A stretch of DNA of 64,000 nucleotides from a virus: IMG/VR virus record IMGVR_UViG_3300025010_000004, positions 32,001-96,000 of that record; one strand, 5' to 3'. The notes under the pieces are model-generated. The model was not told where the DNA came from, did not search any database, and saw only the letters and a list, made by a program, of their open reading frames with translations. Positions 1-64,000 of this stretch are shown here, in pieces. Made by a program: the position numbers and the translations under genes. Numbering within the stretch: position 1 is the stretch's first letter; each line of letters begins with the position of its first letter.

Positions 1-854
1 CTTAAGTCTCCTAGGTCTTTTCCCTCAGGAACTCTTGAAGTGTTGGTTGAATAAACTGGGAGCCAATTACTAATCATACTGCATATTTCTTGTTCTGCTT
101 TTATTCCAGCTTTGTCGTTATCAGCAAACATCACTACGTAATCTACATTCAAAGCCAAGACCATCCTAAGCTTGGTCCGAGACCAGTTGTTTGCTCCAAA
201 GAAGCAAAGCGTAGGAAACCCATGCCCGACCCCATTTACAGAATGAAAAATCCCTTCGCCTAATATCACATAGTTAGGCTTCATTTCCTTAACTATGTCA
301 TACGGGTAAAGCCAATCTACCCCGCAACTACTCCCCTTATTACGTAGATACTTAGGCTTCATATCATCTTTTAAAGCCCGTGCATCCACCCCAATAAGCT
401 CGCCTCCTAAGTAAATAGGAAACACTATTCGGTTATCGTACCAGCCTCTGTTGCAGCGTATAGCTCCTAGTTTTCTGTAGGTGTCTATTGAAATTCCTCT
501 GAACCCATCTTCATCCCAAGGGTCTCCCGGAGGTATCAGCACCTGCCTTGCTTCGCTAAGAGGAACGTCGAACGTATGCTCTATTTGCTTTATCTTAGCT
601 CGTATAGCCATAGTCCTAAAGTCAAGTTCCTCTAGTGCCCCTCCAGTTAACCATTGTAGTAGATCGTCACCTTTTAGTGAAAATCCACACGCGAAGCAAT
701 GTGAAACTAGCCTGTCAGCGTTAATGTTAAAACTTGGCCTTGCGTCAACCCCGCCTTGATGGTTGGCTGCGTGTGGGCATACTATGGCTATTTCACCGTC
801 CGGCTTTATAACGTAGTGTATTCCTTTAGCCTCAATTAGTTCTATAATTTCCAC
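1..854 (-). CDS. DnaG-type DNA primase (3' end runs off the window)
   Basis: Hand-translated from GTG at 854 after AAGGAGG. CHC2 zinc finger (CPH...H...PSF...CFACG), TOPRIM motifs GEG and FADNDKAG, and C-terminal PEGKDLGDL. Confidence 0.9.
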   Translation of the reverse strand, partial: MEIIELIEAKGIHYVIKPDGEIAIVCPHAANHQGGVDARPSFNINADRLVSHCFACGFSLKGDDLLQWLTGGALEELDFRTMAIRAKIKQIEHTFDVPLSEARQVLIPPGDPWDEDGFRGISIDTYRKLGAIRCNRGWYDNRIVFPIYLGGELIGVDARALKDDMKPKYLRNKGSSCGVDWLYPYDIVKEMKPNYVILGEGIFHSVNGVGHGFPTLCFFGANNWSRTKLRMVLALNVDYVVMFADNDKAGIKAEQEICSMISNWLPVYSTNTSRVPEGKDLGDL

Positions 855-873
855 ACGCCCTCCTTTCTATACG

Positions 874-1146
874 TCACACCTTTCGTAGGTGTTCCACAAA
901 TGCGCCTACCACATCACGCAGCGTTTCCATTTTCGCAATGAAATCGTCCAGTGAATCAGTTTCAGCCTTATGCAGCCTAATCTTGCTATGGCAATCGGAT
1001 ATTTCCAAAATAGTCATAACTTCTTTCTTACCTTTACGGGTCCAAGGTGCCACACCATGATAAGCCACAACTGCACCAGTAGATGGATGCCCGTGAGGGT
1101 TTAACCACTGCCTATTTGAGTACCCGGCTCCTTTATCTTTTGCCAC
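874..1146 (-). CDS. hypothetical protein
   Basis: ORF track; co-oriented with the operon, with an RBS-like GAGG. Confidence 0.6.
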   Translation of the reverse strand: MAKDKGAGYSNRQWLNPHGHPSTGAVVAYHGVAPWTRKGKKEVMTILEISDCHSKIRLHKAETDSLDDFIAKMETLRDVVGAFVEHLRKV

Positions 1147-1265
1147 GATTTAACCTCATCACTTCCTGCTTCGTTTTTGGCCACGAATTAACTATTTTAG
1201 ACGCGGCCTCAAGTTGACGAACAAGCCAACCCGCCTTAAAATTGACTACCATTTCAGCTCCCTCC

Positions 1266-2084
1266 TTATACCTTTTTAAGCGCAGCTAGCTCCTTCGCCA
1301 GATCGGCTACTGTTGCTTTTATAGTGGCGTCTTTTAGTCTTATAGGTATAGCCCCATACCTATCCAAACTAACTTTGTACCTCTCTTTGAACTCTTCTGG
1401 TGTAAGGTGAGAGGATAGAATTGTAGACTTGCCCCTTAGCCTGCGCTGGTCTATGAACGCAGAACAGGTAGCCTCAGTGAATCCTGAGTTCGCCTTGTAC
1501 ACAGTTCCAAGCATACTAAGGCAAGCTATATCTGCGGCTTCCATAGCATCTATAAGCGCAGAGTCTTGGAATGTCTTAACTTCCTCCATGAATGTAGTAA
1601 GTGGGACCATGCAACATTTCAACTTACTTCTAACCGCCGATTTAAGAATGTTTGAAGCAGCCAGCATAGCTCCGTCTTCGAATTCACTGTAGAAATAAAG
1701 CACTCTGCCTAAGCTGGAAAATCCTATAGGATCTTCCAGTATTTGTGAATACAGGTTTAGGTTTTCTCCTGTAGTAGCAGGCAGCTCATTCCTGTCGATA
1801 TACATAGGCGGTATTCTGGCTATTGTATAATGTATTGCCCTAAGCTTTTCTTCGTGACTGTGTTCTGTCAATTTATATTTCCTCCAATACGCCTCATGGC
1901 ACCTACTAACTATGCTAGGCAAGTCCAAGGCCACTCTATCCAGTTGGTCGCTTCCGTACAGCTGAAATATACCTTTAAGATATGGTTTCGGTATCGTAAG
2001 GTATTTTCTAAATATCATGCTGTCCTTAAGTGTGTAGTTGGCGTTAAGCGGCCTTAGTAAGTTTCTTACTGGAACATTATCCAC
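1266..2084 (-). CDS. DnaC/IstB-like helicase-loader-like protein with degenerate Walker motifs
   Basis: C-terminal FIDQRR..GKSTILSSHLTPEEF.ERY resembles the DnaC/IstB sensor region; lies between helicase and primase; no GKT/DD. Confidence 0.55.
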   Translation of the reverse strand: MDNVPVRNLLRPLNANYTLKDSMIFRKYLTIPKPYLKGIFQLYGSDQLDRVALDLPSIVSRCHEAYWRKYKLTEHSHEEKLRAIHYTIARIPPMYIDRNELPATTGENLNLYSQILEDPIGFSSLGRVLYFYSEFEDGAMLAASNILKSAVRSKLKCCMVPLTTFMEEVKTFQDSALIDAMEAADIACLSMLGTVYKANSGFTEATCSAFIDQRRLRGKSTILSSHLTPEEFKERYKVSLDRYGAIPIRLKDATIKATVADLAKELAALKKV

Positions 2085-2449
2085 TATTTTCCCCTAGCAG
2101 CTTCCATCTCAGCTTTTGTTCTTCGCTTGCGCTTCTGCTTTTGGTTTACCGGAACGGCCACAGGCTTTTCTTCAACCTTTACAGCTTCAACTTCTTCTTT
2201 AGGTGTTCTGGTCTTTTTCGGTCCTTCCTTAGCAGGTGCCTTCTTTTTCTTTCTAATGCTTTTAGGTTCTACGAAATTAGGTATGCCGTACTTAGTCAGA
2301 TACTTCTGCTCTATAAGCAGGGCTTTAATCTTTTCGTAGTTCTCAGTGTAGGTTTTGCACAATTCTTTCACCTTTATCGCACAGCTATAAACACAAATTA
2401 GGGCATTTATCTGGCACTGCCCTCCGTCCTTCTCGCACCATACTATCAT
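2084..2449 (-). CDS. hypothetical protein, Cys-rich N-terminus, basic tail
   Basis: ORF track; abuts or overlaps neighbours. Confidence 0.6.
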   Translation of the reverse strand: MIVWCEKDGGQCQINALICVYSCAIKVKELCKTYTENYEKIKALLIEQKYLTKYGIPNFVEPKSIRKKKKAPAKEGPKKTRTPKEEVEAVKVEEKPVAVPVNQKQKRKRRTKAEMEAARGK

Positions 2450-2640
2450 TTTGCCTCCAATGGCTCATAAATGCGCTCAAAATTATCTGGATTTCCACCA
2501 CCTCTCCAGTAGTCATTCCCTCCATCTATAAAAATGGAGCCACAGCTACACGAAACCCAGTCATGTCTATGTACTGAGACTATAATACCTCCGCACTTCA
2601 AACACTTTGCTTTATTTTTGTACTTTTTATCTTCTTCCAT
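2446..2640 (-). CDS. small putative Zn-binding phage protein
   Basis: CxxC...HRHD...CxCG...DGG motif; strong RBS. Confidence 0.7.
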   Translation of the reverse strand: MEEDKKYKNKAKCLKCGGIIVSVHRHDWVSCSCGSIFIDGGNDYWRGGGNPDNFERIYEPLEAK

Positions 2641-2676
2641 TTTGTCACCTCCTTGTGGGTAGAACTTGTTCTACTT

Positions 2677-4032
2677 CTAGAATGCCAGATCTTCAAATTT
2701 ACAAACATCAAACCTTCTCAACAATTTAAACGGTTTAAGGGCCGGCTCGTTAGGTACTGACTGAAAATTCCTAAAAGCTTTGTATGCCACTGTAGACGTT
2801 CCTGCTTCCTTGTCGCCATTTTCCTGTTTGAGGATAAGGCATAGATCGCAGTCCGCAATTATTCCTCCACCCCACCTAATCTTATCTTCTTTTTCGTCTA
2901 ACTGCACTGGTGTTATAATCCTGCAGTCGTTGTTTCTGGCGAACGTTTTAAGGTCTCTACTTCTAGCCAGAAGGTATTCCCATGATGCTAATGTTTTGTC
3001 TCCACCTCCCCTCGGAACTAACGAGATATAGTCTAGTACAAACGTTCGGACATTCTTCATGTCCACCATCATCTGCATGTAAAGGAATAATTTGTCCCAA
3101 GACCCAGGCTTGTCTGGTATAAAGAATCTATTTTTCTTAGGGGCAAAATGATCCCAGAACAAAGGCCACCACTTGTCGGCATCTTCATTCTTAGTCTGCT
3201 CAATGAAATCTTTCATGTTAGGATTAAAATCACACAAATGACGGACTTCGGCCTCTCGCAGGGCTAGCCGCTGTTCATTTGTTAGCATATTACTGGTTAT
3301 TAGCCCAACATTAATTTCACTTTTAGATGCAAGTATCCTCATCTTAACTTCTGTCTGACTCATCTCGTAAGAGATGTAACAAGAAGACCCTTCATAATTT
3401 TCATGCCCGTAGGTTAGAAACTGTAGAGCTAGTAGCGATTTACCAGCTTTACTAGGAGCACCTACTAATGTTAAACTTTTTTCTGCAAAAGGACCATGCA
3501 TATCTAGCGAAGTCAGCCCAGACTTTCTGAAATTGTACTGGACGCTCTTACCAGCAAGGCGGACCATATCACCAGAATCTAGGTTATCTCCAGCCCCATG
3601 TTGGAACATACTTTCGTACATCTCTTTCATAACAGCCACCGCGTTGTCTTCGTCCCGCTTGTCCACTGAGTCTACTAGCTTTCCAGCGCCGTCTAGTATG
3701 CACCTAAACTGATACTGAGTATGTAGTTTTTTAATTAGATCATCCGTGGTGATGCCTGATGTGTCCTTGGCTTTTATGTCTGAAATAAGATCTACGTAGA
3801 ATCTCTGCTTGTCTGGGTTGGCTACCCTGTTTGTAATCTCCATCTTTAGAACGTCCCACCCAGGAAGTTGATAATGGGTAGTAAAATGAGTGCCTATGAT
3901 GGTGTATATGTTCTGAAGCTCTTTGTTTCCGAATAGCTCTGTAGGAACTGCCATCAATAATTCTGGAGATTTCGATTCTACTATTTTTTTCAGTATCAGC
4001 ATCTCTGCTTGTGTATTTACTATTTTTGACAT
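2677..4032 (-). CDS. DnaB-like replicative helicase
   Basis: Walker A GAPSKAGKS, SYEMS, Walker B FVLDYI, PVQL. Confidence 0.9.
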   Translation of the reverse strand: MSKIVNTQAEMLILKKIVESKSPELLMAVPTELFGNKELQNIYTIIGTHFTTHYQLPGWDVLKMEITNRVANPDKQRFYVDLISDIKAKDTSGITTDDLIKKLHTQYQFRCILDGAGKLVDSVDKRDEDNAVAVMKEMYESMFQHGAGDNLDSGDMVRLAGKSVQYNFRKSGLTSLDMHGPFAEKSLTLVGAPSKAGKSLLALQFLTYGHENYEGSSCYISYEMSQTEVKMRILASKSEINVGLITSNMLTNEQRLALREAEVRHLCDFNPNMKDFIEQTKNEDADKWWPLFWDHFAPKKNRFFIPDKPGSWDKLFLYMQMMVDMKNVRTFVLDYISLVPRGGGDKTLASWEYLLARSRDLKTFARNNDCRIITPVQLDEKEDKIRWGGGIIADCDLCLILKQENGDKEAGTSTVAYKAFRNFQSVPNEPALKPFKLLRRFDVCKFEDLAF

Positions 4033-4137
4033 AGTTGCTCCTTACTGGCGTTTTTATGAGTTGTATATTTGATTGTGGAATAAGTTGTAGTTAATTAACA
4101 GAATGGAGATGCAAGTGAATCATCAAAATGAAGGCGT

Positions 4138-4166
4138 ATTATACCACAGCAATTGATAAATGTCAA
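4138..4166 (-). promoter_or_regulatory. sigma-70 consensus promoter for the helicase/primase operon
   Basis: Minus strand TTGACA-17-TATAAT with TGTGG before the -10 and an A-rich UP tract. Confidence 0.85.
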
Positions 4167-4248
4167 GCTTTATTTTTAACTTTTTTGTGGTCAATACCAC
4201 TTATTTTCGGGGAATATAAAATTATTTTTCAAAAAGTGAAAATAAAGC

Positions 4249-4405
4249 TTGACAAAATCGCAAAAGTGTGGTATAATACAATCTTCGAGCCAAAGCGAAG
4301 AAGATTGCTAATAGGTTGGTTTTAAGGTTTACTGTTTATAGCCTTTTCTTTTACCTTTACCCTGTGTCTACCCCGCCCGAAGGGCGGGAGGCGTTTTAAT
4401 GAGAA
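4249..4405 (+). ncRNA. promoter + GA/GAA hairpin cassette, copy A (putative small antisense-direction RNA)
   Basis: TTGACA-17-TATAAT, then AATCTTC-GAGCCAAAGCGAA-GAAGATT hairpin, then a 47-bp tail identical to 23438-23484. Confidence 0.55.
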
Positions 4406-4628
4406 ATTTATCAATCTTAGCTTTATTCTCAAGTGTATCTATCAAGTCTTCACGGTCTTCTATAATACTACAAAGGTCGTAATTCTCTTCTTCAAGGTCT
4501 TCTATCTCTTCCCTCAACCTATCATTCTCATTTTCATTAAACTTTGAACGTTCATACTCACAAGTAACGCACATACTTCTAGGGCTTAGCTCATGTACTT
4601 CTCTATCGCATTGGTAGCATCGTTTCAT
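4368..4628 (-). CDS. hypothetical Zn-finger/acidic coiled-coil protein
   Basis: Two CxxC, acidic heptads, strong RBS; C-terminus reads into the cassette tail. Confidence 0.65.
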   Translation of the reverse strand: MKRCYQCDREVHELSPRSMCVTCEYERSKFNENENDRLREEIEDLEEENYDLCSIIEDREDLIDTLENKAKIDKFLIKTPPALRAG

Positions 4629-4653
4629 TTTACCTCCTTCGGTAGAACATGTT

Positions 4654-5094
4654 CTACCCTGCCAATAGTTCCTTAGTTATTTTAGCGGCAACCGCTCCGT
4701 CGTATAGACCAGCGTAGTTTTCTTTAAGGAACTTCATAACATCTTTAAGTTCCACCTGGCCCTCTCCAGCGTCACGCGTAACTTTTATGTACTTATGCGC
4801 AAGGGCTGTCAACTCATCTGTGCTAAGCTGCTTAGGAAGATATCCATTCAGGATAGCTATCTCAGCTTCCCTAGCATCAATATACGATTTAACGTCAGGT
4901 AGCCTATCAGAATACCTTATGCACTCGTTAGCATTATTTATAAACTTTTTAACTACGGCCACAAATTCGGCGTCTGAGGGGTTTTTATTTACCTTAGTGG
5001 CCTCACCTATTAGCGTGCCTAATAAGTCCTTTCTGAGGCCATCCTTGGCCCTCAGAGCACCTATTCTGTCAGCCCTAACATCGTCTATTAACAT
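4654..5094 (-). CDS. GatB/YqeY domain protein
   Basis: EAEIAILNGYLPKQLS.DEL, VMKFLKENYAG.YDG. Confidence 0.85.
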   Translation of the reverse strand: MLIDDVRADRIGALRAKDGLRKDLLGTLIGEATKVNKNPSDAEFVAVVKKFINNANECIRYSDRLPDVKSYIDAREAEIAILNGYLPKQLSTDELTALAHKYIKVTRDAGEGQVELKDVMKFLKENYAGLYDGAVAAKITKELLAG

Positions 5095-5492
5095 TACGCA
5101 GCCTCCTTAGGAGGCATACAATTGTCGCATAGGCAATATACCCACCCATCTATGTTTTTAATGCAGTCATATTGTAGCTCTCCACACTTTTCGCAGGTGA
5201 TGCTACACTTTCCCTCAAAAGCCCCCAAAGCAGTCTCAACGCCATACCCTACTTTATCGGGGTAGGTTACGTAGCACCTAGCCTGCCCGAACTTTTCCTT
5301 TATCTGGAAAATTTTAATTTCGTGAGGCCCACCGTTATGTGTGCGTTGCCATTCAAGGCTCTTTAGAAAATCTTCTACGTGCCTGGCCCAGCCTACTCCG
5401 CATTCAATTCCGCGCACAGGTTTACCTTCTTTGTCAGTTTCAAAGAGGTGAATATACTTCTGCTCCAATTCATCGTACCAATGTTTTAGCAT
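5094..5492 (-). CDS. conserved phage protein (QIKEKFG motif, C-terminal Zn ribbon)
   Basis: ECGVGW...QIKEKFGQAR...TCEKCG...LCDNC. Confidence 0.65.
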   Translation of the reverse strand: MLKHWYDELEQKYIHLFETDKEGKPVRGIECGVGWARHVEDFLKSLEWQRTHNGGPHEIKIFQIKEKFGQARCYVTYPDKVGYGVETALGAFEGKCSITCEKCGELQYDCIKNIDGWVYCLCDNCMPPKEAA

Positions 5493-5698
5493 AGTTGTGC
5501 CTCCACTACTGCCCTAGCGCAGTTAATAGCGTCTTTGTGTCTGCCCAGTCTGCTAAGCTCGCCTTTGCGTATCTGCCGTATTAGCATACGCAGGGTATTC
5601 CTAGCATGGTGCTCATTCATGTCACCGACAGCGATAACCTCCATATCCTTAGTTACCCACAGTTCTTCGTCCTTGTAGTTGTTGTCTCTAATTGGCAT
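5486..5698 (-). CDS. hypothetical protein
   Basis: ORF track, strong RBS. Confidence 0.6.
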   Translation of the reverse strand: MPIRDNNYKDEELWVTKDMEVIAVGDMNEHHARNTLRMLIRQIRKGELSRLGRHKDAINCARAVVEAQLC

Positions 5699-5716
5699 TT
5701 TTACCTCCTTGTAGTG

Positions 5717-5950
5717 TTAGCAATTTCCGTCTTCTTTTATTTCGAATTTAACTTTTCTCTGTTCTCCTACGAAGAACCAGTACTCGGTTTGTTCCAGTCT
5801 CCACCTACCAACGGCCTTCTCGACAGACTTGCATCCACAGTTGGGGCAGCAGGCGTATGAATTAGTCCATATAACAGTCCCAAAAGTCCAGTCGCAATTA
5901 GTACACCTATGCCCTATCTCGTAGCGCCCATACTCCACTAGTGTTTTCAT
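5717..5950 (-). CDS. small Zn-ribbon protein
   Basis: CTNC...CPNC. Confidence 0.6.
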   Translation of the reverse strand: MKTLVEYGRYEIGHRCTNCDWTFGTVIWTNSYACCPNCGCKSVEKAVGRWRLEQTEYWFFVGEQRKVKFEIKEDGNC

Positions 5951-6222
5951 TTAGACGTACCTCCCGGATATTTAGTATAGTATATAGCTAGGGCTGTCCA
6001 TGTCCCATTGCCTAGCATTACAGATAGGTTCCCTAAGAATGATAGAGGTTGACACAGCGCAGTGTAGTAGACTATGTTCCATACACCTATTAGTGTGAAG
6101 AATGCTTGTGGACCCCAAGATATACCAGCCACCATTTTATCTCTTCTTAACTTGAACACATTAACCCACACTATAATTCCTGCTATGGCGACTAGTATTG
6201 CGTTTATTGCGTCTACATTCAT
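5947..6222 (-). CDS. small 3-TM membrane protein (PQ-loop/SemiSWEET-like)
   Basis: Three hydrophobic segments and K.VAGIS motif. Confidence 0.5.
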   Translation of the reverse strand: MNVDAINAILVAIAGIIVWVNVFKLRRDKMVAGISWGPQAFFTLIGVWNIVYYTALCQPLSFLGNLSVMLGNGTWTALAIYYTKYPGGTSK

Positions 6223-7547
6223 TAAGAGCTTACCTCATACTTTAACTTTCTATAGAATTTGTCTCTGTTGTTAGCAAAAATTTCAGCAAGATACCCCTTA
6301 TCCCTGAAATCTATGACCCAAGGTTTCGGCTTACCATCAACTTTTCTAACAACCCTACCAGTTATTTGCTGTGTATCCTTCAAATTGTTGTTAGGTTTAG
6401 TCATTACAACACAATCAGCCGATGGGAAGTCTACCCCTTTGTCCATTTTTTTAGATACAAACACAAAATCAAGCTGGCCAGTTTCAAACAGGTGCTTGAC
6501 TTCTCTATCTCTTTTAGCTGAAGTTGTGCCTACATAGACTATGGTTCTAGCACCACTCCGAGTCATAACAGTGCTTAGTAGTTTTGCTTGGTCTACTTTA
6601 ATACATACTACAATTGTTCTTCGTTTTTCTGCTAAACACTTTTTAAGTACGCCGTATATAACGGCCATTCGTTTCGCAGATTTAGCCAACGACGGTAGTA
6701 TCTTGCTTCCAAAGTCATTAGGAACCTCGGACTCCCAAGCGACTCCTGTATCGACCCACTCAACTGTAGGAATAAGTGCGTTATTATCAACCATTGTAAC
6801 ACATACCGGCGCTATAAGATCTTCCAGGATTCCTGTTGATAGGTTTTTGCTAAAGAAAGTTGCGCTGCACCCTATGCGGTATTTTGTGTCAAGGCGCATC
6901 ATGACTTCTTTGAAGGTGGCTGCTTTAACAACGTGCGCTTCGTCTATCAGAACGCACCCAAACTTAGAACGCATAGCTGCAAGCAGCGCTGGGTTTCGGT
7001 GCAGAAGCTGGAATGTTGTTAAACAAACATCTCCAAACTTGTTTGATTTTGCGTTTAGAATGTCAATTTTTTTGTTGTAGATAAGATTGTAAGCGTCGGC
7101 CCAGTTGGCTGCGATATTGACTTGATCCGTCAAGAGGAGCGTCTTATTTCCAAGCTGCCCAGCTACGTAAGACATTACAACGGTCTTACCAGTGCCACAC
7201 CCCGCGCTCAAGGTTCCTGAGAATCTTTCTCTGACGTGGTTAAGAAGATTGTTGGCAGGTTCTACCTGATAATCTCTGAATTTAAATTCAGGGTTTAAAA
7301 CAAAAGGAGCAGCGATAGGCTCACCGCTACTCCTGCAATCTACTATCGTGCTCCCCAGCAAACTAGCCACTACTTCTAACTTATGCATACTAGGAGGAAG
7401 ATAAGCAACTCCATCTTTGTACACGTAGTTATAAAATACTTCACCTGTTCTTGAGACGTAGGAAAACATGTTAAGTATCACACCCTTAAGTGCTTCGTCG
7501 TCTGGCAGAACTACTTTGGCCGCATTGCGAACCTCAATTATACTCAT
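6222..7547 (-). CDS. superfamily 2 DEAH helicase (UvsW/T5 D10-like)
   Basis: RDYQ, GCGTGKT, DEAH, SAT, KGVDFP, QITGRVVR. Confidence 0.92.
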   Translation of the reverse strand: MSIIEVRNAAKVVLPDDEALKGVILNMFSYVSRTGEVFYNYVYKDGVAYLPPSMHKLEVVASLLGSTIVDCRSSGEPIAAPFVLNPEFKFRDYQVEPANNLLNHVRERFSGTLSAGCGTGKTVVMSYVAGQLGNKTLLLTDQVNIAANWADAYNLIYNKKIDILNAKSNKFGDVCLTTFQLLHRNPALLAAMRSKFGCVLIDEAHVVKAATFKEVMMRLDTKYRIGCSATFFSKNLSTGILEDLIAPVCVTMVDNNALIPTVEWVDTGVAWESEVPNDFGSKILPSLAKSAKRMAVIYGVLKKCLAEKRRTIVVCIKVDQAKLLSTVMTRSGARTIVYVGTTSAKRDREVKHLFETGQLDFVFVSKKMDKGVDFPSADCVVMTKPNNNLKDTQQITGRVVRKVDGKPKPWVIDFRDKGYLAEIFANNRDKFYRKLKYEVSS

Positions 7548-7556
7548 AAAGCTCCT

Positions 7557-7862
7557 TTATAAGATCCCTTCTTCCTTAGTTCTGAGGTAGTCGAATATGG
7601 CCGAAGCAAAAGTCTCAGGGTCTATGTAGTCTTCCAATATAGGCCACAACAGCGGTCCACTAAGGCCGTCGTCGCTGGCTATAAAGTCTTCTTTGATGTG
7701 GCCCCACCAAGGTTGCTTCTTAGCCCATTTAAGAAGCTCACCGTAGTATTCCCAATCGCTCCAGAATCCTATGGACGATGTTACGCTGTAGTTATTAAGT
7801 CTCTGGAATTTTCCTCCCATTTTTTCAATGAGATAGGTTTCTCTTTCCTCTTTAAATTGCAT
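7557..7862 (-). CDS. hypothetical protein
   Basis: ORF track, RBS AAGGAGG. Confidence 0.6.
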   Translation of the reverse strand: MQFKEERETYLIEKMGGKFQRLNNYSVTSSIGFWSDWEYYGELLKWAKKQPWWGHIKEDFIASDDGLSGPLLWPILEDYIDPETFASAIFDYLRTKEEGIL

Positions 7863-7891
7863 ATAGCCTCCTTTGGTGGGTAGAACATGTT

Positions 7892-8563
7892 CTACCTTCT
7901 TTTGTACCCATCAACCTCGTAGAAGATGGCGTTGGTAACATCGCACATAGTAAACTTACCACCGAACACTCCGGCAGTGTCTAGATTAATCCTGTTTTCG
8001 CGTATTTCTGGGCCATACTCGTTAGCTGAGTGCCCGTGGATTACCTTCTTACCGAAGTCATGAAATGAGTATAAGAATTCTCCTCTTATCCATGTCATAT
8101 CTTCTTCAGTTTGCTCTTCTAAAGGAATGCCAGGACGGAGCCCAGCGTGAACAAATAGGTACTCTTCAGTCTCGTACCTATACGGTAGGTCGTTTAGAAA
8201 TTTGTAGTGCTCTTTAGGGAAGTCCTCTATAAACGGCCTTTTAAGCATGCCTGCATTGTAATCTCCTAGGTAGCTTTTAATTGTTGTGTTACCACCATTG
8301 AACAGAAATATGTGGTGGGACAGTCTTCCTTTCAAATATTCTAGTAATAGGTCTTCGTGGTTTCCCCTCAACACTATAGTTTTTGGGAACAACTCTTGTA
8401 TTTTTATCAGAATATCTATCATCTTTTTACTATCAGGCCCTCTGTCGATGAAGTCTCCTAGGACTATTAGCCTGTCTTCTTTGGTAAGCTTAGCCTTTTG
8501 GAGAAGTTGTATGAATTGGTTGTAACACCCGTGTATGTCCGATACTACTAGTAGTCTCTCCAT
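7892..8563 (-). CDS. calcineurin-like Ser/Thr protein phosphatase (metallophosphoesterase)
   Basis: SDIHG, GDFIDRG, RGNHE, FVHAG, HGH, LDTAG. Confidence 0.93.
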   Translation of the reverse strand: MERLLVVSDIHGCYNQFIQLLQKAKLTKEDRLIVLGDFIDRGPDSKKMIDILIKIQELFPKTIVLRGNHEDLLLEYLKGRLSHHIFLFNGGNTTIKSYLGDYNAGMLKRPFIEDFPKEHYKFLNDLPYRYETEEYLFVHAGLRPGIPLEEQTEEDMTWIRGEFLYSFHDFGKKVIHGHSANEYGPEIRENRINLDTAGVFGGKFTMCDVTNAIFYEVDGYKRR

Positions 8564-8574
8564 TTTATGCTCCT

Positions 8575-8937
8575 TTAGCTATTTGCATGGTTATATGCAA
8601 TAACTGCTGCTTTTATGTCTTGCCATTGTTTTAGAGTTACTATTGTTGAAGCAGCCTTTGTGCCTTTAAGCTCCGGCTTTTGTAGCACGTAAAAGGTAAA
8701 GGTAGCCCCTAAATAAGATCTTGGATCTATACCATCCATCTGGCTTGTTCCTACCAGTGGGTTATGCGATACCATTCTCACATTCCCGAAACAGAAATCC
8801 TTAGTGTAGCGCAGAGTTCTGGGAGGAGTAGTATCACCAAATTCGTCTTTAAAATGGATCTGCTCTAGCACAGTAACCTTAACCATCTTTCTTTTGTCCT
8901 TGTCTATAAGCTCACCCTTAATCTTGATATGTCTCAT
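8575..8937 (-). CDS. EQTH-family paralog 1
   Basis: RHIK...VLEQIH...FG...WQDIKAAVIAYN. Confidence 0.8.
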   Translation of the reverse strand: MRHIKIKGELIDKDKRKMVKVTVLEQIHFKDEFGDTTPPRTLRYTKDFCFGNVRMVSHNPLVGTSQMDGIDPRSYLGATFTFYVLQKPELKGTKAASTIVTLKQWQDIKAAVIAYNHANS

Positions 8938-9474
8938 CGTCATCCTCCTCATATAAGTCAGATAGTTCTTCCTCTATTACAGACTTTTCATTTCTACGAT
9001 CATAGTCTTTTATAGAATTCATTCTATGCCCAGGTCTTGGAATAGGCACTCTAATTTGTTTGAAAGGAAGTGCCATTATTTATCCTTTACGTATTTTGGG
9101 AGACAGTAAACGTCCCTTATCCCATACATATAGTCCAATTTTTGAAACCTATCCCATGTAATCTTAGCGGACTGCTCGCACGCAGCTCTAGTGGTAAACT
9201 CTTGAGTAGTTACACTAGCTCCGCCATATACAGACATAACTATAAAAAGAATCCAAGTTCCCATTTAAATATCCTCCTCTATAAGGTCACCTACTAGGCG
9301 GCACGTCCTCCACACCTACTAACCACCAGAAATTTTCGTTTGGGTCATATCTTTCAATTAACGCTACTGTTTCTAACCAATAAATAGTATTTTTGAATGT
9401 GCGCGGAAACCATAAAAATTTTATCCGTGTCCGCTCTTCCCAATCCAGCGGTTTCCCTAGGTTAAATCTCATTT

Positions 9475-10827
9475 TCACCCCCAACTGCACTCGCTTTTGT
9501 CAAATCTTTCCCTAACAAAAACGCAATGTCTCATGTTATTATCCGCCGTAATCTCTTTGTATATGACTTCAACAATAACCCCCACCATTTTCCCGCGTTT
9601 ATGCCTTAGCCACATATCAAGACCAAGATCATCACCCCACCCACCCATTACTTTACCGGAGATGGTTCCATCTCCTACAAGCATGGTTCCTAGTGAGCCT
9701 TCGTTCTTCGTGCCTTTGGTTCCTTCAAAGCAATCTTCAACTCTAAGATCGGCGGTGTAGAATTCTTTAACTTTTATGTTAGAGTAGCTACGTTTAAACT
9801 GGTAAACATCTTCCTTATCTTTTACCATTATACCTTCTTCATTAGCAGCAACAGCTTCCTTGAACATTCTAACAATATCCTCTTTGTTGTATGCCAGCCT
9901 AGTCACTGACATTTGTATGCTTGGCAAGGGCCTGTCTAGTCTTTCGAATAACCCTGTCAGCTCAGTCTTCCTATACTTAAGAGGCTTGCATGTGCCATTA
10001 GTACCTTGTGTAAGAAAATAGTCATAGTCAATTATATCCCATACCTTGTAGCCCAAGCAGTCACGCATCTCTTTGTCGGGATAGGTTCCTTGTTTGGATT
10101 TAGCCATAGACAGCCCCTGAGCAAACTGCCAATTTTTACCGGCGTCGTAGTTCTTTTTTGCAGTTTTGCAGTTAGGGTTGTATTTAATACCTATCGCCTC
10201 ACCGTCAAGAACAAACTTAGTTCCGGGGCGGAGTTGCATAATCTGAGGAATAAGGTGATCTAGTGTAAGTATTTCAAGACCTTCTCTAGAAAAGAATCGA
10301 ACAGTCTCTCCGTCGCATATCGCAATTACCCTGAAACCGTCGAACTTAATCTCAACTATAGCCGGATATTTAACTTTATCCCAATGCTGTTCTCCAGATT
10401 TAGGCTCAACCATAGGATGGGCCAGCATAACATCAAACACAGGAATTAGATTAGGAAAGGCTTTATTTATAGTGCTGGAGCTTACTCCGGCTTTAAGATC
10501 ACGTTTGATTACTTTCGCTACCCACTCAGCTGATTCTTTAGTGCATTTAGCTAAGAGGCGTTTAATCATACCTCTAGCCTCTGTTGGGGTAGTTGTGTGC
10601 TTGGCTAACAGATCAAGCAGAAGGAAAAGCTCCTGTGATATGTCAGGCTGCACTACGTTGTACGCCACAGGCTCGTCCAACTGCTGAACTCTATACGTCA
10701 AGTAAGGATTGTAGGTGTACCAGAGAAGCTTCTTTAGCGTCTCAGTTTCGTTCTTCCTTAATATTTCTTCTTTTCCATTCTTTGAGGCTTCTTTTGCCAG
10801 CAAAGATAATGTATTAAATTCTTTCAT
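9475..10827 (-). CDS. ATP-dependent DNA ligase
   Basis: Motif I EIKFDGFR, LDGEA, WDI, EEGIMVK, C-terminal OB domain. Confidence 0.95.
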   Translation of the reverse strand: MKEFNTLSLLAKEASKNGKEEILRKNETETLKKLLWYTYNPYLTYRVQQLDEPVAYNVVQPDISQELFLLLDLLAKHTTTPTEARGMIKRLLAKCTKESAEWVAKVIKRDLKAGVSSSTINKAFPNLIPVFDVMLAHPMVEPKSGEQHWDKVKYPAIVEIKFDGFRVIAICDGETVRFFSREGLEILTLDHLIPQIMQLRPGTKFVLDGEAIGIKYNPNCKTAKKNYDAGKNWQFAQGLSMAKSKQGTYPDKEMRDCLGYKVWDIIDYDYFLTQGTNGTCKPLKYRKTELTGLFERLDRPLPSIQMSVTRLAYNKEDIVRMFKEAVAANEEGIMVKDKEDVYQFKRSYSNIKVKEFYTADLRVEDCFEGTKGTKNEGSLGTMLVGDGTISGKVMGGWGDDLGLDMWLRHKRGKMVGVIVEVIYKEITADNNMRHCVFVRERFDKSECSWG

Positions 10828-11177
10828 TATTTCTCCTTGAAGTACTCGTTGTATTGCTCAACTGCTTCTTTTATGGCTGGCCAGAACTCTTGTGGTATAG
10901 GGTACTCTACGCGCTTATCCCAATCTGAGATTCCATTAACGTATAGCTCTGCTCCGTTACTACGCTCAATGAAATGGTCTAGAGGGCCTTCCAGTTCCTC
11001 GTCATAAGGAGAGTCTATTCCATCAGATACTAAATCTATAACCCCCTTATACGTGGCACAAGAGAACCTACTAATACCGTCACCAAAAGTAGCCCCTATA
11101 TTAGTTTGCTCCAGCACTGTAACATAGGCCAGGTTTTTGTCATCAGACAGCCTAGCCCTAACCTTTAAATGCTTCAT
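10827..11177 (-). CDS. EQTH-family paralog 2
   Basis: KHLK...VLEQTN...FG...WPAIKEAVEQYNEYF. Confidence 0.8.
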   Translation of the reverse strand: MKHLKVRARLSDDKNLAYVTVLEQTNIGATFGDGISRFSCATYKGVIDLVSDGIDSPYDEELEGPLDHFIERSNGAELYVNGISDWDKRVEYPIPQEFWPAIKEAVEQYNEYFKEK

Positions 11178-11311
11178 CTATCACCTCTTGTGCCGTAATT
11201 AGGATTGATGATTGTGGCTACGCATCTAGGGCAATGCAATACCCGACATACGGTGCAATCATCTTTATTGAAGCTAGTTTCCTTACCGCAGCAAGGGCAT
11301 TTAATAGTCAC
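11174..11311 (-). CDS. small Cys-rich protein (start revised to GTG 11311)
   Basis: AAGGAGG-like RBS between the palindrome and GTG; CPCC...CTVC...CPRC. Confidence 0.55.
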   Translation of the reverse strand: MTIKCPCCGKETSFNKDDCTVCRVLHCPRCVATIINPNYGTRGDR

Positions 11312-11339
11312 TTTACACCTCCTAAAGGTAGAATATGTT

Positions 11340-11831
11340 CTACTTCTTAAATAAATTTCCGCAGCATTTAAGCTCTGGGCACACCCCGTTTCTGAACTCA
11401 CATTCCCTAACCATGTACTTGGGTAGGTAAGGGTCTACTAAAGCAACAGCTTCCTTAATAGCTTGCATCACTTCTTGTGTTTCTTTAGATGCTTGTCCGC
11501 ACAGCCTCTTTCGGGACATATTGATAAGTGCTTCGGCGTTAATTAACATTGAATGATTTATCTTAGTTAGTCGGTTAGCTAACTCACCGCCTCTATCTTC
11601 GCGGTTAGTGCCTACAAAATGCTCAACCCCAAATTTATGACGCACGAGATGAACGGAAATGAAGGTCATTATGTTCGTAATAGAACACCAGAACCACTGG
11701 GTCCGTATTGGGCTATGCATATTTCGATATATCTTATCTAGAGTCATTTTACTTTCTCTACCCCGCATGGTGGCAGAGCAAGCGGCTCTTAAAATTCGTT
11801 CGTCAGTCAACTTTGTAACTGTTACTTCCAT
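11340..11831 (-). CDS. thyX: flavin-dependent thymidylate synthase
   Basis: HSPIR, VHLVRH, NAEALINMSRKRLC, C-terminal CxxRxGxCPE. Confidence 0.85.
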   Translation of the reverse strand: MEVTVTKLTDERILRAACSATMRGRESKMTLDKIYRNMHSPIRTQWFWCSITNIMTFISVHLVRHKFGVEHFVGTNREDRGGELANRLTKINHSMLINAEALINMSRKRLCGQASKETQEVMQAIKEAVALVDPYLPKYMVRECEFRNGVCPELKCCGNLFKK

Positions 11832-12148
11832 GCAACAGCCTCTTCATTTTCTATAGAGGCTCCGCCGTCTTCAAGTTCCCCGGACCAATCAATTTGCGCG
11901 CGTATCCATTCCCTAAAATCCTTCGATAAAAACTCTCCCCAACGGTGGGACAGCATCGCTTTGGCCGTAATGTCATTACTGAACTTCCGCAACACAACAG
12001 GCAACTCCTCCACCAGTTCATCGAACATAAAATCTCTACTGTTTACGTAGCCGGTTTGTCGTTTGTAGTCAACGTAATCCAACACGCTGAAAGACGGAGG
12101 TGACGGGAATCCTACGTGTATTAGTGCTTTGACTTCAACTTCTTTCAT
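11822..12148 (-). CDS. hypothetical protein
   Basis: ORF track. Confidence 0.55.
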   Translation of the reverse strand: MKEVEVKALIHVGFPSPPSFSVLDYVDYKRQTGYVNSRDFMFDELVEELPVVLRKFSNDITAKAMLSHRWGEFLSKDFREWIRAQIDWSGELEDGGASIENEEAVAWK

Positions 12149-12326
12149 GGGCTACCTCCTTGGCTTTTTGGTTATCTCTAGCTAAGGAAAGTAGCAAGTC
12201 TCTGATAACGGTTGATCGGTTGACCTTCTGTGGGGTGAAAGATTTCTTTTTAGCTTCTTCCACCAGTTCGTCAAGCAGAGTGATTTCAGGTGGATAAAGA
12301 GACAGGCTTATTAGTTTGTGGGCCAT
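12135..12326 (-). CDS. ribbon-helix-helix (CopG-like) DNA-binding protein
   Basis: ISLSL beta strand, LLDEL helix, NRSTVIRDLL helix; start revised to ATG 12326 after AAGGAGG. Confidence 0.65.
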   Translation of the reverse strand: MAHKLISLSLYPPEITLLDELVEEAKKKSFTPQKVNRSTVIRDLLLSLARDNQKAKEVAHERS

Positions 12327-12351
12327 TGGCACCTCCTTGGTTAATTTTTGT

Positions 12352-12380
12352 ATTATATCACAAAATATCAACCAAGTCAA
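12352..12380 (-). promoter_or_regulatory. sigma-70 promoter
   Basis: TTGACT-17-TATAAT with TG. Confidence 0.8.
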
Positions 12381-12733
12381 GCATAAAATGCGTTATATGC
12401 TAAAATGGCGTCCTTTATTTGTGGCCAGGCTTTTACGGGTATTCTTAAAACGAAGGTGTCACGTTCTAGGTCATCATGTCCTTTTAGAAAAACAAGGTAA
12501 CGAGCCGGTGAGGCGAACTTTACCCCTCTAGAGTAGGTTTCAAGTTTGCCTAAATCTACAAACTCCATAAAACTCCATGATAGTAGCACTACTTCGCCAT
12601 ACTGGAAGTACGATGCATACGTGGCGCCTTTTGTAGCAAAATCTGCCCCTATGTGACTCTGCTCTACTATTCTTAACTCAGCTACATTAGTGTTTTTTTC
12701 AAGAATAGAAGCAACAACCTTTATATGTTTCAT
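12377..12733 (-). CDS. EQTH-family paralog 3
   Basis: KHIK...IVEQSH...LKG...WPQIKDAILAYN. Confidence 0.8.
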   Translation of the reverse strand: MKHIKVVASILEKNTNVAELRIVEQSHIGADFATKGATYASYFQYGEVVLLSWSFMEFVDLGKLETYSRGVKFASPARYLVFLKGHDDLERDTFVLRIPVKAWPQIKDAILAYNAFYA

Positions 12734-12736
12734 AAG

Positions 12737-13033
12737 TCACTCCTTGAAGTGTTCGTTGTATGCCAGTACGGCTTCTTTAAATCTAGCGTACTCGCCAATA
12801 GGAAGTAGTATGGGGTTTAGGTCACTTGCTCTTTGCCTTCCGCGCACCCATACCTGGTTGTCACGGCCTTTACAAGGAAGCACAGAACTGCTTAGCACAC
12901 ACCCATTGTGGATAAAGTCCCTGTTTTCTGTGCCAAACTCCTCCTCAATGTGAGTCTGTTCAGTTATTACTACACTAACCTCTTTGTACGAGGGCGGAAT
13001 TAATTCCGCCCTATACTTGATATGCTTGTACAT
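12737..13033 (-). CDS. EQTH-family paralog 4
   Basis: KHIK...ITEQTH...VRG...FKEAVLAYNEHF. Confidence 0.85.
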   Translation of the reverse strand: MYKHIKYRAELIPPSYKEVSVVITEQTHIEEEFGTENRDFIHNGCVLSSSVLPCKGRDNQVWVRGRQRASDLNPILLPIGEYARFKEAVLAYNEHFKE

Positions 13034-13035
13034 AC

Positions 13036-13770
13036 CTATACTCCTTTTAGAAGCTTCAATGATTTTCCAAGGTTCCTGTTGCCTATATACGGGCGAACAT
13101 ACTGGCTAAAGAACTTGCTGTGCTTGGCCTGTTCTTTTATTTCAGGCGGCATTTTCAAGAACTCCAGTTTGATGGCCCTACGTATGCACTTGGCTCTATC
13201 CAAACTGGTTGTGCCACTGAATATAGCCCATTTGTGCAATAGCACTGGAGGGTCTATGTTTGGAGGACGCCGCTCACATGTACCGTCAGTTTTAACATAT
13301 ACAGAATCAAGCAGCCTCGGCTCCATTTCGGTATAGAGTTCACGGGTCTTAATGAACTCAACAGACTGGTCCTTCGTATTGTATTTAACTATTGGGTAGT
13401 CGTACAAATACGGAGTTATCCTTTTAACTATGGTTTCTGCCTTGTTCATTATGTCCCTCGGCACAACCTTGTATGCCTCCAGCCAGAACACATAAACACT
13501 ATCCCCTTCTACGTACCCTACATTAGCAGGTTTGTAAATGAGTTTTTCCTTCATTTCCTCAAATATCTGCCGCTTCTCCAGACATAAATCTCTATGCCAC
13601 ATGTAGTTTACTGCTGTTGCCAGCTCTCGCTTTACGGCCATATCGTATGCCAGCTGGTAGAAATTTATAGCACCGGCAAAATTAAGCTCCTTCTCCGCTT
13701 CTTTCCCTTTAAGGAAATATACGCGAGATGGGCTTATTCTAAATAGTTTATCTTCTTCTGCTTTTGTCAT
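13036..13770 (-). CDS. protein resembling the non-catalytic domain of DNA phosphorothioation-associated putative methyltransferases
   Basis: VG.V.G..VYV, IVKY, EP.L..S, DPPVLLHK; similarity recalled from memory, not searched. Confidence 0.4.
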   Translation of the reverse strand: MTKAEEDKLFRISPSRVYFLKGKEAEKELNFAGAINFYQLAYDMAVKRELATAVNYMWHRDLCLEKRQIFEEMKEKLIYKPANVGYVEGDSVYVFWLEAYKVVPRDIMNKAETIVKRITPYLYDYPIVKYNTKDQSVEFIKTRELYTEMEPRLLDSVYVKTDGTCERRPPNIDPPVLLHKWAIFSGTTSLDRAKCIRRAIKLEFLKMPPEIKEQAKHSKFFSQYVRPYIGNRNLGKSLKLLKGV

Positions 13771-13805
13771 TGTATCTCCTTCACCTATAGTAGGCTTCTT
13801 AGAAT

Positions 13806-14351
13806 TTACATACTATCTTTGTACAGATCACCTTTGTAAGCAATGTCCAGCATGATAGTAACAAGCATCCTCTCGTCAGGATACTCCTTTACCAGACGTT
13901 CTTCTAGGGTTCCTTCGGACAAACGTTTCGGCCTGTGCCTAGTCATAGATGCGTCTATGTAGTCAGCTATAGCCACTAGTATAGATATATCAAATAGTTT
14001 CTTAATCGTAGGAAAAGAAAACTCTCTGGGTATATCTCTAACATCTATTCCATACCCTCCACCGGATATCATCCTGTGATGCATACCTGAGCATAGCCCT
14101 GTAAATAGCATTCGCTTCTTTAGCTCTAAGTACCCACCTATAGCATGACCTTTAATTAACTCGTACTCTTCCTTAGTTATTTCCCTGTCAGAAAACAGTT
14201 CGTCAGGAAGTTTAAATTTGCCGGTGTCATGGAACAGCCCAGCTAGGAAAGCTGCGTGATGATCTTTTCCAGTCTCTCTCGCAGCTTCCCTAGCAAGTCT
14301 AGCTACACGTACTTCATGTGCAATTATACCGTCAGCACAGGCCTTGTCCAA
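13806..14351 (-). CDS. HD-GYP-like phosphohydrolase
   Basis: HEVRVA, LFHDTGK, HAIGG, HH...GGGYG, IADYIDA. Confidence 0.8.
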   Translation of the reverse strand: MDKACADGIIAHEVRVARLAREAARETGKDHHAAFLAGLFHDTGKFKLPDELFSDREITKEEYELIKGHAIGGYLELKKRMLFTGLCSGMHHRMISGGGYGIDVRDIPREFSFPTIKKLFDISILVAIADYIDASMTRHRPKRLSEGTLEERLVKEYPDERMLVTIMLDIAYKGDLYKDSM

Positions 14352-14365
14352 AATAAGCCTCCTTG

Positions 14366-14905
14366 TTAGAAAAAATCGTCTAATACGTACATGTCGTACT
14401 GCGGTGCTGCTTTTTTCTTTTTGACCTTTTCTGCAGCCGGAGGCTTACTAACAGAAGCCTCAACCTTTTCCTTCTTCTCAGGTTTAGGTTGCACCGCAGA
14501 TTCTTTTTTTGCTCTATCAGGGTCCACATGTTCCACGCCTATAACTATAATAGGCGCATCTTTATCTGGAATCTTAACCCAAGGAAGCTCCTTTAAGCTA
14601 CGACCTATTACGTCAGACCTAGCTCCAGCTAGCAGCCTACCAGCCTCACTCAACGCCTCGGTCTTTGTGGCGGCTGGTAGATATGTCTCCACTACGCCAC
14701 AGCCAAGCGCAGATATTACTGTTCTGTAGGCATTCTGTATGTTGCGGTAGTAGTCTTCATTAAGCCCCAGATATCCTCCGTCAACGTCGCACATAACCCG
14801 GCCCCCGTGGCCAGATATACGCCCTACAATGTAGTCGCGGTATTCTTTACCCCCGCGGTGGAAACCAACAGGCTTCGTAGTTATAACCAAATCGCCGTTT
14901 GCCAT
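14366..14905 (-). CDS. hypothetical protein with Lys/Pro linker and LDDFF C-terminus
   Basis: ORF track. Confidence 0.6.
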   Translation of the reverse strand: MANGDLVITTKPVGFHRGGKEYRDYIVGRISGHGGRVMCDVDGGYLGLNEDYYRNIQNAYRTVISALGCGVVETYLPAATKTEALSEAGRLLAGARSDVIGRSLKELPWVKIPDKDAPIIVIGVEHVDPDRAKKESAVQPKPEKKEKVEASVSKPPAAEKVKKKKAAPQYDMYVLDDFF

Positions 14906-16125
14906 TACTTATCGTCCTCCTTGGTTGATTTTGTTTCTTCCGTTACAGTAACAGGATCGCCCTCTTTGCCGACATGGAAGGGGTCTTTTGTATCTGTAGT
15001 TTTGGTCTCACCTATAAGTTTGAAATACACTTCGATCTGCTTGTGTATCTCATCGTCAGCGTCAAGGTAAACGTCACGAAGATATTTTAAATCTTCGTCG
15101 GTTAGTAGCTCCATAAGTCCGTTCATTATCTCGCCGCAAGTGTCATCGCAGTCACTCCACTGGTAGCCGCAAGACATACAGAACCCTCCCTGCGTAACGA
15201 ACTTAAGCGCAAGATCTATGGTTGACCGTCCTACGGAGTCAATCCATAAAGTATCCGAACTCTGCGTAGTAGTCGTAGTCGTAGGGAGGTTGTTCTTTTT
15301 TCCGTTGTCAGTCCCTTTATACTCATACGGCTTGTAGTTGTTGACATACTTCACCTTAGCAGTAGCCGGGTATAGCTTGTCGATAGGAGCCTTAAGCATG
15401 CCCATCACCCTGCCTATGGTCATGTACATTTCGTCAATGTGCATGTACTCATTTGCTGAATGCTGCTGGTAGTATCCGATTGACAAGTTTACCGCAGGAA
15501 TCAAATACTCTTCCTGCAGATCAGCAATGTCAGAGTACGAGCCGTGGCTGCTCCTGAACCCGAAACTTTCAACGTAATTTATAACTTCGGTTGGTAACTT
15601 AGTTCCGTAAGTAACCCAATCATTACAGCCTTGGCGGTCCATTTCAACAAACAATCTGGTGTTCCTGTTGTCGTACTTCTTGAACACTTCAGTTGCAACG
15701 AACACCCGCACGCCTTTGCCTCCGCTTTCTTCGCCGTTTGTAAGAATGACGCTAGGCATCGGGAGCTTTTCTTTTCGGCATCTTCGCACAAGGTCGATGC
15801 AAGCAAAAACACCAGCGCGATCATCTCCACCAAGAACGCCTGTGGAATTTCGAAGAACGTTCCTGTTCTGCACAAGATTGTAGACCTTTCCTGCATGGAA
15901 TTCATGACGAGGTTTTTCACCCACTTGGAGTTGCGGGTCGCGAACGGTGTCCATGTGAGCAACTATGCATATCGGGCTGTCGCCAACTGCGTACACGAAG
16001 TTATCGCTGTGTATGTATACGTTTTTATATTCACTGCCTAAGAATTTTGTAGCAGCGGTTACTACTTCAAGTGTTGTCATGCTCAGAACTTCCTGAACGG
16101 TACTCATCAGCTTTGTAGGCTTCAT
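14905..16125 (-). CDS. M20/M28-family Zn peptidase
   Basis: AHMDTV, LGGDDRAG, GEESG, EMDRQG, GSYSDI, NLSIGYYQQH. Confidence 0.85.
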   Translation of the reverse strand: MKPTKLMSTVQEVLSMTTLEVVTAATKFLGSEYKNVYIHSDNFVYAVGDSPICIVAHMDTVRDPQLQVGEKPRHEFHAGKVYNLVQNRNVLRNSTGVLGGDDRAGVFACIDLVRRCRKEKLPMPSVILTNGEESGGKGVRVFVATEVFKKYDNRNTRLFVEMDRQGCNDWVTYGTKLPTEVINYVESFGFRSSHGSYSDIADLQEEYLIPAVNLSIGYYQQHSANEYMHIDEMYMTIGRVMGMLKAPIDKLYPATAKVKYVNNYKPYEYKGTDNGKKNNLPTTTTTTQSSDTLWIDSVGRSTIDLALKFVTQGGFCMSCGYQWSDCDDTCGEIMNGLMELLTDEDLKYLRDVYLDADDEIHKQIEVYFKLIGETKTTDTKDPFHVGKEGDPVTVTEETKSTKEDDK

Positions 16126-16180
16126 ATGAAATATCCTCCTTGTGTATTGCTAGGTTGAAGTAGAACTTGTTCTACCCTTG

Positions 16181-17761
16181 TTACCCTACCTCTTCCGTGA
16201 AGTCCTCCCACCCAGCCGGAAGATCGGCGTAGCGAGGCTTGACCTTAGCGCCTACCTCTTTACCTTTGCGCTTGGCGTCGCATGCCGTACAAAGTTCTTC
16301 CCCATCAGCTCTGTACTTATTGTGGTACATTTCTCCACAATCTTGGCACTTGAACGCAACACCCCCAAGACAGTTATTGCAAACCCTGCCGACGTATTTG
16401 TGGTAAGTTACGTTATCCGTTAGATGGTACAGGCCACACACAGAACAATGCATAAACTTAGGTACGCATTCACCGCACACTTTACCGACACCGGCAAGCT
16501 CTTTTAGTTTACGTGTGTCTTCTTTAAGGCCACAATGTGAGCACAAAGTAAAGTGTTTTTTGTCGCATGCTGTACAAACGTTTCTGCCTTTAATAACAGT
16601 AACATTTCCTTTTTCGTGCCACTCACCACAATACGAGCAGTTACTGTACTTAGCATCAGTGCAGCGCTTGCATATAAGCTGGTTATGTACAGTGTTCATG
16701 GTGTCCATGTTATGGCGCTCTCCGCACACTTCACACGTTCCCCTAGCCTTACCGTAGTGGCCTCGGCAGGTTCCGCCTTGTTTGTATGTGGTTGTAATTC
16801 CACACTCAAGGCACATAGCTGGGGCAAACTGTAAAACTGGCATTTCGTACGCCACCTTAGCCGGGTAAGAAAGATCTATCCCATAGTTGTCAAAATAGAG
16901 TGCTGCGGTGTAGTGGTGATCTTCTGCCGTTGCGTACTTAATTTTACCAGGCGTAAAAGTAATACCGTGCTTAGTAAGGAATTCATTTTCAATCCCAAAT
17001 TTTGCCGATACCTTTTCTTCAAGGAATGCTCTGGCGGCATCACGCTCAAACCCGAAATATGCACCATAAGATTTTGGCTGCACGATGTACCCTTTGTCCG
17101 TAATAGCCATCCAGGTTCTTCCGAGCTTGTATATCTCGGCGTCTGTCATTTTAGCCGTCTCCTTAGCTATAAATGAGATCAGCGATATGCCGTCAGAGGC
17201 GTAGGCAATGTTTCCGTTGTAGTTTTCATGCCCAAAACTGTGGCACGAGCTAAAGGCGGCGTTGTCGGAAGCTGTAAGAAAATCTAGCAGATTGGTAGAA
17301 ACTACGAGCTTCCTGCCAGATTTTATAACGTCTCCTAGCCTCGGCAGAAACTGCTTGCGGTTACTGAGCTTAAGTTCAGGGGCGCAATATTCGATTATCT
17401 CGTCATTGTCCTCAAGCTGCTTGGCAAGAATTTTAGATATCTTACCCGGCTGGCCTTTCATAATAATCTCATTTTTAACCAGAGATATAGTAGAAAGGTC
17501 AATCTGATTACCCTTTTGCACAGCCTGATGCAGTAGATGCGCAACAACAGAGTAAGCAACAGGGTAATCCTTCCGCAGCATCTGTTCAGATTTGACCATA
17601 GGGATCTCAACGCGAAACATGTTGTCTTCGTTAAGCCCAACCATAGCGTCGATTTCAGCCTTAGCCTTGCGCATTGTGGCATACACTTTGTCAAGCGCGC
17701 CTGTAGGAATCCTGCGCTTTCGCAAAACCAATTCAATAGTTTTCAGCATTTCTTTGTTCAT
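16181..17761 (-). CDS. large protein with SSCH-motif domain and tandem CxxC Zn-ribbon repeats
   Basis: DFLTASDNAAFSSCH; more than ten CxxC pairs in the C-terminal third. Confidence 0.7.
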   Translation of the reverse strand: MNKEMLKTIELVLRKRRIPTGALDKVYATMRKAKAEIDAMVGLNEDNMFRVEIPMVKSEQMLRKDYPVAYSVVAHLLHQAVQKGNQIDLSTISLVKNEIIMKGQPGKISKILAKQLEDNDEIIEYCAPELKLSNRKQFLPRLGDVIKSGRKLVVSTNLLDFLTASDNAAFSSCHSFGHENYNGNIAYASDGISLISFIAKETAKMTDAEIYKLGRTWMAITDKGYIVQPKSYGAYFGFERDAARAFLEEKVSAKFGIENEFLTKHGITFTPGKIKYATAEDHHYTAALYFDNYGIDLSYPAKVAYEMPVLQFAPAMCLECGITTTYKQGGTCRGHYGKARGTCEVCGERHNMDTMNTVHNQLICKRCTDAKYSNCSYCGEWHEKGNVTVIKGRNVCTACDKKHFTLCSHCGLKEDTRKLKELAGVGKVCGECVPKFMHCSVCGLYHLTDNVTYHKYVGRVCNNCLGGVAFKCQDCGEMYHNKYRADGEELCTACDAKRKGKEVGAKVKPRYADLPAGWEDFTEEVG

Positions 17762-17782
17762 TAAGGCCCTCCTTGCCGTTTT

Positions 17783-17971
17783 TTATTTCTTCTGAGCTGC
17801 CTCGATAAGCTTGGTAAGCTTTGCTCTCTCCTTCTTTGCACCTACACCTGCACCCAACCGCTTATCCAGCCGGTCGATTTGCTGCTGCGGCGTAAGAAGG
17901 CCCCTCTGTTCGGCCCTAACCTGGGCGTCTTTACGTCTCTGGTCTTTTCTTTCAGGTGAATTAACAATCAT
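17783..17971 (-). CDS. small basic helical protein
   Basis: Strong RBS; TPQQQIDRLDKRLG.G.GAKKER. Confidence 0.65.
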   Translation of the reverse strand: MIVNSPERKDQRRKDAQVRAEQRGLLTPQQQIDRLDKRLGAGVGAKKERAKLTKLIEAAQKK

Positions 17972-18007
17972 GGTAGACCTCCTTGTGCTTGGTAGTGTTT
18001 CGTTTGG

Positions 18008-18433
18008 TTACTTCCACCCCTTCTCTTCAAGTAGCCGTCTGAAGCGCGCTGCTTGTTCTTTTGCTTCAATAACTAGCTTGGCTTCTTCTACTTCCCGCGC
18101 AGCAATCGCTTCGTCGGTAAAGTAGGTGTTGTACTTTTTTACTGCTATTTTTAGCTTCTTCCAGCCATCTGCGTGAATAACACAGGACCTAGACGGATGC
18201 CCTACTGGTGCGTTTAGTAAGTCTCTAGACAGCACCCTAAACTCAGCACCAGTAGTTGGGCCTGGTCGGCCATACGAAGAGCTGGCAAGTCTGAACTTTG
18301 TAGTAGATATAAATCTTCGACTTTTATCTCCGAAATCTACGTAAGCGTGCGTCTGCTCCAGTATAGTTACTCTACAAAGTTCGAAATTATGCTCCGGGAG
18401 TAATTCTCCTTTAATCTTAATGTGCTTTGCCAT
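18008..18433 (-). CDS. EQTH-family paralog 5
   Basis: KHIK...ILEQTH...FG...AVKKYNTYF plus a helical tail. Confidence 0.85.
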   Translation of the reverse strand: MAKHIKIKGELLPEHNFELCRVTILEQTHAYVDFGDKSRRFISTTKFRLASSSYGRPGPTTGAEFRVLSRDLLNAPVGHPSRSCVIHADGWKKLKIAVKKYNTYFTDEAIAAREVEEAKLVIEAKEQAARFRRLLEEKGWK

Positions 18434-18493
18434 GAACCTCCCTTCTTAGAATAGGCTGCGCTTAATAAGCGCAGCCTTTACTCATCCGTAGTA

Positions 18494-18838
18494 TTACCCG
18501 ATAATTACCGTGCATACATCCGCTTTTTTCGGAGCCGGTGCAGGCACACATGCGAAGTACTTGTTATAGGCTTCGACAGCGGCTTTGAATTTGGCGTAGG
18601 TGGTTATGGGCATGGTGAGGGTGTAGTTGTTGCGGTAGGCGTTGTGGCCGCGAACAAAAACTTTATTGGCACCATCTACCTCAGGGTAAGCTGCGCTAGC
18701 AATGGTAAACCCACAGTGGGTAAACCTATCACTGCAGTCCCCGAAGTTGCTGTTAATATGAGTTTGCGAAAGGATCTGAACTTTTACAGTCTGGAAATCA
18801 GGAGCCACCGGGGTTACTTTACACGTAATTTTTTTCAT
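18494..18838 (-). CDS. EQTH-family paralog 6 with DVCTVIIG tail
   Basis: ILSQTH...VRG...AAVEAYNKYF-APAPKK-ADVCTVIIG. Confidence 0.85.
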   Translation of the reverse strand: MKKITCKVTPVAPDFQTVKVQILSQTHINSNFGDCSDRFTHCGFTIASAAYPEVDGANKVFVRGHNAYRNNYTLTMPITTYAKFKAAVEAYNKYFACVPAPAPKKADVCTVIIG

Positions 18839-18896
18839 TAATTTTCCTCCTTGGAATGTTGTGGGGCCGCTTAGGCGGCCCCTGTGTGAAATAGAA

Positions 18897-19247
18897 TTAG
18901 CCGACGATTACAGCACACGCATCAGCTTTGGGAGCCGGTGGAGCACAGACAGCGTTTACACGGTTGTACTCTTTGACCGCCTCAACAACTTTCGCCCACA
19001 GCTTTTTGCCAACAACGACGGTGTTTCCGTTTTTGGCAGCGTCGGACCCACGGAGCCAGATGGTGTTATTGTCATCTTTGTCACGGGCGGGGTGCTTGTT
19101 GGAACCGAGGACGATTCCGTTGGAAGCGCGGAACTTGTTGCTGTAGCCCTTACCGAAGGCGTATCCGGTGTGGGTCTGCTCGGTAACATTAAACATGACC
19201 TTATTGTAGTTCGGGTTCACCACGGCCTGAAGTATAACTTTTTTCAT
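18897..19247 (-). CDS. EQTH-family paralog 7 with DACAVIVG tail
   Basis: VTEQTH...WLRG...EAVKEYN-APPAPK-ADACAVIVG. Confidence 0.85.
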   Translation of the reverse strand: MKKVILQAVVNPNYNKVMFNVTEQTHTGYAFGKGYSNKFRASNGIVLGSNKHPARDKDDNNTIWLRGSDAAKNGNTVVVGKKLWAKVVEAVKEYNRVNAVCAPPAPKADACAVIVG

Positions 19248-19367
19248 GAGAATTCCTCCTTTGTCTTTCGGGCATAGCCCTACAGTTAACTTGGTAGGAG
19301 GCTAACCGACTCCGCCGGAAGCCTCCTTGTATATAAATTTATTCAGTTGTTCGCTACTGTGTTAATA

Positions 19368-19769
19368 TTAGCCGATGATTACAGCGCAGAAATCAGCAGG
19401 CTGTGCCGCAGGCTTACGCGGTGCCGGAGCCTTGGGAGCTGCATAGCAGCGAGGATCTGCGAAATCGAAGGCATTGTACTCTTTAACAGCAGCGACGATT
19501 TTTTCCCACTCAGCTTTGGTACATTCAACTGCGGAATCGTTGCTTTTCGCCTTGGAGCCACGCAGCCAGATAACGTTCTTCTCATCTGTGTCGCGTGCCG
19601 GGTGGCTGTTGGAAGCAAGAACGATGCCGTTGCTGGCAACGAACTTACGGGGGTCAAGGCTCCGCACGTCACCGAAGTCGCGTCCTTTGTGTGTCTGCTC
19701 CAGCACTTTAAAGAGCACCTTCGTAAAGTTGGGAACGACTTGTGCGGTAATCTTGATGTGTTTTCTCAT
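19368..19769 (-). CDS. EQTH-family paralog 8 with DFCAVIIG tail
   Basis: Start revised to ATG 19769 after AAGGAGG; KHIK...LEQTH...WLRG...AVKEYN. Confidence 0.85.
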   Translation of the reverse strand: MRKHIKITAQVVPNFTKVLFKVLEQTHKGRDFGDVRSLDPRKFVASNGIVLASNSHPARDTDEKNVIWLRGSKAKSNDSAVECTKAEWEKIVAAVKEYNAFDFADPRCYAAPKAPAPRKPAAQPADFCAVIIG

Positions 19770-19832
19770 GGTAAATCCTCCTTTTGTTTGTATGCTGTTT
19801 AGGTAGAACAAGTTCTACCTTCCCAACAGTGG

Positions 19833-20402
19833 TTAATGTTTATTCCTGTTTCCTCCGAAGTAGACCTTTTGATAGGCACGCTCCGCGCGCCAAGGCTCTA
19901 CTTTTTCTTTAGCCGGTCTTTCCTTAACAGGAACACCAACCTTTTTGACTGCTGCGCTTATGGAACTCTTTTCTTTTTCTGGTTCTTTTACATCATGAAA
20001 CTCGTTGTACGCTTTTACCGCCTGCTTGAACCGATCATAGGTTTCTTTGCCAAGCTCGAACGATACTTTTCCTACATCGCTAGGACGAAACAAAAGAACT
20101 ACACAGGTTCGATAGTGCAGACCTGGCTCATATTCACTAATTCTACCAAGCTCCAGAGAATACAAGTTAAGAGCATCTTCACCCTCAACTTTGTGGTTGA
20201 ACACCTTAGACTTGTCGTTAAAATTTTCACCAAAATGAGTCTGTTCGGTTATAGTCACCTTAACGGTTTCAAATAACGGAGGTGTTATTTCCGCCTTATA
20301 TTTTATGTGTCTTCTAACTTTTTTAGTAACAAAAGCACCTGTAACCCATTCGTACCGTTCAGGGTAAGTCTCTCCCTCATGGTAGGTGTAGTATTTATAC
20401 AT
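19833..20402 (-). CDS. EQTH-family paralog 9 with N- and C-terminal extensions
   Basis: RHIK...ITEQTH...FKQAVKAYNEF. Confidence 0.8.
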   Translation of the reverse strand: MYKYYTYHEGETYPERYEWVTGAFVTKKVRRHIKYKAEITPPLFETVKVTITEQTHFGENFNDKSKVFNHKVEGEDALNLYSLELGRISEYEPGLHYRTCVVLLFRPSDVGKVSFELGKETYDRFKQAVKAYNEFHDVKEPEKEKSSISAAVKKVGVPVKERPAKEKVEPWRAERAYQKVYFGGNRNKH

Positions 20403-20413
20403 TTTAGCCCTCC

Positions 20414-20677
20414 CTATGTAAAGATGTAGCCACTAATTTTCAACAGCGCCCTACAGGATTTACATAGGTCCGAAAAAGAAGATACCTCTTCTCCATTTTC
20501 GTCTGCGTCGCCGACAGTGGCTCCATCGTCTGAATAGTAACTTCCTTTACAGCACCAACATCCTTTCTTGTCGGAGTGCTCTCTGCCATTAACCCTTTCA
20601 ACGAATGGGTCTTCTGATGTTTCTCCTACTTCTAGGATTGGGTTTTCCTTGTTAAATTTATTAAGATCAAAGTCCAT
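20414..20677 (-). CDS. hypothetical Cys-containing protein
   Basis: ORF track. Confidence 0.5.
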   Translation of the reverse strand: MDFDLNKFNKENPILEVGETSEDPFVERVNGREHSDKKGCWCCKGSYYSDDGATVGDADENGEEVSSFSDLCKSCRALLKISGYIFT

Positions 20678-20717
20678 TTTACCCCCGTAGAAACGTTTTA
20701 AGTTAGTTAAGGCTACC

Positions 20718-21311
20718 TTACCCTTTATCTGAAAATAAGTCCAGTTGTAGCTCAGATTTGGGCTCCTCAGCTATGGTTTCTTTTTCTATGACAGGGGCAA
20801 TATAGTCCTCTATCTTAAATTTCTTAGCTGCGGTCTTTAGAGGAGGCGAATATCCCCAACTTAACGGTTTTTCCTGCGCCAGAAATTTGGACAATTTGAG
20901 CTTAGGCATGCGGGGCACGGTCAAATCTTTTTTGTCGTACATGTAAATTTTACATGCGTTAGCTATGCTGTCCTCCATAGAGCCTCTAGTAACCAGGAGA
21001 TTTAGCCTCTCTGCTTCTATGAAAATGGCCCACATATCACGCTTGAAATCAGCGCGTATTGCTTCAGGCACGTAATCGTAACTGCATACCCACAATTTAC
21101 ACTGCAGTGCCTTTACAGTGCATCCCCCAATCCCAAGGTATTTACAGTTAACGCAGCAGAAGTTTTCTCCTTCCCTTCTACGATGACGCTCGCAAGCTCC
21201 GCCGCTAATATGGCATGGATCGTAGTCAACCAGAAGTTGCAAAGTTCTATCATACAGATTGTTGAAAATAGGGATGAGCTTTTTAGCGTAGTCGTATTCT
21301 CCTACTGGCAT
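20718..21311 (-). CDS. Cys-rich protein with C-terminal beta-clamp-binding motif QLDLF
   Basis: Cys cluster CCVNC...C...CKLWVC; ends SELQLDLFSDKG. Confidence 0.65.
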   Translation of the reverse strand: MPVGEYDYAKKLIPIFNNLYDRTLQLLVDYDPCHISGGACERHRRREGENFCCVNCKYLGIGGCTVKALQCKLWVCSYDYVPEAIRADFKRDMWAIFIEAERLNLLVTRGSMEDSIANACKIYMYDKKDLTVPRMPKLKLSKFLAQEKPLSWGYSPPLKTAAKKFKIEDYIAPVIEKETIAEEPKSELQLDLFSDKG

Positions 21312-21323
21312 GTAACACCTCCT

Positions 21324-21645
21324 TTAATCTTTGAAATACTCGTTGTATTCGTTAACCGCAGCTACTACCTCAGGCCAACGCGCAAATGGAATTGACAGTT
21401 CGAAGTTATCTTCGTTTTTGTTATCTCCTTTGAGGAAAACATAATAGTGCTCACCTTCAAGAAAAGCCTCCGGCCTTCCCAAATCACTCATTAATATGAC
21501 TAGATTCGATGCCTTAAATTGATCTTCATATGCTCGGTCTTCGTAGGCACACCCGAACTCTTTATACACATGGGTCTGCTCTATTATTCTGACGCGCATT
21601 CTATCACCTTCGTCAGGCTTAGCTATCAGGCTTAATGTGCTTCAT
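21324..21645 (-). pseudogene. EQTH-family paralog 10, +1 frameshift after MKHIK (or N-truncated protein from ATG 21599)
   Basis: ATG AAG CAC ATT AAG C CTG ATA GCT...; removing one C near 21630 restores MKHIKLIAKPDEGDRMRVRIIEQTH. Confidence 0.7.
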
Positions 21646-21655
21646 TCATGACCTC

Positions 21656-23032
21656 CTACTCGATGGTTATAAGGTACGTTCCAGTATCCTTTGCATTATC
21701 TTTTTTGGTTGTCTTTGCCGGCGTGTTCTCGTAAGTTACAGCAGACACTTTTTCTTCGACTTTTCGCACAAGATCAACCTCGACCACACCTTTAGGCTTC
21801 ACTCCCCTTCTAGCCTTCGGTTTAACCTCAGCCACTACTGCCGCTTCTTCTACCTTCTTTTTAGCTGCTGGCTTCTTAGTCACAACAGGCGGAGGTAGAA
21901 CTTCTTCTACCTTTGGAGGCTCTACTACAGGTGCTTCAATTTTGTTTATATGTACAATCTTATTTCCAGGTATGTACCCCTTGTAGTTGTACGTGCTTCC
22001 TACACGGGTCCAATCTGCATGCTTACTGGCCAGCCCAAACACGAAGTCTCCAGCAGTTTCGTCGTAGCAAACAGAAAAGTCTTTACGTTGATTATCACAA
22101 TTAGGTAACGGGCACCAAGGAACTTTAACGTCACCAAGGGCTTCATGATAAACCGCAGGAACTCTGTAGTCGCAGAGAGTATCCATAGAGTATAATTCAG
22201 TCTTTCCCTGTTTCTTCATGGCTTCGATTACCTGGGTTCTATATGCAGCCGATACGCATTTAACATCCCCATAATACGGGTATTCATCTTTGGCCATATT
22301 TTTACGGTATATCATCCACCTTGCGACTGGCTTTCCATCTACCATGAGATAGCAACCTTTAGCGTAGGGCTGGTAGTGATACCACGCAGAAGGGTAAACC
22401 CCAGTATCATCAGCCACTTTAGGCCAAACCTTTCGGCTAATGTCTCCCCAATAGTCGTTTCCGACTCCCATGCAAGAGCCAGGAACTTTGGTCTTGTACA
22501 TTGTGTAGTAGTCTCTGACGGAGTTACATACCACTATCGCAGAAGGTAAGAAGCTGTCGGACACCATTTTGGCTAAATCTCTCACTTGTGCGTCTCCATA
22601 ACCAAGCTCCTTTAAATTTGTGTAGTCAGCCACAAGTTTGGCGAATGTGGTAATCTCCCACTTTAACGCTAGCTTAACTGCTCGCTCTGGAGTTGCAAAC
22701 CTAACCTCCGTCTTTGGGTCTTTCAGAATTTTGGTTATATATTCAAGCACGTCTTCTGCTTTGAAGTTAGCTTTAATGTTAGGGTATACCCTAACCTTGT
22801 CGGGATCGGATTTTACAGGGAGGGCAAGGGGCATTTCCGGCTTTACTTTGTAGCCGTAGCCTGCTCCTTCAATAACACCTTTTATCTTCTTGGTGACATT
22901 TGCCTTTATCTTCGGCAATGTTATTGCAAGCCGGAGGAACTTTTCAGCAGGCTTACCCACAACTTCTTTTGACTTCTCTGCTGTCTCAGGTTTGAGTTTG
23001 CCGAGTGCGTCCTTGTAAAATTTAAGTGCCAC
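21656..23032 (-). CDS. large hypothetical protein with GSCM-motif domain and Pro/Lys-rich tail
   Basis: ORF track; YTMY...PGSCM...VARW. Confidence 0.7.
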   Translation of the reverse strand: MALKFYKDALGKLKPETAEKSKEVVGKPAEKFLRLAITLPKIKANVTKKIKGVIEGAGYGYKVKPEMPLALPVKSDPDKVRVYPNIKANFKAEDVLEYITKILKDPKTEVRFATPERAVKLALKWEITTFAKLVADYTNLKELGYGDAQVRDLAKMVSDSFLPSAIVVCNSVRDYYTMYKTKVPGSCMGVGNDYWGDISRKVWPKVADDTGVYPSAWYHYQPYAKGCYLMVDGKPVARWMIYRKNMAKDEYPYYGDVKCVSAAYRTQVIEAMKKQGKTELYSMDTLCDYRVPAVYHEALGDVKVPWCPLPNCDNQRKDFSVCYDETAGDFVFGLASKHADWTRVGSTYNYKGYIPGNKIVHINKIEAPVVEPPKVEEVLPPPVVTKKPAAKKKVEEAAVVAEVKPKARRGVKPKGVVEVDLVRKVEEKVSAVTYENTPAKTTKKDNAKDTGTYLITIE

Positions 23033-23075
23033 TGTTGTAATCCTCCTTAAAAGTAAAAAGTATACTTCTAGTTCT

Positions 23076-23264
23076 TTAGATAACCCATACTATAAGCGCT
23101 TCAATTCTAGCCAAGCATACTTCTAACGTAGGGGCAAACCTTATGTCTGCGTTGTCAATGTTGAACGCCATACAGAAGGCGGTTCCGAAATTCCACAAGG
23201 GGTAAGGGTCGCTGAGGTATTTATTCTTGAATTCCGCGAAATCACGGTAGCTCAGTTCGATCAT
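23076..23264 (-). CDS. hypothetical protein
   Basis: ORF track, RBS GAAGGAG. Confidence 0.55.
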   Translation of the reverse strand: MIELSYRDFAEFKNKYLSDPYPLWNFGTAFCMAFNIDNADIRFAPTLEVCLARIEALIVWVI

Positions 23265-23314
23265 GTGTTTTCTCCTTCATTAAAAAATTATAATGTTTGA
23301 CATGCATTTTTTAC

Positions 23315-23484
23315 TTGACAAAATCAACTTTTTGTGGTATAATGCATTCATCGAGCCGTTAGGCGAAGATGAATGCTATAGGGTTTTAAGGTTATGCCTT
23401 GCTGTATGCCTTGCTGTATGCTTTGCTTATGACCTTAACCCTGTGTCTACCCCGCCCGAAGGGCGGGAGGCGTTTTAATGAGAA
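23315..23484 (+). ncRNA. promoter + GA/GAA hairpin cassette, copy B
   Basis: TTGACA-17-TATAAT; GCATTCATC-GAGCCGTTAGGCGAA-GATGAATGC; 47-bp tail identical to copy A. Confidence 0.55.
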
Positions 23485-23497
23485 TGTAGAACATGTT

Positions 23498-25033
23498 CTA
23501 CCGGCCAAGTAACCTTGCACGTATATCTGATAGGTTACCGTCAACCAACAGCACCCCGTCCTTAAATATTGGACGCAGTAGGTCAGTGCCAGCTGCCGCT
23601 ATCATGTTTTGGTTGGCTATTGACAATCCATCAATAGCCTCAATACCTTCAGCAGTCTGGACTACAACAACCCTACCGGTCAATGACTTTTTGATCTTGT
23701 CTGTATCAGTGGCAGGATCTTTGAAGATATTAACTTCCTTTCCTTTAATTACGCAGTGCGTTGACTTCATAGCGAAACCAAAGGTATCCCTAGTATTGTA
23801 TTGGTAGGTGTACGAACCTATACCAAATACAATATTTGTGGAAGCGAATCCTTTGCGCTTTAGGCGCTCGCAGATGTCTTTAGCCCTCTCAATGGTTATA
23901 GAGTCGCCGTAGATAGCGCCTATGTGGGGGTCAAGCTGCTTGTATCCTTTGCTGTTGATAGTGCCTCCGAAGGTATCCCACAGGATTTCTATGAGTCCTT
24001 TATAGGCGCTTTCACTACACTCCGGGTCAAACCTCTCAACATATACCTCGTAAGTGGAATAGTCAATCGTAGTGTTTAGCCCACAAATAATATCAGCAGG
24101 ATCTCCAGAATCAGGACGGATTACAACTTTACCATCCCTAGCCATGATAATATCTTTGAGCTTAGGAAGAATATTGCTGGTAACATGCCACAAATCCCAA
24201 GTATCAGATACGAGAGATACAATTCCCGTAGGATATACGTCTTGGATTAATCTACGAAATGTTTCATACTCATCTACTTTTCCTCCAGCGCAGACTACGC
24301 TGTGCTCAGTCGCCGGAACGCTACAGCCCACCAATTCTTTTTCGATATTGGCGTTGTATTTATCCTCAAGATAAAGTATAGCCGGAATAGTGTCTGTTCC
24401 TACAAACGATAGCAAGTGCCCTGCCCCACTTACACAAGCTGCTTCTACGGCCCCCATACCCCGCATTGAGAAATCGTGCCCCTGGAACTGCACGAAGTCT
24501 GGCATATCAGAAGTTTCCTCAGCGTATCTAGAAAGAATTTTGTGATATTCATACGCGATAGTGGCACTTGTGGAACCCTGCCACATCTCACACGAGGCCA
24601 AGGTTTCAATGTAGTTGGTAAGCCAGCCGAATCGTGGGTCGGTATTCTCAACAGTAAGCATAGGAACCCTTAGTGGAACAAGCGTTCCCTCCGGGACCGC
24701 TTTTATCAACAAAGGAAGATGCCCAAGTTCATGTAGCGCTCTTATATGTGTAGTATCAGGTTCCGCCACGCCTAACGTGAATTTAATCACCCTGCCGTAC
24801 TCTCCAGCAACTTCATCAACAGGACGGCTGAAGAAGTTTTCGTTAAAGAAGTCGATAAGCCAGTCTTTAACGAACCCCTGGAAGGAAAACGCCACCACTT
24901 TGTCAACGAACTTAATCCTTGACGTGCGAGGAATCCATGTGCTGTACACAATCTCAGTTCCGTCAGGATACTGGTCCTTGTGTCCGATTTTGTAGAAATC
25001 ACACAGTAACGTTGCAATTAGTCCTTTACGCAT
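23498..25033 (-). CDS. NAMPT-like protein (probable Namat of NARP1)
   Basis: DFYKIGH, HDFSMRG, PATEHSV, VSDTWD, IRPDSGDP, IYGDSIT, RDTFGFAMK. Confidence 0.92.
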   Translation of the reverse strand: MRKGLIATLLCDFYKIGHKDQYPDGTEIVYSTWIPRTSRIKFVDKVVAFSFQGFVKDWLIDFFNENFFSRPVDEVAGEYGRVIKFTLGVAEPDTTHIRALHELGHLPLLIKAVPEGTLVPLRVPMLTVENTDPRFGWLTNYIETLASCEMWQGSTSATIAYEYHKILSRYAEETSDMPDFVQFQGHDFSMRGMGAVEAACVSGAGHLLSFVGTDTIPAILYLEDKYNANIEKELVGCSVPATEHSVVCAGGKVDEYETFRRLIQDVYPTGIVSLVSDTWDLWHVTSNILPKLKDIIMARDGKVVIRPDSGDPADIICGLNTTIDYSTYEVYVERFDPECSESAYKGLIEILWDTFGGTINSKGYKQLDPHIGAIYGDSITIERAKDICERLKRKGFASTNIVFGIGSYTYQYNTRDTFGFAMKSTHCVIKGKEVNIFKDPATDTDKIKKSLTGRVVVVQTAEGIEAIDGLSIANQNMIAAAGTDLLRPIFKDGVLLVDGNLSDIRARLLGR

Positions 25034-25844
25034 CTCTTTTTACCTCCGTATAAAGTTGGTGTATGATAAGATTTTCTAGAGCAGTTGAATTACACATTAT
25101 GCTGTTTGTAGTATATACTTCGTCTATTAACTTTGATGTAAATATTTTCCCTGAGAATATAGTGTGCTCACAATGAGCAACCATAAGGTAAATATTCGCA
25201 GCGCCATGGGATTTAAGCGCCTCGGCTGCCGCAATAAAAGTTCCGCCTTTGGAGCATAGATCGTCTACTATCAGAACTTTTTTACCTTTTACACCTGTGC
25301 CTGACACAGAGTATTTTATGATATCACCAGTCTTGAAATCCCTTTCCTTGCTACCTACAGCGGAAGGATACCTTGCAACGTGACTATATCTCTTCTCAGC
25401 TCCTGCATCTGGGTAGAAAAGTATGGTGTTGTCCATTCCGTGCTTATCAACAAAGAGGGCCATGAGGGCTGGTATAATACTAATGTTTGTACACCGGTTT
25501 AGAAGAGCAGTAGAAACGTCGGAATGTGCGTCAACTACTTTAACTCTCGCAAAGTGCATTGCGTTAATCATATCGCATATGTACTTTAAGTTGAAAGTGT
25601 ATGTGTTGTTGGCTCTGTCCATTCTGCTGTACGGCATGTACAGAATCTTCAACGTCATTATGTTGTTCGGAATAACGTCATTCATGTAACTGCGAAGTAT
25701 GTACAAGTCCATAAGGTCTTGATCGGTTTCGAACTTTAGTACAACAACTGAGCTGTTGTGAAAAGTTATCTTATTGTAGTTCAGGTATCTTTCGTTGTTA
25801 GGAAAAACACCGAACTCAACTTTTACATTGTCAATTAAAATCAC
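25026..25844 (-). CDS. PRPP-synthetase-like protein (probable Adps of NARP1)
   Basis: FPNNE, YMPYSRMDR, DAHS, PDAGA, VDDLCSKGGTF. Confidence 0.9.
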   Translation of the reverse strand: MILIDNVKVEFGVFPNNERYLNYNKITFHNSSVVVLKFETDQDLMDLYILRSYMNDVIPNNIMTLKILYMPYSRMDRANNTYTFNLKYICDMINAMHFARVKVVDAHSDVSTALLNRCTNISIIPALMALFVDKHGMDNTILFYPDAGAEKRYSHVARYPSAVGSKERDFKTGDIIKYSVSGTGVKGKKVLIVDDLCSKGGTFIAAAEALKSHGAANIYLMVAHCEHTIFSGKIFTSKLIDEVYTTNSIMCNSTALENLIIHQLYTEVKRDA

Positions 25845-25879
25845 TGGATGTTACCTCCTTTATTTAGGTAGAACATGTT

Positions 25880-26173
25880 CTACTTATGCATTTCTTCGTA
25901 GTATCCTATGATTGGAGTGGTTATCGCAACGAACACTAGCCCAAAGATAGCTGAGCAGAACCCTAGAGACACGACTTCCTTTACGGTAGATATATCCATT
26001 ACGAAGTAGGCCACTAGCAGGCCTATCCAGAAACACTGGCAGAACGCGCAGTTATTTAGGAACCTTGTAGGAGTGGTTTTACTCATTAGTTTAGTCAGCC
26101 AACGCATGTGCTTGTGCTGAAACAGGAAGAACTGAACCCCTAATACGGTTAGTAGGAAAATACAGAATAACAT
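25880..26173 (-). CDS. small membrane protein with CxxCxxFW motif
   Basis: Three hydrophobic stretches. Confidence 0.55.
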   Translation of the reverse strand: MLFCIFLLTVLGVQFFLFQHKHMRWLTKLMSKTTPTRFLNNCAFCQCFWIGLLVAYFVMDISTVKEVVSLGFCSAIFGLVFVAITTPIIGYYEEMHK

Positions 26174-26182
26174 TTTGCCTCC

Positions 26183-27271
26183 TTATTCTTTCGCTTTTAT
26201 ATTTAGCACAGGTTTTATGAAATCAACTACATCAATAGTAATACCCTCCTGCGCCTTCATGACGTAGTTAATGTCTTTGTATGCCTCTGGAGCCTCATCT
26301 AGTATGCTCCTATCTGTGGAACAAACAACGCCTTCCATCTGGCCTACGAATTTATCGTAGTCAAGATTCTTCTTGGCGGCGTTTCTGCCCATAGTTCGTC
26401 CACACCCGTGAGACGCCGATGAAAGAAACTTTTCATTACCAAGTCCTTTGGTGATGTACACACCATCCCTCATATTAGCAGGAATTATGCCAAGTTGATG
26501 TGCGTCGGCTGGCGTAGCACCTTTTCGGTGCAGCACTCCTTCTTTTGTAATAATTGCGTGGTTATGGTTTTCGTTAATTAGAAGATTGCTCTTGTATGTG
26601 ACACCGAGAATCTTACATATTTTGTTTATCATTTTTAACCTGTTATATAACGCCCACTCTAACGCAAAATTCATATCCCCTAAGTAGGACAACCCAAGGT
26701 CTGATAATAAAGGAAACATTCTTCCTTGTTTCATGTACCACCCGCCTATTGTATGCCCAACGTTACGACTTCCTGAATGAATAGTCACACAATACGTGCC
26801 AGTATTTTGGCTTATCCCTATCTCTATGAAGTGATTGCCCCCTCCTAGAGTACCTAGCTGCATAACAGATTTTTCTTTTACTCTCTGTTTCACTTCTTTA
26901 GGCATGTGAGAGTGGATAACATATTCAAAATGATAGTCTGACTTATCAAGAGATGAAAATCCAGTAGGGATGGTTTTAACTATATCATCGTATAACTGTT
27001 TAAGGTTATCCTTTGATAGCTCATACTGAGGTATGTTTGTGTCAACCGAGCACATACCACATCCCACGTCGAAGCCTACGAAGCTAGGAGAGATCATGCC
27101 GTCAAGCAAGGCCACTCCGCCGATTGGAAGATCATAACCAGCGTGAACGTCAGGCATAATAGCCAATTTTTTAAGACATTCCAATGAAAGAACGTCATAA
27201 ATCTGCTGCTGCGCTGACTGCTCTATTTCTTCCATCGGCACCATAGACTGTAGTTTGTCAAGCTTGCTCAT
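26183..27271 (-). CDS. rtcB: RtcB-family RNA ligase
   Basis: MPDVHAG, DVGCG, GGGNHFIE, HSGSR, NHN, HRKGA, SHGCGR, DEAPEAYK. Confidence 0.96.
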   Translation of the reverse strand: MSKLDKLQSMVPMEEIEQSAQQQIYDVLSLECLKKLAIMPDVHAGYDLPIGGVALLDGMISPSFVGFDVGCGMCSVDTNIPQYELSKDNLKQLYDDIVKTIPTGFSSLDKSDYHFEYVIHSHMPKEVKQRVKEKSVMQLGTLGGGNHFIEIGISQNTGTYCVTIHSGSRNVGHTIGGWYMKQGRMFPLLSDLGLSYLGDMNFALEWALYNRLKMINKICKILGVTYKSNLLINENHNHAIITKEGVLHRKGATPADAHQLGIIPANMRDGVYITKGLGNEKFLSSASHGCGRTMGRNAAKKNLDYDKFVGQMEGVVCSTDRSILDEAPEAYKDINYVMKAQEGITIDVVDFIKPVLNIKAKE

Positions 27272-27281
27272 ATAATCTCCT

Positions 27282-27632
27282 TTACTCCTTGAAATATTCG
27301 TTGTATGCTTCTACTGCGGCTTTGATTCTGGGCCAGTCTTCCGAATAAATATCGAAAGTATGATAGTTTTGTATTGCAGACCCTCGCAGGTAGCATGTTA
27401 AAGTTGTTCGCCTAGCATGACTTACTACTTTTTGGGTGTGCGGAATATTCCCAGCGTGTGATACTAGGCGCACTCCGTTATGACAGAAGTCTACCGCTTG
27501 TTGTATTTGTACTACCTTTGGCAACTTTAAATCCCCAAAATCAGTATGAAAATGAGTTTGCTCAAGTATAGTTACAGCAGCCGCAGTCCTATCCTCAGAC
27601 AAAACACATTTAAGTTTTATATGTTTAGGCAT
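27282..27632 (-). CDS. EQTH-family paralog 11
   Basis: KHIK...ILEQTH...YLRG...WPRIKAAVEAYNEYF. Confidence 0.85.
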   Translation of the reverse strand: MPKHIKLKCVLSEDRTAAAVTILEQTHFHTDFGDLKLPKVVQIQQAVDFCHNGVRLVSHAGNIPHTQKVVSHARRTTLTCYLRGSAIQNYHTFDIYSEDWPRIKAAVEAYNEYFKE

Positions 27633-27634
27633 AG

Positions 27635-27970
27635 TTACTCCTTGAAATATTCGTTGTAGGCTTTAACGGCCTCCTTAATTAAAGGCCACATGTCGGCAGG
27701 TACGTCGAACGCTACGTTTTTTCTACTACTGGATATTAACCTAACATCAACTTGCCCGTCAGTCTTGTTTCGTCCGTCAAAGTTAGGATAATTATGCGTA
27801 GCAGAGAACAGGTCAATAACTCCGTGTCTGAATACTCTGCTATGCATTCTACCGGAAATATTTCCTCCAAACTCATCATCAAAATGTGTCTGTTCAAGTA
27901 TAGTCACGGATGCGGTTTGTTTGTTTTTAGATAGTATGGCGGATAATTTAAGGTGTTTATGCATATTCAC
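27635..27970 (-). CDS. EQTH-family paralog 12
   Basis: KHLK...ILEQTH...WPLIKEAVKAYNEYF. Confidence 0.85.
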   Translation of the reverse strand: MNMHKHLKLSAILSKNKQTASVTILEQTHFDDEFGGNISGRMHSRVFRHGVIDLFSATHNYPNFDGRNKTDGQVDVRLISSSRKNVAFDVPADMWPLIKEAVKAYNEYFKE

Positions 27971-28298
27971 CCCTTCAACACATCTTTGTCATCAACCCAC
28001 ACGTAGCCGGTAGCCAACTTGACTAAAGTTTTTCTGGCTACCCGCTCATAGACCGCGCCTTTAACCCCAAGCGTAGGAATGAACACCTCTTCGCGTTGCT
28101 TGATTATATTGGCAGATTTCCTATATCTTTTGGTTTCGGATTTCATTTATCGTACCTCCCGAATCCCTTGCCTTTACGGGCCTGTTTCCGGTCTATCTTA
28201 AAGCCCTTGTCTTTTTCAACCTTCACGCCCTTTGTAGGAATCTTGCCGGACTTGATCTTCTCGAAGTTATTAGCGGATTGAGCCATTCGTAGTCTCCT

Positions 28299-28487
28299 TT
28301 ACTTGGTAGCTTTCAGTAAGGTGTTGGTGTGGAGTCTTCTGCAGTAGCCGTAAGTCTCTCTGCGGCTGTATGAAACCCAAGCTAAACAAAACTTGGTCGC
28401 ACAAAGGTTTCTATTTCCGTCTTCGTTTGATATTCCTACTCCGAAAGGACAGCGTAGTTTTACAGCTTCTTCTTCCAGAATTCGCAT
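28299..28487 (-). CDS. small Cys-rich phage protein
   Basis: CPF...C...C.AW...GYC. Confidence 0.6.
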   Translation of the reverse strand: MRILEEEAVKLRCPFGVGISNEDGNRNLCATKFCLAWVSYSRRETYGYCRRLHTNTLLKATK

Positions 28488-28586
28488 TATTAATGTCTCC
28501 TTTGAATGCGGTTGATATTACTTTGGCGTAGTATAAAGCATTTTTAAATGAGTCACCTAGCAGCCAATATTTTATAGTCAGTAGTA

Positions 28587-29933
28587 TCACTTTAACGCCG
28601 CCTTCATTCTTGCGACGGCCTCTTTCTTTCCAAGGACGTGCATTACATTTACTACAGGAGGCGAAGCTGTTTTACCTGTGAGAGCCATGCGTATTTGCGG
28701 TCCGAGTTCTTTTAGCGTTACGTTATGTTTTTTACAGCCGTGGCTAATGGCCTCTTCTATATCTTCTATAGAATAGGTCTTTTTCTTCTCAAGTATTTCC
28801 ACTATGGAACCTACTGAATGATCGGCCCTTACCGCTTTAGGCTTTTTGTAATACACCTCAGCCATTTCTGCAATCTCAATTAAAGTCTTTGCCCTCGGCT
28901 GCAACAACTTCACAACCTCAATAATATCAGGGCCTTTGTCAGTTTTGTAGTGCATGAACGGCTTGGCTTGTTCCGCTATTCTCTTGGGATCGCCGTTCTT
29001 AATCCAATGCGCGTTAATGTGCAGCATTTTGTTCGGATCAAGACACCCTGGCGCTCTACCTACCGAATTAAGCGAGAACTTTTGTATCAGGTCGTCCATT
29101 GAGAATATTTCTTCATTCTTGTAGCTCCAGCCTACACGGGCAAGCCCATTGACAACAGCCTCCGGAAGAAAACCTTTATCCCTGTAGTCAAGGACAGAAG
29201 CATCACCGTTTCTCTTACTGAGTTTTTCGCCTTTATCATTAAGGATGAACGGGGTGTGGGCATATTCAGGAACCGGAAAGCCAAGCGCCTGATACAGCAT
29301 AGTCTGGGCTGGCACGTTGCCTACTCCGTCAACGCCTCGGACAATATGTGTAACACCCTGTAGGGCATCATCAACCATATTTGCAAGGAGGTATCCTACG
29401 CTTCCGTCCTGCCGTTGGATTACGAAGTCGCTGATCTCGCTGTTCTTCACGCTGATCTTTCCGAGAACATGATCTTTCCATTCTACGCGGCCCTGGTCTT
29501 GGGTCTTAAACCGTATGACGAATGGCTTTCCTTCTTGCTCTGGCTTTTCATAGCAGGTTCTATCGTAGAGGGGCTTTTGCTTGTTCCTCAGCATTTCATC
29601 CCTTTTTGCTGTGAGTTCTTCTGCCGTGCAGTAACACTTGTAGGCTTTTTTCTCTTTCAGGAGTTTATCTACGTATTCCTTGTAGATGTGACCTCGTTCG
29701 CTTTGGTAGATTATTTCTACGTCACTTTTGATGCCAAGCCAGTTGAGCCCTTCTAAAATGTTGTCTGCGAACTCTTGGGTAGATCTTGAAAAATCGGTAT
29801 TCTCAATACGCACGATAAAAGTTCCTTTATGTTGCCTAGCAAAAATATAATTATGCAAACTCTGGCGGGCCATCCCACAGTGCCCTGGGCCGGTGTTAGA
29901 TGGTGCTACGCGGCATACAATAGGTTTAGTCAT
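28587..29933 (-). CDS. gltX: glutamyl-tRNA synthetase, atypical active-site motifs
   Basis: RVAPSNTG..HCG, RIENTD, YQSER, CYC, VDD...THIVRG, KLSKR, anticodon domain IRMALTG; start revised to ATG 29933. Confidence 0.9.
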   Translation of the reverse strand: MTKPIVCRVAPSNTGPGHCGMARQSLHNYIFARQHKGTFIVRIENTDFSRSTQEFADNILEGLNWLGIKSDVEIIYQSERGHIYKEYVDKLLKEKKAYKCYCTAEELTAKRDEMLRNKQKPLYDRTCYEKPEQEGKPFVIRFKTQDQGRVEWKDHVLGKISVKNSEISDFVIQRQDGSVGYLLANMVDDALQGVTHIVRGVDGVGNVPAQTMLYQALGFPVPEYAHTPFILNDKGEKLSKRNGDASVLDYRDKGFLPEAVVNGLARVGWSYKNEEIFSMDDLIQKFSLNSVGRAPGCLDPNKMLHINAHWIKNGDPKRIAEQAKPFMHYKTDKGPDIIEVVKLLQPRAKTLIEIAEMAEVYYKKPKAVRADHSVGSIVEILEKKKTYSIEDIEEAISHGCKKHNVTLKELGPQIRMALTGKTASPPVVNVMHVLGKKEAVARMKAALK

Positions 29934-30068
29934 AATTAAATTCTCCTTTGTGTTAGTTTGTAAGTAGAACATTTTCTACTTTTTAGTTAATAAAAAATGC
30001 TTATATTCGGTATATAATACATATAGGAGCAGTTGGATTCGGCTCAAATAACTTATACTGGAGACGCG

Positions 30069-31325
30069 ATGAACCATTTTTACGTTTACTGCTACACAAA
30101 CCCAACAAAACCTGGAAGGTTCACTTTCCCTAATACAAATCTTTCTTTTCTATATGAACCTTTTTACATCGGTAAAGGTGCTTTAGATAGGATGTATAAT
30201 CATGTTAATGAGTCAATTAAAAAGAAAAATAAAACATGGAAAAATAAAACAATTTTATCTATATTAGAATCTGGGTACAATCCTAAAGACTTTGCATTTA
30301 AGCTGGCTGTACAATTAACAGAGGAGGAGGCATACTCAGTAGAGGAAACGTTAATAGCCACTATCGGCAGGCTGTCTACTAGAAAAGGCCCACTACTTAA
30401 TATACGAACTGGCGGGTTAGGGAGTAGTAATAAAAGTTATTGGAAAACAACTAATAAACTAACCCCAATACAAGAATACGAATGTGTATCTTTATACTTA
30501 AATGGTGAATCTATTAGTACATTATCAGCTAGGTTTGGGTTATTTAAAACCGCCATCCGAGGTATATTACTACGGCACGATGTAACAATAGTACGTAAAC
30601 CCACAGAAAAAAGAAGCAAGACTTTAAGTCTCATCCCAAATATTCTAGAAGACTACGAAAACGGTATGTCATCTATAAAAATAGGACAAAAATACTGTAT
30701 ATCAAAACGCACTGTATTATCAGAGCTTAGGAAAGCAGGAGTAACTATGAAAGAGCCTGCTTTCTATAAGACTATAAAAGATGAAGATGTACCTAATATA
30801 AGAGCCGCCTTTTTACGTGGAGAACGTGTAGAAGCTTTGGCCAAAAAATATAAAGTATCCACTAATACTATAAATAGGGCTATTCGTTATAATGAAGTAG
30901 TAACAGCAACTGGAAAATTAAAAATTAAAACTAACATTACCAGGCATAACCTGCTTAAAAAACTAACCGAAGACCAAGAATATCAACTAGGTCAAGACTA
31001 CATAGCTGGTATGTCATCTAGTGAATTAGCAGCAAAGTATAACGTTTTCTACACAACAGCCCTAGCAATTTTGAAACGACTCAACATACAAACTAGGCCT
31101 AGTTCAACACCAGACAAAACAACAATTGACCTAACACCAGAAGTTATAGAAATGTACCAGTCAGGACTAAGCTCTCTCGATATATTCAGAAAGTTGCCAG
31201 TAAGTCGCAACACAATTTTACGCATTCTTCACAGAAATAATGTACCACTTAGGCAAAGTGGAAAGCAGCCTACTAAGGTTATAGGTAGTAGTGATGCAGA
31301 AGAACTTGATGCTATGATGCAATAG
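30069..31325 (+). mobile_element. free-standing GIY-YIG-like homing endonuclease with tandem HTH repeats
   Basis: FYVY...PFYIGKG..R...H...E..LI...LLN; five Y/F..G.S...LA.KY-like HTH repeats; opposite strand, AT-richer than flanks. Confidence 0.7.
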
Positions 31326-31409
31326 TAATAGCCTGTATTGAAACAGGGAAGGCTAGCCATAAACACAAGCCTTCCCTTCTTCTAACAGTCTACAACGGTA
31401 GTTACATTT

Positions 31410-32075
31410 TTATCCGATCACAACAGCACAGGCGTCCACCGGTACTTCTATTGCTTTTGCAGGCGCAGCACATTTCTTCGATGCAGCGTAAACTTCGTTG
31501 TATTCTTTGACTGCATCTGCGAGCTTCTTGAAAGTGGCCGCAGGAACACGCATGACGTTGTTGTCCGAGCGGTTATCGGTTCCTCGCAGATATAGTTCGT
31601 TATGACCTATGCTGTAAAACGCTGGAGATGTATCGCTCAAAAGCTTGAACCCATTCGAGGCCACAAAATAGTTTGCATTTTCAGAAAAATCTTTTCGAAT
31701 GTGCGTCTGCTCAAGAACCTGAACATCCACAAACTGAAAGTCGGGGCCAACCGGAGTGCCGGAGATCTTGATGTGGCGCGGGTCGAAGGAGAAGAAGGCG
31801 TTGTAGGCTTCGACGGCAGCTTTGATCTTGACGTATGTAGCAACTGGTACGGCTATGGTTCGGTGGTCCAGATCGCGCCGAGTTCCACGTACATACAGAA
31901 GACCCCCATAGAGAGCCAAAGCCCCTTGACTACTAAGAGTGAACCCATCGTGCTTGAATTCCTCACCACAAGTACCGAATTCAGCTCCCCTGTGGCTCTG
32001 CTCAACAATTCCTATCTCTACTGTCTGAAAATCCGGCCCGATAGGTTTCACACTCAGTTTGATACTTTTCTTCAT
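31410..32075 (-). CDS. EQTH-family paralog 13 (two tandem domains, DACAVVIG tail)
   Basis: EQSH...YVRG...AAVEAYN, then RHIK...EQTH...YLRG...AVKEYN, then tail. Confidence 0.88.
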   Translation of the reverse strand: MKKSIKLSVKPIGPDFQTVEIGIVEQSHRGAEFGTCGEEFKHDGFTLSSQGALALYGGLLYVRGTRRDLDHRTIAVPVATYVKIKAAVEAYNAFFSFDPRHIKISGTPVGPDFQFVDVQVLEQTHIRKDFSENANYFVASNGFKLLSDTSPAFYSIGHNELYLRGTDNRSDNNVMRVPAATFKKLADAVKEYNEVYAASKKCAAPAKAIEVPVDACAVVIG

Positions 32076-32133
32076 TTGTTACCTCCTTTGTTGTGGTTGT
32101 GTTGCAAATTGAGAAGTAGAACTTGTTCTACTT

Positions 32134-32409
32134 TCACAGACTTATCAGTATACTCTTGCCGCGTTTGCGAATAGAAACCTCATAATTATCTTCTTTTTCT
32201 TGGGCGGAAATAAGAGAATCTCCATACCATACACAATATTTTTCATCACATTTAGCATCGTCTGGGAGCAGCCATATGGCCAAACGCTCTTCTGAGGTCT
32301 GCAGTTCGCGTAGGGCTTTTTCCAAGTCGGCGCGTACTAATTCCACCCTTTTCTTTGCGGCCAGCCACGTCTTTACAAGTTCTTCACCTTTACTTGTTAG
32401 ATCAGACAT
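32134..32409 (-). CDS. hypothetical protein
   Basis: ORF track, RBS GGAGG. Confidence 0.6.
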   Translation of the reverse strand: MSDLTSKGEELVKTWLAAKKRVELVRADLEKALRELQTSEERLAIWLLPDDAKCDEKYCVWYGDSLISAQEKEDNYEVSIRKRGKSILISL

Positions 32410-32484
32410 TTATTCCTCCAAGCTTGAATTAAGTAGCAACCTCTATTGAAAGCATAAGCCAACGCCGGTGCTTCTAAGAACCTA

Positions 32485-33012
32485 TCACCAGTCGCCTCCG
32501 CCTCCGCCACCTCCGAAATCTCCACCGCCTCCGCCGAAGTCGCTACCGCTGCTACTTCCACTGTCTCCTCCACCGCCGAACATCGAGCCTAGCGCAAATC
32601 CTGCTGCAGCAGCAAGGATAGAGTCGCCTGTTTCGCTGTGGCTGCGTTTGTGTTTACGTGCTTCCTCTTCCTCGCGCTCTTTTCGACGCTGTGTAGGCGA
32701 CTTTGTTTCAGCCGGAGTAGGCCTTGGTGTAGGTGGTTGTTTATACATAGGAGTTGGGTTGGAAAAATTACCAGCAACATACCCGGCTGTAGCAACTCCT
32801 AACGGAGCGTAGTTAGCTCCATTACGCTCGTTGTAGCTCTTTACTTCACTTCGGTAAGCAGCCACCTCAGCTAAGCGCCTTTCTTCGTCCTTCCGGCTCT
32901 GTTCGGCTTTTCTGCGTCTTCGGTTTCGTATAGCCAGAGCTATGGAAAGCCCGACGAAGAACACAAAAGCTACTACGAAAACAAGAATACAAACTCTTGC
33001 AAGTGCATCCAT
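32485..33012 (-). CDS. membrane-anchored protein with Gly-rich GGGDFGGGG..GDW tail
   Basis: N-terminal TM; tail typical of TPM-domain proteins. Confidence 0.75.
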   Translation of the reverse strand: MDALARVCILVFVVAFVFFVGLSIALAIRNRRRRKAEQSRKDEERRLAEVAAYRSEVKSYNERNGANYAPLGVATAGYVAGNFSNPTPMYKQPPTPRPTPAETKSPTQRRKEREEEEARKHKRSHSETGDSILAAAAGFALGSMFGGGGDSGSSSGSDFGGGGGDFGGGGGGGDW

Positions 33013-33027
33013 TTCGCCTTCTCCTTT

Positions 33028-33621
33028 CTATTTAATAGTGTTTAGTACTGCGTCAACGGCATCAACGAACCCTTTGTCGAAGTTGCCTTCCTTAAACGCA
33101 ATGCGCATTTTGTCTCTGACTATCTTACCGGCGGCAATATCGGTTAGCTTCTCTTCCAATCCACGGCCAACCTCAATCCTCATTTTACGATCACCGCGAG
33201 ATGCAAAGATAAGCACACCATCGTCTTTGCCTGACTTGCCCAACTTCCACGTTTCGCATACCGTCATTGTGTACGACTCAATATCAGAGTCGTTCAGGGA
33301 CGGTATCGTAAGAATGGCTATTTGTGGGCCTCCACTTTTTAAGGTAGAGATGAGCAGTCTGTTCAACTGGTTTTTAGCCGAGTCAGAAATCATCCCGGCA
33401 TAGTCATTGACCGGAGCTTTTAGCTCAGGTATTACCGCCTTGTTGACGGGAGTTGTGTCACTGCACCCGGCTGCCATTCCTAAGGCAAAGATAACTAACG
33501 CCAATGCTATTGGGGCTAATGCTTCCTTTAACCTGTACAAGCGATAACTGCAGGAGTACCCTGGCTGCCACACTTCTCGCAACCCACCTAGCCAGTATTG
33601 CAGGCGTTCTTTCATGCACAT
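33028..33621 (-). CDS. TPM-domain (YgcG-like) lipoprotein
   Basis: VNDYAGMIS, WKLGKSGKDDGVLI, RIEVGRGLE; lipobox-like AAGC. Confidence 0.88.
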   Translation of the reverse strand: MCMKERLQYWLGGLREVWQPGYSCSYRLYRLKEALAPIALALVIFALGMAAGCSDTTPVNKAVIPELKAPVNDYAGMISDSAKNQLNRLLISTLKSGGPQIAILTIPSLNDSDIESYTMTVCETWKLGKSGKDDGVLIFASRGDRKMRIEVGRGLEEKLTDIAAGKIVRDKMRIAFKEGNFDKGFVDAVDAVLNTIK

Positions 33622-33626
33622 CTCCT

Positions 33627-34250
33627 TTACGGTTTATTGTTTGATGGAGCTGCGCCACTGAAGCTGACTTTGGGCGCAATCTTCGCTCCCTCGTCAGACT
33701 TGAACGGTGTCTTCTTTTCCAGGTTAAGCAGGAGCGAGTTTGTAATTGAATTTGGGAACGTTCGTATCATGGTGTTGAATTCAGCCACTACTTTGTTGTA
33801 GCGCACACGTTCCGTGTTTATCCGGTTCTCGGTTCCCTCCAATTGGCTTTGCAGATTCATAAAACTTTCATTGGCCTTGAGGTCGGGGTATTTTTCAGTT
33901 ACCATCATAAGCCGAGACAAGGCGGAGCCGATTGTTTGTTGCTGCGCCTGGAACTTGGCCATTTGCGCTGCATCCTGAAGACCTTTAGGATCAAGTTTGA
34001 TTTGACCTACCGAGGCGCGTGCTTGAGCAACCTGTGTAAAGGTTTCTTTTTCGTGGGCAGCGTAGCCCTTTACGACCTCTACGAGGCTGGGGATGAGATC
34101 TGCACGCCGTTGATAAGCAGCCTCAACATCGGCCCACTTGGCAAACACTTGCTCTTCCTTCGCTTGGATGGAGTTGTAGCCGCACCCGCTGTTAATCAAC
34201 ATGAACGCCGCCATTGCCAACATCAGCCCTACTCTTACGAAACTCTTCAT
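33627..34250 (-). CDS. lemA: LemA family protein
   Basis: GYN, QRRADLIP.LV, HEKET, YPDLKAN, LEGTENRI, FP. Confidence 0.95.
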   Translation of the reverse strand: MKSFVRVGLMLAMAAFMLINSGCGYNSIQAKEEQVFAKWADVEAAYQRRADLIPSLVEVVKGYAAHEKETFTQVAQARASVGQIKLDPKGLQDAAQMAKFQAQQQTIGSALSRLMMVTEKYPDLKANESFMNLQSQLEGTENRINTERVRYNKVVAEFNTMIRTFPNSITNSLLLNLEKKTPFKSDEGAKIAPKVSFSGAAPSNNKP

Positions 34251-34298
34251 TTGTTCCTCCTTTGGTGTGATAGTAGAACAAGTTCTACTTGGTTAAGG

Positions 34299-34625
34299 TT
34301 AACGCATGCGATGCATCTCATCAAGGTCAACGTACAGTACGTCGCCTTCGTTACCAAAAAGTCCAAAAATGTTTATTCGTTCTTCTGTTGACACCACCTC
34401 AAGCATGGCCCAGTCATTGCTGTAGGTCGCAGACGCTCCTTGTTCTCTGCTTCTGTTTTTCTCGTCCCTACCCCCGTAATACTGCTTGACTATTACTACT
34501 TCGTCAAGCCCTACATGTGGGTTGTTTTGGTACTTAACGAACTGTGGCACAACAATCGCTAGTATCATACCAACAATTGCTACCACAATAAGCAACTCTA
34601 TCAACGTAAATCCACGCGATTTCAT
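34299..34625 (-). CDS. type IV prepilin-like protein
   Basis: KSRG/FTLIELLIVVAIVGMILAIVVPQF class III signal peptide. Confidence 0.85.
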   Translation of the reverse strand: MKSRGFTLIELLIVVAIVGMILAIVVPQFVKYQNNPHVGLDEVVIVKQYYGGRDEKNRSREQGASATYSNDWAMLEVVSTEERINIFGLFGNEGDVLYVDLDEMHRMR

Positions 34626-34794
34626 TTTACCTCCTTTAACTCATTATTTTGTATCTTCCACCAAAGTTTATGTGCATAGCTGTTATGGGCGGATTAGGCA
34701 AAGGCTTTCCACAAACCACACACTTAGGAATTTTGTAAAGGTTCAATACTTCCGCCGGAATGTACTTGCATATATGCTTAGCAAAAGTCATACG

Positions 34795-34989
34795 TCACCA
34801 GAACTTATGCAAGAAGTGAAACACTACGTAGGGAATGTAGCCTGCCCATAACACACACCCTAACCCAGTGACAGCAGCCGCTATTACTAAGAGTAGTATA
34901 ACAATGTTCCTGTGAGGAAGCACACAAGAGGCTGTTATGACAAGACCAAACGCTATGAACATGTAAAGTATACAAGGATCAACAGACAT
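34795..34989 (-). CDS. small 2-TM membrane protein
   Basis: Two hydrophobic segments. Confidence 0.55.
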   Translation of the reverse strand: MSVDPCILYMFIAFGLVITASCVLPHRNIVILLLVIAAAVTGLGCVLWAGYIPYVVFHFLHKFW

Positions 34990-35001
34990 ATTGGTTTCTC
35001 C

Positions 35002-35577
35002 TTAATCTTCGAGATGTGCCCCGTAGTTCCTGCCGTCTGGAAGAGGTCTAATGGCTGCCTTGTACTTTTGGTATAGAGGGTTTCTCATTAAAAGGTTCTT
35101 ACCGTACATGTCATAAATCTTATCAAATATACCACAACCTACATCATGGGTAGGCCCGGTTCCAGAAACACCACCAGTAAGCATGGCAATGAATATAAGC
35201 TCTTCCTCTGAAAAATATATCTGTGGCTTTGGCTCTTCCTTTGGTTTATCTGAGAAGTGTTCATTGTAGGCTTCGATTGCTGCTTTTACGCGGGGCCAAT
35301 ACCCAAGGGGTATACTAACCTCCATATTATCCCCCCCTTTGTTAGCCCCTCTGGTGTAAAGAGCTATATCAGCTTTACCGTCCATGAACCTTGGAAGCCC
35401 GTCTTTCGTATAGAACTGTGGGTGAGCAGAAGATACAATAGCGCACCCTCCAGAGAAGAATACCCCTACTCCTTGTGTAATAGTATCTCCAAGATCAACT
35501 CCTCGATGAGTCTGTTCCACTATTACGATTTTCATAGTATTTCCTGCCAATTTGCCTACTACTCTTATGTGTTTCAT
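35002..35577 (-). CDS. EQTH-family paralog 14 with extra C-terminal domain
   Basis: Start revised to ATG 35577 (MKHIR...IVEQTH...YTRG...WPRVKAAIEAYNEHF). Confidence 0.8.
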   Translation of the reverse strand: MKHIRVVGKLAGNTMKIVIVEQTHRGVDLGDTITQGVGVFFSGGCAIVSSAHPQFYTKDGLPRFMDGKADIALYTRGANKGGDNMEVSIPLGYWPRVKAAIEAYNEHFSDKPKEEPKPQIYFSEEELIFIAMLTGGVSGTGPTHDVGCGIFDKIYDMYGKNLLMRNPLYQKYKAAIRPLPDGRNYGAHLED

Positions 35578-35594
35578 ACCGGTAAATTCCTCCT

Positions 35595-36017
35595 CTATTG
35601 TGCTTCGTTTTTGTCGTAGATAGCGGCATACAAGGGTATATTGGCCGTGCAGCACTGTGAGTTGTAGGCTGCCAAATCGTAGCCTACAACTGCGAACGCC
35701 TTGTACATCATTATCCATAGCTTGAGTTCGGCTATCCTTTTGCGGACTGCCTTGCCGAACACGTAGAAGCGGATGGTGCGTATGATTGGGAGGCGCAGAA
35801 TAGCATATTCTGCTACTGTTGGTAGTCCTTCGTATCTATTACATCTATGCCCTTTTATACTTATCCACGGGCAGGAGTCGCACTTAAGATTACTTACTTT
35901 GCACAAAGAACAACCCGTATAGGTCGTCTTGTGCGTGTATTTACGATACTCCACTATAAGCTGTTCCATAGCCTTGATATTCTCTTTGACGTTTACCGGG
36001 GCCTTAAGCAGTCGCAT
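35595..36017 (-). CDS. hypothetical Cys-containing protein
   Basis: ORF track; CSLC...CDSCP. Confidence 0.55.
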   Translation of the reverse strand: MRLLKAPVNVKENIKAMEQLIVEYRKYTHKTTYTGCSLCKVSNLKCDSCPWISIKGHRCNRYEGLPTVAEYAILRLPIIRTIRFYVFGKAVRKRIAELKLWIMMYKAFAVVGYDLAAYNSQCCTANIPLYAAIYDKNEAQ

Positions 36018-37380
36018 TTTTGATTTCTCCTTTTTCTATGAGGGTTTTAGTGTATAACAGCCCGTCTTCCCTTGTCAAGAACTTTTCTTCCATTTGGTCT
36101 TCATACAGCCGTTGGAGGATAGCGCCGAAATGTTTTCCAGGCTCCATGCCCATATCAATAAGGTCTCGGCCAAGAATAATCGGGGTGACTTGTGATTTTA
36201 TTTCCTCGAACACGCGCATGACCTCAGAAATCCTAGCTGAGTTTTCAGGCTCATATTCAGCGGCTACAACACCACCACGTCCAAGCCTATCCGCCTTGTG
36301 CAATTTTACTAGCTTATACATGTCAACCGAGGCGGCCAACTTGCGCACAGCCTTACGGCTCACCCCTGCTTTCTTAAAATCGTAAGGCCTCATGTGATGC
36401 TTAATGAGATTTATAGCGGATTCAGTAAGTCCTATCTCATTTGTTAGCCGAGCGATAGCCTTTTCAGCCAAAGAAGTCTCTTCCGCGTGACCTTTGAAAT
36501 GAATCTTACCGCTGTCTTCTGTGTTGACCTCATTAGGAACAAGCCCCTTCCCTAAATCATGAAATAAGAGGGCCAGCATAATATCCAATTCCCTGTCAAT
36601 AACAGGAATGGCATCTATTGCCATAAGGGTGTGATTATACACGGAACCTTCTGGATGATACGTGCTTCCTTGTTCAATTTTCTTGGTAGCGACCAGCTCA
36701 GGAAACAGTACATCGAGAATGTCCATAGCCTCAAGCGTCTTGAAGAAAACGGATGGAAGAGGAGCGTTCATTAGAACTCGCACCACTTCATTAAACACTC
36801 GTTCCTGAGGCAGAGCTTTAACTTTAATTGGGCCGTGTACTTTGCATAGCGCCATTGTTTGAGCTTCTATGTTCATGAACGGGTAAATAGCCTTGAACCT
36901 CGCTACTCTCAATATACGCAAAGGGTCTTCCATGAATGTGCCAACATTCACGTGCTTTATGCGCAAGATACGAAGGTCAGGTATCCCATTAAACGGGTCT
37001 TCGAACTTACCCGTCAACGGATCGAGGTAAATAGCGTTCATCGTCAAGTCCCTACGAACCGCTGCCAAGCTCAACGGCAGCTCTTCGCGTATCCTAGCGG
37101 TTAGATCACGGTGTCCTTCGCCAGTTTGCTCATCAAGCCTCGGCAGGCTAACGTCAATATCTTTGACTTTGTAAACTCCGTATTGCTTGCCTACGTAGTT
37201 GACCTCACCGAAAGTTTCGAGAACTGCTTCGAGCTTCTCGGCTGAGAGGTTGAAAACTTCAATGTCTATGTCGGTGGAAGGTATGCCTAGGAGTAAATTT
37301 CTTACGTGGCCTCCTGTATAAAAAACTGAACCTCCCGCCTTGTGAATTGCCAACGATAGTTCAAGCGCAAACTTTTGCAT
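36004..37380 (-). CDS. cca: CCA-adding tRNA nucleotidyltransferase with HD domain
   Basis: GGHVRN...DIDIE, RRDLTMNA, EDPLRILR, ERV..E, HPEG...HT, LFHDLGK. Confidence 0.92.
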   Translation of the reverse strand: MQKFALELSLAIHKAGGSVFYTGGHVRNLLLGIPSTDIDIEVFNLSAEKLEAVLETFGEVNYVGKQYGVYKVKDIDVSLPRLDEQTGEGHRDLTARIREELPLSLAAVRRDLTMNAIYLDPLTGKFEDPFNGIPDLRILRIKHVNVGTFMEDPLRILRVARFKAIYPFMNIEAQTMALCKVHGPIKVKALPQERVFNEVVRVLMNAPLPSVFFKTLEAMDILDVLFPELVATKKIEQGSTYHPEGSVYNHTLMAIDAIPVIDRELDIMLALLFHDLGKGLVPNEVNTEDSGKIHFKGHAEETSLAEKAIARLTNEIGLTESAINLIKHHMRPYDFKKAGVSRKAVRKLAASVDMYKLVKLHKADRLGRGGVVAAEYEPENSARISEVMRVFEEIKSQVTPIILGRDLIDMGMEPGKHFGAILQRLYEDQMEEKFLTREDGLLYTKTLIEKGEIKNATA

Positions 37381-37628
37381 CTTCTTTCTCCTTATGGTAG
37401 AATATGTTCTACTTGTGCTTCTGTCCTTAGTATCACATGCAAGATTACGTGTGCAATGTTATAAGTAAACTAAAGACCCTGCCTCTAATTTGCCAGTAAA
37501 CTGGCGTTTCGAGTTCTCGACTAAGTTTAATTTATCCTTAGAACACCTTTATCTCTTGCATGTGAGACTAAAAACAGAAGCTAGTTCTGTTTTTAGTTTT
37601 ACGGATCAAATCAAGCCGCTATCTGGTA

Positions 37629-37889
37629 TCAGTCGAATCGCACCGTTGCGCCTTTGAAAAGAATACCTGAGCAAACAGTACCGTTAACGCTTGATCCGTT
37701 GGGTGATTTTGCGGAAAATCCCGTATGATAAAAATCATCATCTGAGCAGGCAAAGAAGTTGTAGCCAGTAATTTGAATTTCTTTGTAGCCTTGCGCAGTC
37801 AGAACAGATGTTGCCTTCGATGCATCAGTGCAACCAGATAACAAACAGATGCAGCCCACCAACGTCATTGCCTTCATAGACTTTTTCAT
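37629..37889 (-). CDS. phage lipoprotein
   Basis: Lipobox LSGC; TGY.FF.CS.DD...TGF. Confidence 0.75.
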   Translation of the reverse strand: MKKSMKAMTLVGCICLLSGCTDASKATSVLTAQGYKEIQITGYNFFACSDDDFYHTGFSAKSPNGSSVNGTVCSGILFKGATVRFD

Positions 37890-37913
37890 GTGTTTTCTCC
37901 TTTTATTGTTTAT

Positions 37914-38180
37914 TGCCTAGCTACCCAGCCTAGAGGAATCAGATGGCCAATCTACTAATGCCAAAGACCTTTACCTAGGATTTGAAAGACCTTTAAACTT
38001 TTCCACCTGAACTCTAAGGGTAAGACGCCTGAATATTGAGAGTTGAAGCCTGATCTTTAAGCTTTGAGCTTTGAAGACGGACGACTTTATAGGTCGTGTT
38101 AGCTTTTATATTCTCGCAATAAGAACGCTCTAACCCTTGCGTTAGGGGAGTAGAGTTTACTGATTTCGGGCAACTAGGCA
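37914..38180 (-). ncRNA. putative 267-nt structured RNA directly downstream of the coiled-coil gene
   Basis: Nested helices TGCCTAGTTGCC/GGTAGCTAGGCA, AATCAG/CTGATT and TCTACT/AGTAGA enclose ~7-nt YTCAAAG-like repeats. Confidence 0.65.
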
Positions 38181-38187
38181 GTGTTGA

Positions 38188-38811
38188 TTATTCCGGTACT
38201 TCTACCTCAGTGATAGCGTTGCTTGTTGAAAGCGCCAGGTCAACTTCTCCCTCGAACTCGAAAATGTACTTCTGTAGCTTTTCGATCTCTTCACGAATAG
38301 TGATCTGGTCGATTATGGAGTAGAGGTTGTTTTCCTTGAAGTTCTCTTCAAACTTCTTGTCGGCTTCGTGGTCAACCTTTCCTTCTTTACCACGCGCCAC
38401 TTTGAGCATTTCGTCAAGCCGCGCGTTGGCGTCTTTGTTACCTGTTTCGATTGCCTTCGATATCTTGCCGAACTGGTTACGCAACTCATTGAGCAACTGC
38501 TTCTGGTACTCAATACTGGACTTTCGCTCAATAGCGTCGGCGACGGTGTAAGTAGTGCCAGCAATATCAACTGTCGTTGTAGCGTTGCTGACGACTATGA
38601 TGGCCTTGATCTTGTTGCGCCTATCAACAAGAGCGGTAACTGAATCGTAGCAGCCTTTGATCGTTTCCTTTACCTTTGCCTCATCAGTGAACCCTGCCGG
38701 TAGCGTCTTACCAACTTTCAGCGAGACGAATATACCGCCTGCAATTCCATGCTCGATGCGCTTGCCGAGCGTCTTCAACTCTACCAACAGTGCTGCGATT
38801 GACTTCTTCAT
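38188..38811 (-). CDS. long coiled-coil protein (possibly DIP1984-like)
   Basis: SIA.LL.ELK.L.KRI...SNA.T.V.IAG..YTVADAI.RK...EVD.ALS.SNA.T; family recalled from memory. Confidence 0.6.
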   Translation of the reverse strand: MKKSIAALLVELKTLGKRIEHGIAGGIFVSLKVGKTLPAGFTDEAKVKETIKGCYDSVTALVDRRNKIKAIIVVSNATTTVDIAGTTYTVADAIERKSSIEYQKQLLNELRNQFGKISKAIETGNKDANARLDEMLKVARGKEGKVDHEADKKFEENFKENNLYSIIDQITIREEIEKLQKYIFEFEGEVDLALSTSNAITEVEVPE

Positions 38812-38849
38812 TGATTGTTACCTCCTGAGGTTTGATTGTAGAACAAGTT

Positions 38850-39185
38850 CTACCTGTTAACTATAGTGTTGTAAAGTTCATCCGGCGTCAGTTCTCTGTA
38901 CCTTCCAGTAGGGTTAGCGCTATGTATATTCTCATATTCAAACATACGAGGCTGCGCACATATTTCAACAGCTGATACTTTAGCAGCCTCAATTGTGTCC
39001 TCCAAATCCTGATCGTCGCCGGACAGTGTGGTAATGTACTTACCGATCATGTCCTTTTGCATCTTAACAGCGCAGTCACGTTCGTACTGCGTAACTAGGT
39101 GGCTCTCCATGCGCCAGATAGGAGTATCATTTGAGCACCCTTGCACCATAACTGATACTGCTAAGATTAAAATAAATAGTTTCAT
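38850..39185 (-). CDS. putative lipoprotein
   Basis: Lipobox VQGC. Confidence 0.65.
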   Translation of the reverse strand: MKLFILILAVSVMVQGCSNDTPIWRMESHLVTQYERDCAVKMQKDMIGKYITTLSGDDQDLEDTIEAAKVSAVEICAQPRMFEYENIHSANPTGRYRELTPDELYNTIVNR

Positions 39186-39526
39186 ATCCTCCCCTTCGCT
39201 ATCGCCTTAGATAATTCAAGGGTTGACAAATTCCTACTAGCAACCCTACGCCGCATGGAATTGGCTACAATTTGGGCACGGAAATTGGACGGCTCGGTAT
39301 GGTCGTAGTTATTATTCACGTAAATCTCGCAGCCTCTTACTGTTACAGTTACATACTGCCCAGCCAGTGCATGAGACACATGACTCGGTTTATGAACAGG
39401 AGGATTGCAAATATCACAGATTGATTTCTTTGAAGGTGTTCCACATCTTTGGCACGTCATGGCCCCGCTCAAATTCTTGATGATAACATCATCTCTCACT
39501 GAATAGTCAAGCGCAATTGTTTCCAT
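39182..39526 (-). CDS. hypothetical Zn-ribbon protein
   Basis: CQRC...CDIC; RBS after the palindrome. Confidence 0.55.
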   Translation of the reverse strand: METIALDYSVRDDVIIKNLSGAMTCQRCGTPSKKSICDICNPPVHKPSHVSHALAGQYVTVTVRGCEIYVNNNYDHTEPSNFRAQIVANSMRRRVASRNLSTLELSKAIAKGRI

Positions 39527-40103
39527 TACGATGCCCTCCTAAGGCGTCTGTTGAGGTAGAACAAGTTCTACCATGTGCTGTAAAGCCCTCATAATTAGTG
39601 GTAACATTTTTAAAGCTGAGTGAGGATACACTTCGACGCTAAATTAGCGCTGGGTATACGTCTGCGCTAAATTGGACGTAACTATGCCCAATTATTTAGA
39701 TAGTACAGTACAAACGTTGCGGTTGATTGGTTTAGCAGGAGGTTAAATATTTATCTACATGATGGGAGTTATACGGTGTGAAGAATTCTACGGTGGGGGA
39801 TACTATGATGGAGAATCGCCGGAAGAATGAAGAAGATTTTAGACGCTTCATTAGGGAGAGTTTGGTGGCACGGGCTATGAATTTCTTATTGCAAAGCTGG
39901 ATGAATTGGTTTTTGAGGACTTTTGTGGACTGGTACATGGGTGAGGCCTCCTTGGCTTTCGCCGGTCAGTGCCTGGTTGTACAATTACAACCAAGGCTAT
40001 ACTACACCGCTTTTGTTATCTCAGAGCGGCAACTGAGGTTCCCGCAACGGATTGTGGCAACATAAGTTACCCACGCTCCCTGCGGTCAATCGTTATACTT
40101 TAA

Positions 40104-40559
40104 TTAGAAAGGAAATACCATGGAAACTACTATTGGGCGTCTTCTGTTGTCTGCAAGCTCGCTTCCCAATCCTCCTTTGCTGTTTAGATAAACAACTGTG
40201 GCTTGGAGAACAGCTACACTTCCCCAGATTGTGCGTCGTATTGTTTTGGATTCTACGTAACTTGCGGCAGCAGTGGTTATAGCACACCCAGCAAAGTAAA
40301 AGTATATTCTGTCGTCGCTAGGGTGCTCTCCTAATGCTGCGTTGGATTCATACTTATTTCGCCAGTTCTTAATGTCTAAGGTTTGCCCTAAATCATCGGC
40401 AAGCAGTTTAATAGCATTGCCTAACATAACCTTATCCACCAATTCAAGCTGGTTTGATTGCAATTTTAGTGTAATCTCATCCTCAGAAAATGAATGGGTA
40501 ACTGAGGATAATAGAAGCGCTGTTGTCACTACTGCATACTTCCAGATAGTCTGAAACAT
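40104..40559 (-). CDS. putative exported/membrane protein
   Basis: Signal peptide from ATG 40559; C-terminal F. Confidence 0.55.
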   Translation of the reverse strand: MFQTIWKYAVVTTALLLSSVTHSFSEDEITLKLQSNQLELVDKVMLGNAIKLLADDLGQTLDIKNWRNKYESNAALGEHPSDDRIYFYFAGCAITTAAASYVESKTIRRTIWGSVAVLQATVVYLNSKGGLGSELADNRRRPIVVSMVFPF

Positions 40560-40582
40560 TATACACCTCCTTACACATTTCA

Positions 40583-41041
40583 TTAAAGGTTAAGCATTTT
40601 GCGCATGCTCGCAAAAATTTCTTCGGCGGTTCCTGTGAAGGTAACAACCATTTGTGCGCCCTTTTGCTTCTTATCTACGTGCGGTTCTTTAGATGACTCC
40701 TTCTTTTCCTTTATATGCTTTTCTATAGACTGCTTTAAAGGAGTCCCAGCAGCCCTAGCAACCCACCCGTGTGACTTATTTACCCAAATGTTCCTTATTC
40801 CGTCTGACTCTATTTCTTTCCTGAGTACAGCTGGACTATTAAACGATACGGCTGCCTTGCCCATTTTCTCGGAAGACGGATATCGCCAGTAGCGTTCACG
40901 ATCATCTCCTGTGTTATGCTTGTAGGCTACGATAAGCATATCACCGTTATCAAGCCTAGCACATATCTCTTTAAGAGTCATGTCCTGCTCAACATTAATT
41001 GCTATAGACATTTTACCCATGTTTACAATCATCTTTTTCAT
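40583..41041 (-). CDS. hypothetical protein
   Basis: ORF track, RBS AAGGAG. Confidence 0.6.
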   Translation of the reverse strand: MKKMIVNMGKMSIAINVEQDMTLKEICARLDNGDMLIVAYKHNTGDDRERYWRYPSSEKMGKAAVSFNSPAVLRKEIESDGIRNIWVNKSHGWVARAAGTPLKQSIEKHIKEKKESSKEPHVDKKQKGAQMVVTFTGTAEEIFASMRKMLNL

Positions 41042-41082
41042 TGGCTACTCCTTTGCTGTAGTCATGCTGTTGATGTGGCCAT

Positions 41083-41352
41083 CTACCCCTTTACAAGTTT
41101 TAGCTTAGGCTTCCTTATCCACCATATACGGTGTGCGGTACGCCTAGCCTTTGCCTCGTCCTTCTTATTCTCAGTTAGCCACTTAACGCCCAAACACTTC
41201 TTATGGATTATTATGTCCTTGTAGTCAGGCTGCTTGACATACACCATATCAGAGCAGTTCCCAACCTGGCCACACCCGTTACACCTAACCTGCTTCTTAT
41301 CATCTTCTATTTCAAACCATGTCGTAACTTCAACTTTGTCTTTGGCTTTCAT
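41083..41352 (-). CDS. small Zn-binding protein
   Basis: CNGC...HKKC. Confidence 0.55.
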   Translation of the reverse strand: MKAKDKVEVTTWFEIEDDKKQVRCNGCGQVGNCSDMVYVKQPDYKDIIIHKKCLGVKWLTENKKDEAKARRTAHRIWWIRKPKLKLVKG

Positions 41353-41517
41353 AAGTCACCTCGTAAGATGTAGAAGATGTTCTACCTATCGTAAAGCTTG
41401 TCTGATATTGATTCAACAAAATTCTCGTCTTCGGCGTAGTACTCCCCGAACTCGTGAAGGAAGTGCTTAAGGAATTCTATTTCATCGTCTGTAAAGAATA
41501 TTTTTCTGCCCACGTAG

Positions 41518-42183
41518 TTACCTCTCTTCTGGTGGTCTATATCCAATCTGCAAAGCGCGGAATATAGATTCCTCTGTTGGAGTTATAAGTTTGCCATTAG
41601 GCGTAAATATACCTTTCTCCGATAACTTCCACCCTCTGCGCTTAGCTTCTTCGCGCATAAGTATGTTTAACCTAGCGGAGCCAGTCCTGTATAGCAACTG
41701 CGGCGCCCAATCTTCTTCATCGACTCTGTTGATATCGAGAGGGACTTCTTCCCAGGTTCCTCTTAATGTAACTGGGCCGTTAATCTTAACTTTAAACTCA
41801 TTCTGACCTACCATGAACTGTTTGAACCGTTCAAATGTATCAGCGTCAGTCTGGAGTATAATATCTACGTCCTTGGAGTCAGGAAGGAGCCTCCTATAGG
41901 AGCCTACAACTTCCCACTTGCCACCTGTCCATTCCAGCATCGGTACTATTTCTGATAATACTTCATCTATTCTAGCGCGAGTTATACGCAGCTCTTTTAC
42001 AGCCTGTAAAGTAGGCTTAGCAGGTAGTAATTGCAGATGTTTGCAAGTACCACGAAACCGAAACCCTTCGCAACTACAGTGCCAGTGTACCTTTTTCTTT
42101 GTGAGAGCATACACTTTCCCATCCCACCTCTCCACTTTATATTCCGTGTCAGACACGGGTATGAGTCGGTATCCGTATAGCAT
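41518..42183 (-). CDS. minimal X-family DNA polymerase with N-terminal SWIM Zn finger
   Basis: CSC......TCKH; GSYRR...DVD; YRTGS..N..MR..A...G.KLSE.G; Y.PPEER. Confidence 0.85.
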   Translation of the reverse strand: MLYGYRLIPVSDTEYKVERWDGKVYALTKKKVHWHCSCEGFRFRGTCKHLQLLPAKPTLQAVKELRITRARIDEVLSEIVPMLEWTGGKWEVVGSYRRLLPDSKDVDIILQTDADTFERFKQFMVGQNEFKVKINGPVTLRGTWEEVPLDINRVDEEDWAPQLLYRTGSARLNILMREEAKRRGWKLSEKGIFTPNGKLITPTEESIFRALQIGYRPPEER

Positions 42184-42195
42184 TGGAAGCCTCTT

Positions 42196-42648
42196 TTACC
42201 ACTTTAGGATAGGAGTATACCCGAGCGACTTTATCTCAGACATTTCTTCCTCAGTGGGAATGCCTACGTACAAGTTAGTGTTATACGAACACAACTCACG
42301 CATTCTCTTCGCTATAGCAGCATCATACTTCCACACTGTATAGATTCCATCGGCGAGCATCACAAGCACATAGCTTGCTCTTGTTAACTCAAGCACCGGA
42401 TCTACGTTGTGGGCTATTACTTTCAGAATGTTAAGGTGTGCCTCAGCAACCTCAGTAGTCTCTGCCAAACCCCCGTGAAAGTTGGCTGAAAGAACTACTG
42501 TAAAGTCTGGGATGTGCAACAAGGCGTCTGCCTGCCACATCCTACCCTTAGCCTTAGGCGCTCCAGGAACCATCTTGAGATGAGAAGCAACCCTCGCCCC
42601 TCTAAGTAGTAGCGACTGGTAGTAATTTGGATGCTTTTGGACGTTCAT
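42196..42648 (-). CDS. hypothetical protein
   Basis: ORF track. Confidence 0.55.
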   Translation of the reverse strand: MNVQKHPNYYQSLLLRGARVASHLKMVPGAPKAKGRMWQADALLHIPDFTVVLSANFHGGLAETTEVAEAHLNILKVIAHNVDPVLELTRASYVLVMLADGIYTVWKYDAAIAKRMRELCSYNTNLYVGIPTEEEMSEIKSLGYTPILKW

Positions 42649-42678
42649 TGTGAACTCCTTTGTAGGGTAGAATATGTT

Positions 42679-43371
42679 CTACTTCGCTATAATTAAACTA
42701 ACAGCGTTGTCCGCTATAGCAGTAAAATCTATAGTGCATTCCGCCGCCGCCCTCGCCGCCGCGCTCGCCGCGCTCGCCGCCCTCGCCGCCGCCTCCGCCG
42801 CGCTCGCCGCCCATCCCGCCTCCGCCGCCCTCGCCGCCGCCTCCGCCGCCCTCGCCGCCCATCCCGCCTCCGCCGCCCTCGCCGCCCATCCCGCCCCCGC
42901 CGCCTCCGCCGCCGCCCCCGCCGCCTCCTTGGAAGGGGTTATAGCGTATTGTTTAGCAGCGTTTATTGCTTCTCTAACGCGCGTATCTGAAGGGCGTGTG
43001 TCTTCGAATACACTAAGTACTGACTCAGCGCAAAGCGCCGCAAACATAGTTCTTACTTGTGCATCAATAGCGCTACCTACCCACGTAGGAGAACTTAGTT
43101 CACGTAAGGTGGTAAGTTTAAAGCACCCGACTTTACCAAAATCACTACACACTACTTTACCGGAAGCTTCCCATAGTCTAGGACTGTGTATGTTAGCGTG
43201 TATAGGATTGAGAAGGAATGCTAAGGTTGCGTTACTATAAGCGTGTAACACATCTGATGAGCAAAGACTGGGGTTGTCTTTTTTATTTTTCTTATGGGTG
43301 ACATTTTCGCCCCAGACTGTTGTTTTGTGGTAAGTTGTGTTGTCCTGTTCAGTTAGTTTGAAAAGTTTCAT
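42679..43371 (-). CDS. phage protein with Imm5-like helical segment and Ala-rich repeats
   Basis: CAE.VL..FE...P.D.RVREAI.AA followed by AARAAEAGW repeats. Confidence 0.65.
   Translation of the reverse strand: MKLFKLTEQDNTTYHKTTVWGENVTHKKNKKDNPSLCSSDVLHAYSNATLAFLLNPIHANIHSPRLWEASGKVVCSDFGKVGCFKLTTLRELSSPTWVGSAIDAQVRTMFAALCAESVLSVFEDTRPSDTRVREAINAAKQYAITPSKEAAGAAAEAAGAGWAARAAEAGWAARAAEAAARAAEAGWAASAAEAAARAASAASAAARAAAECTIDFTAIADNAVSLIIAK
42741..42927. repeat. GC-rich coding tandem repeat (Ala-rich)
   Basis: Repeats of ccgccgccctcg / cccatcccgcct. Confidence 0.9.
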
Positions 43372-43415
43372 TTTATCTCCTTACGGTAGAATATGTTCTA
43401 CTTCATGACACTTAA

Positions 43416-43670
43416 TTATACTTGAATATCTAACAAGCCTTTACGCGCTTCCTCCATACTAATTGAGTGCCTATGTGCCCCTCTTTCAAGATTAGCTCTT
43501 ATCATTACCCGTCTGATAGACGCACCACGTAATACTTTTGTGTTTCTATATCCAAGTAACTTATAGAGGTAGAACCTTATAAATGATACCTTGAATGGAG
43601 TCCCTATGCCGCCGAAATAGTCAAACGCAACGCCTCCACTTCGATGTAAATAATAGTCGTATCTCTTCAT
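43416..43670 (-). CDS. hypothetical protein
   Basis: ORF track. Confidence 0.5.
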   Translation of the reverse strand: MKRYDYYLHRSGGVAFDYFGGIGTPFKVSFIRFYLYKLLGYRNTKVLRGASIRRVMIRANLERGAHRHSISMEEARKGLLDIQV

Positions 43671-43691
43671 TTAAGCCCTCGCTAATTAGCT

Positions 43692-43766
43692 TGGCGTCCC
43701 TTACAGGATTTGAACCTGTGTCTCTCGCGTGAAAGGCGAGTGTCCTGTCCACTAGACTAAAGGGAC
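43692..43766 (-). tRNA. tRNA-Glu(UUC), CCA encoded
   Basis: GTCCCTT/AGGGAC acceptor, CTCGC-CTTTCAC-GCGAG anticodon arm, GGTTCAAATCC. Confidence 0.92.
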
Positions 43767-43770
43767 GTAT

Positions 43771-44160
43771 CTACGCTGCATCGTCTGGCTCTTCATCCCA
43801 GTACTTTGATATATCGGCTTTCTCTTTTTCGGTGGCGTCAGTAACAGAAAGCAACTTCCTAAGAATTCCGTAGAATTCGTCTGCTTCCTCTGCTACAACT
43901 CCGCCATCTACGTTGTCCAGCCAATAATCTATTGTCTTAAACTCTGCTAGTGTTAGCAGAGGTTTTTGCGCGCCTGTAGAAGATATAGCTTTAAGCGCTC
44001 TATTGTAAGAATCTACCTCTTGCTGAAGTTCCTCTAGGTGTATTGATAACTCTCCAAACCTAACAAACATAGAGTCTCCGTCTTTATCCTTGTGGGACTT
44101 AACTAAGTGCTTGCGTATAAGATCGCGAGACTCTGTAATCCTGGACTCAGACAACTTCAT
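43771..44160 (-). CDS. hypothetical protein
   Basis: ORF track, strong RBS. Confidence 0.6.
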   Translation of the reverse strand: MKLSESRITESRDLIRKHLVKSHKDKDGDSMFVRFGELSIHLEELQQEVDSYNRALKAISSTGAQKPLLTLAEFKTIDYWLDNVDGGVVAEEADEFYGILRKLLSVTDATEKEKADISKYWDEEPDDAA

Positions 44161-44373
44161 TTTACCTCCTGATAGAAAAGAGTTAGTAACCGCTACTTAG
44201 CTTACGAGGGCCTCGGATTTCGCACCCAACCATTAGAAATGGCCTTGTAGTTTGGCGGGCCGGAGCAGGCCCGCATTTATTCAGTTGTATGTTGGTGTAT
44301 GTTAGAGCATTGTTATACACCTCCTTTCTCTATGCCGGAAAGGAGTCCAGCAACTCAAGTGGTAGAACATGTT

Positions 44374-44613
44374 CTACTTACTACAAAACTGCCTAACTGC
44401 ATTAACTACTTTGACGTAGGCGTAGCCTGTGAAGTAATTGTTGGCCACTTCTTTCAGAAACTTCTTGGACGGAGCTGTGGTAACGTCCATCTTTAGGTGC
44501 GCAGACAACGCACTCTTGAATTCTTCATCCGTCATTTTACCATCAACGAACTCTCTCATTATCTGCTTGGTCATTGGTTGACTCATGGCCTTATCCCCAT
44601 GCTCATAAAACAT
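44374..44613 (-). CDS. hypothetical protein
   Basis: ORF track; stop lies inside a palindrome. Confidence 0.5.
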   Translation of the reverse strand: MFYEHGDKAMSQPMTKQIMREFVDGKMTDEEFKSALSAHLKMDVTTAPSKKFLKEVANNYFTGYAYVKVVNAVRQFCSK

Positions 44614-45039
44614 GTTTTTATAGGGGTTACAAAACAGCCCCTAAGCAGCTGACTAACTTTTAATACTCAGCATACGCAGTTTGCAATAGGGTGTCGGCAT
44701 TCAGCACAACAAATTCCCCTGGTTTCATCGACCTTAATCTTTATTGCAACTGGCTTAGGCATATTAACTATAGCCTTAGCAAATTCTTTAATCGACTCCT
44801 TTTTTCTCTTTCGACGTTTCTTTTCTTGCTGGGACATTACGCCCTCCTTTGGGCAATAGGCTACCGCGAAGTATCCTTATTTCGAGTTAACCCTTACCGA
44901 GAAGGTAGCACCGGAGCGAACAACCACAGACGTTGATTTCTTCTTTCCTTTTTCCGCCAGTTGGCAACCTAGCGCCTTTTCCAGCATAGCAACCACTGAT
45001 GTAGCCATGACATTTCCCTCCTTGGATTAATTAAATTAG

Positions 45040-45444
45040 CTACCTCTTAGAGGCAACTTGAATAGTCTTCTTGTCTACTTCTTTACCATCTTCGTCTCTG
45101 ATAACTACGGTTATGTACGTGGAACCGCGTTCCTTGACAGCTACGGTATGCGTCATAGGGACATATTGCTTAATGTGCTTTACAACATCTCCTAGAAGGA
45201 AGAAAGACATTCCATCCATGAAGTAGCTACGACTCGGAACACGCTCAACATCTTCGTGGCCGACGTTTATGATATGATTCCAGTTGCCAGCGGGAATGCT
45301 GTGTACAGGATCATACATATACACTCTTAGATGCTCTTTGGCAACCTCAAGAACCAGGCCAGTACCTCCTATGAGGCTGGTGGAGTAATCGCCATGGTAC
45401 TTTAGGATTCTAACTGCTGATCCTTTCTTAATGTCTGGGTTCAT
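45040..45444 (-). CDS. hypothetical protein
   Basis: ORF track, RBS AAGGAG. Confidence 0.6.
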   Translation of the reverse strand: MNPDIKKGSAVRILKYHGDYSTSLIGGTGLVLEVAKEHLRVYMYDPVHSIPAGNWNHIINVGHEDVERVPSRSYFMDGMSFFLLGDVVKHIKQYVPMTHTVAVKERGSTYITVVIRDEDGKEVDKKTIQVASKR

Positions 45445-45844
45445 GATGTGCTCCTTGCTATTTATTTTTAAGCACCAAAGAACTTTCTTTCCGCTTCTTT
45501 CTGCTTTCTGGCTGACTTACGATCTACCTTGCTCATAACGCCTCCTTAGTCATTGAATGTGTGCCATGATAACCGACCATGCAGAAGGTAGAACATGTTC
45601 TACCTAACTTATGTTGTTTGATTTCATTTTCAAAGCTTCTTGTAGGGACTAAGGTAGCCTTGAAAATAACATCAAAGGTATTTTGGAGGCAGACTATTAG
45701 CGGTCTGCCAGCGCACCAGCGACAACTGGAAACAGTTTTAAGTCATGCTTAGGACTATAGCATTGCGCCGGAGCAGCAGGGGGCTACAGCGGGAAGCATC
45801 CATTTGATCGTTTTCATGGTGATTCCTCCTTTCTTTTGGGTTAA

Positions 45845-46069
45845 TTAACAGTATTTACCATCCAAAGGGATGAATGTGACTATGTTTCTAGCGCCGTCTG
45901 GGATATGTTGAAAGTAATCTTGAAGACAGCACACCCAGGCCTCTTCTGTGGTTTTGCTAATACCATGTCCTGGCGTTCTCCAATATCCTTTATCAGTAAT
46001 GTATATGTGCCCTTTAGTTTCTAAGGGAAGGGCTTTAATTTCTTCTTGGGTTAGTGTTTGAGGTGGCAT
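45845..46069 (-). CDS. hypothetical protein
   Basis: ORF track, RBS AGGAG. Confidence 0.55.
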   Translation of the reverse strand: MPPQTLTQEEIKALPLETKGHIYITDKGYWRTPGHGISKTTEEAWVCCLQDYFQHIPDGARNIVTFIPLDGKYC

Positions 46070-46120
46070 TTAACGTCTCCTAAGATGTAAGAAAGCGAGT
46101 AGAACATGTTCTACCTTTAG

Positions 46121-46310
46121 GGTAACATGTAAGGTAAGGTAACTTACCGTTAATATATCTGTTAACCTTTGAGGTAACATGCAAGGTAACATGCAAGGTA
46201 ATATATCTGTTAACCTTTGAGGTAACATGCAAGGTAACATGCAAGGTAACATGCAAGGTAACATGCAAGGTAACATGCAAGGTAACATGCAAGGTAACAT
46301 GCAAGGTAAC
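46121..46310. repeat. 12-bp tandem repeat GGTAACATGCAA (~10 copies, with a 48-bp higher-order duplication)
   Basis: 7.5 perfect units at 46221-46310, 2 at 46173-46196, and a variant at 46121. Confidence 0.97.
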
Positions 46311-47084
46311 GCACTAACTAACCTATCCGTTAACCTTTAAGGTGATGATTAAGGTAATAACCCCAAATCCTACCGACCCTCGGTTTCCCCAAACATTATA
46401 TAGAATATCAATAATAACAAAGTTTATGGGGGTTATGAAACACTACCTTCACCCAAAACAACCAAAACATAAATCCAATTCTCCCCATACCGCCTTGCCA
46501 TATGTGATTTCAACTACTTAGCAACTACTCTCAAGGTCATTTTCAAGGCCACATTCCAGCAATTTTAGGTGCCTCTATTGCCACCTGGGAGTTGAAACCC
46601 AACCGTCCGGAATGTGACCTTGAAAGTGACCTTGAAGGTTATCTTTTAAAAACCTTCAAGGTCAAGGTAGAACATGTTCTACCCACCGAAAATCAACTCC
46701 ACCTCCGCTAGCGCACAATTAGCCTTTTATCAGGAACTACGATAACCGGCACGATAAGGCCCCGAGCTATAACCCCGTCCTTGAACAGGTTGAATTCATT
46801 TCTGGTATTGGACATAATGCGGTGGATTTTCTCTTTGCCTCTTAGCAGGTCTTTCATTTGCTTCCCTCCTAGGTTTGTGAGGTAGAACATGTTCTACCTT
46901 TTAGTTGTTGGTTTGTTTCTGAAGTAGAGAGTCGATGCGATGCACACAACGGTACACCACGCTAAGAACAATAGCGTTTCTTCTAGGGATGTGAGATGTG
47001 GCATTTGGTAATCCTCCTTATTTTTTAATTAAAGCCGAAGGCGGCTAAATTAAAAAATTATAATGTTCAAATCAAAAATAAAGC

Positions 47085-47200
47085 TTGACAAAATCGCAAA
47101 AGTGTGGTATAATAGAGGCATATCTTGAGTGAAACGAAAGATATGCGGTTATAGGTTTATAAGCCTTTAGGTATGCCTTACCCTAAACCTTAACCTATCT
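47085..47200 (+). ncRNA. promoter + GA/GAA hairpin cassette, copy C
   Basis: Promoter identical to copy A; GCATATCT-TGAGTGAAACGAA-AGATATGC. Confidence 0.5.
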
Positions 47201-47670
47201 ATATTTTCGTGCCGATTCCTGAATGATTCCGAAGGGTTACACAATACACTAATGATTACGGGTATTTATGTGTAGCCTTTATCAGCTTTATTAACCTTCC
47301 AGGCACCTTCAATGTTACCTTGCAATTTATTCAGGCGTAGCCAAGTAATGTGCAAGGTAATGTTGAAGGTAGAAATCAAGTTACTTTCCTTTCAAAGGTA
47401 GAACATGTTCTACCTTCATAGCTTCTGTTTTAAGGCGCAAAAAAGCCGATCTAACGCAATTATAGGTCAGTACCTGGGCATGGATACCCAAGATATGGCT
47501 ATAGTGGTTAGAATCGGCTTGTGGCTTTTTCATAGTTAATTTCCTTATAGCCCTTGTTTCGGCTATTTAGTGTATGTGGTTTATGCTTCAAATTTGACTT
47601 GTAAGGTAATTTGATTAATCACCTTAGCATGAGCTAGAGTAACTAATCAAGTGACCTTACAGGCATGGTT

Positions 47671-47710
47671 AAGGTGCCTGTAAGGTGCCTGTAAGGTGCC
47701 TGTAAGGTGC
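47671..47710. repeat. 11-bp tandem repeat AAGGTGCCTGT x3.6
   Basis: Read directly from the sequence. Confidence 0.9.
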
Positions 47711-47714
47711 ATAT

Positions 47715-47909
47715 TTAGGTGGTCAGGTCGATGTATTGACCACAGTTAGTCAGGCAAAAGTCAAGGTTAACGTGGTCAGGATTAACACCTGCTTTCAATT
47801 CAAAGACTTCATGTGCATAGAGGCACTGGCACTGCATATGCTCATAGTGCGTACATAGCGTACAAACTTTACGTGTACGCGCATTTTCATCGGCGATAAT
47901 TCTAGCCAT
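47715..47909 (-). CDS. small Cys-rich protein
   Basis: MARIIA... after AAGGAG; CTLCTH..C.C. Confidence 0.55.
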   Translation of the reverse strand: MARIIADENARTRKVCTLCTHYEHMQCQCLYAHEVFELKAGVNPDHVNLDFCLTNCGQYIDLTT

Positions 47910-48056
47910 GGTTAATGCTCCTTTGCTACGTTCTTTTCTACGTAGCACGCTCAAATTTAGCTTCTAAAGGCTTTTCTAAAGGTCACTGGTATAGATACTA
48001 GTAACCTTTAGAAAAGCCTTTAGACTGCCATATCGACAGCCTAAAGGCCCTTGTTG

Positions 48057-48770
48057 TTAGCCGTTAACCGCTTCTGCCTCCGGCTTTTCTTCTGCAGGAA
48101 TAGCGCCTTCTTTAGCTTTCAGCTCCCTCTGCTTTTTCTCTTTTTCGGCCTTTTCAGCGTCAAGATCTGGACGCAACGCGTCTGCTATGGCGGTCAATGC
48201 CGGTTTGATTTCTTCCTTCAGCTCCGGTGACAGAAGCGCCGATTCTTCAAGCACTTTCAATGCAGCAAAGACCTTTGCAAGGTTCTTTTCGTGTTCCGTA
48301 GCGATAGGAGCAAAGGCGGGTTTTTTAGCCTTTACTACTTCGCCGGTAGTTTCATCCTTTACCGGCTCGCCGTCTTTCATTAGCACTTCTTCCGTAAAGT
48401 AAAGGTCGGTTATATTCCGGTCGATGTATTGCTGTAAAGCTTTCAGGCCGGAAGCGCGCTTGTTACCGTGCTTTATTGCTGCGGTAGTCCAGCTGTAAAA
48501 CTTTGCCGGATTGTTGGGGTTAACGGTGCGGTGTTCTTCCGGAAAGGTATCATAGATGCGCTGTACGAAAAGCACTGTGTTTGCTTTTCCCGTCGAATAA
48601 TCGGTAGTCATCGGGAAAATCGGTTTAAACATTTCAAACAATTCCTTGCTTCCCTCGTTAATTGCGTCAATCCCCTTGGAGAGGTTAAGCGCCTTTTCTG
48701 ACGCGATTTTCCCCATTTCAATGAGGTTGACTGCCGCTGAACCTACAAGAATTTCCGCTGTGTTTGCCAT
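48057..48770 (-). CDS. hypothetical protein, first gene of the leftward accessory block
   Basis: Strong RBS; lies downstream of palindrome 48828 and the sigma-54 sites. Confidence 0.7.
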   Translation of the reverse strand: MANTAEILVGSAAVNLIEMGKIASEKALNLSKGIDAINEGSKELFEMFKPIFPMTTDYSTGKANTVLFVQRIYDTFPEEHRTVNPNNPAKFYSWTTAAIKHGNKRASGLKALQQYIDRNITDLYFTEEVLMKDGEPVKDETTGEVVKAKKPAFAPIATEHEKNLAKVFAALKVLEESALLSPELKEEIKPALTAIADALRPDLDAEKAEKEKKQRELKAKEGAIPAEEKPEAEAVNG

Positions 48771-48897
48771 GGTGATAACTCCTTTTCTGTTGTCTGCTTT
48801 TGGCAGGGTATTCGCTTCCCGTTATGAGTAGAACATGTTCTACTTGTGGAAAGCTACGTTGTTTTAATGAGGATGCACTAATCCCTTGGTCTTACGT

Positions 48898-49371
48898 TGG
48901 CATGGTTCTTGCATACCAGGGCCTTCATCTGCAAAGGCAGGAATTAGAACAATCTAATGAGAGAGACCGGGCCTAATGCCTTGCGGCATCACGCTATACA
49001 TCACTCATATTGCAGAAGGAGTGCCAGTCTTGTTATGCCTGGCATTTTATTTTTATTACTTAGCAATATAGCATAGTTACAAGGTTACTATAATGTTGTT
49101 ATGCCTGTTATAACATTGGCTATGGGCCTTACTTGCTTAGATAGTAGGCACTATTTTCTGATAATTGTGTAAGTACGTGTAATTGTTACATAATGTGCTG
49201 CCTAATAAATAGACAGCGTTGATTAAATAATAGGCAATATGCAATGAGCGTGCCAATATGTAATGAGTAGAACATTTGAGACTTATGTTGATTGTATGGC
49301 ATGATATATGCATAGTAGCTATAATTGTAATAGTGGTTGGTATGGTATATGCATTAGCATATAGTGTGCCA
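48898..49371. promoter_or_regulatory. cluster of six sigma-54 (-24/-12) sites in both orientations
   Basis: TGGYA-N8-TGCW with exact GG-N10-GC spacing at 48898(+), 49011(-), 49240(-), 49297(+), 49338(+) and 49356(-). Confidence 0.8.
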
Positions 49372-49874
49372 ACGTATAGTCTACTTAATCTATCGACTAA
49401 GTATATTAGCTTATCTTCATTAATACGGTCAGTCCTCATGCCTGTATTATACACTAGAACAGTGTTATAAAGCCAGCGGAGTATCATTATCCTGGCTTAA
49501 TGAGTATACGTGGGGGCGGTGCGCTCATTAGAGCCGTTTTAATGAGAGCTATTTCCCATCCGTTCCACCTGAATAGTTATTTTAAACGTTACATAATTGT
49601 AACAACCAAACATAACCATAAACATTATTTAAGTCACTTTCAATACCACCTTCAAGACTACCTTAAACATCACCATAAAGGTTACCTTTAAGGTTACCTT
49701 AACATCACCTTAACCCGCACCTACCCAGTATTTTACTTAAGGCACCCCAAAGATTACCTTAAATGTTACTTTCAATATCACCACAAACATTACATTAAAC
49801 ATCACCATAAAAGTAACCTTCAAGATCAATTCCTAAAATTTAAAAATAAATACCAAATACTATATAGCCATATA

Positions 49875-49906
49875 AGAAAAGCCTCTCTATAAAATAGAGA
49901 GGCTTC
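49875..49906 (-). terminator. intrinsic terminator ending leftward transcription from 50-60 kb
   Basis: AAGCCTCTCTAT/ATAGAGAGGCTT stem followed by a T-rich run on the minus strand. Confidence 0.75.
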
Positions 49907-50135
49907 CTTCTTCCATAAAAAATTTGGTCAAACGCTATATAACCCTACCATCCATATAGAGTATCGCGTCTAAAACTACAACACCTCTCCCTCAAGCTTC
50001 TTAATCGACTCGTCAAACCTCATAACGTCATCAATCAAGCAATCTACTATGCCATCCAATTCTCCAACCTCATCGTCAAGCTCTTCAAACATCTGCTCAA
50101 GCTTTTCCAACCTACTCAATATGTTTTTAATATTA

Positions 50136-50435
50136 TCATCTGTCAGCATCTATAATCTCCTTTACTTGTTTATACCTGCGTTTAGCCAGCTCATCCAATT
50201 CAGCCTTCTCAACCTCATTAGTCCTAACTTCTTCTTCATATTCAGCAATCTCGTCTTTTATAGTAGGGCACAATAAGCATACCTTCCTATATAGCTTAGC
50301 CCCGCTTTGCACAGACACAGTGCCAAACCCAAACGACTTAGAGTTTCTAACCTTGTCCTTAATTCTAGACTGCCAATCATAGTCAACCACAATCCACTTA
50401 TGAAAACCTAACCTGCATCTTAGGGGCATGTCCAT
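50136..50435 (-). CDS. hypothetical protein (CRLGFHKW motif)
   Basis: ORF track. Confidence 0.55.
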   Translation of the reverse strand: MDMPLRCRLGFHKWIVVDYDWQSRIKDKVRNSKSFGFGTVSVQSGAKLYRKVCLLCPTIKDEIAEYEEEVRTNEVEKAELDELAKRRYKQVKEIIDADR

Positions 50436-50437
50436 AA

Positions 50438-50905
50438 TTACTCTACCTTAAACCTAAAAGGTTCCTTTCCTTGTCTAAACAACCATATTGCCTCAGCCTG
50501 GCAGCAATGACCTTCCTGCCCGAAGAAGTCAGAGAAGCCATTATACTGTTCTATGACTTTTATAAGTTCAGGGTTTCCTTTTAGGTACACCCACCATAGC
50601 ATGTAATAGAATTCTTTCAATAAACTTACCGGCCATTTTTTACCATTAAACATAAAAGCAACTGTGGTCTTTCCTTTAGCTTCCTTCCAATGTAACCCAG
50701 TCTCTAAATTGCCCCAGGCATCTTCAATTACTTTGGCACGCTGGAACCTAGACTCTATTGACTCGCTTAGGATTCCGCTGCCTATGTAGGCGTTAAAAGC
50801 ACTAAATCTCTTATCGCCTCTATTACTACATTCAAGGAATGGCGGTTCTCCAAAGAACTGCATATTATCTATCCCTACTAATATCAGATAGACTTGTTCT
50901 GTCAT
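50438..50905 (-). CDS. NADAR-like protein (DarT1-antitoxin-like)
   Basis: LECS.RGD.RFSAF.A...SIE..FQ.AK...KGK...D.F....CQA; family recalled from memory. Confidence 0.5.
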   Translation of the reverse strand: MTEQVYLILVGIDNMQFFGEPPFLECSNRGDKRFSAFNAYIGSGILSESIESRFQRAKVIEDAWGNLETGLHWKEAKGKTTVAFMFNGKKWPVSLLKEFYYMLWWVYLKGNPELIKVIEQYNGFSDFFGQEGHCCQAEAIWLFRQGKEPFRFKVE

Positions 50906-51215
50906 TTAGACCACACAGCATATTACCTAAGGAATTAATTAATAGCCTATCTGTTTCTTTAAAAAAGGTATGAACATCCTCTATACCCTGTGCATAGTCA
51001 TATATGTCCGGTACGGGCTCCGCCTTAACTTCCTCAGCTTCATACGTAGGAAATATCTCTATGGCCTCTTTAAGGTCACTTTTAACTTCAGTCAAGCAGT
51101 TCTCGCATCTAACAAGATAGTAGAAATCGTACCACCCTGTCTTTGCGTTTATCTTAGCCAACTTGTTTACGTGTGCTCTGCCGTAGCATACAGGGCAAAC
51201 TCTTCGTTTGTTCAT
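50865..51215 (-). CDS. Zn-ribbon hypothetical protein
   Basis: CPVC...CENC. Confidence 0.55.
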   Translation of the reverse strand: MNKRRVCPVCYGRAHVNKLAKINAKTGWYDFYYLVRCENCLTEVKSDLKEAIEIFPTYEAEEVKAEPVPDIYDYAQGIEDVHTFFKETDRLLINSLGNMLCGLNDRTSLSDISRDR

Positions 51216-51319
51216 TGTTCCTCCAATGGTGTATTTAAAGCCTTTTTAGCAGTTTTACACAAAAAATGACGAAAATCGTTTAAAATTCGTCATTTTTTGT
51301 GCGAAACCTTCGGTTTTCT

Positions 51320-51541
51320 TTAATTTTCTTCTGTTTCCTCAGCTTTTTCTTCTTTTTTGCTGTGTTCTTGCGTCTTTTTTATAAGCCATTTGCTCAATAT
51401 ATTCTCTGAAATGCAGTCTATACTCCATTTCAATGCCCTTGTAGATGCCTCTGAAACTCCGTAAGCTATGAATATAGGCAGGCTAAGCAGTAGAATTATA
51501 CAAGCTGTTACATTGGTTAGGACTTTAAACAGCTTGTACAT
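51320..51541 (-). CDS. small membrane protein
   Basis: One TM segment. Confidence 0.5.
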   Translation of the reverse strand: MYKLFKVLTNVTACIILLLSLPIFIAYGVSEASTRALKWSIDCISENILSKWLIKKTQEHSKKEEKAEETEEN

Positions 51542-51542
51542 G

Positions 51543-51920
51543 TTAGCATACCTCTACAATGTAGCAGGTGCTTTCTGGTTTTGTTGGGATGAACAGCTTG
51601 TAGCCTTTAAAGTACCTAAGGCACCTTTCAGCAAACTCTACTGCATCTTCCCATATAGATGCTGGGCATTCATCAGCTTCTGGGCTAAGCGCTCTAACCG
51701 CTGCTAGAGCCAACGCGTAGTCTGGGTCGAATGTGTCCGTTTTGCTACAAAGGGAATATCCAACCCTAATCTGTCCGTCAATTACAGTCCCTAGGAACAT
51801 GCCTACCTTCTGCTCTCTTCCCTGTCTTCGTTTATAAATGTATTGCGTAATGAACATGTGCTTCCTCCTTTTAGTTACTGATATATCTAATAATACTTCC
51901 GTCATATGTGTAATACCCAC
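51543..51920 (-). CDS. hypothetical protein (GYSLC...DTFD...A..RA motif)
   Basis: ORF track; true start is probably MFITQ after AAGGAGG. Confidence 0.6.
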   Translation of the reverse strand: MGITHMTEVLLDISVTKRRKHMFITQYIYKRRQGREQKVGMFLGTVIDGQIRVGYSLCSKTDTFDPDYALALAAVRALSPEADECPASIWEDAVEFAERCLRYFKGYKLFIPTKPESTCYIVEVC

Positions 51921-52179
51921 TACCGTCCCACCGGTTAATAGTTACCCCGGTAGCCAAATCTTCATTCCTATTTAGCATACTCCAAGTTTTCTTTTCTAGT
52001 TGGCCGCATGGGTATACTCGGTAAACAATATCGTTCCTAGTCTTAACTTCGATATAGTCTTTTCCTTCTACAGTGTCTACCGTAATCTTCCCGTCTTTGG
52101 TAACAAACTCCTGTGCCAATACAATCATAGGCGATGTTACGAGTACCGCAATCATTGATATAGCTAGTACTAATTTCAT
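51871..52179 (-). CDS. putative exported protein
   Basis: Signal peptide. Confidence 0.55.
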   Translation of the reverse strand: MKLVLAISMIAVLVTSPMIVLAQEFVTKDGKITVDTVEGKDYIEVKTRNDIVYRVYPCGQLEKKTWSMLNRNEDLATGVTINRWDGSGYYTYDGSIIRYISN

Positions 52180-52575
52180 TTATATTTCTCCTTTTTATTT
52201 TGTGCATGCTTTAACTGCTGCTTCTAGTACACCATCAGCGTCTTTTATTACTGATTGGAATGTAAACTTATAAACTATGTCTTTGCTCCATTTAGGAATT
52301 AACTCTACTAGTTCTTCTACAGGAGACACCCTGATTAGAGTTCCTGTTGGTAGCGCTTTATTTAGTCTTTCTACAAAATCTGCTTCTCTCATGTTATCCT
52401 CTTTAGGAGAAACTGCAAGCTCCTAGGGTTTGAATATCTAAACCTTTAACTCTATTAGGCCAAGGTTTTGTTGCTACTATCTCTTTTAGACTGTCTATTT
52501 CTTTTAGAAGTTCTACCTCAATTTTAAGGTGCTCGATCTCTTTTTCTAGTTGTTTGATTCTTTCTTGGTTAGTCA

Positions 52576-52842
52576 CTATACGCTCCTATAATAAATATGC
52601 CCATATTGCTCAAACTCTTTATCTGTTATACTAATATGGTAGTCAGAGTCTAGCTGAGATTTCACGTTAGCCATAATTCCACCTATATTGCAAGGTATTA
52701 ATTTCCACAAAGTTTTGGTTATGATCGAATTTTTAGAGTAGTGCTCTTGGCATCTAAAGAAGGCTGAAGTTAAGTGTTTTGAAGCCATAGCCAAGTCATG
52801 TGCAGTGGCAAGGTGGTCTTCTAGGGTCATGGGTAGTTTCAT
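52576..52842 (-). CDS. hypothetical protein
   Basis: First gene after the promoter at 52878. Confidence 0.6.
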   Translation of the reverse strand: MKLPMTLEDHLATAHDLAMASKHLTSAFFRCQEHYSKNSIITKTLWKLIPCNIGGIMANVKSQLDSDYHISITDKEFEQYGHIYYRSV

Positions 52843-52877
52843 CGTAAATGTTACCTCCGTTTATTATTTATGCTTGC

Positions 52878-52906
52878 ATTATACCACACTTTAGGTGATT
52901 TGTCAA
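52878..52906 (-). promoter_or_regulatory. sigma-70 promoter
   Basis: AAAATAAAGC-TTGACA-17-TATAAT. Confidence 0.85.
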
Positions 52907-52935
52907 GCTTTATTTTTAATTTTAATGTTACAAAC

Positions 52936-52964
52936 AAAGAGGGCGAGAACTTAATCTCGCCCTC
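52936..52964 (-). terminator. intrinsic terminator after the tRNA-Ser transcript
   Basis: GAGGGCGAGA/TCTCGCCCTC stem followed by TTTGTTT. Confidence 0.7.
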
Positions 52965-53047
52965 CCGGTACTGCCTAGCATTCGAACTCACAAAAAGTGA
53001 AAGGAGGAGAACACCTTTCGCAACCGACTAGCTTAAGCAGTACAATT

Positions 53048-53139
53048 TGGAGGAAGAGCAGGGATTCCAACCCTGAGAGCCTTTCAGCCCAACGCTTTTC
53101 AAGAGCGCGCCCCGCAAAGCCACTGGGGTCAACTCTTCC
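53048..53139 (-). tRNA. tRNA-Ser(UGA), long variable arm, CCA encoded
   Basis: GGAAGAG/CTCTTCC acceptor, GCGCT-CTTGAAA-AGCGT; non-canonical T-loop TTGGAAT. Confidence 0.8.
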
Positions 53140-53157
53140 TTAATTTTAATTGAACAC

Positions 53158-53186
53158 ATTATACCATACTTTTGTTGATTTGTCAA
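53158..53186 (-). promoter_or_regulatory. sigma-70 promoter for tRNA-Ser
   Basis: TTGACA-17-TATAAT. Confidence 0.85.
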
Positions 53187-53203
53187 GCTTTATTTTTAGT
53201 TAT

Positions 53204-54595
53204 TTAAAGAATATTTGCTGCTATCTCTGCCAGCTTGCTTCTTTCAGATTTTGTTAGGGTGATGTGCCCAGCTATTGTTTCGTTTTTAAATTTGTCTACT
53301 ACATACGACAGGCCGTTGCTTGAAGCGTCTAGATACGGTACATCTATTTGTTCGAGGTCGCCCATAATCAAAATTTTAGTCCCTTCTCCTGCCCTAGTTA
53401 TAATAGTTTTAATGGCATGTGGTGTTAACGACTGGGCTTCGTCAATAATTATGTACTGGTTTGGCAGACTTCTTCCTCGAATATGCTCTAGAGAGCCAAG
53501 CTCCAGTATGTTCTGGTCTATGAACTCATGCGCCCAACTTACTTTAGCCCTGTCTTTATTGTCTAGGCTACTAGTGACACTGAACTTCTCGCTCTTACCC
53601 TTTGTCTTAACTTTAGGCACATCATCAGCCTTCTTAGCTTCACCCATAATGAAGTCTATGTTGTCGTAGTAAGATGCCATCCAAGGTGCAAGCTTTTCTT
53701 CCATACTTCCAGGTAGAAATCCTAGTTGGTGTTTGTTGTCCATAGAAATTACAGGCTTTAGTAGTAACACCTTCTTGTACATCTTTTCTACCATCACACT
53801 ATGAAGGCCTGCTGCTAGAGCTACGAGAGTTTTTCCTACCCCGGCCTTTCCTATAATAGTAACCAAACTAATATCTGGGTTCAACAGCAAATCCAAAGCA
53901 AACTGTTGCTCTGAGTTTCTTGGCATCAATCCTAGGGTCTTTAAGTCCTGAGGTAGTAAGTCAAACCGCTTCATAATAGAGTTGTAGGTGACTAAAGCGG
54001 AATGTTTAGGATTGTCCATGCTATACAAAACAAAGCACTGGTTTGGGCTAGGAAAGTCCCCTGTTACAGTTACTAAGGCTTCGTCCAAAGCCCCTAGTGT
54101 ATAAATTGCATCTAGGTTATCTTCTGTTACGTAGGCTTTACCTGTTCCTGTATAAAGGGTGTCTACGTTTACTTTAAGGTTATCGTATTCTTCTGCCTTG
54201 ATTCCTACGCCCTCAGCTTTGATAGCTAGGTTGGAATCGTTTGTTATTAGGATGCCGTTGCATTGAATAGCTACGGCTAATATACGATTGTCTGCTAGGT
54301 CTTCATCTAGGTCAAGAGGCAGTCTGTCTAGAACTCTCCTAAGGGCTACCTCTATTCTTAGAGTCCCTCCACTTTTAAGGTCAACTCCCTCGTTTAGCAT
54401 TCCTAGCTTGCGGCATTCTTTTAGGTTTCTTGCTACCTGCCTAGAGTTTCTTCCTAAATCGCTTTGGTCCTTTTTGTGATTGTCAATCTCCTCTATGACT
54501 GTTATTGGTATGATTACATTATTGTCATCAAACTTAAACATTGCTTCTGGGTCATTCAACAGTACATTAGTGTCAAGGACGTAGGTTTTGGTCAT
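53204..54595 (-). CDS. phoH: PIN-PhoH fusion (PhoH2-like)
   Basis: PIN YVLDTNVL...EEID...DNRIL...TND; PhoH GKAGVGKT, LGFLPG, IRGRS, IIDEAQ, GDLEQID. Confidence 0.93.
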   Translation of the reverse strand: MTKTYVLDTNVLLNDPEAMFKFDDNNVIIPITVIEEIDNHKKDQSDLGRNSRQVARNLKECRKLGMLNEGVDLKSGGTLRIEVALRRVLDRLPLDLDEDLADNRILAVAIQCNGILITNDSNLAIKAEGVGIKAEEYDNLKVNVDTLYTGTGKAYVTEDNLDAIYTLGALDEALVTVTGDFPSPNQCFVLYSMDNPKHSALVTYNSIMKRFDLLPQDLKTLGLMPRNSEQQFALDLLLNPDISLVTIIGKAGVGKTLVALAAGLHSVMVEKMYKKVLLLKPVISMDNKHQLGFLPGSMEEKLAPWMASYYDNIDFIMGEAKKADDVPKVKTKGKSEKFSVTSSLDNKDRAKVSWAHEFIDQNILELGSLEHIRGRSLPNQYIIIDEAQSLTPHAIKTIITRAGEGTKILIMGDLEQIDVPYLDASSNGLSYVVDKFKNETIAGHITLTKSERSKLAEIAANIL

Positions 54596-54718
54596 GTTGG
54601 TTCCTTAGTTAGATTTAGGCTTCCTTGGTTTTCTAGGCTTCTTGGGTGGCTTCATAGGCATCGGAGCCATTCCCGGCATGGGCATTACTACTGGTGACAT
54701 TCTTTACCTCCTTAGTAG

Positions 54719-54913
54719 TTACTTCCAAACGTATGAATTGTCGCTAAGTTTTACACACATTTTGTTTTCGTATACAACTCCTACAGCTTCTTTGTCGCAT
54801 ACAACTGTAGGTTCCTCTGGAAGTAATACCTCCATAACCTCTAGTGTACTGTCTAGAAATGCACAGCTTGGTAGTACAAAGGCAATTAGTAAAATAGGTA
54901 TGTATTTACGCAT
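54719..54913 (-). CDS. small lipoprotein
   Basis: Lipobox LPSC. Confidence 0.6.
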   Translation of the reverse strand: MRKYIPILLIAFVLPSCAFLDSTLEVMEVLLPEEPTVVCDKEAVGVVYENKMCVKLSDNSYVWK

Positions 54914-54929
54914 AGTCTTCCTTTAAAAT

Positions 54930-55005
54930 TGGAGCCTCCTCCCAGATTCAAACTGGGAACCTACTGATTACAAATCAGTTACTCTTTCAATTGAGTTAAG
55001 GAGGC
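54930..55005 (-). tRNA. tRNA-Thr(UGU), CCA encoded
   Basis: GCCTCCT/AGGAGGC acceptor, ACTGA-TTTGTAA-TCAGT. Confidence 0.88.
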
Positions 55006-55009
55006 AATT

Positions 55010-55080
55010 TGGTCAGGTGTGCTGCGTCTAGCAACGGTCTTCCGCTCACAAAGCGGTTGTTCTAGTTGAACTATCACCTG
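55010..55080 (-). tRNA. degenerate tRNA-like gene (Pro-like body, UGU anticodon)
   Basis: CAGGTG/CACCTG-A-CCA, GTTC/GAAC D-stem, CCGC-TTTGTGA-GCGG; T-loop lacks TTC. Confidence 0.5.
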
Positions 55081-55086
55081 TTAGTT

Positions 55087-55171
55087 TGGTGGGAGATACA
55101 GAAATCGAATCTGTACGCCTGTCGGCACGACTTTCTAAAAATCGCATGTCTACCTGTTCCATCAATCTCCC
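55087..55171 (-). tRNA. tRNA-Leu(UAG), CCA encoded
   Basis: GGGAGAT/ATCTCCC acceptor, CGATT-TTTAGAA-AGTCG, variable arm. Confidence 0.88.
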
Positions 55172-55181
55172 AAATATTAAG

Positions 55182-55254
55182 TAGCGGGTACGGGAGTCGA
55201 ACCCGTAAGCAGAAGGTTATGAGCCTTTGCGTTAACCATTACTTACAACCCGCA
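55182..55254 (-). tRNA. tRNA-Met(CAU), initiator-like 1:72 mismatch, no encoded CCA
   Basis: GCGGGT/ACCCGC acceptor, AAGG-CTCATAA-CCTT, GGTTCGACTCC. Confidence 0.82.
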
Positions 55255-55259
55255 TAAAA

Positions 55260-55400
55260 TTACTCATCCAACATTACCAACTCTTCACCCAAAAACGTCC
55301 AAACAGCACCGCATAATCCACACTCCCTAACATCTTGAGAAAACCCGTCAGACGAGCTTAGTGCTACTTTTTTACGTTCTTTGCATCTAGGGCACTTCAT
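55260..55400 (-). CDS. 46-aa Zn-ribbon protein
   Basis: Hand-translated MKCPRC...RECGLCGAVW. Confidence 0.6.
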   Translation of the reverse strand: MKCPRCKERKKVALSSSDGFSQDVRECGLCGAVWTFLGEELVMLDE

Positions 55401-55430
55401 GTTATTTTCCTTTTCAATTTAATATGACAC

Positions 55431-55459
55431 ATTATACCACACTTTGTGTAATTTGTCAA
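55431..55459 (-). promoter_or_regulatory. sigma-70 promoter for the tRNA cluster/PhoH
   Basis: TTGACA-17-TATAAT. Confidence 0.85.
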
Positions 55460-55462
55460 GCT

Positions 55463-56182
55463 TTATTTTTTGTTCCAGATACTTTTCTTATTCTCGTATG
55501 CTTCAACGTCAAGGGTCCAATCTTTAATAGTTAACTCATGGTTGTTGAAAGGCAGTTGGAAAGTTTCATTTGCAGGGTACCCTCCCCACTTTTCGCTAAA
55601 GTACTTTCCGTCCATTCCAAAAGTAATACTATTAGCACTATTGTAGCTTTCTGACTTTCTTATAGTGGCCGAACCATAGTGCCAAAACAGCGACTGGTTT
55701 CCTATAAAGGCCCAATTAATGCCGGACAAATGCACCCTATGGTGGTAGTCGTTATCGCTGTAATACACGAACATATTTGGATCGAACGAGCCTACGGTTT
55801 CGTAGCACTCTTTAGACATTGCCCAACAGTTCCAACTGTATTCATTTGCTACTGCAAACTGTAGGTTTTTATCCTCGAATTCTTTAACATAATTTTCTAG
55901 AAACCCAGGCTCCATTGTCGTATCAGAACCAACCACTACTACTAGCTCGTAGCCATTACTGAATGCATACTCTAGTATTTTATTCCAAGCGGCACTTACT
56001 CCATTATGGTCAATACTTCTAAGAGTCGTAATTGTCTCTGTAAGCACTGAGTCAAATATACCAGTATCTTTATCTATGAACACAAGGTGGTCTACACTAT
56101 CTGATTTAGGCCAGCTTTTAATACATTTCTCTAGTAGGTCTGGGTTTGAAAATGCGGATGTAGCCAGTAAGCATTTTTTCAT
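55463..56182 (-). CDS. GT2-like glycosyltransferase
   Basis: NGVSAAWN, VGSFD, YYSDNDY..R, H.GSAT, YF.EKWGG. Confidence 0.85.
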   Translation of the reverse strand: MKKCLLATSAFSNPDLLEKCIKSWPKSDSVDHLVFIDKDTGIFDSVLTETITTLRSIDHNGVSAAWNKILEYAFSNGYELVVVVGSDTTMEPGFLENYVKEFEDKNLQFAVANEYSWNCWAMSKECYETVGSFDPNMFVYYSDNDYHHRVHLSGINWAFIGNQSLFWHYGSATIRKSESYNSANSITFGMDGKYFSEKWGGYPANETFQLPFNNHELTIKDWTLDVEAYENKKSIWNKK

Positions 56183-56214
56183 ACTAATCCTTTGCAGGTA
56201 ACTTTGGTATTAGG

Positions 56215-56934
56215 CTAGAATACTCTAGGGTCGTTCTCATGAGCGCTTAACTCATTTCTTATCTGCTCTTCGGTTATATTATGATGGTGTGCAGTAAGGC
56301 CTTTTTCTAAGTTAGACCTAGACATACGTTCTTTCCTATTTTTAACTCTACGTTCTACTACATAAGAAGGGTCTGCCATCTGCCAGTGACTTCCTATAAA
56401 AGCTGGTTCGTTACTGTCCCACGAGCAGTAATGTTTATCCCCTACCCAACACTCGTGGATACCTAGGCCCCATTTAAAATTAGGCAATCCACCTTTAATG
56501 ATATTCGGTTTTTTGTACATTTTGTGAAAGACCCCGTGCCTGCGTTGTTCTTTTATAGGCAGGCTAGGGTTAAGATCAGTTTCTGTATGGTGCCTAAAAA
56601 CATCGTACAGCTTAGTAAAGTAAACATCCTTTGTCCCGTCTAAGAGTTGGTAGTCAAGGATAAATTCATCTGCATCGACGAGGAACACAAAATCTGCAGA
56701 TGAATTTTGGTAGGCTTGGTTTAGAATATCCGTCTTTATAATATCATCCATTCCCGATGGAAATGAAAAGGAGCGAATTCTAGTATTAGGATAGCCCTCT
56801 ACTATTCTTTTGGTATCGTCGGTAGTATCGGCATCTAAATACACAGTGATTAAGTCTATGTCTTTGTAGTGGTTTAAGAAGAATGGCATAAGAAATTGTT
56901 CGTTATAAGCCATAACAATTAATTCAGTGGTCAT
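56215..56934 (-). CDS. GT2-like glycosyltransferase
   Basis: AYNE..MPFFL.HY, DxxTTD, VDADEF. Confidence 0.82.
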   Translation of the reverse strand: MTTELIVMAYNEQFLMPFFLNHYKDIDLITVYLDADTTDDTKRIVEGYPNTRIRSFSFPSGMDDIIKTDILNQAYQNSSADFVFLVDADEFILDYQLLDGTKDVYFTKLYDVFRHHTETDLNPSLPIKEQRRHGVFHKMYKKPNIIKGGLPNFKWGLGIHECWVGDKHYCSWDSNEPAFIGSHWQMADPSYVVERRVKNRKERMSRSNLEKGLTAHHHNITEEQIRNELSAHENDPRVF

Positions 56935-57821
56935 TATAGTAGCTCTCCCACAAACCCTCTACCTTCTCCGCAGTTTTCGTCATCGGCTATGTCGCCTCTA
57001 TAGTTACCTGGATACCAGCTTTTAATATTTTCTGCTAATTCTTCTTTAGTAAACTTATGGTCAAATATTTCTACGTCTGAGTCGTCAACCTTCTTAAGCC
57101 CAGCTTCCCTAAACTTAGCTAGAAGTAGCGGAGTAAACTTCTCAGTCTTATTTTTAATGAACTCCCTCTGCATTGGTATAGCCATACCACAGTTACCACA
57201 AAGCGCGCTAACTTGGTCTTGAAAGTCGTATGGAGTTTTGTCCCACCACCCATCCACAACAGGCCAAGCGTTAGCCCCGCCGTTTAGTATTAAATCCTGG
57301 CTGGCTGCGACTTCGCAGAAGTAACTCCCATGTTCATTGATGGTAGGGCACCAACTTTTCTGTACCCAGCACTGATTTAGGAGTTGGTCCTTTATACGCT
57401 TGTCCTCTACTACCTCCGACAAAGCCACAGTAAGAGGTTGGTGCTTGCACACCTCCTTCTGTGCTGGGTCATGTGGGTTGAATGCTACATACGAAAACGT
57501 TTCATTTATAGTTGGGAGATACTCGTTGTATCTAGGCCCTCCAGAAGTCCACAGGTACACCTTATTTCTAGGAAACTTGCTTCTAATTAAAGCGCACATT
57601 TCTATAAAGTTGCTGTGGAGTACTGGTTCGCCTCCAATTATACCTATAAGGTTAGGCCAGTTCTTAAGGGAGTTTAGAGCTTCTTCTATCTTCTCTAAGC
57701 TCATATCTTTTACCTGGTCTGGCCTTAAATGCCTACTGTATCTGGAGCAGTACAAGCAAGCTCTTCCACATTTTGAGGTAACATCTATCTGGCATACCCA
57801 GGCGTGATAAATAGGATTCAT
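56934..57821 (-). CDS. radical SAM protein with SPASM/twitch-like C-terminus
   Basis: CGRACLYC, IGGEP, later YFCE and LCGNCG. Confidence 0.88.
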   Translation of the reverse strand: MNPIYHAWVCQIDVTSKCGRACLYCSRYSRHLRPDQVKDMSLEKIEEALNSLKNWPNLIGIIGGEPVLHSNFIEMCALIRSKFPRNKVYLWTSGGPRYNEYLPTINETFSYVAFNPHDPAQKEVCKHQPLTVALSEVVEDKRIKDQLLNQCWVQKSWCPTINEHGSYFCEVAASQDLILNGGANAWPVVDGWWDKTPYDFQDQVSALCGNCGMAIPMQREFIKNKTEKFTPLLLAKFREAGLKKVDDSDVEIFDHKFTKEELAENIKSWYPGNYRGDIADDENCGEGRGFVGELL

Positions 57822-57824
57822 TAG

Positions 57825-58409
57825 TTATTTCCTTAGGAACTCTTTGAATTTATCTACAGATATTAACCTCAAGGCATCTACGCGATTCTCTACTAGCCAC
57901 TCCCAAGTAAGCTCTTCGTCCACACTAGGATTGTAAATTTTGTGCTCCTTAGGGAAAAATACTCCAACCCCGTAGTCAGTGTCTACTACGAAAGATTCGT
58001 ACCCATAGCCATAATTTATATCTACAACGGCCTTCCACACAGGACCCGTCCATTCTGAACATGTAGGAGGGACTGTTTGTAGATATTCTGAGTGTGGACT
58101 GCAATCATGCATAACTATTACGCCATTTGAATTAAGAACTTCCAGTGAATTCTGAAAATCCTTAAAAGACTGCTCTCTAGTGTGAAGTCCGTCTATAAAA
58201 ACTATATCAAACTTATCTTTATTGCCTGCGAAGAATTCATCAGAAGTCATTTCATGTGTGACCTCTTCACATTGCTTTACAGGGTCAACTCCTACCTTAA
58301 TTTGTGCATTTACGTTTCTTATAGAGTCGCCTACGTTGACACCTATTTCAAGATAGCTTTTGTAGCCGTACTTATCAATAAGACTATTAATTATATCTAT
58401 TCTATTCAT
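57825..58409 (-). CDS. class I SAM-dependent methyltransferase
   Basis: YLEIGV, GVDP, FIDGLH, IVMHD. Confidence 0.88.
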   Translation of the reverse strand: MNRIDIINSLIDKYGYKSYLEIGVNVGDSIRNVNAQIKVGVDPVKQCEEVTHEMTSDEFFAGNKDKFDIVFIDGLHTREQSFKDFQNSLEVLNSNGVIVMHDCSPHSEYLQTVPPTCSEWTGPVWKAVVDINYGYGYESFVVDTDYGVGVFFPKEHKIYNPSVDEELTWEWLVENRVDALRLISVDKFKEFLRK

Positions 58410-59745
58410 GCATTCCCTCTATAGCTACAGATTCGTCTTTCATTACTTCCTCAATTACACCTTCGAATTCTTTTGCAGCAAAGTCCCAACTGAACTCAGG
58501 TTTGTTGGCGAAGGCTATTGCCGACTTCGACCAAGCCTCTCTCTTTTTATCATCCCTAATCATATTCTTCATAGCGTTGGCGAAATCCGTAGGCTTTACT
58601 AGAGGACGTTCAAACGGCCCGTGCATTCCACCTAACCAGTATTTTTCTGCGTTAACTAAGAGGCCATTGCCTTTAACCATATCAGTTATACTACCAGCTC
58701 CGTCAACTCCTATCTGTGGTAGTCCACAGGCTGCTGATTCTAAGTGGCAAAGTTCAAACCCTCCGCCTATACAAGTAGAAATAAAGCAATCGGACATTCT
58801 ATATATGTCTGCTATCTCTTCGTTAGTAAGACCTTCAGTGGCTCTGTCTGAACTGTTGTTCGTTATGATTACCTTTCCATTAATTCCAAGCCTGTCTATA
58901 AGTTCTGTTAAGTTCCACCCAACATCAACATTTTTGCAACCCAAGACTAGTACTGAGTTTGGGTATTTCCTTACAACCTCTTTGAATGCCTGCAAGGCTA
59001 GAGGCTGCTGTTTACGAACTGAGTTTCTTCCTACGTATGTAAAAACGAACGCATCCTTGTTAATGTTGAATTTGCTTCTGATTTCAGCTTTGCGTTCAGG
59101 TGAACAGGGGTAGTACGTCGATAGATCAACCCCATGATTTATTGTTTTCATACTTGCTAAAGCCCTACTATAGTTGCCTATATGTAGTTTTATAAACTCC
59201 AGTTGCTTATCTACCCAAGCAGTTTCAGTACTTCTAGATTCTATAAGCTGATGCCCTGCCGCTCTAAGTTTGGTTATCTGTCTGACAAACTCGTTTCGTA
59301 TAGACACAAACCCAAATTCGTGGATAGGTACTATGTAGTTAAACCCAGCCAACATTTTAAGCCAGTTAATAGGAAGAGGCGCCCCGTCTATAGGAACATG
59401 AGTAACTGCCTTAAAAGTATTTCTGAGTTTGATAGGCACTATGGTATTATCGTTTATAAAAGAGTTCATGTGTACGTCCAACAGAGATATTACAACGGCA
59501 GGTTTGTACTCTTCTACGATTGATACAAATTTATCTTCTGAATACTGGTCTTCCCCGCTAGTATATATTTTCCAGTTAGGCTCTTGCTTGTAGCCTTTAC
59601 CTTCTGGATTTCCTAGCCCTAGTTCAGCTATTTCGTATTTATTAGTGGCGCTAAGTCTGTTCAGCAACTCTAAGGATACTTTTCCAAATCCTGAGTTAGA
59701 GGATACTGAGCAGTCAGAGTGCCATAGAATTTTAAGTTTGGACAT
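58402..59745 (-). CDS. GT4-like (GT-B) glycosyltransferase
   Basis: SGFG, INHGVD, VGRN..RK, GGGFEL..LESAACG.P, FSWD. Confidence 0.88.
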   Translation of the reverse strand: MSKLKILWHSDCSVSSNSGFGKVSLELLNRLSATNKYEIAELGLGNPEGKGYKQEPNWKIYTSGEDQYSEDKFVSIVEEYKPAVVISLLDVHMNSFINDNTIVPIKLRNTFKAVTHVPIDGAPLPINWLKMLAGFNYIVPIHEFGFVSIRNEFVRQITKLRAAGHQLIESRSTETAWVDKQLEFIKLHIGNYSRALASMKTINHGVDLSTYYPCSPERKAEIRSKFNINKDAFVFTYVGRNSVRKQQPLALQAFKEVVRKYPNSVLVLGCKNVDVGWNLTELIDRLGINGKVIITNNSSDRATEGLTNEEIADIYRMSDCFISTCIGGGFELCHLESAACGLPQIGVDGAGSITDMVKGNGLLVNAEKYWLGGMHGPFERPLVKPTDFANAMKNMIRDDKKREAWSKSAIAFANKPEFSWDFAAKEFEGVIEEVMKDESVAIEGMHE

Positions 59746-59811
59746 TAAAAGCTTCCTTCATATAGTTTATATACATCAAAGTGGTGGTAAAATATTAAAG
59801 TTATTTTCTAA

Positions 59812-59997
59812 TTACTGTGGAGTATACCCGTCTTTTGCCCAGCCTTTACCTTTGAAAACTACAGCTACAGGGCCTACAGTTGGTTCCATGTCGCTTCCGC
59901 AGGTTGGACATTCGTACGTCCTAGGACTATTATATTTTTTATATACGTCAGTTACAACTTCTCCGCATAATTTGCAACTAAAATCAAGCAACGGCAT
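59812..59997 (-). CDS. FmdB-family Zn-ribbon protein
   Basis: MP..DF.C..CG...CP.CG...FKG.GW. Confidence 0.8.
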   Translation of the reverse strand: MPLLDFSCKLCGEVVTDVYKKYNSPRTYECPTCGSDMEPTVGPVAVVFKGKGWAKDGYTPQ

Positions 59998-60252
59998 TTT
60001 CTATTTCCCCCTGTTCTTACGTCTTGAATCTTTGGCCATCTTGCGCTTGACCTTGGATTTAGCTTTTTTATTCTGAACCTTCTTCTGTGTAATCTCAAGC
60101 TTCTTTAGTTGAGATTTTTTGTAGGCCAGCAAATCAGCCACAACTTTATCGCGGCGGGATACTGCCTCTTCTATTCTAGCTACCTCGTCTACTGAAATTG
60201 ATTCGCCGGGTGAATCTGTCATTTTAAATCCTCCTTGATTTTTAAATAATGC

Positions 60253-60281
60253 ATTATACCATACTTTGCCCAAAAAGTCAA
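60253..60281 (-). promoter_or_regulatory. sigma-70 promoter for the glycosyltransferase operon
   Basis: TTGACT-17-TATAAT. Confidence 0.8.
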
Positions 60282-60339
60282 GTAAAATATTTCAATTTGG
60301 AAAAATAAAAAATTATTTTCACTTTCTGAAAGATTTTAC

Positions 60340-60470
60340 TTGACAAATTTCAATTTCTGTGGTATGATGCATTCATCGAGCCGTTAGGCGAAGATGAATG
60401 CTAAGAGGTTGTCATGGTGTTGACTTTGACTTATGCCTTTATATGCCTCCCCTACCCCTAAACATTATTT
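60340..60470 (+). ncRNA. promoter + GA/GAA hairpin cassette, copy D
   Basis: TTGACA-17-TATGAT; hairpin identical to copy B. Confidence 0.5.
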
Positions 60471-60491
60471 TATACGCCTTTCATTTTTTTC

Positions 60492-60520
60492 TTGACTTTT
60501 GGTGAAAAGTGTGGTATAAT
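60492..60520 (+). promoter_or_regulatory. sigma-70 promoter for the packaging operon
   Basis: TTGACT-17-TATAAT with TGTGG. Confidence 0.82.
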
Positions 60521-60584
60521 AGGTTTATTTTAAATTAATAAAAAAATAAGATTTTAGGTATATAAAAGATATAGGAGAAGTTGA

Positions 60585-60968
60585 ATGAACCTCGCATCAA
60601 TGTCCAAACACAGCATAGAACCAGAACAGGTTAGTAGAGACAATTCAGATTTGTGGAGATACAGCACAGTATTGTTCTCCGAGCTTAGGAAAGAAAAGTA
60701 TTCCAAGGCCGACCCCGCAGCTTACCTAAAGTACTGTGAGGCAGTTGGCCTAGAGTCGTATTCAGAACCATTTAAAGATATAGATTTGAAACTAGATATC
60801 GAGAAGTTCAAGACCAAGCTTAAAGGAGTAGACCTTGAAGTTTTTACTTTAATGCTTTTAGGAATGAAGCATAGAGAAATTAAAGATATAGTAGGAATAA
60901 GCCAAGCTTCTGTTAGTCTTAGGCTCAAGAGGATAAGATCACTTTTTAAAGATTTCTATTTTGATTAG
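60585..60968 (+). CDS. sigma region-4/LuxR-type HTH protein
   Basis: L...D.EVF.L...GMKHREI...VGISQASVS.RL.RIR. Confidence 0.7.
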   Translation: MNLASMSKHSIEPEQVSRDNSDLWRYSTVLFSELRKEKYSKADPAAYLKYCEAVGLESYSEPFKDIDLKLDIEKFKTKLKGVDLEVFTLMLLGMKHREIKDIVGISQASVSLRLKRIRSLFKDFYFD

Positions 60969-60976
60969 GAGTACTT

Positions 60977-61480
60977 GTGGATTTGTTTGAAGATATACCC
61001 AAGATAGACCCTACAGACGTACCTGATGTTGACCGTCGTGTAACTGTACAGGAAAGGCCTAGAGATTGGGAAGCAGAGAAATACGAAGTGGCTGAGTTGT
61101 TGGCCACTAAAGGCATGACACTACAAAGAGTCAGTGAAGTAACTGGTATCCCTATTTCAGCTATAAAGAGATGGAAGACTCAACCTGACTTTAGAAAGTA
61201 CGTAAATGATTATGTATTAGAGATAGCAGAAACATTAAAAGCTTACAGGCTTAGTTTATACCTGAGGATGATCGACGCTAGAGTTGAGAAGATTGAAGAG
61301 ATGGGAGATTATAGCCTACTGTCTACAAAAGATACTCTAGAAATTCTAGAAGCAATGAGACGGGAAACAGAGAAATCTGAAGATAAAGAACAGACTCAGT
61401 ATCTTAAAACAATAACGGCGCTAATCGACAAATCTCCTAGCACCATAGAAATAACTCATAGAGGAGATAAAAGTGAATAG
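60977..61480 (+). CDS. probable terminase small subunit
   Basis: N-terminal HTH (V....GI....IKRW...PDF); lies upstream of TerL. Confidence 0.6.
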   Translation: MDLFEDIPKIDPTDVPDVDRRVTVQERPRDWEAEKYEVAELLATKGMTLQRVSEVTGIPISAIKRWKTQPDFRKYVNDYVLEIAETLKAYRLSLYLRMIDARVEKIEEMGDYSLLSTKDTLEILEAMRRETEKSEDKEQTQYLKTITALIDKSPSTIEITHRGDKSE

Positions 61481-61895
61481 CCTATTTAACAAAATTAAAA
61501 ATATATTTACAGAATCTGTAGAATACCATACCAAGACTCCTTCGGCTGTTTTCAAAGCGTTTATTTCAATGGTGCTAATACAATTTGCAATGCTAAGTCT
61601 AGTATCTATAGGCTGTGGCGTTAAAGACATACCTGTAGCAGAAGGCGTGGTTTCTTCTGCACATTTTTGGTGGGGGCTTCTGGGGTTATTTGGAGCCTCT
61701 GCTTTAGCGTTTGAGAAGTACATCAAAGGCGATAAGTTGATGCTAGTACTAGGATACTTATCCGCTATATTGTCGTTGTCTGTGCTGACATATGACTTCG
61801 CTGGAAGTCAACCTCCAATCCTAACCGGAGGAATATTGACCGCAACTGCTATTATGTTCCTAGGAGGACTGCTATATGGAAGGCTCAAAGCCTAA
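61473..61895 (+). CDS. 4-TM membrane protein (possible holin)
   Basis: Four hydrophobic segments. Confidence 0.5.
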   Translation: MNSLFNKIKNIFTESVEYHTKTPSAVFKAFISMVLIQFAMLSLVSIGCGVKDIPVAEGVVSSAHFWWGLLGLFGASALAFEKYIKGDKLMLVLGYLSAILSLSVLTYDFAGSQPPILTGGILTATAIMFLGGLLYGRLKA

Positions 61896-62166
61896 TCAAT
61901 ACAACAAGGACTTATGTGATTTAAGGCATGAGACACAGGTGAAAGAGGCAGAGAGCCTTAGAGACGAAGATAGAAAACTATGGGCAGCTATAGACGAAAT
62001 TATAAACCCAGCCACTGGCCACATAGCTATCCTTAGAGTAGACCTAGAAAGGAAGATTGACAGGCAGGACTCAAGATTAAACGGGCTTATAATCTCAATA
62101 ATCACAGTGGCTGTCAGTGTCGCTATTGCAATAGGAGCCGAATTCTTTAAGAAATTCGTGAAATAA
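61876..62166 (+). CDS. coiled-coil protein with C-terminal TM
   Basis: ORF track. Confidence 0.55.
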   Translation: MEGSKPNQYNKDLCDLRHETQVKEAESLRDEDRKLWAAIDEIINPATGHIAILRVDLERKIDRQDSRLNGLIISIITVAVSVAIAIGAEFFKKFVK

Positions 62167-62170
62167 CCAA

Positions 62171-63742
62171 ATGAGTGTAGCAAAGAAACAGCCAGCATTA
62201 CGTAGTTCGAAGGTATTAGACTACCTAAAAGTAAAAGGAAGAATTAGTTCTTATACATTTCTCGACCATGTAGGAAACATACCTCACGACGGACAGCGAA
62301 AATTAATTGACGCGTATATGGAGAAGATAGAGCCTTGCGCAGAAACGGCAGCACTAGGGCTGGCCTTTGATTATAGGTACAGAACTTTAGTAGCTGCTTG
62401 TGGTCGTAGATGGGGCAAATCTTTCATTGTTTCAAATCTCGCAGCAGAGGAAATGCTTTACCCTAATGCCCAAGTTCTTATATGTTCTTACCGTCTAGAG
62501 AACTGTAAAGTTATTTTTAACCAAGTCAGAGAGATAATTAAAAAGCTTGGGGTCGAGATAGTAGCAGATAGGAAAAAGGAACTTGAGCTTGAGTTAGCGC
62601 ATGGGGCTAAGCTTTGTGTAGCATCTAACGATAACGTAGAATCTAGGCTAGGTAATTCAGTATCCCTTTTAATTATTGACGAAGCTAAGTTGTTCCAGCG
62701 AGATTTGTACGAGACATACCTAGAGCCTCAGCTTCTAGACTACGCTCCATACTCTAGAGCAATTCTAATTAGCTCTCCTAAAGAGGGTTGGCTGCAAGAC
62801 TACTATGACAGAGGGCAGAGTAACCATCCTGACTTTGAAGATTTTTGGTCAACGTCTTTTCCTACTTCATCAAACCCAACAATTTCAAAACAGTTCTTGG
62901 ATAGACTGCAGAAACGAGTACCGCCTGATGTTTGGGAACAGGAGTACGAAGGAAAATTTGTATCTACCGCTGGTAAAGTGTTCAAAGAGTTTAACAGACT
63001 AAACAACGTATTCACGGATAACGAGTTTCCTAAGTTTTGGGACTGGGTTAGAAGTAGAAACAACCCATTGTTTCACTCTGTAGACAGCGGCTACACACAT
63101 TACTTCGCTGGTATATATTGCTTGCATATGGAAGACCTGGACACTTATTTTCTGTTCGGAGAGTATCAGGTTAATAAGAAGGTAACACCAGTACATGCTG
63201 ATAACATAAAGACCTATGAAGAACGCTACGGAGTAGAACCGTATTTGCGATTTGCAGACCCAGCGGCTGCCCAGCAGATAGCAGACTTTACAGAATATGA
63301 TCTGTATTTCAACTTGTCTAGCAAGAGCCTTAGAGAGTCTATTAACTGCGTTAACACATTGTTCTTTCAGGATAGTAAAGTTACTAAAAGGAAGAGGCTT
63401 CTAGTGCATGAAAGTTGCGGAGAGCTTATACGGCAGTTATCACAGGTAGGTTGGAAAGAAGACTCCACGCAGATGGCTAGAGAGAACTCATCTGGAAGTG
63501 TAAAGCCTTTCACTAAGGACGATAACAATACCGACTGGGATTTGATAGACGCACTTAGGTATGGTCTGTTTAGTTACATAAAAATAGGAAACACCGACCT
63601 GTCAGTTATAGATCATACCATAGGTCTTACACCAGCAGGTTATGAAGAAGACGCAGACGAAGAAGATATGGATATGTATAGAGCTTTAGCTGCCCAAGGG
63701 ATGTTTAGAGTATCCAGCAATATAGACAATGAAGATGACTAG
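62171..63742 (+). CDS. terL: terminase large subunit
   Basis: PH.GQ, CGRRWGKS, LLIIDEA, ISSP, QEY.G.F, nuclease VDSG and DLIDALRYG. Confidence 0.93.
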   Translation: MSVAKKQPALRSSKVLDYLKVKGRISSYTFLDHVGNIPHDGQRKLIDAYMEKIEPCAETAALGLAFDYRYRTLVAACGRRWGKSFIVSNLAAEEMLYPNAQVLICSYRLENCKVIFNQVREIIKKLGVEIVADRKKELELELAHGAKLCVASNDNVESRLGNSVSLLIIDEAKLFQRDLYETYLEPQLLDYAPYSRAILISSPKEGWLQDYYDRGQSNHPDFEDFWSTSFPTSSNPTISKQFLDRLQKRVPPDVWEQEYEGKFVSTAGKVFKEFNRLNNVFTDNEFPKFWDWVRSRNNPLFHSVDSGYTHYFAGIYCLHMEDLDTYFLFGEYQVNKKVTPVHADNIKTYEERYGVEPYLRFADPAAAQQIADFTEYDLYFNLSSKSLRESINCVNTLFFQDSKVTKRKRLLVHESCGELIRQLSQVGWKEDSTQMARENSSGSVKPFTKDDNNTDWDLIDALRYGLFSYIKIGNTDLSVIDHTIGLTPAGYEEDADEEDMDMYRALAAQGMFRVSSNIDNEDD

Positions 63743-63751
63743 GAGTAATAC

Positions 63752-64000
63752 ATGAGTATTTTTAATAAATTGTTTGGCACTAAAGAAGTCGAATCGGTGC
63801 AGCAGGAGGTGGCCATATCTTCTCCTGATATATGCCTGTTCTACTCCGATGCCAAACCAGTAGTTAACTATACTGAGAAAGATAATCGGGCAGATAAGGT
63901 TAACTTTAGAGGTATAGGTTCAAGTAAGTATGGCTCTGGAACTCCTCCTGCGCTTTACGACAAATCTATAACAGCGGTAAAATCGTTCCCGATTGTGTAT
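63752..64000 (+). CDS. probable portal protein, N-terminal fragment
   Basis: ATG after AGGAG, open to the window end, directly follows TerL. Confidence 0.5.
   Translation, partial: MSIFNKLFGTKEVESVQQEVAISSPDICLFYSDAKPVVNYTEKDNRADKVNFRGIGSSKYGSGTPPALYDKSITAVKSFPIVY

Follow-up and report, generated by a model that had tools for sequence, protein, structure and literature searches.

Identical palindromes before ribosome-binding sites of a T5-like phage as candidate operators of a phage-encoded regulator

A short palindrome, GTAGAA-N4-TTCTAC, recurs between positions 2659 and 48843 of the DNA analysed here (the window, 64,000 nucleotides of a 113,294-bp phage genome), which raises the question of what reads it and to what effect. 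The element is real and non-random. The window contains 25 exact matches, whereas none is expected and none occurs in 100 dinucleotide shuffles of the window; a preliminary description had counted 24. The whole genome holds 29 copies, including three to the left of the window (genome positions 7791, 19636, and 25433) and one to the right (genome position 101606). The copy to the right belongs to the late arm, and the earlier statement that none lies past 48.9 kb is thus correct for the window but not for the genome.

The bona fide set comprises about 28 identical 16–20 bp palindromes positioned directly 5′ of ribosome-binding sites. Extended to its full length, the consensus is a 20-bp palindrome, AGGTAGAAC-AT-GTTCTACCT, and the unit is organized as 7+2+7 with R...Y flanks (consensus AGGTAGAACATGTTCTACCT). 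The arms, previously described as never varying, are the same in all 28 copies; compensatory and G-U variants are absent, and only two one-mismatch versions exist in the entire genome. Lone 7-mer half-sites occur genome-wide at chance level. The centre is the sole variable part of the palindrome. It reads CATG in 13 of the 28 copies, and the two centres noticed before, CAAG and CTTG, are present on the coding strand four and five times. The centre continues the dyad symmetry of the arms, and the site is a perfect dyad. Pairing is not selected in the R...Y flanks, where A..C outnumbers G..T (counted by eye).

Nearly all copies are located in the leftward replication and accessory arm, with an onset just past its 11-kb head. 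The first in the order of transcription, 48828..48843, directly follows this head and is 57 nt before the start of a 237-aa gene (48057-48770). The next, 47398..47413, is within a cluster of small ORFs. The copy at 46882..46897 overlaps a TAG stop, with the next start 24 nt on; 46667..46682 is followed by hairpin-rich DNA without an ORF; and 46099..46114, just downstream of a 12-bp iteron array, is 29 nt before the start of 45845-46069. Mini-ORFs follow two copies: a Shine-Dalgarno sequence (SD) and a 22-aa ORF 40 nt after 45588..45603, and a strong SD with a two-codon ORF 36 nt after 44362..44377. Starts are found 14 nt after 43386..43401, 18 nt after 42667..42682 (gene 42196-42648), 17 nt after 41370..41385 (centre CATC), and 29 nt after 39556..39571 (zinc-ribbon protein gene). 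The copy at 38838..38853 shares bases with a TAG stop, and the next start follows at 26 nt; 37397..37412, within an intergenic gap of 250 nt, has the start of the CCA-adding enzyme gene 16 nt on. Farther along the arm, 34273..34288 is 22 nt before the start of a LemA-TPM cassette, 32116..32131 is 40 nt before the next start, and 29964..29979 (coding-strand centre AATG) separates two divergent genes, and the GluRS start follows at 30 nt. The copy at 25868..25883 is 23 nt before the start of a Prs-NAMPT cassette, and at 23486..23501 the palindrome overlaps the TAG codon that ends the NAMPT gene. Beyond 23486..23501 is a structured non-coding stretch, which faces an antisense σ70 promoter at 23315. 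The remaining copies are 19803..19818, 33 nt before the start of 19368-19769; 16160..16175, 5 nt past a stop and 34 nt before a start; 11328..11343 (coding-strand centre CATA) and 7880..7895, both overlapping TAG stops, with starts 16 and 17 nt on; 4642..4657, which overlaps the TAG stop of 4654-5094 and is 13 nt before the start of 4368-4628; and 2659..2674, 2 nt past a stop and 18 nt before the start of a 64-aa gene (2446-2640).

The copy at 21895..21910 is probably a coincidence and not a genuine site. It has the centre GAAG and is in frame in a 458-aa ORF (21656-23032), in a repeated KVEE peptide. The earlier claim that all copies are intergenic or at gene boundaries stands for 28 of the 29: within the one-directional arm, these lie in non-coding DNA or at the ends of genes. 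Their link is to the downstream start, not to gene boundaries in general. The median distance from the palindrome to the start codon is 24 nt, and it is 23–24 nt in each of three genomes, with minima of 12–13 nt. An SD and a start lie within 60 nt of 22–24 sites per genome, compared with 18–19% of random positions. Even in long intergenic gaps, about eight of 11 copies are close to a start. By our own count, 19 of 25 copies have their end no more than about 35 nt from the start, a distance covered by a 30S footprint. The SD begins 2–7 nt past the palindrome in about ten copies; the two elements are separate, with a variable spacing of 0–45 nt. The palindrome does overlap the TAG stop of the upstream gene, as had been reported, in ten of 28 copies, but this is a by-product of the reading frame, which alone predicts about one in three.

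The phage is T5-like, although distantly, according to its terminase (30% identity) and gene content, and is apparently lytic. The palindrome-free head of the leftward arm (49000..60300, minus strand) is driven by consensus TTGACA-17-TGnTATAAT promoters at 52906, 53186, 55459, and 60281, and the copies start directly after the head in three genomes. About 40 kb of the arm is without a consensus σ70 promoter, and the previous observation that most copies have no such promoter beside them holds. All σ70 units of the arm, including three antisense ones, reach a palindrome 0.17–1.5 kb downstream. A plain intrinsic terminator is ruled out, as the element has no U tract and two G-C pairs in its 6-bp stem. 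Terminator-like sites total no more than in shuffled sequence, and the terminator scan picked up three copies only, whose antisense strand carries weak T runs.

The motif scan covered the whole genome, three related phages from one metagenome (G001, G005, and G004), and 185,579 prokaryote genomes. The main new result is comparative: the relatives have the same layout built from unrelated palindromes. The palindrome is WGGTAATTACCW in G001 and G005 and AAC-TTCCGA-N3/4-TCGGAA-GT in G004, and these genomes carry 17–37 copies of their own motifs in the same geometry. The G001 core is a gapless, 10-bp GGTAATTACC with the dyad running through its centre. Between G001 and G005 (85–95% nucleotide identity), the flanks of 14 shared sites diverge around an invariant core. 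Site positions turn over between distant relatives; the G001 junctions orthologous to 29964..29979 and 42667..42682 bear G001's own motif. The σ70 and late-type promoter motifs are unchanged among these phages. The 18-mer of the window motif has nine single matches in the prokaryote genomes, about nine being expected by chance, and never recurs within any of them; a host regulator box is therefore rejected. Because the palindromes differ among relatives while the promoter motif is constant and no prokaryote genome carries the window motif more than once, the reader is probably a phage regulator that evolves rapidly together with its sites.

The invariant arms, the absence of compensatory and G-U variants, and the dyad through the centre fit a site for a dimer on double-stranded DNA. 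The combination of invariant arms and a variable centre supports such a reader over an RNA hairpin, as proposed in the preliminary description. The further claim that the centres are free of orientation fails in the relatives, where asymmetric variants are polar with respect to transcription (CACA:TGTG 8:0 in G004, TT:AA 14:4 in G001), which counts against an operator bound by a dimer. At least four bona fide G004 sites have a 3-nt centre in place of 4 nt, which is awkward for a rigid dimer.

We tentatively favour, at somewhat less than an even chance, that the palindromes are operators of one phage-encoded, probably dimeric, sequence-specific DNA-binding regulator that co-evolves rapidly with them and serves as a gate or roadblock. 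What has been established is the set of sites with its geometry and genome-specific sequence, together with the fold of a candidate reader; from here on we infer the mechanism. Host RNA polymerase would start at the few consensus σ70 promoters and read long polycistronic units through the leftward arm. The accumulating regulator would fill the roughly 28 sites that follow a stop codon and precede the next ribosome-binding site, where it may block or gate the elongating polymerase in the manner of a stoperator. The roadblocks could split the arm into units and shut it down, or time it, segment by segment. The tie of the sites to the downstream start counts against a pure roadblock, which predicts no such tie. 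The suggestion that the palindromes are parS-like loading sites found no support.

The tie to the start would fit an operator at the RNA level, a possibility that we regard as unlikely but take seriously. A phage endoribonuclease or RNA-binding protein would recognize a transcribed hairpin 5′ of the SD, so that translation is repressed or activated, as by a RegA-type global repressor, or polycistronic RNA is cut into units with 5′ hairpins. The start and SD geometry kept in three genomes, the location of most copies inside the 30S footprint, the polarity of variants, and the acceptance of 3- or 4-nt centres in G004 all agree with it. Mini-ORFs and structured non-coding stretches likewise have copies in front of them, and the phage encodes many RNA enzymes (RtcB, CCA-adding enzyme, PIN-PhoH, and GluRS). 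However, RNA-protein recognition usually shows the opposite of an invariant stem with a variable loop, the symmetry runs into the would-be loop, and G-U is not preferred over A-C. The hairpin stability is −3.4 to −8.3 kcal/mol in this phage, −1.4 to −3.9 kcal/mol in G001, and about −10 kcal/mol in G004. The commonest G001 variant is at −1.4 kcal/mol, with an in-context hairpin probability of 0.39. Since stability is not conserved and the native flanks do not favour hairpin formation, a role of RNA structure alone is disfavoured. No RNA-binding candidate was found.

The best candidate reader of the palindromes is, tentatively, a 127-aa protein (60585..60968, plus strand) encoded behind an early-type σ70 promoter at the head of the late operon. 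The preliminary description had listed it among possible binders, and its predicted structure contains the helix-turn-helix DNA-binding fold of sigma region 4 (4.1–4.2) at the C-terminus. The model has a pLDDT of 87 (92–98 over residues 70–127) and matches ECF sigma region 4 with a VIA Z of 10.6 and an rmsd of 1.3 Å over 69 residues; sigma region 4 fills each of the 27 best VIA rows. The protein also has a PHROG sigma factor match (E 3e-5) and 52–56% identity to its counterparts in G001 and G004. The N-terminal part of about 57 residues, two helices, was barely covered by the structure search; sigma region 2 has no Pfam match and is not evident. The top matches are sigma factors, which are monomeric readers of −35 elements, and this argues against a role as a dimer. 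The place of its gene at the front of the late operon likewise counts against the favoured reading. The half-sites GTAGAAC, GGTAAT, and CGGAAGT resemble ECF −35 elements of the GGAAC type. For the 237-aa protein (48057-48770), no Pfam match was found, and a lead to repressor c (PF25746) had an Atlas score of 0.79, within the chance range.

A sigma-like protein and polar sites would also suit phage-specific middle promoters, although we consider these improbable. In this reading, a phage factor, for example the sigma region-4-like protein, would reprogram host RNA polymerase to recognize each roughly 20-bp element, and transcription would begin at the element's 3′ edge, in analogy to the dispersed T5 early promoters or identical T7-like promoters. 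T7, T3, and SP6 promoters occur in many copies with a sequence specific to each relative, and the copy number, the position after a stop and before an SD, and the sequence change between relatives match them. The absence of copies from the σ70-driven head, their onset right after it, the 40 kb without a consensus promoter, and the roughly 30 annotated T5 promoters at equivalent junctions agree with this as well. However, no phage RNA polymerase was found by polymerase-family matches among the large ORFs, unknown proteins of 526 and 500 aa have no PDB sequence match, and no full sigma factor was found in the phage. The palindrome has no conserved −10-like or −35 partner, a symmetric promoter would fire both ways, and the SD 2–7 nt past about ten copies would put the start site inside the element. 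In a related but quite improbable scheme, a dimer of the region-4-only protein on the palindromes would form landing pads that capture or re-load host RNA polymerase inside operons. If true, sigma appropriation would take a new form here, with a 'promoter' consisting of a dyad of −35-like half-sites without a −10 element, and with a specificity that switches between sister phages.

It is very improbable that the palindromes are recombination or module-boundary repeats without a trans factor that mediate cassette shuffling, as with the PeSL cassettes of T4-type phages, and are kept uniform through copying: Prs-NAMPT (23486 and 25868), LemA-TPM (32116 and 34273), and a 230-aa gene (42667 and 43386) are bracketed by copies, G001/G005 homology breaks exactly at the motif in 5–6 of 14 shared sites, a NAMPT cassette was inserted beside a motif, and site positions turn over between distant relatives, but the breakpoints are enriched relative to random positions only (p 0.002–0.01), as about eight are expected from the share of motif-bearing gene junctions (own estimate) and five were seen. 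Moreover, 16–20 bp is short for homologous exchange, the dyad symmetry and fixed SD distance are left unexplained, and cassette shuffling may be a side effect and not the function.

Among known systems, the stoperators of Cluster A mycobacteriophages (L5 gp71) comprise about 25–30 dispersed copies whose sequence co-evolves with a phage protein between relatives; they are asymmetric 13-bp sites, in a fixed orientation to transcription, of a temperate phage immunity repressor that blocks elongation. The sites described here similarly occupy short intergenic gaps of transcribed arrays (28 of 29 copies), but they are perfect dyads, with a mild polarity in the relatives' variants only, in an apparently lytic T5-like genome in which no integrase or CI-type repressor was found among about 110 proteins scanned. 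In the early arm of phage phiC31, many intergenic regions contain inverted repeats of high conservation, which are operators bound by repressor c. The likeness extends to the inverted repeats and their location, but phiC31 is temperate, and no repressor-c homologue was found here (Pfam). T7-like promoters are also identical elements of roughly 20 bp before genes, genome-specific between relatives, and the positions mirror the many internal early promoters of T5; however, the present element is symmetric and lacks both a promoter partner and a matching phage polymerase gene. The start-associated sequences (SAS/ESAS) of Cluster K mycobacteriophages likewise repeat directly upstream of the translation starts of some genes (PMC4351075), but SAS is 13 bp, non-palindromic, and includes the SD, from which the palindrome is separate. 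The nearest analogue described so far is the unexplained 17-bp dyad repeat TGTTCGG-N3-CCGAACA of Cluster O mycobacteriophages, present in more than 30 mostly intergenic copies per genome, with no known binder or function (PMC4351075); the stoperators are contrasted in the same paper. About one third of the Cluster O copies are within genes, and they show no close link to the starts of translation (PMC4351075), whereas nearly all copies here are 12–60 nt before a start. A single motif is common to the Cluster O members, whereas this lineage has three unrelated ones, and the motif sequence, host, and phage type differ. Both systems combine 7-bp invariant arms with a short variable centre, in about 30 mostly intergenic copies that become denser toward one end of long one-directional gene arrays.

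The palindrome GTAGAA-N4-TTCTAC is present in 25 copies in the window and absent from 100 dinucleotide shuffles, which bears out the two dozen copies counted in the preliminary description. The set is a real, strongly non-random feature. The 113,294-bp phage contig, of which the window comprises bases 32001-96000 and whose ends overlap, contains 29 copies; variants with one mismatch number only two, and isolated 7-mer half-sites are present across the whole genome at the chance level. Read on the coding strand, the consensus is a perfect 20-bp palindrome, AGGTAGAAC-AT-GTTCTACCT, with the centres CATG (13 copies), CTTG (5), CAAG (4), CATA (4), AATG (1), and CATC (1). The copy at 21895, which has the centre GAAG and lies in frame within a repeated KVEE peptide, is probably a chance occurrence. 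In IMG/VR, the exact 16-mer has no more than single chance matches. The 18-mer occurs nine times in 185,579 prokaryote genomes, each time singly and at about the chance number, which rules out a host regulator box. The search for known RNA families returned tRNAs only.

The palindromes are positioned at a characteristic distance from genes. For 23 of the 29 copies, a called start follows after 13-57 nt, and two further copies precede a strong Shine-Dalgarno (SD) sequence with an ORF of 2 or 22 codons. Under a uniform SD-plus-start rule, a start is located at most 60 nt away for 24 of the 29 copies, compared with 17.5% of random positions, and the median copy-to-start distance is 24 nt. Copies in long intergenic gaps, such as those at 37397, 39556, 46099, and 48828, are usually close to the downstream start. 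The palindrome had also been described as supplying the TAG stop of upstream genes; such an overlap exists in 10 of 28 copies, the frequency to be expected when G-TAG-AA is read in one of three frames. The SD sequence starts 2-7 nt past the motif at about ten junctions, where the motif cannot be an upstream activator site of the gene concerned. At these junctions, the motif must be transcribed by read-through or must itself hold the start site.

Sigma-70 promoters form a sharply conserved family, GCTTGACAAA...TGTGGTATAAT, with members on the leftward strand at genome positions 92281, 87459, 85186, and 84906 in the head, the palindrome-free start of the leftward arm, and at 44380, 36166, and 26467 further along the arm. 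About 40 kb of the arm is devoid of consensus sigma-70 promoters, and the same stretch holds 20 palindromes; each sigma-70 unit in the arm reaches a palindrome within 0.17-1.5 kb. Terminator-like sites are no more frequent than in shuffles, which rules out the palindrome as a terminator. A third signal, located upstream of late-arm genes and of a few others, is AATAAAAA-N10-GGTATATAAT. This late-type motif (AATAAAAA-N10-GGTATATAAT/A) is found at window 30009 and 60557 (+) and at genome 7753 and 108852 (+) and 17099 (-), has no -35 element, and, unlike the palindromes, is the same in the related phage G001 (58817, 75560, 86172). No phage RNA polymerase was found in the genome.

Perfect sigma-70 promoters also oppose leftward genes at window 4249, 23315, 47085, and 60340 (+), the first three being antisense promoters at genome 36249, 55315, and 79085. 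The promoters at 4249, 23315, and 60340 each have a hairpin downstream with CGAGCC...GCGAAG as its conserved core, which suggests a family of small antisense RNAs, and the promoter at 23315 reads directly into the palindrome at 23486. In the relative G004 (L042-L047), the sigma-70 promoters at 9399, 31763, 92203, and 106357 have at +1 a hairpin CGTTCCG-CTGG-TCGGAACG, the stem of which resembles the palindrome arms of that phage (TTCCG...CGGAA).

No close DNA match was found in the phage collection. TerL, DNA polymerase, and the sigma-like protein, used as queries, led to the same four relatives from IMG/VR or metagenomes and to no others. The alignment of glutamyl-tRNA synthetase (GluRS) brought up G004 and G005, and the GluRS relatives P0002, P0006, P0014, P0019, and P0031 are encoded on 105-113-kb contigs; one metagenome is the source of four related contigs. 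Identity to the terminases of T5-like phages is 30%; for the DNA polymerase, identity to those of Vibrio T5-likes and Bacillus phages is about 27%.

The genome of G001 (105.7 kb) is syntenic, with proteins 45-74% identical. The GTAGAA motif is absent from G001, which has about 26-31 copies of RAAAT-W-GGTAATTACC-W-AWWT. The 64-kb G005, with 85-95% nucleotide identity to G001, has the G001 motif, and 14 of its 17 sites are common to G001, with invariant cores and diverged flanks. The complete 113,142-bp genome of G004 contains 26 copies of AAC-TTCCGA-N4-TCGGAA-GT and, additionally, at least four good copies with an N3 centre. All three palindrome types start after the sigma-70-driven head, and their median distance before starts is 23-24 nt. 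Distant relatives show weak, non-significant conservation of site positions (odds ratios 2-4.5). Since the palindromes of the relatives are unrelated, the G001/G005 cores are invariant, and the 18-mer is at the chance level in prokaryotes, the reader is probably phage-specific and co-evolving with about 30 sites. The palindromes are best read as a genome-wide network of cis-elements with a fast-evolving phage reader.

The network may consist of operators or roadblocks on double-stranded DNA, which is tentatively favored. This reading is consistent with invariant arms around a variable centre, with symmetry that continues through the centre, and with the flank and seventh pair, which lack pairing covariation. 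Furthermore, hairpin energy ranges across the lineage from -1.4 to about -10 kcal/mol, and native flanks do not promote hairpin formation. Selection of the flanks for an RNA hairpin was rejected; the small effect in G004 stems from shuffling of the extended arms. Action of the transcribed palindromes as RNA operators is rather doubtful, and their use as phage-specific promoters is improbable; a strand-aware process of either kind is nevertheless favored by the conserved distance to the start, the polarity of the G004 variant (CACA:TGTG 8:0, p 0.008), the half-site asymmetry in G001 (p 0.005), and the tolerance of both N3 and N4 centres in G004. It is very improbable that the palindromes are repeats serving recombination only, and the enrichment that had pointed to a cassette-boundary role is gone once compared with a gene-junction null.

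The candidate reader of the putative operators is a 127-aa protein (window 60585-60968) encoded behind an early-type promoter at genome 92492. It matches a PHROG sigma factor (E 3e-5) and is a member of a family of proteins approximately 125 aa long, 58 representatives of which have E below 1e-10. The AlphaFold model calculated from 48 sequences (pLDDT 87) was used in place of a poor three-sequence model (pLDDT 60). Residues 58-127 of the model match region 4 of ECF sigma factors (Z 10.6, rmsd 1.3 Å, 69 residues), and the top 27 rows of the structure search are all sigma factors. The recognition helix, at about residues 105-118, differs among the three phages, and tblastn identified no match to the sigma-like protein in isolated phages. 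The half-sites GTAGAAC, GGTAAT, and CGGAAGT are similar to GGAAC-type -35 elements of ECF sigma factors; the link to the 127-aa candidate is circumstantial.

Among other candidate binders, no family was matched by the 237-aa head-of-cluster protein, the relatives of which are all near-identical, and the 'EQTH' paralogues and a 63-aa protein have no Pfam or PHROG match; most small conserved proteins have no family match. The 'EQTH' paralogues of about 100 aa are encoded by several genes in window 8575-35577 (-), some with a palindrome upstream, and are present in all four phages. Two further candidates were rejected: the 167-aa protein is a small terminase, and the 430-aa protein is a GIY-YIG homing endonuclease that carries an HTH array. 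The latter is free-standing, encoded against the arm direction (window 30033-31325, +) with the nuclease domain preceding the HTH modules, and its location differs in relatives.

The leftward arm encodes DnaB-like and other helicases, ligase, SbcCD, flap exonuclease, DNA polymerase, and NrdD, as well as RtcB (window 26183-27271), a CCA-adding enzyme (36004-37380), PIN-PhoH (53204-54595), NAMPT with Prs, and tRNAs. RtcB, the CCA-adding enzyme, and PIN-PhoH, together with GluRS (28587-29933, -) and tRNA-Glu (43692-43766, -), amount to a large kit for tRNA and RNA repair. GluRS is closest to Geobacteraceae enzymes (46-47% identity), and the kit is a possible hint of the host. A host-like cassette (window 32485-34625, -) of a membrane protein, a TPM-domain protein, and LemA has palindromes on either side (32116 and 34273); a gene for a pilin-like protein with an N-terminal methylation motif (34299-34625) is just upstream of the latter. 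The early head encodes a NADAR domain protein of the DarT1-associated antitoxin type (50438-50905, -), possibly a counter-defence against DarT-type DNA ADP-ribosylation. An early block that the relatives lack (55463-59745, -) codes for a radical-SAM protein, a methyltransferase, and three glycosyltransferases and may be a module for modifying DNA or the surface. The 12-bp unit GTTACCTTGCAT is repeated in tandem about nine times at 46170-46310 (-), with related half-units flanking the array; in the relative L014, ACTACTTGCCAT units are similarly arrayed at 744-830. The array could represent origin iterons or the counterpart of the repeat-rich injection-stop region of T5.

A few temperate actinophages are known to carry dispersed operator-like repeats, and to our knowledge those of Cluster O have been without explanation since 2015. 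The Cluster O repeat, itself unexplained, is the nearest published analogue of the palindromes (PMC4351075). Compared with the actinophage cases, the lineage offers a natural specificity-swap experiment, with a common gene order, one conserved geometry, and three unrelated palindromes, in which the reader protein could be traced by co-variation and tested by cross-binding. Orthogonal pairs of palindrome and protein would serve as parts for synthetic circuits. In T5, junctions equivalent to the palindrome-bearing ones have many ordinary promoters, and the transcription switches of T5 are still called unknown in a passage of one published account (PMC7472727). Gating of transcription by the sites, if it takes place in a lytic T5-like phage, would show how such phages time their early genes without a polymerase of their own making.

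Follow-up and report, generated by a model that had tools for sequence, protein, structure and literature searches.

Four dispersed promoter–hairpin cassettes in a T5-like phage genome, possibly a family of short structured RNAs

Genome annotations of large lytic phages usually show protein genes packed from end to end. In phage T4, the origins ori(uvsY) and ori(34) consist of a promoter plus an unwinding element that forms an R-loop. Lambda OOP, like other short phage cis-antisense RNAs, is a short, ORF-free transcript that has its own constitutive promoter, is oriented opposite to the main early transcript and terminates in a hairpin and a U-run; such RNAs are found in the gaps between early genes or at their ends. 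The T5 stable RNAs (RNAI, III, IV and others) are non-coding RNAs of ~100-170 nt from the early arm of a T5-type genome; they lie in sense orientation within the cluster of tRNA genes, and processing of long transcripts is their probable source. The origin of the lactococcal Ceduovirus c2 is located between the divergent early and late blocks, and carries the tandem promoters PE1 and PE2 together with PE1-T, a transcript that has neither an ORF nor an RBS and whose structure is presumed to matter (PMC7150918). For T5, multiple internal origins have been reported that were never mapped to sequence (PMC3632103). Finally, T4-type phages carry promoter-terminator cassettes known as PeSLs, in which a stem-loop precedes a promoter and which flank sense ORFs by the dozen (PMC2839356, PMC4122927).

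The phage studied here is uncultured and T5-like, including its terminase, with a genome of 113 kb, of which 64,000 nt were analysed as one stretch (the window, to which all coordinates refer). A scan of the whole genome revealed four cassettes and no more, all on the + strand and ~150-250 bp in size, each consisting of a TTGACA-N17-TATAAT-type promoter with TG extension and two hairpins, without any ORF. They start at 4249 (c1), 23315 (c2), 47085 (c3) and 60340 (c4), and these are the positions at which the pattern TTGACA-N12-TGTGGTATAAT occurs on the + strand with no mismatch, c4 having TATGAT as its -10 box. With up to three mismatches allowed, 11 matches were found versus 0.23 expected. 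The hexamers of the cassette promoters (4249..4277, 23315..23343, 47085..47113 and 60340..60368) agree with the consensus at 12/12 or 11/12 positions, and the c3 promoter region is identical to that of c1 over 37 nt. No Shine-Dalgarno sequence with a start codon at usable spacing was found 3' of any of the four copies, whereas promoters of the same consensus that drive genes have 20-35-nt leaders with a Shine-Dalgarno sequence and ATG, and lack the hairpin. Cassettes c1 to c3 sit within the leftward early arm; c4 sits in the divergent junction of early and late genes, is antisense to nothing, and has a second promoter downstream at 60492. As such, the scans bear out the preliminary description, which had proposed four rightward sigma-70 promoters followed by a hairpin, three of them directed against leftward genes and none leading into a convincing ORF. 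Two of the promoters are back-to-back with a leftward one, namely that of c1 with the promoter of a DnaB-like helicase operon (4166-4138), and that of c4 with a promoter at 60281-60253. While c1 overlaps the final ~30 nt of an ORF (4368-4628), c2 and c3 do not overlap coding sequence, and c3 lies in 2.6 kb of ORF-free DNA that is dense with tandem arrays of 11-12 nt.

The first hairpin has a perfect outer stem of 8-9 bp around a core of GA, a mini-stem of 2-3 bp with a 3-4-nt loop, and GA(A). It reads CAATCTTC-GA-GC(CAAA)GC-GAA-GAAGATTG in c1 (4279..4307, + strand), GCATTCATC-GA-GCC(GTTA)GGC-GAA-GATGAATGC in c2 (23344..23376, +) and GCATATCTT-GA-GT(GAA)AC-GA-AAGATATGC in c3 (47118..47146, +), where it is placed 4 nt farther from the -10 box. 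The copy in c4 (60369..60401, +) is identical to that of c2 (33/33), so this genome provides three distinct stems, and a relative supplies a fourth. Between copies, five of the nine outer-stem pairs (4, 5, 6, 7 and 9) differ in both bases, and no pair is broken save for a distal A.C in c1, which upholds the earlier claim of a stem that varies with its pairing preserved; this covariation rests on 4-6 independent variants. The five purines of the internal loop are invariant, and the loop is purine-rich on the non-template strand only. Of the GAG-[mini stem-loop]-CGAA core that had been described, the GA/GAA loop thus stands, although c3 also allows a reading of its core as GA/GA around a mini-stem of 2 bp. 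A covariance model, run on the window with filters off, scored the four known sites at 16-57 bits and the next best at 13 bits, and so added no further site there. The proposed comparison with known families yielded no Rfam 15 match to the cassettes: at the gathering threshold, the window contains two tRNAs only, and in E-value mode the best hit to cassette c2 reached 14 bits against thresholds of 40-80, all hits being snoRNA or miRNA noise.

Two known motifs come close to the core. A kink-turn consists of a canonical stem, a 3-nt bulge, tandem G.A/A.G pairs and then a non-canonical stem, and its heart shares the tandem G.A pairs with the cassette loop; however, the loop is 2x3 (GA/GAA) or 2x2, and a kink-turn register would break the outer stem. 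A hammerhead ribozyme is a three-way junction with CUGANGA and GAAA cores and a cleavage site, in which G8 A9 and G12 A13 A14 around stem II correspond to the GA-[G...C stem]-GAA of the cassette. The cassette has nothing but this GA...GAA half, its two arms are base-paired to one another, and no Rfam model matches it. Both were therefore rejected, the cassette having no three-way junction, CUGA box or 3-nt bulge.

What had been described as a T-rich AGGTT...GCCTT...ACC segment is more than that, since it folds as a second hairpin, closed by AAGGU/ACCUU. This hairpin is kept in every copy as well as in the relatives G001, G002 and L213, via differing 3' partners. In c1 (4311..4365, +) it pairs AUAGG..AAGGU with ACCUU..CCUGU, including G.U pairs, around a pyrimidine-rich loop, and in c2 (23378..23444, +) the loop holds 3.7 copies of the 12-nt tandem repeat TATGCCTTGCTG. 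In c3 (47147..47209, +), GGUUAUAGGUUUA pairs with UAAACCUUAACC and is followed by the U-rich UAUCUAUAUUUUCG, together a possible terminator. In c4, the second hairpin and a G-poor tail (CCUCCCCUACCCCUAAAC...) span 60404..60491 (+) without a terminator, and the tail leads into the second promoter (60492-60520), which belongs to a sigma-like/terminase operon. The 3' end of c1 (4366..4402, +) is a GC-rich hairpin, CCCGCCC-GAA-GGGCGGG extended by GUCU/AGGC, which is followed by GUUUUAAU and with it is probably an intrinsic terminator. This hairpin belongs to a 47-nt module that is identical in c2 (GC-rich hairpin and U-run, 23445..23479, +), and the transcripts of c1 and c2 appear to end after ~120 nt. 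A simple terminator scan called none of these terminator-like ends of c1, c2 and c3, and c4 and the G001 copies lack the GC hairpin with U-run. Because G.U pairs form on the + strand only, this strand folds better than the - strand in both c1 (-38.6 vs -32.9 kcal/mol) and c2 (-61.7 vs -45.6 kcal/mol; z = -3.6).

The relative G001, at 65-72% nucleotide identity, has cassettes of its own (A-D), three of them at matching positions. Their 5' hairpins are partly different, and where this phage has a terminator, the relative has a C-rich tail of 100-200 nt (at most 3 G in 94-117 nt, 41-43% C). Like c1, G001-C is back-to-back with the promoter of a DnaB-like helicase operon, and G001-D resembles c4 in its divergent junction and tandem second promoter; a back-to-back promoter pair is also found at G001 A/D. 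Promoter, hairpin, middle and 3' modules have been swapped both between copies and between genomes: c1 and c3 have the promoter in common, c2 and c4 the first hairpin, and c1 and c2 the 47-nt 3' end, L161 joins the 5' part of c1 to the 3' part of c2, and L213 combines modules of G001 D, A and C. The relative lacks both c2 and the NAMPT gene that lies in the same segment, and c2 appears to have been inserted into its site. Furthermore, genes for GIY-YIG homing endonucleases flank G001-A and G001-C. Irrespective of how the neighbouring genes are oriented, nearly all copies in the two genomes point the same way along the genome. That a tight genome keeps four gene-less units, and that its relative keeps three of the places, argues for selection on a function of the cassettes.

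So what would this function be? We tentatively prefer to regard the cassettes as a family that recombines and encodes short, structured and strongly transcribed RNAs, antisense within the early arm, a reading we hold plausible but short of probable. The motifs, hairpins, covariation, synteny and mosaicism are observed directly in the DNA; from them we infer transcription, the start and end of the RNA, and any action it may have. Host RNA polymerase would start constitutively and strongly at the near-perfect sigma-70/sigma-A promoter. The RNA would open with a small hairpin held by the tandem G.A pairs of the GA/GAA loop, run through the conserved YUAUAG / UAAGGUUU that closes the second hairpin with its pyrimidine-rich loop, and end after ~90-125 nt, at the GC hairpin and U-run in c1 and c2 or at the second hairpin and U-run in c3; the RNA of c4 would be a structured leader instead. 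Since transcription from three of the units would run opposite to the leftward early arm, the most likely target would be convergent early transcription and its mRNA, through polymerase interference and pairing with the intergenic part of polycistronic early RNA, in the manner of lambda OOP. An abundant stable RNA could in addition act in trans, for instance by means of its CCUU/CCUCC loops, which are anti-Shine-Dalgarno-like, or by serving as a decoy for proteins.

Like OOP, c1-c3 and G001 B and C have their own promoter convergent with the early transcript, whereas c4 does not. The predicted transcripts further resemble OOP in being short and ORF-free, in their position between early genes or at the ends of such genes and, for c1-c3, in a candidate hairpin and U-run end. 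The cassettes differ in being four mosaic paralogues rather than one, and in both the 5' GA/GAA hairpin and the second hairpin, which are absent from OOP. With the T5 stable RNAs they share the size range, the predicted non-coding nature and the early arm, but neither sense orientation nor a tRNA cluster, and the comparison found no match in sequence or structure. If the cassettes indeed encode RNAs, these would be an unrecorded family of phage sRNAs with an unusual tandem-G.A 5' hairpin, and would clearly exemplify antisense control by multiple copies in a virulent phage.

Several observations count against an RNA. The 3' two-thirds of the transcript are not conserved between genomes and hence offer no conserved pairing seed, a search of the phage for targets complementary to the cassette RNAs gave none above chance, and a cis-acting DNA element would explain the shared direction of nearly all copies no less well. 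Moreover, if the canonical start site is taken as the 7th nucleotide after the -10 box, just 3 bp of the outer stem end up in the RNA of c1, c2 and c4, and none in that of G001 A/B, while the pairs upstream of this start covary nonetheless; this hints at a role at the DNA level or on the opposite strand. On the other hand, the 5' hairpin of G001-D has the predicted start as its first nucleotide and contains two G.U pairs. For the structure-conserved small RNA family suggested by the preliminary description, the compensatory changes, the second hairpin, the G.U pairs, the GC hairpin and U-run of c1 and c2, and the hairpin-less gene promoters are thus favourable, and the start-site conflict is not. 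Covariation at stem positions presumed to be untranscribed provides a concrete and cheap handle on RNA- versus DNA-level function.

We consider it somewhat unlikely that the cassettes are transcription-activated replication origins, where a short cis transcript opens the DNA or primes its synthesis, as do PE1-T of phage c2 and the T4 origins, and where the hairpin on the non-template strand, reaching back to the -10 box, would help to hold the region open. Such a hairpin would account for covariation upstream of the predicted start and suits a loop that is purine-rich on the non-template strand alone, and the single direction of all copies in this genome is in keeping with it. ORF-free units are located at the early/late junction (c4, G001-D) or adjoin the helicase operon promoter (c1, G001-C), and c4 and G001-D copy the layout of the phage c2 origin in that an ORF- and RBS-free transcript stems from the first of two tandem promoters at a divergent early/late site. 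The repeat-rich region around c3 is likewise suggestive, as are the T5-like terminase and the multiple internal origins of T5. However, phage c2 has one origin rather than four units of which three are antisense within the early arm, and its origin has no sequence similarity to the cassettes. The cassettes do resemble the T4 origins as several dispersed, promoter-led, non-coding units in one large lytic phage, but those contain an AT-rich unwinding element and lack conserved hairpins, while here no hybrid-favouring or unwinding sequence is found downstream: the predicted transcripts are rich in C and U and poor in G, a terminator-like GC hairpin lies ~90 nt downstream in c1 and c2, and no AT-rich unwinding element follows these two. 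Pyrimidine-rich RNA on purine-rich DNA is the least stable type of hybrid. In addition, GC skew shows no inflection at c1-c3, c2 looks inserted and belongs to a segment missing from the relative, and the G001 A/B hairpin is marginally stable as DNA (-1.8 kcal/mol). The more specific proposal, by which the cassettes are the multiple internal origins of a T5-type phage, with the GA/GAA hairpin locking the promoter open and the transcript priming rightward synthesis or helicase loading, is to us unlikely; if true, the cassettes would provide sequence-level candidates, the first of their kind, for the multiple origins that electron microscopy has revealed in such phages.

It also seems unlikely that the cassettes are promoter/palindrome modules acting as DNA, with an RNA devoid of function, that insulate early transcription units from one another. 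Convergent firing, and a hairpin with an A/T-rich -10 box, would stop leftward polymerases, and the modules would spread by recombination as PeSLs appear to. The mosaic make-up of c1-c4, L161 and L213, the apparent insertion of c2, the homing endonuclease genes and the back-to-back promoters all agree with this, and the simple scan called the - strand of the first hairpin of c1, followed by TTGTATTATA, terminator-like. In c2 and c4, the corresponding hairpin is followed on that strand by AUUAUACC, a poor U-tract, and the genes left of c2 depend on read-through for their expression, since no leftward promoter lies between. Nor does this reading explain the invariant GA/GAA purines, the conserved YUAUAG / UAAGGUUU, the second hairpin, or G.U pairs that form on the + strand only. 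The cassettes share with PeSLs a repeated composite of promoter and stem-loop whose mosaic copies seem to mediate recombination or to undergo it and lie where genes have been gained and lost, near variable genes and homing endonucleases; yet PeSLs have the reverse order and the orientation of their genes, whereas no terminator stem-loop 5' of the promoter flanks sense ORFs here, the cassettes being ORF-less, mostly antisense and four in number.

Somewhat less credible still, the conserved 5' module could be a cis leader that protects the 5' end from decay or modifies polymerase like the put RNA of HK022, with the C-rich, G-poor tails as loading or decoy sites for Rho. c4, G001-A and G001-D do lead operons rather than stand alone, and the 5' hairpins of G001-C, G001-D and c3, which start on or close to the predicted first nucleotide, suit a leader, as does the composition of the G001 tails. 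Vibrio podophages possess an almost identical promoter together with a GAA mini-hairpin and a C-rich leader of >400 nt that has no ORF, and in many phage contigs a consensus promoter is followed 6-9 nt on by a GC hairpin with a GAA loop. Against this, downstream of c1-c3 there is only early-gene antisense to stabilise or antiterminate, nothing in Rfam resembling put, EAR or other antiterminator RNAs was found, and any role of Rho depends on the identity of the host. Lastly, it is very improbable that the hairpins are strand-specific DNA processing sites (T5-like nicks, or single-strand initiation or primase signals), for although all copies lie on one strand, the terminase is T5-like, and one strand of T5 DNA carries nicks at Pu/GCGC (T5 annotation) where the cassettes have Pu-GCGAAG, this leaves no reason for a consensus promoter or a second hairpin, c3 lacks GCGAAG, and this sequence is not cassette-specific, since the genome has 16 copies of it on one strand and 31 on the other.

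The four promoter-led cassettes announced in the preliminary description are real: TTGACA-N12-TGTGGTATAAT occurs without a mismatch, and always on the + strand, at window positions 4249 (c1), 23315 (c2), 47085 (c3) and 60340 (c4, where the promoter has TATGAT). At three or fewer mismatches, the window holds 11 promoter matches against 0.23 expected. Genes are driven by seven further promoters of this consensus, whose leaders of 20-35 nt (once ~100 nt) carry a Shine-Dalgarno sequence and ATG and no hairpin, whereas all four cassette promoters are followed by a perfect inverted repeat of 8-9 bp, enclosing GA, a mini-stem of 2-3 bp with a 3-4-nt loop, and then GA(A). Two clean promoter classes can therefore be told apart. 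Across the whole genome, a regular-expression scan picks out these four sites and no others, and a covariance model built on c2 and c4, run unfiltered across the window, returned the same four only, at 56.7, 56.7, 24.5 and 16.1 bits with noise not exceeding 13; no Rfam family matched the cassettes at gathering or E-value thresholds. The lack of a convincing ORF also holds, as a usable start codon is absent after all four. Small peptides (MPCCMPCCMLCL in c2, MPYPKP in c3) were rejected, their SD-like AAGG/AGG lying just 1-2 nt before the ATG, and are further ruled out by c1 and the copies in the related genome G001, which have no start codon. As promoter-led non-coding units, the cassettes form a family that is real, selected and unrecorded.

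The stem of hairpin 1 covaries with pairing preserved, five of its nine outer pairs differing on both sides between copies. Since MAFFT alignments of the hairpins were wrong, pairs were counted by hand, from the core outwards, for c1, c2/c4, c3 and the G001 copy. Pair 4 is A-T in c1 and T-A in c2/c4 and c3, and pair 5 is T-A in c1 and c2/c4 and A-T in c3, both being absent from G001 cassettes A and B. Pair 6 reads C-G in c1 and c2/c4, T-A in c3 and A-T in G001 A/B; pair 7 takes four forms (T-A, A-T, C-G and G-C, in the same order of c1, c2/c4, c3 and G001 A/B); and pair 9 is C-G throughout except for T-A in c3. Apart from a distal A.C in c1 the outer pairs are unbroken, and five loop purines are invariant across all copies. 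A palindromic operator for a single repressor was rejected because the hairpin arms are entirely different between copies, and attempts to read the GA/GAA loop as a K-turn, hammerhead or sarcin-ricin motif fail on register and missing elements.

Downstream of hairpin 1, the segment originally described as T-rich is present, but it folds as a second hairpin rather than forming a T-rich stretch: YUAUAG(G/A), followed by UAAGGUU, pairs with a downstream ACCUU(A)..., enclosing a pyrimidine-rich loop with GCCUU motifs, which in c2 is a 12-nt repeat in 3.7 copies. Further 3', c1 and c2 share a 47-nt module in which a 7-bp GC hairpin with a 4-bp extension is followed by GUUUUAAU, and which by its sequence looks like a terminator and was not called by a simple terminator scan. 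A U-run lies 3' of hairpin 2 in c3; c4 has none, and its G-poor tail runs into a second promoter at 60492, at the head of the sigma/terminase operon. The + strand folds much better than the - strand in c1 (-38.6 vs -32.9 kcal/mol) and c2 (-61.7 vs -45.6 kcal/mol), owing to G.U pairing within hairpin 2 and the putative terminator, and the c2 fold has a z of -3.6 against shuffles. Covariation and fold together support a selected + strand structure, for which the evidence is good, though thin.

Short structured RNAs are the best-supported reading of the cassettes, one we favour tentatively and at somewhat less than an even chance. The small RNA family of the preliminary description thus stands only as the most likely option, favoured by the class of promoter, the conservation of both hairpins, G.U pairing, probable 3' ends and the lack of an ORF. 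Their placement suggests that such RNAs would act on convergent early transcription and mRNA, in which they would resemble the lambda antisense RNA OOP. As to targets in trans, complements of cassette 10-mers turn up in the rest of the phage with the frequency expected by chance, and an apparent target at genome position 19207 is coding sequence. The 3' parts of the cassettes differ between genomes.

So what exactly is the outer stem selected for? With the expected start at the 7th nucleotide past the fixed -10 hexamer, the RNA begins with the hairpin in c3, G001 C and G001 D, retains just 3 bp of outer stem in c1, c2 and c4 (-2 to -6 kcal/mol), and retains 0 bp in G001 A and B. Compensation is nevertheless seen at pair 4, which lies outside the expected RNA of c1 as well as c2, and at pairs 6-7 of G001. 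Selection on the outer stem would therefore act through a molecule other than the RNA of the cassette, candidates being the non-template DNA strand or a cruciform, or the early transcript running leftward across c1-c3; if not, transcription would start at an atypical site. As DNA, the hairpins of c1-c4 are stable (-6 to -10 kcal/mol) and that of G001 is marginal (-1.8). On the - strand, hairpin 1 of c1 with TTGTATTATA scored terminator-like, while the tract of c2 and c4 is poor. The cassettes would gain in interest if stem covariation outside the expected RNA marks DNA-level origins.

The virus record, of which the window is bases 32001-96000, measures 113,294 bp and encodes tRNAs, a DnaB-like helicase, ligase, a CCA-adding enzyme, PhoH and NAMPT, with a large terminase sharing ~30% identity with its counterparts in T5-like phages. 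Early and replication genes form a leftward arm that extends from genome position 92.3 kb to 14.6 kb, and from 92.5 kb a rightward arm is headed by the sigma-like and terminase genes. On this scale c1-c4 lie at 36.2, 55.3, 79.1 and 92.3 kb. No isolated phage matched the genome in a DNA-level search. Pattern scans of viral, metagenome and genome collections gave true relatives only in G001, G002 and contigs L158, L161, L213 and L226, other matches being no more numerous than expected by chance, and we claim no wide family. The relatives amount to about three genomes, from the G001 sample and L161. Conserved genes of the 105.7-kb G001, which is reverse-collinear with the present genome and carries four cassettes, are 65-72% identical. 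C lies back-to-back with the helicase-operon promoter, in a position like that of c1; B, roughly where c3 lies, is oriented against the early arm that surrounds it; D, like c4, sits at the early/late junction with the late-operon promoter after it; and A, back-to-back with D, leads into a GIY-YIG homing endonuclease gene. The promoter and 5' hairpin are kept in all four, and hairpin 2 also in A and C. Hairpin 1 has the GA/GAA core with an outer stem of only 4 bp in A and B, is a plain 7-bp hairpin in C, and reads GGGCC-GAA-GGUCU with two G.U pairs in D; UAUAG and UAAGGUUU occur in A-C, and as variants only in D. In B, C and D the place of a terminator is taken by a tail of about 90-120 nt, C-rich and poor in G, which abounds in CCCUA and has at most 3 G (41-43% C in B and C). 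G001 has no counterpart of c2: NAMPT is absent and the homologous junction empty, so that c2 looks like an insertion.

Furthermore, c1 and c3 have 37 nt of promoter sequence in common, hairpin 1 is the same in c2 and c4, the metagenome contig L161 fuses the 5' part of c1 with the c2 3' part, and L213 combines hairpin 1 of G001 D with the A middle section and the C tail. The units clearly recombine among themselves, possibly helped by neighbouring homing endonucleases. Free-standing GIY-YIG genes with several HTH domains were found at window 30033-31325 (+), L134:3645-4682 (+) and L136:11719-13041 (-). The window gene and one of the two in G001 are inserted antisense to the early arm, the other running with it, and both G001 genes directly adjoin cassettes, A and C.

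Replication origins are a serious rival to structured RNAs, albeit an unlikely one. The layout of c4 matches Ceduovirus origins (PMC7150918), in which two promoters stand in tandem between diverging early and late blocks and the first of them yields a transcript lacking an ORF; T5 offers a precedent for multiple internal origins (PMC3632103); and the helicase operon adjoins c1. Moreover, c3 lies in 2.6 kb (window 45445-48056) with no ORF of at least 80 aa, dense in AAGGT/ACCTT words and bearing 11-12-nt arrays. Tandem arrays here are AGGTAACATGCA x11.6 (46172-46310), GTAATGTGCAAG x2.2 (47345-47371) and TAAGGTGCCTG x3.7 (47670-47710); by sequence they look like iterons, and the region could be an origin, a regulatory hub or a physical genome end. 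The 'direct terminal repeat' of the record is exactly 127 bp (1-127 and 113168-113294), an assembler-overlap size, and thus the record does not give the physical ends or any long T5-style terminal repeat. Against origins speak the pyrimidine-rich cassette RNA, the putative terminators and the resemblance of c2 to an insertion. AAGGT/ACCTT as a common protein-binding word was dropped as not defining, being enriched near c3 and not in the relative.

If the cassettes acted solely as DNA, as insulators or mobile elements resembling the PeSL promoter-terminator cassettes of T4-type phages (PMC2839356, PMC4122927), the mosaicism and the back-to-back promoter pairs would be accounted for, but the conserved purine loop, hairpin 2 and the G.U pairs would be left unexplained. 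A role as leader, stabiliser or Rho site suits c4 and G001 A and D, as well as the Vibrio podophages with their similar promoter and C-rich leader, but c1-c3 have nothing to lead.

In the Vibrio phages 1.208.B and 172P1 (Zobellviridae; L266:400-658 and L267:400-840), a near-identical promoter (36/40 nt) is followed by a GGAGC-GAA-GCCC mini-hairpin and a leader exceeding 400 nt, rich in C, poor in G and free of ORFs, in which GTATCCC and CCCUA-like words recur, within a divergent intergenic region of ~965 bp; this arrangement may represent a wider phage element class. The promoter type would fit a Firmicutes host, whereas the 40-nt stretch over it has 90% identity to Vibrio podophage DNA. In unrelated phage contigs (L143:10733-10800, L147, L150, L151, L156; L152:907-960), TATAAT precedes stem-GA-GC(GNRA/GAA)GC-GAA-stem. 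A second hairpin of the L143 group reuses the 3' arm (GAAGAAC), giving an attenuator-like alternative pairing, and a Polynucleobacter-1 RNA lies 250 nt upstream. The hairpin seems to be represented independently only by L152/L155 (8-bp stem) and, perhaps, by the L143 group and L171.

Exact copies of a 16-bp palindrome, GTAGAA-N4-TTCTAC, number 25, and 2 more carry one mismatch, against 0.17 expected; the 27 sites span window 2659-48843 (e.g. 23486-23501, 46882-46897 and 47398-47413), mostly at early-arm gene junctions, and G001 has a different junction palindrome (...GGTAATTACC...). ARAGORN placed five leftward tRNA genes (Glu, Ser, Thr, Leu, Met) in window 43692-55254, two of which Rfam called at gathering threshold. 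Finally, a long CGCCGCCCT-type repeat at window 42744-42925 (a 9-nt unit x17.8, also with 27- and 48-nt periods) lies inside a leftward ORF at 42679-43371, whose predicted product is a Gly-rich repetitive protein.

What the first reader, a model, noticed from the sequence alone, without database searches (positions are those of the whole stretch)
8575..35577. 14-gene paralog expansion of an unrecognised ~100-aa KHIK-EQTH-RG-YN domain
Seen: genes at 8575, 10827, 12377, 12737, 18008, 18494, 18897, 19368, 19833, 21324, 27282, 27635, 31410 (two domains) and 35002 share KH[IL]K, [IV][LVT]EQ[TS]H...FG, L.S, often RG, and [WY]..[IF]K.AV..YN. The central loops are highly divergent in sequence and length. 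They occur singly, in pairs and in a run of five. Inference: a fixed scaffold with variable surface suggests a diversified binder repertoire, e.g. inhibitors of host defences or nucleotide-signal sponges, expanded accordion-style. Neighbours include NARP1-like, RtcB and HD-GYP genes. I cannot assign it to a known family.
Basis: partly seen in the sequence, partly recalled or inferred. Interest (0 to 1): 0.85.

Follow-up and report, generated by a model that had tools for sequence, protein, structure and literature searches.

The report
Uncharacterised 15-copy phage protein domain family
A complete 113-kb T5-like phage spends 5% of its genome on 14 genes built from one ~100-residue domain that matches no known protein family or solved fold; its core is fixed, its loops evolve fast, and what it does is still unknown.

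Summary
Fourteen minus-strand genes (15 domain copies) between 8575 and 35577 share one ~100-aa domain. A profile built from them finds exactly these 15 copies in the whole genome (each E 1e-26 or lower; next best 3.5).

**No known relative.** Pfam, PHROGs, NCBIfam, PADLOC and PDB sequences give no match, even when 119 members are scanned. A confident AlphaFold model (pLDDT about 97 over the domain) shows seven strands and a C-terminal helix. Foldseek finds no solved analogue, and VIA-align gives at most Z 5.2, a partial PH-like match.

**Distribution.** The family is widespread in metagenomes (1,139 clusters at 50% identity), with fused arrays of up to five repeats. Two related phages carry 15 and 16 matches in similar positions.

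**Evolution.** Between those two phages, family genes change about four times faster at non-synonymous sites than their neighbours. Loops have omega 0.44 and the core 0.18, so positive selection is not shown.

**Tail.** About a quarter of members end in a disordered Pro/Ala linker followed by Cys-x4-Gly.

**Function.** Untested. My best guess (about 0.4) is a diversified set of host-factor binders with modular C-terminal docking tails. "Accordion-style" expansion is only partly right, because the copies are old and their number is stable. Other first-stage readers of this scan noted the same family on this same genome; none had followed it up.

The parts
8575..8937 (-). Family gene 1 (about 120 aa, one domain, long loops)
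   Evidence: HMM E 7e-28; SD GAGGAGG before the ATG at 8937; an 86%-identical homologue, P0039, starts at MRHIK.
10827..11177 (-). Family gene 2 (116 aa, acidic, pI 4.6), next to the ATP-dependent DNA ligase
12377..12733 (-). Family gene 3 (118 aa), second gene of an adjacent pair
   Evidence: The positional orthologue in G001 (R_41582) groups with it in the tree. The orthologue on L082 is 87% identical.
12737..13033 (-). Family gene 4 (98 aa, minimal domain); holds a unique 20-nt perfect palindrome at 12992-13011
   Evidence: In the sister contig L082 the centre of this gene is replaced (47% aa identity) while the flanking DNA is 90% identical.
18008..18433 (-). Family gene 5 (141 aa: domain plus a helical, charged C-terminal extension); last gene of a run of five
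18494..18838 (-). Family gene 6 (114 aa: domain plus Pro/Ala linker plus C-terminal CTVIIG tail)
   Evidence: AlphaFold2 model m276412c610f1: pLDDT about 97 over residues 1-96, 54-58 over the tail.
18897..19247 (-). Family gene 7 (116 aa: domain plus linker plus CAVIVG tail)
19368..19769 (-). Family gene 8 (133 aa: domain plus long Pro/Ala linker plus CAVIIG tail)
   Evidence: It is the lineage-specific sister of gene 7 in the tree (support 0.82).
19833..20402 (-). Family gene 9 (189 aa: 30-aa N-terminal extension, domain, basic C-terminal extension)
21324..21599 (-). Family gene 10 (91 aa; lacks the first KHIK strand; acidic)
   Evidence: The HMM match starts at profile position 15.
27282..27632 (-). 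Family gene 11 (116 aa), directly upstream of RtcB
   Evidence: First AlphaFold2 model: pLDDT 83, pTM 0.79. It pairs with the positional orthologue R_29711 in the tree (support 0.88).
27635..27964 (-). Family gene 12 (109 aa), first gene of the pair upstream of RtcB
   Evidence: The order family gene, family gene, RtcB is also found in G001 and G009.
31410..32075 (-). Family gene 13 (221 aa: two domains joined by about 4 residues, plus Pro/Ala linker plus CAVVIG tail)
   Evidence: Two HMM domains, E 8e-30 and 1e-33; tail.
35002..35577 (-). Family gene 14 (191 aa: domain plus an 80-aa C-terminal extension of unknown kind)
   Evidence: The identical database protein P0036 starts at MKHIR. SD before 35577.

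Best explanation
This is a phage-specific multigene family of small, soluble, early-region proteins built on one previously undescribed domain.

**The domain.** It is about 100 aa: seven beta-strands capped by a C-terminal helix. The signature is K-H-I-K ... E-Q-T-H ... F-G ... F ... S ... P ... R-G ... [WY]xxxKxAVxxYNxxF.

**How it varies.** The scaffold is under purifying selection. Three loops vary fast (after FG, after the conserved S/P, and before the last strand). The C-terminal appendage also differs from member to member. Appendages seen are: none; a Pro/Ala linker plus Cys-x4-Gly; hydrophobic tails ending in Glu; basic tails; Cys-rich modules; and extra domains.

**Most likely function (inferred, not shown).** The copies act as a repertoire of binding modules directed at different host, or host-defence, factors during takeover. 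The variable loops would give target specificity. The disordered tails would be short linear motifs that dock a subfamily onto a common partner.

**What is shown.** Homology, copy number, novelty, the fold model, rate heterogeneity and retention across kin phages.

**What is inferred.** Any binding, any target and any role in counter-defence.
For: - **Real, exclusive family.** 15 domains, each at E 1e-25 or lower, and nothing else in the genome.
- **Real genes.** All intact, each with a strong SD; together they are 5.0% of the genome.
- **No known family.** No match in Pfam, PHROGs, NCBIfam, PADLOC or PDB sequences.
- **Confident fold model without a solved analogue**.
- **Retained.** 15 and 16 matches, largely syntenic, in kin phages G001 and G009.
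- **Faster than neighbours.** Median dN 0.146 against 0.037 (p=8e-4); omega 0.21 against 0.09 (p=0.014).
- **Loops faster than core.** Loops dN 0.42, omega 0.44; core dN 0.089, omega 0.18.
- **One allele's centre swapped** between contigs that are 90% identical at the DNA level.
- **Birth and death** of copies.
- **Modular C-terminal appendages** across 170 members; 39 end in Cys-x4-Gly.
- **The tail is selected as protein.** Its codons differ synonymously. It is predicted disordered. It occurs only in this family within the genome.
- **Setting.** The genes lie in the early/accessory arm among NAD-salvage, RNA-repair and nucleotide-metabolism genes.
Against: - No binding partner, ligand or phenotype is known.
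- Omega is below 1 everywhere, so diversifying selection is not demonstrated. The raised dS in loops may reflect misalignment or recombination.
- Other small unknown ORFs in the same region evolve as fast (omega about 0.3).
- Invariant polar residues (Q25, N92, plus T/S26, H27, S48, R63, Y91) could mark a common ligand or catalytic site rather than a pure scaffold. I could not map them in 3D because no coordinates are returned.
- The mostly basic pI (median 8.8) fits nucleic-acid binding as well.
Confidence: 0.4

Rival explanations
1. The proteins are nucleic-acid-binding, for example RNA/tRNA chaperones or cofactors for the neighbouring RNA-repair enzymes, or DNA-coating proteins. The conserved face would bind the backbone, and tandem or paired domains would give multivalency.
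For: The median pI of 119 members is 8.8. The module family gene, family gene, RtcB (followed by one more family gene in the kin phages) is kept in all three phages even though it has moved. Family genes also sit beside the GluRS-like synthetase and near the CCA-adding enzyme. Fusions carry Cys-rich, zinc-ribbon-like modules and basic tails. Tandem arrays have no linker between domains.
Against: pI ranges from 4.3 to 10 and several copies are acidic. No nucleic-acid-binding family or fold was matched: OB/SSB/POT1 rows have TM below 0.25 and E of 0.04 or more. Most copies lie next to unrelated genes.
Confidence: 0.2
2. The proteins are small-molecule (immune-signal nucleotide) sponges or sensors. 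The invariant Q/T/H, S, R and Y/N residues would form a shared ligand pocket.
For: The invariant and near-invariant residues are polar and would be unusual as pure scaffold. NAD-salvage genes that counter NAD-depleting defences are neighbours. There is one weak sub-threshold Pfam hit of a five-repeat member to the Cap15 cyclic-dinucleotide receptor domain (E 0.009, 16.8 bits against a cut-off of 31.2).
Against: As I recall, known sponges are single-copy oligomers; 14 diverged paralogues per genome with variable loops do not fit one ligand. No sequence or fold match to any solved protein was found. The pocket could not be examined.
Confidence: 0.1
3. The subunits self-assemble. Tailed members would donate their C-terminal hydrophobic strand to other family domains, or the domains would stack as in the linker-less tandem fusions, to build a hetero-oligomeric scaffold.
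For: Genes occur in adjacent pairs and runs. Elsewhere the domains are fused head-to-tail with 0-5 residue linkers, up to five per protein. The tail is a disordered linker plus a short strand-like hydrophobic motif.
Against: No positive evidence. The monomer model is complete and confident on its own, with no missing strand.
Confidence: 0.12
4. The domain is an enzyme, and the E-Q-T-H / S / R-G / Y-N residues are catalytic.
For: The conserved polar residues.
Against: About 100 aa with no match to any enzyme family or fold. H27 is replaced in 13% of members and E24 in 20%. Fifteen diverged copies per genome are unusual for an enzyme.
Confidence: 0.05

Closest known systems
PH-like superfold, including bacterial PH domains (Pfam bPH_1-6, e.g. 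PF14470; solved example 3b77)
   Same: The order of elements matches: seven beta-strands followed by one C-terminal capping helix. In my reading of the entry titles, 17 of the top 50 VIA-align rows are PH, FERM-F3, PTB or double-PH domains (best 7byj_A, Z 5.2, rmsd 2.1, 49 residues; bacterial PH 3b77, Z 3.4). The ESM Atlas's own poor model has bPH_3 as nearest named cluster (TM 0.51).
   Different: Only about half of the domain aligns, and Z is below the value typical even for unrelated best hits. Foldseek finds nothing (best E 0.9). No Pfam bPH model matches any member. Membership is not established.
Expanded, fast-evolving multigene families of large viruses (poxvirus host-range families and 'genomic accordions'; paralogous families of large phages); from my own knowledge
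   Same: Many paralogues of one small domain sit in the accessory or early region. They evolve faster than core genes, with gain and loss between related genomes.
   Different: There are no recent near-identical tandem copies and no copy-number swings (14-16 in three phages). The scaffold is unrelated to any of those families. The function is unknown.
Phage immune-signal sponges (Tad1, Tad2, Acb2, Acb4); from my own knowledge
   Same: Small phage proteins in anti-defence neighbourhoods.
   Different: No detectable sequence or fold relation in any search here. Those proteins are normally single-copy; this family is present in 15 copies.
Psb28 (PDB 3zpn, 7nhp)
   Same: The longest structural overlap of any solved chain: 65-74 residues aligned, TM 0.36-0.38.
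   Different: Z is only about 3 with rmsd 3.2-4.6. There is no sequence similarity and the biology (photosystem II assembly) is unrelated. I treat it as a chance similarity of arrangement.

Membership tests
Any curated protein family (Pfam-A, PHROGs v4, NCBIfam 20, PADLOC-DB 2) | A profile-HMM match at or near the curated threshold | tested here: not met
   Ten window members against Pfam at E up to 1 gave only noise of 0.13 or more. 119 members against Pfam gave one stray hit at 0.0055. 119 against PHROGs gave none. 15 against NCBIfam and against PADLOC gave none.
PH-like / bacterial PH domain | Sequence match to the bPH Pfam models | tested here: not met
   No bPH family among the Pfam results. 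PF14470 searched over the six frames of the whole genome at E up to 10 gave no match, while the control genomes gave matches.
PH-like / bacterial PH domain | A seven-stranded beta-sandwich capped by a C-terminal helix, superposable on solved PH-like domains | tested here: inconclusive
   The secondary-structure order fits. The best superposition is Z 5.2 over 49 of 96 residues and PH-like rows dominate the list. Foldseek gives no hit.
Proteins with a solved structure (any) | Sequence or fold similarity to a PDB chain | tested here: inconclusive
   Profile searches against 177,635 PDB sequences gave E of 0.34 or more, or nothing. Foldseek best E was 0.044 and 0.89. VIA-align against 48,161 chains gave best Z 5.0 and 5.2, and the second look gave Z 3.3.
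Genomic accordion (recent tandem amplification) | Near-identical tandem copies and copy-number differences between close relatives | tested here: not met
   The most similar pair of domain cores is 57% identical. The only DNA repeats among copies are the 35-54-nt conserved coding motifs at 60-80% identity. There are 15, 15 and 16 domain matches in G000, G001 and G009.
Diversity-generating retroelement target | A reverse transcriptase gene plus a template/variable repeat pair | tested here: not met
   No RVT_1 match in the complete genome at E up to 1. No template-like repeat of the variable regions.
Ubiquitin-like / E1-activated C-terminal glycine tags (considered for the Cys-x4-Gly tail) | A cognate E1-like (ThiF) enzyme encoded alongside | tested here: not met
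   No ThiF-family match in the complete phage genome at E up to 1. A host enzyme cannot be excluded.
Immune-signal sponges Tad1/Tad2/Acb2/Acb4 | Sequence or fold relation to the solved sponge structures; ligand binding | tested here: inconclusive
   None of them appears in the sequence or fold searches against the PDB. Absence from such lists does not exclude a relation. Ligand binding cannot be tested here.

The most novel reading that the evidence does not exclude
The domain is a new fold that a clade of phages uses as its own antibody-like diversified binder repertoire. The subfamily tail (disordered Pro/Ala linker plus invariant Cys at position -6 and a C-terminal Gly) would be a new kind of protein tag that host or phage machinery covalently processes or captures, for example by thioester, macrocycle or conjugation chemistry at the C-terminal Gly. 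That would tether the binders to a common hub.
Probability: 0.1. Interest if true: 0.85.

Novelty: new variant of a known kind. Interest (0 to 1): 0.6.

Why it matters
If the copies prove to be host- or defence-directed binders, this would be a new scaffold for phage counter-defence. It would also be a natural library: about 15 variants per genome and more than 1,000 sequence clusters in metagenomes, which could be screened against defence systems. Whatever the function, the family deserves a domain entry, because it is abundant in uncultured phages and invisible to current annotation. It is also a good structural-genomics target, since the predicted fold is confident and has no solved counterpart. 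The conserved Cys-x4-Gly tail is a testable handle for finding a common partner.

Tried and rejected
- **Homodimer / tail-swap test.** Complex prediction with two copies of the tailed gene at 18494 (alignment A4) scored 0.00 and gave no verdict. This is neither support nor evidence against.
- **Named phages.** tblastn of the two-domain protein against 50,697 phage records gave no match. Megablast of 10 kb of the window gave no match.
- **IMG/VR pattern scans.** Scans with the family alignment, with a single member and with a degenerate AVxAYNExF DNA pattern found no further true members: 51 pattern hits, of which only two were borderline domains at E about 2e-4.
- **GTDB genome scan.** The motif pattern gave 28 hits, none confirmed.
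- **JGI metagenome scans.** The first found nothing. The second returned only the 1.9-kb contig L082.
- **ESM Atlas.** No feature hits. Its own models of these proteins are poor, pLDDT 0.39-0.44.
- **Fusion partners.** Ten long fused members gave no Pfam domains apart from the sub-threshold Cap15 hit.
- **Promoters and terminators.** The consensus scan of 8-28 kb found no more sites than in shuffled sequence.
- **Rejected: a DNA element explains the tail.** The tail codons differ synonymously.
- **Rejected: DGR**.
- **Rejected: recent accordion**.
- **Neighbouring large unknown proteins.** The proteins at 16181 and 21656 have no PDB sequence relatives.


Full report

Yes. The ORF list and translations show 14 intact minus-strand genes at the stated places. 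Aligning the 15 domain copies gives invariant Q, F, S, A, Y and N, with near-invariant E, H and F. The consensus is KHIK ... [IV]xEQTH ... FG ... F ... S ... P ... RG ... WxxxKxAVxAYNExF.

A six-frame regular-expression scan finds the signature 15 times, all in these genes. An HMM built from them, run on every stop-to-stop ORF of the whole genome, recovers exactly these 15 domains at E 1e-25 or lower. The next best hit is at E 3.5.

The genome is one 113,294-bp contig, and the window is bases 32001-96000. IMG/VR classes it as having direct terminal repeats and as 100% complete.

Each gene has a strong Shine-Dalgarno sequence. Together they take 5,661 bp, or 5.0% of the genome. Domain cores are 26-57% identical, median 35%.

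Corrected starts are 8937, 19769, 27964 and 35577. The gene at 21324 lacks the first strand.

**2. The setting.**

The large terminase subunit is 30% identical to those of T5-like coliphages and salmonella phages. So this is a distant T5-like tailed phage.

The family lies in the leftward-transcribed accessory arm among these genes:
- a metallophosphoesterase (7892)
- an ATP-dependent DNA ligase (9475)
- a ThyX-like fragment (11340)
- an HD phosphohydrolase (13806)
- a peptidase-like protein (14905)
- Nampt plus a PRPP-synthetase-like protein (23498, 25026)
- RtcB (26183)
- a GluRS/GlnRS-type synthetase (28587)
- a plus-strand GIY-YIG endonuclease (30033)
- a TPM and LemA pair (33028, 33627)
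- a CCA-adding enzyme (36004)

**3. Is it a known family?**

No. None of the following gives a credible match:
- Pfam with 10 window members and with 119 family members scanned one by one
- PHROGs
- NCBIfam
- PADLOC
- profile searches of PDB sequences

GenBank phages give no tblastn hit.

**4. Fold.**

With only the 15 paralogues as alignment, AlphaFold2 gives pLDDT 83 and pTM 0.79: seven strands and then one C-terminal helix.

With 119 homologues, the model of the tailed gene at 18494 reaches pLDDT about 97 over residues 1-96. The Pro/Ala linker and tail stay at 54-58, which means disordered.

Searches with these models found no solved analogue:
- Foldseek against the PDB finds nothing (best E 0.044 and 0.89).
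- VIA-align against 48,161 representative chains peaks at Z 5.0 and 5.2 (FERM F3 lobe 7byj_A, 49-52 residues). That is below the typical best score the tool's own notes give for unmatched models.
- PH-like domains (PH, FERM-F3, PTB, Spt16/Pob3/Rtt106, one bacterial PH) make up about a third of the top 50 by my reading of the titles. They align only about half of the domain. The second-look run gives Z 3.3 or less.
- BFVD returns only uncharacterised proteins of uncultured marine phages (E 8e-4, 22% identity), which are probably family members.

I conclude that the fold has no clear solved counterpart. A remote PH-like relationship is possible but not established.

**5. Distribution and architecture.**

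An exhaustive profile search of 1.84 billion cluster representatives finds 1,139 proteins at E 1e-3 or lower, and 356 at 1e-10 or lower. Many hold two to five tandem domains with 0-5 residue linkers.

C-terminal appendages are modular:
- 39 of 170 retrieved members end in a Pro/Ala-rich linker followed by C-x-x-x-[IV]-G at the very C-terminus.
- About ten end in a hydrophobic stretch plus Glu.
- Others carry basic tails, helical extensions, Cys-rich modules or further unknown domains.

In the window the four tails use different synonymous codons, so the peptide is what is conserved. No other ORF of the genome has such an ending. The tailed members group in one clade of the tree.

**6. Comparison with kin phages.**

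IMG/VR holds two relatives:
- G001 (105.7 kb; terminase 74% identical to the window's) has 15 domain matches.
- G009 (a 64-kb fragment from the same sample as G001) has 16.

*Window against G001.* The order is broadly syntenic. Examples are the pair after the 244-aa gene, the run next to the 197-aa gene, and the two family genes before RtcB. Flanking proteins are 47-65% identical, while family members find only 29-44% best matches.

The tree shows some positional orthologue pairs (27282 with R_29711, support 0.88; 12377 with R_41582). It also shows lineage-specific duplications (18897 with 19368; R_34603 with R_34091; R_35144 with R_33678; a five-member G001-only clade).

*G009 against G001.* The two are collinear. 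Non-family proteins have a median identity of 95%, and family proteins 75% (range 59-94%). One extra family gene is present only in G009 (S_7074).

Nei-Gojobori estimates:

| Measure | Family genes (13) | Neighbours in the same region (30) | Mann-Whitney p |
|---|---|---|---|
| Median dN | 0.146 | 0.037 | 8e-4 |
| Median omega | 0.21 | 0.09 | 0.014 |

Twelve orthologue pairs were pooled and split by the model's secondary structure:

| Part | dN | dS | omega |
|---|---|---|---|
| Core | 0.089 | 0.50 | 0.18 |
| Loops | 0.42 | 0.96 | 0.44 |

So the loops change about five times faster, but omega is below 1. The raised loop dS warns of misalignment or allele replacement.

*Sister contig L082.* This 1.9-kb contig is 90% identical in DNA to window 11.8-12.8 kb, and its orthologue of gene 12377 is 87% identical. 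The gene in the position of 12737 keeps its two ends but has an unrelated centre (47% identity). The contig breaks exactly at a unique 20-nt perfect palindrome inside that gene.

Close homologues of other copies show the same pattern of conserved ends and a variable centre.

There is no reverse transcriptase and no template repeat, so this is not a DGR. There are no near-identical DNA copies, so this is not a recent accordion.

**7. What it most likely does.**

*Shown.* This is a conserved, purifying-selected scaffold with rapidly changing loops and swappable C-terminal appendages. It is kept at about 15 copies per genome across a phage clade and sits in the accessory arm.

*Inferred.* These features are those of a repertoire of binding modules. 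I put about 0.4 on a role as binders or inhibitors of diverse host or host-defence factors, with the tail as a docking motif for a common partner.

*Rivals:*
- Nucleic-acid binding, about 0.2. The pI is mostly basic, the family is linked with RtcB and other RNA enzymes, and some members carry zinc-ribbon-like fusions.
- Self-assembly through tails or stacked domains, about 0.12.
- A shared small-molecule pocket or sponge, about 0.1. This rests on the invariant polar residues.
- An enzyme, about 0.05.

I could not inspect the 3D position of the invariant residues. No tool gave expression data or a wider neighbourhood survey.

**8. Novelty and verdict.**

The family is absent from every curated library and has no solved structural analogue. 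Expanded, fast-evolving accessory gene families are a familiar viral theme. This scaffold, its scale in a 113-kb phage and its conserved Cys-x4-Gly tail are new.

Other first-stage notes of this scan describe the same family and tail on this same genome, and none had been followed up. I score interest 0.6: a solid, novel, well-delimited family with clear experiments, but no demonstrated function.

Noticed in passing
window 11325-34288 (e.g. 16157-16175, 19800-19818, 32113-32131): There are ten copies of a GTAGAAC-N4/5-GTTCTAC palindrome in 8-36 kb. Those I looked at lie in intergenic gaps, several just upstream of family genes (19368, 31410). It is probably an early promoter/operator or a terminator element.
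   Followed up: partly
window 12992-13011: A unique 20-nt perfect palindrome (GGGCGG AATT AATT CCGCCC) lies inside the 5' part of family gene 12737. It is identical in sister contig L082, which ends exactly there, and it marks the boundary of the replaced central segment.
   Followed up: partly
window 23498-25844: A Nampt plus PRPP-synthetase-like NAD-salvage pair. In kin phage G009 it sits elsewhere (between the ligase and the family genes before RtcB), and at that position in G001 it is absent. So it looks like a mobile cassette within this clade.
   Followed up: partly
window 26183-29972 and 36004-37380: The phage carries a set of RNA repair and translation genes: a short RtcB (362 aa), a GluRS/GlnRS-type class I synthetase and a CCA-adding enzyme with an HD domain. 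There are also five tRNA genes at 43.7-55.3 kb.
   Followed up: no
window 30033-31325 (+): A GIY-YIG endonuclease with several helix-turn-helix repeats is the only long plus-strand ORF in 8-36 kb with a family match. No homologue turned up in the 40-kb stretches of G001 and G009 that I compared. It is probably a homing endonuclease insertion.
   Followed up: no
window 33028-34250: A LemA plus TPM-domain gene pair, usually a bacterial membrane pair. No homologue turned up in the 40-kb stretches of G001 and G009 that I compared.
   Followed up: no
window about 18455-18480 and 18860-18885: GC-rich perfect hairpins without a T-run directly follow the stop codons of tailed genes 18494 and 18897. 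They may be RNA-stabilising or terminator structures.
   Followed up: no
window 16181-17761 and 21656-23032: Two large proteins (526 and 392-458 aa). The 526-aa one is conserved in both kin phages. Neither has a Pfam, PHROG or PDB sequence match. They flank the run of five family genes.
   Followed up: partly
G009:C1:7074-8123 (in L105): A 349-aa protein has two Cys-rich repeat modules ahead of a C-terminal family domain. It is present in G009 but not in G001.
   Followed up: no
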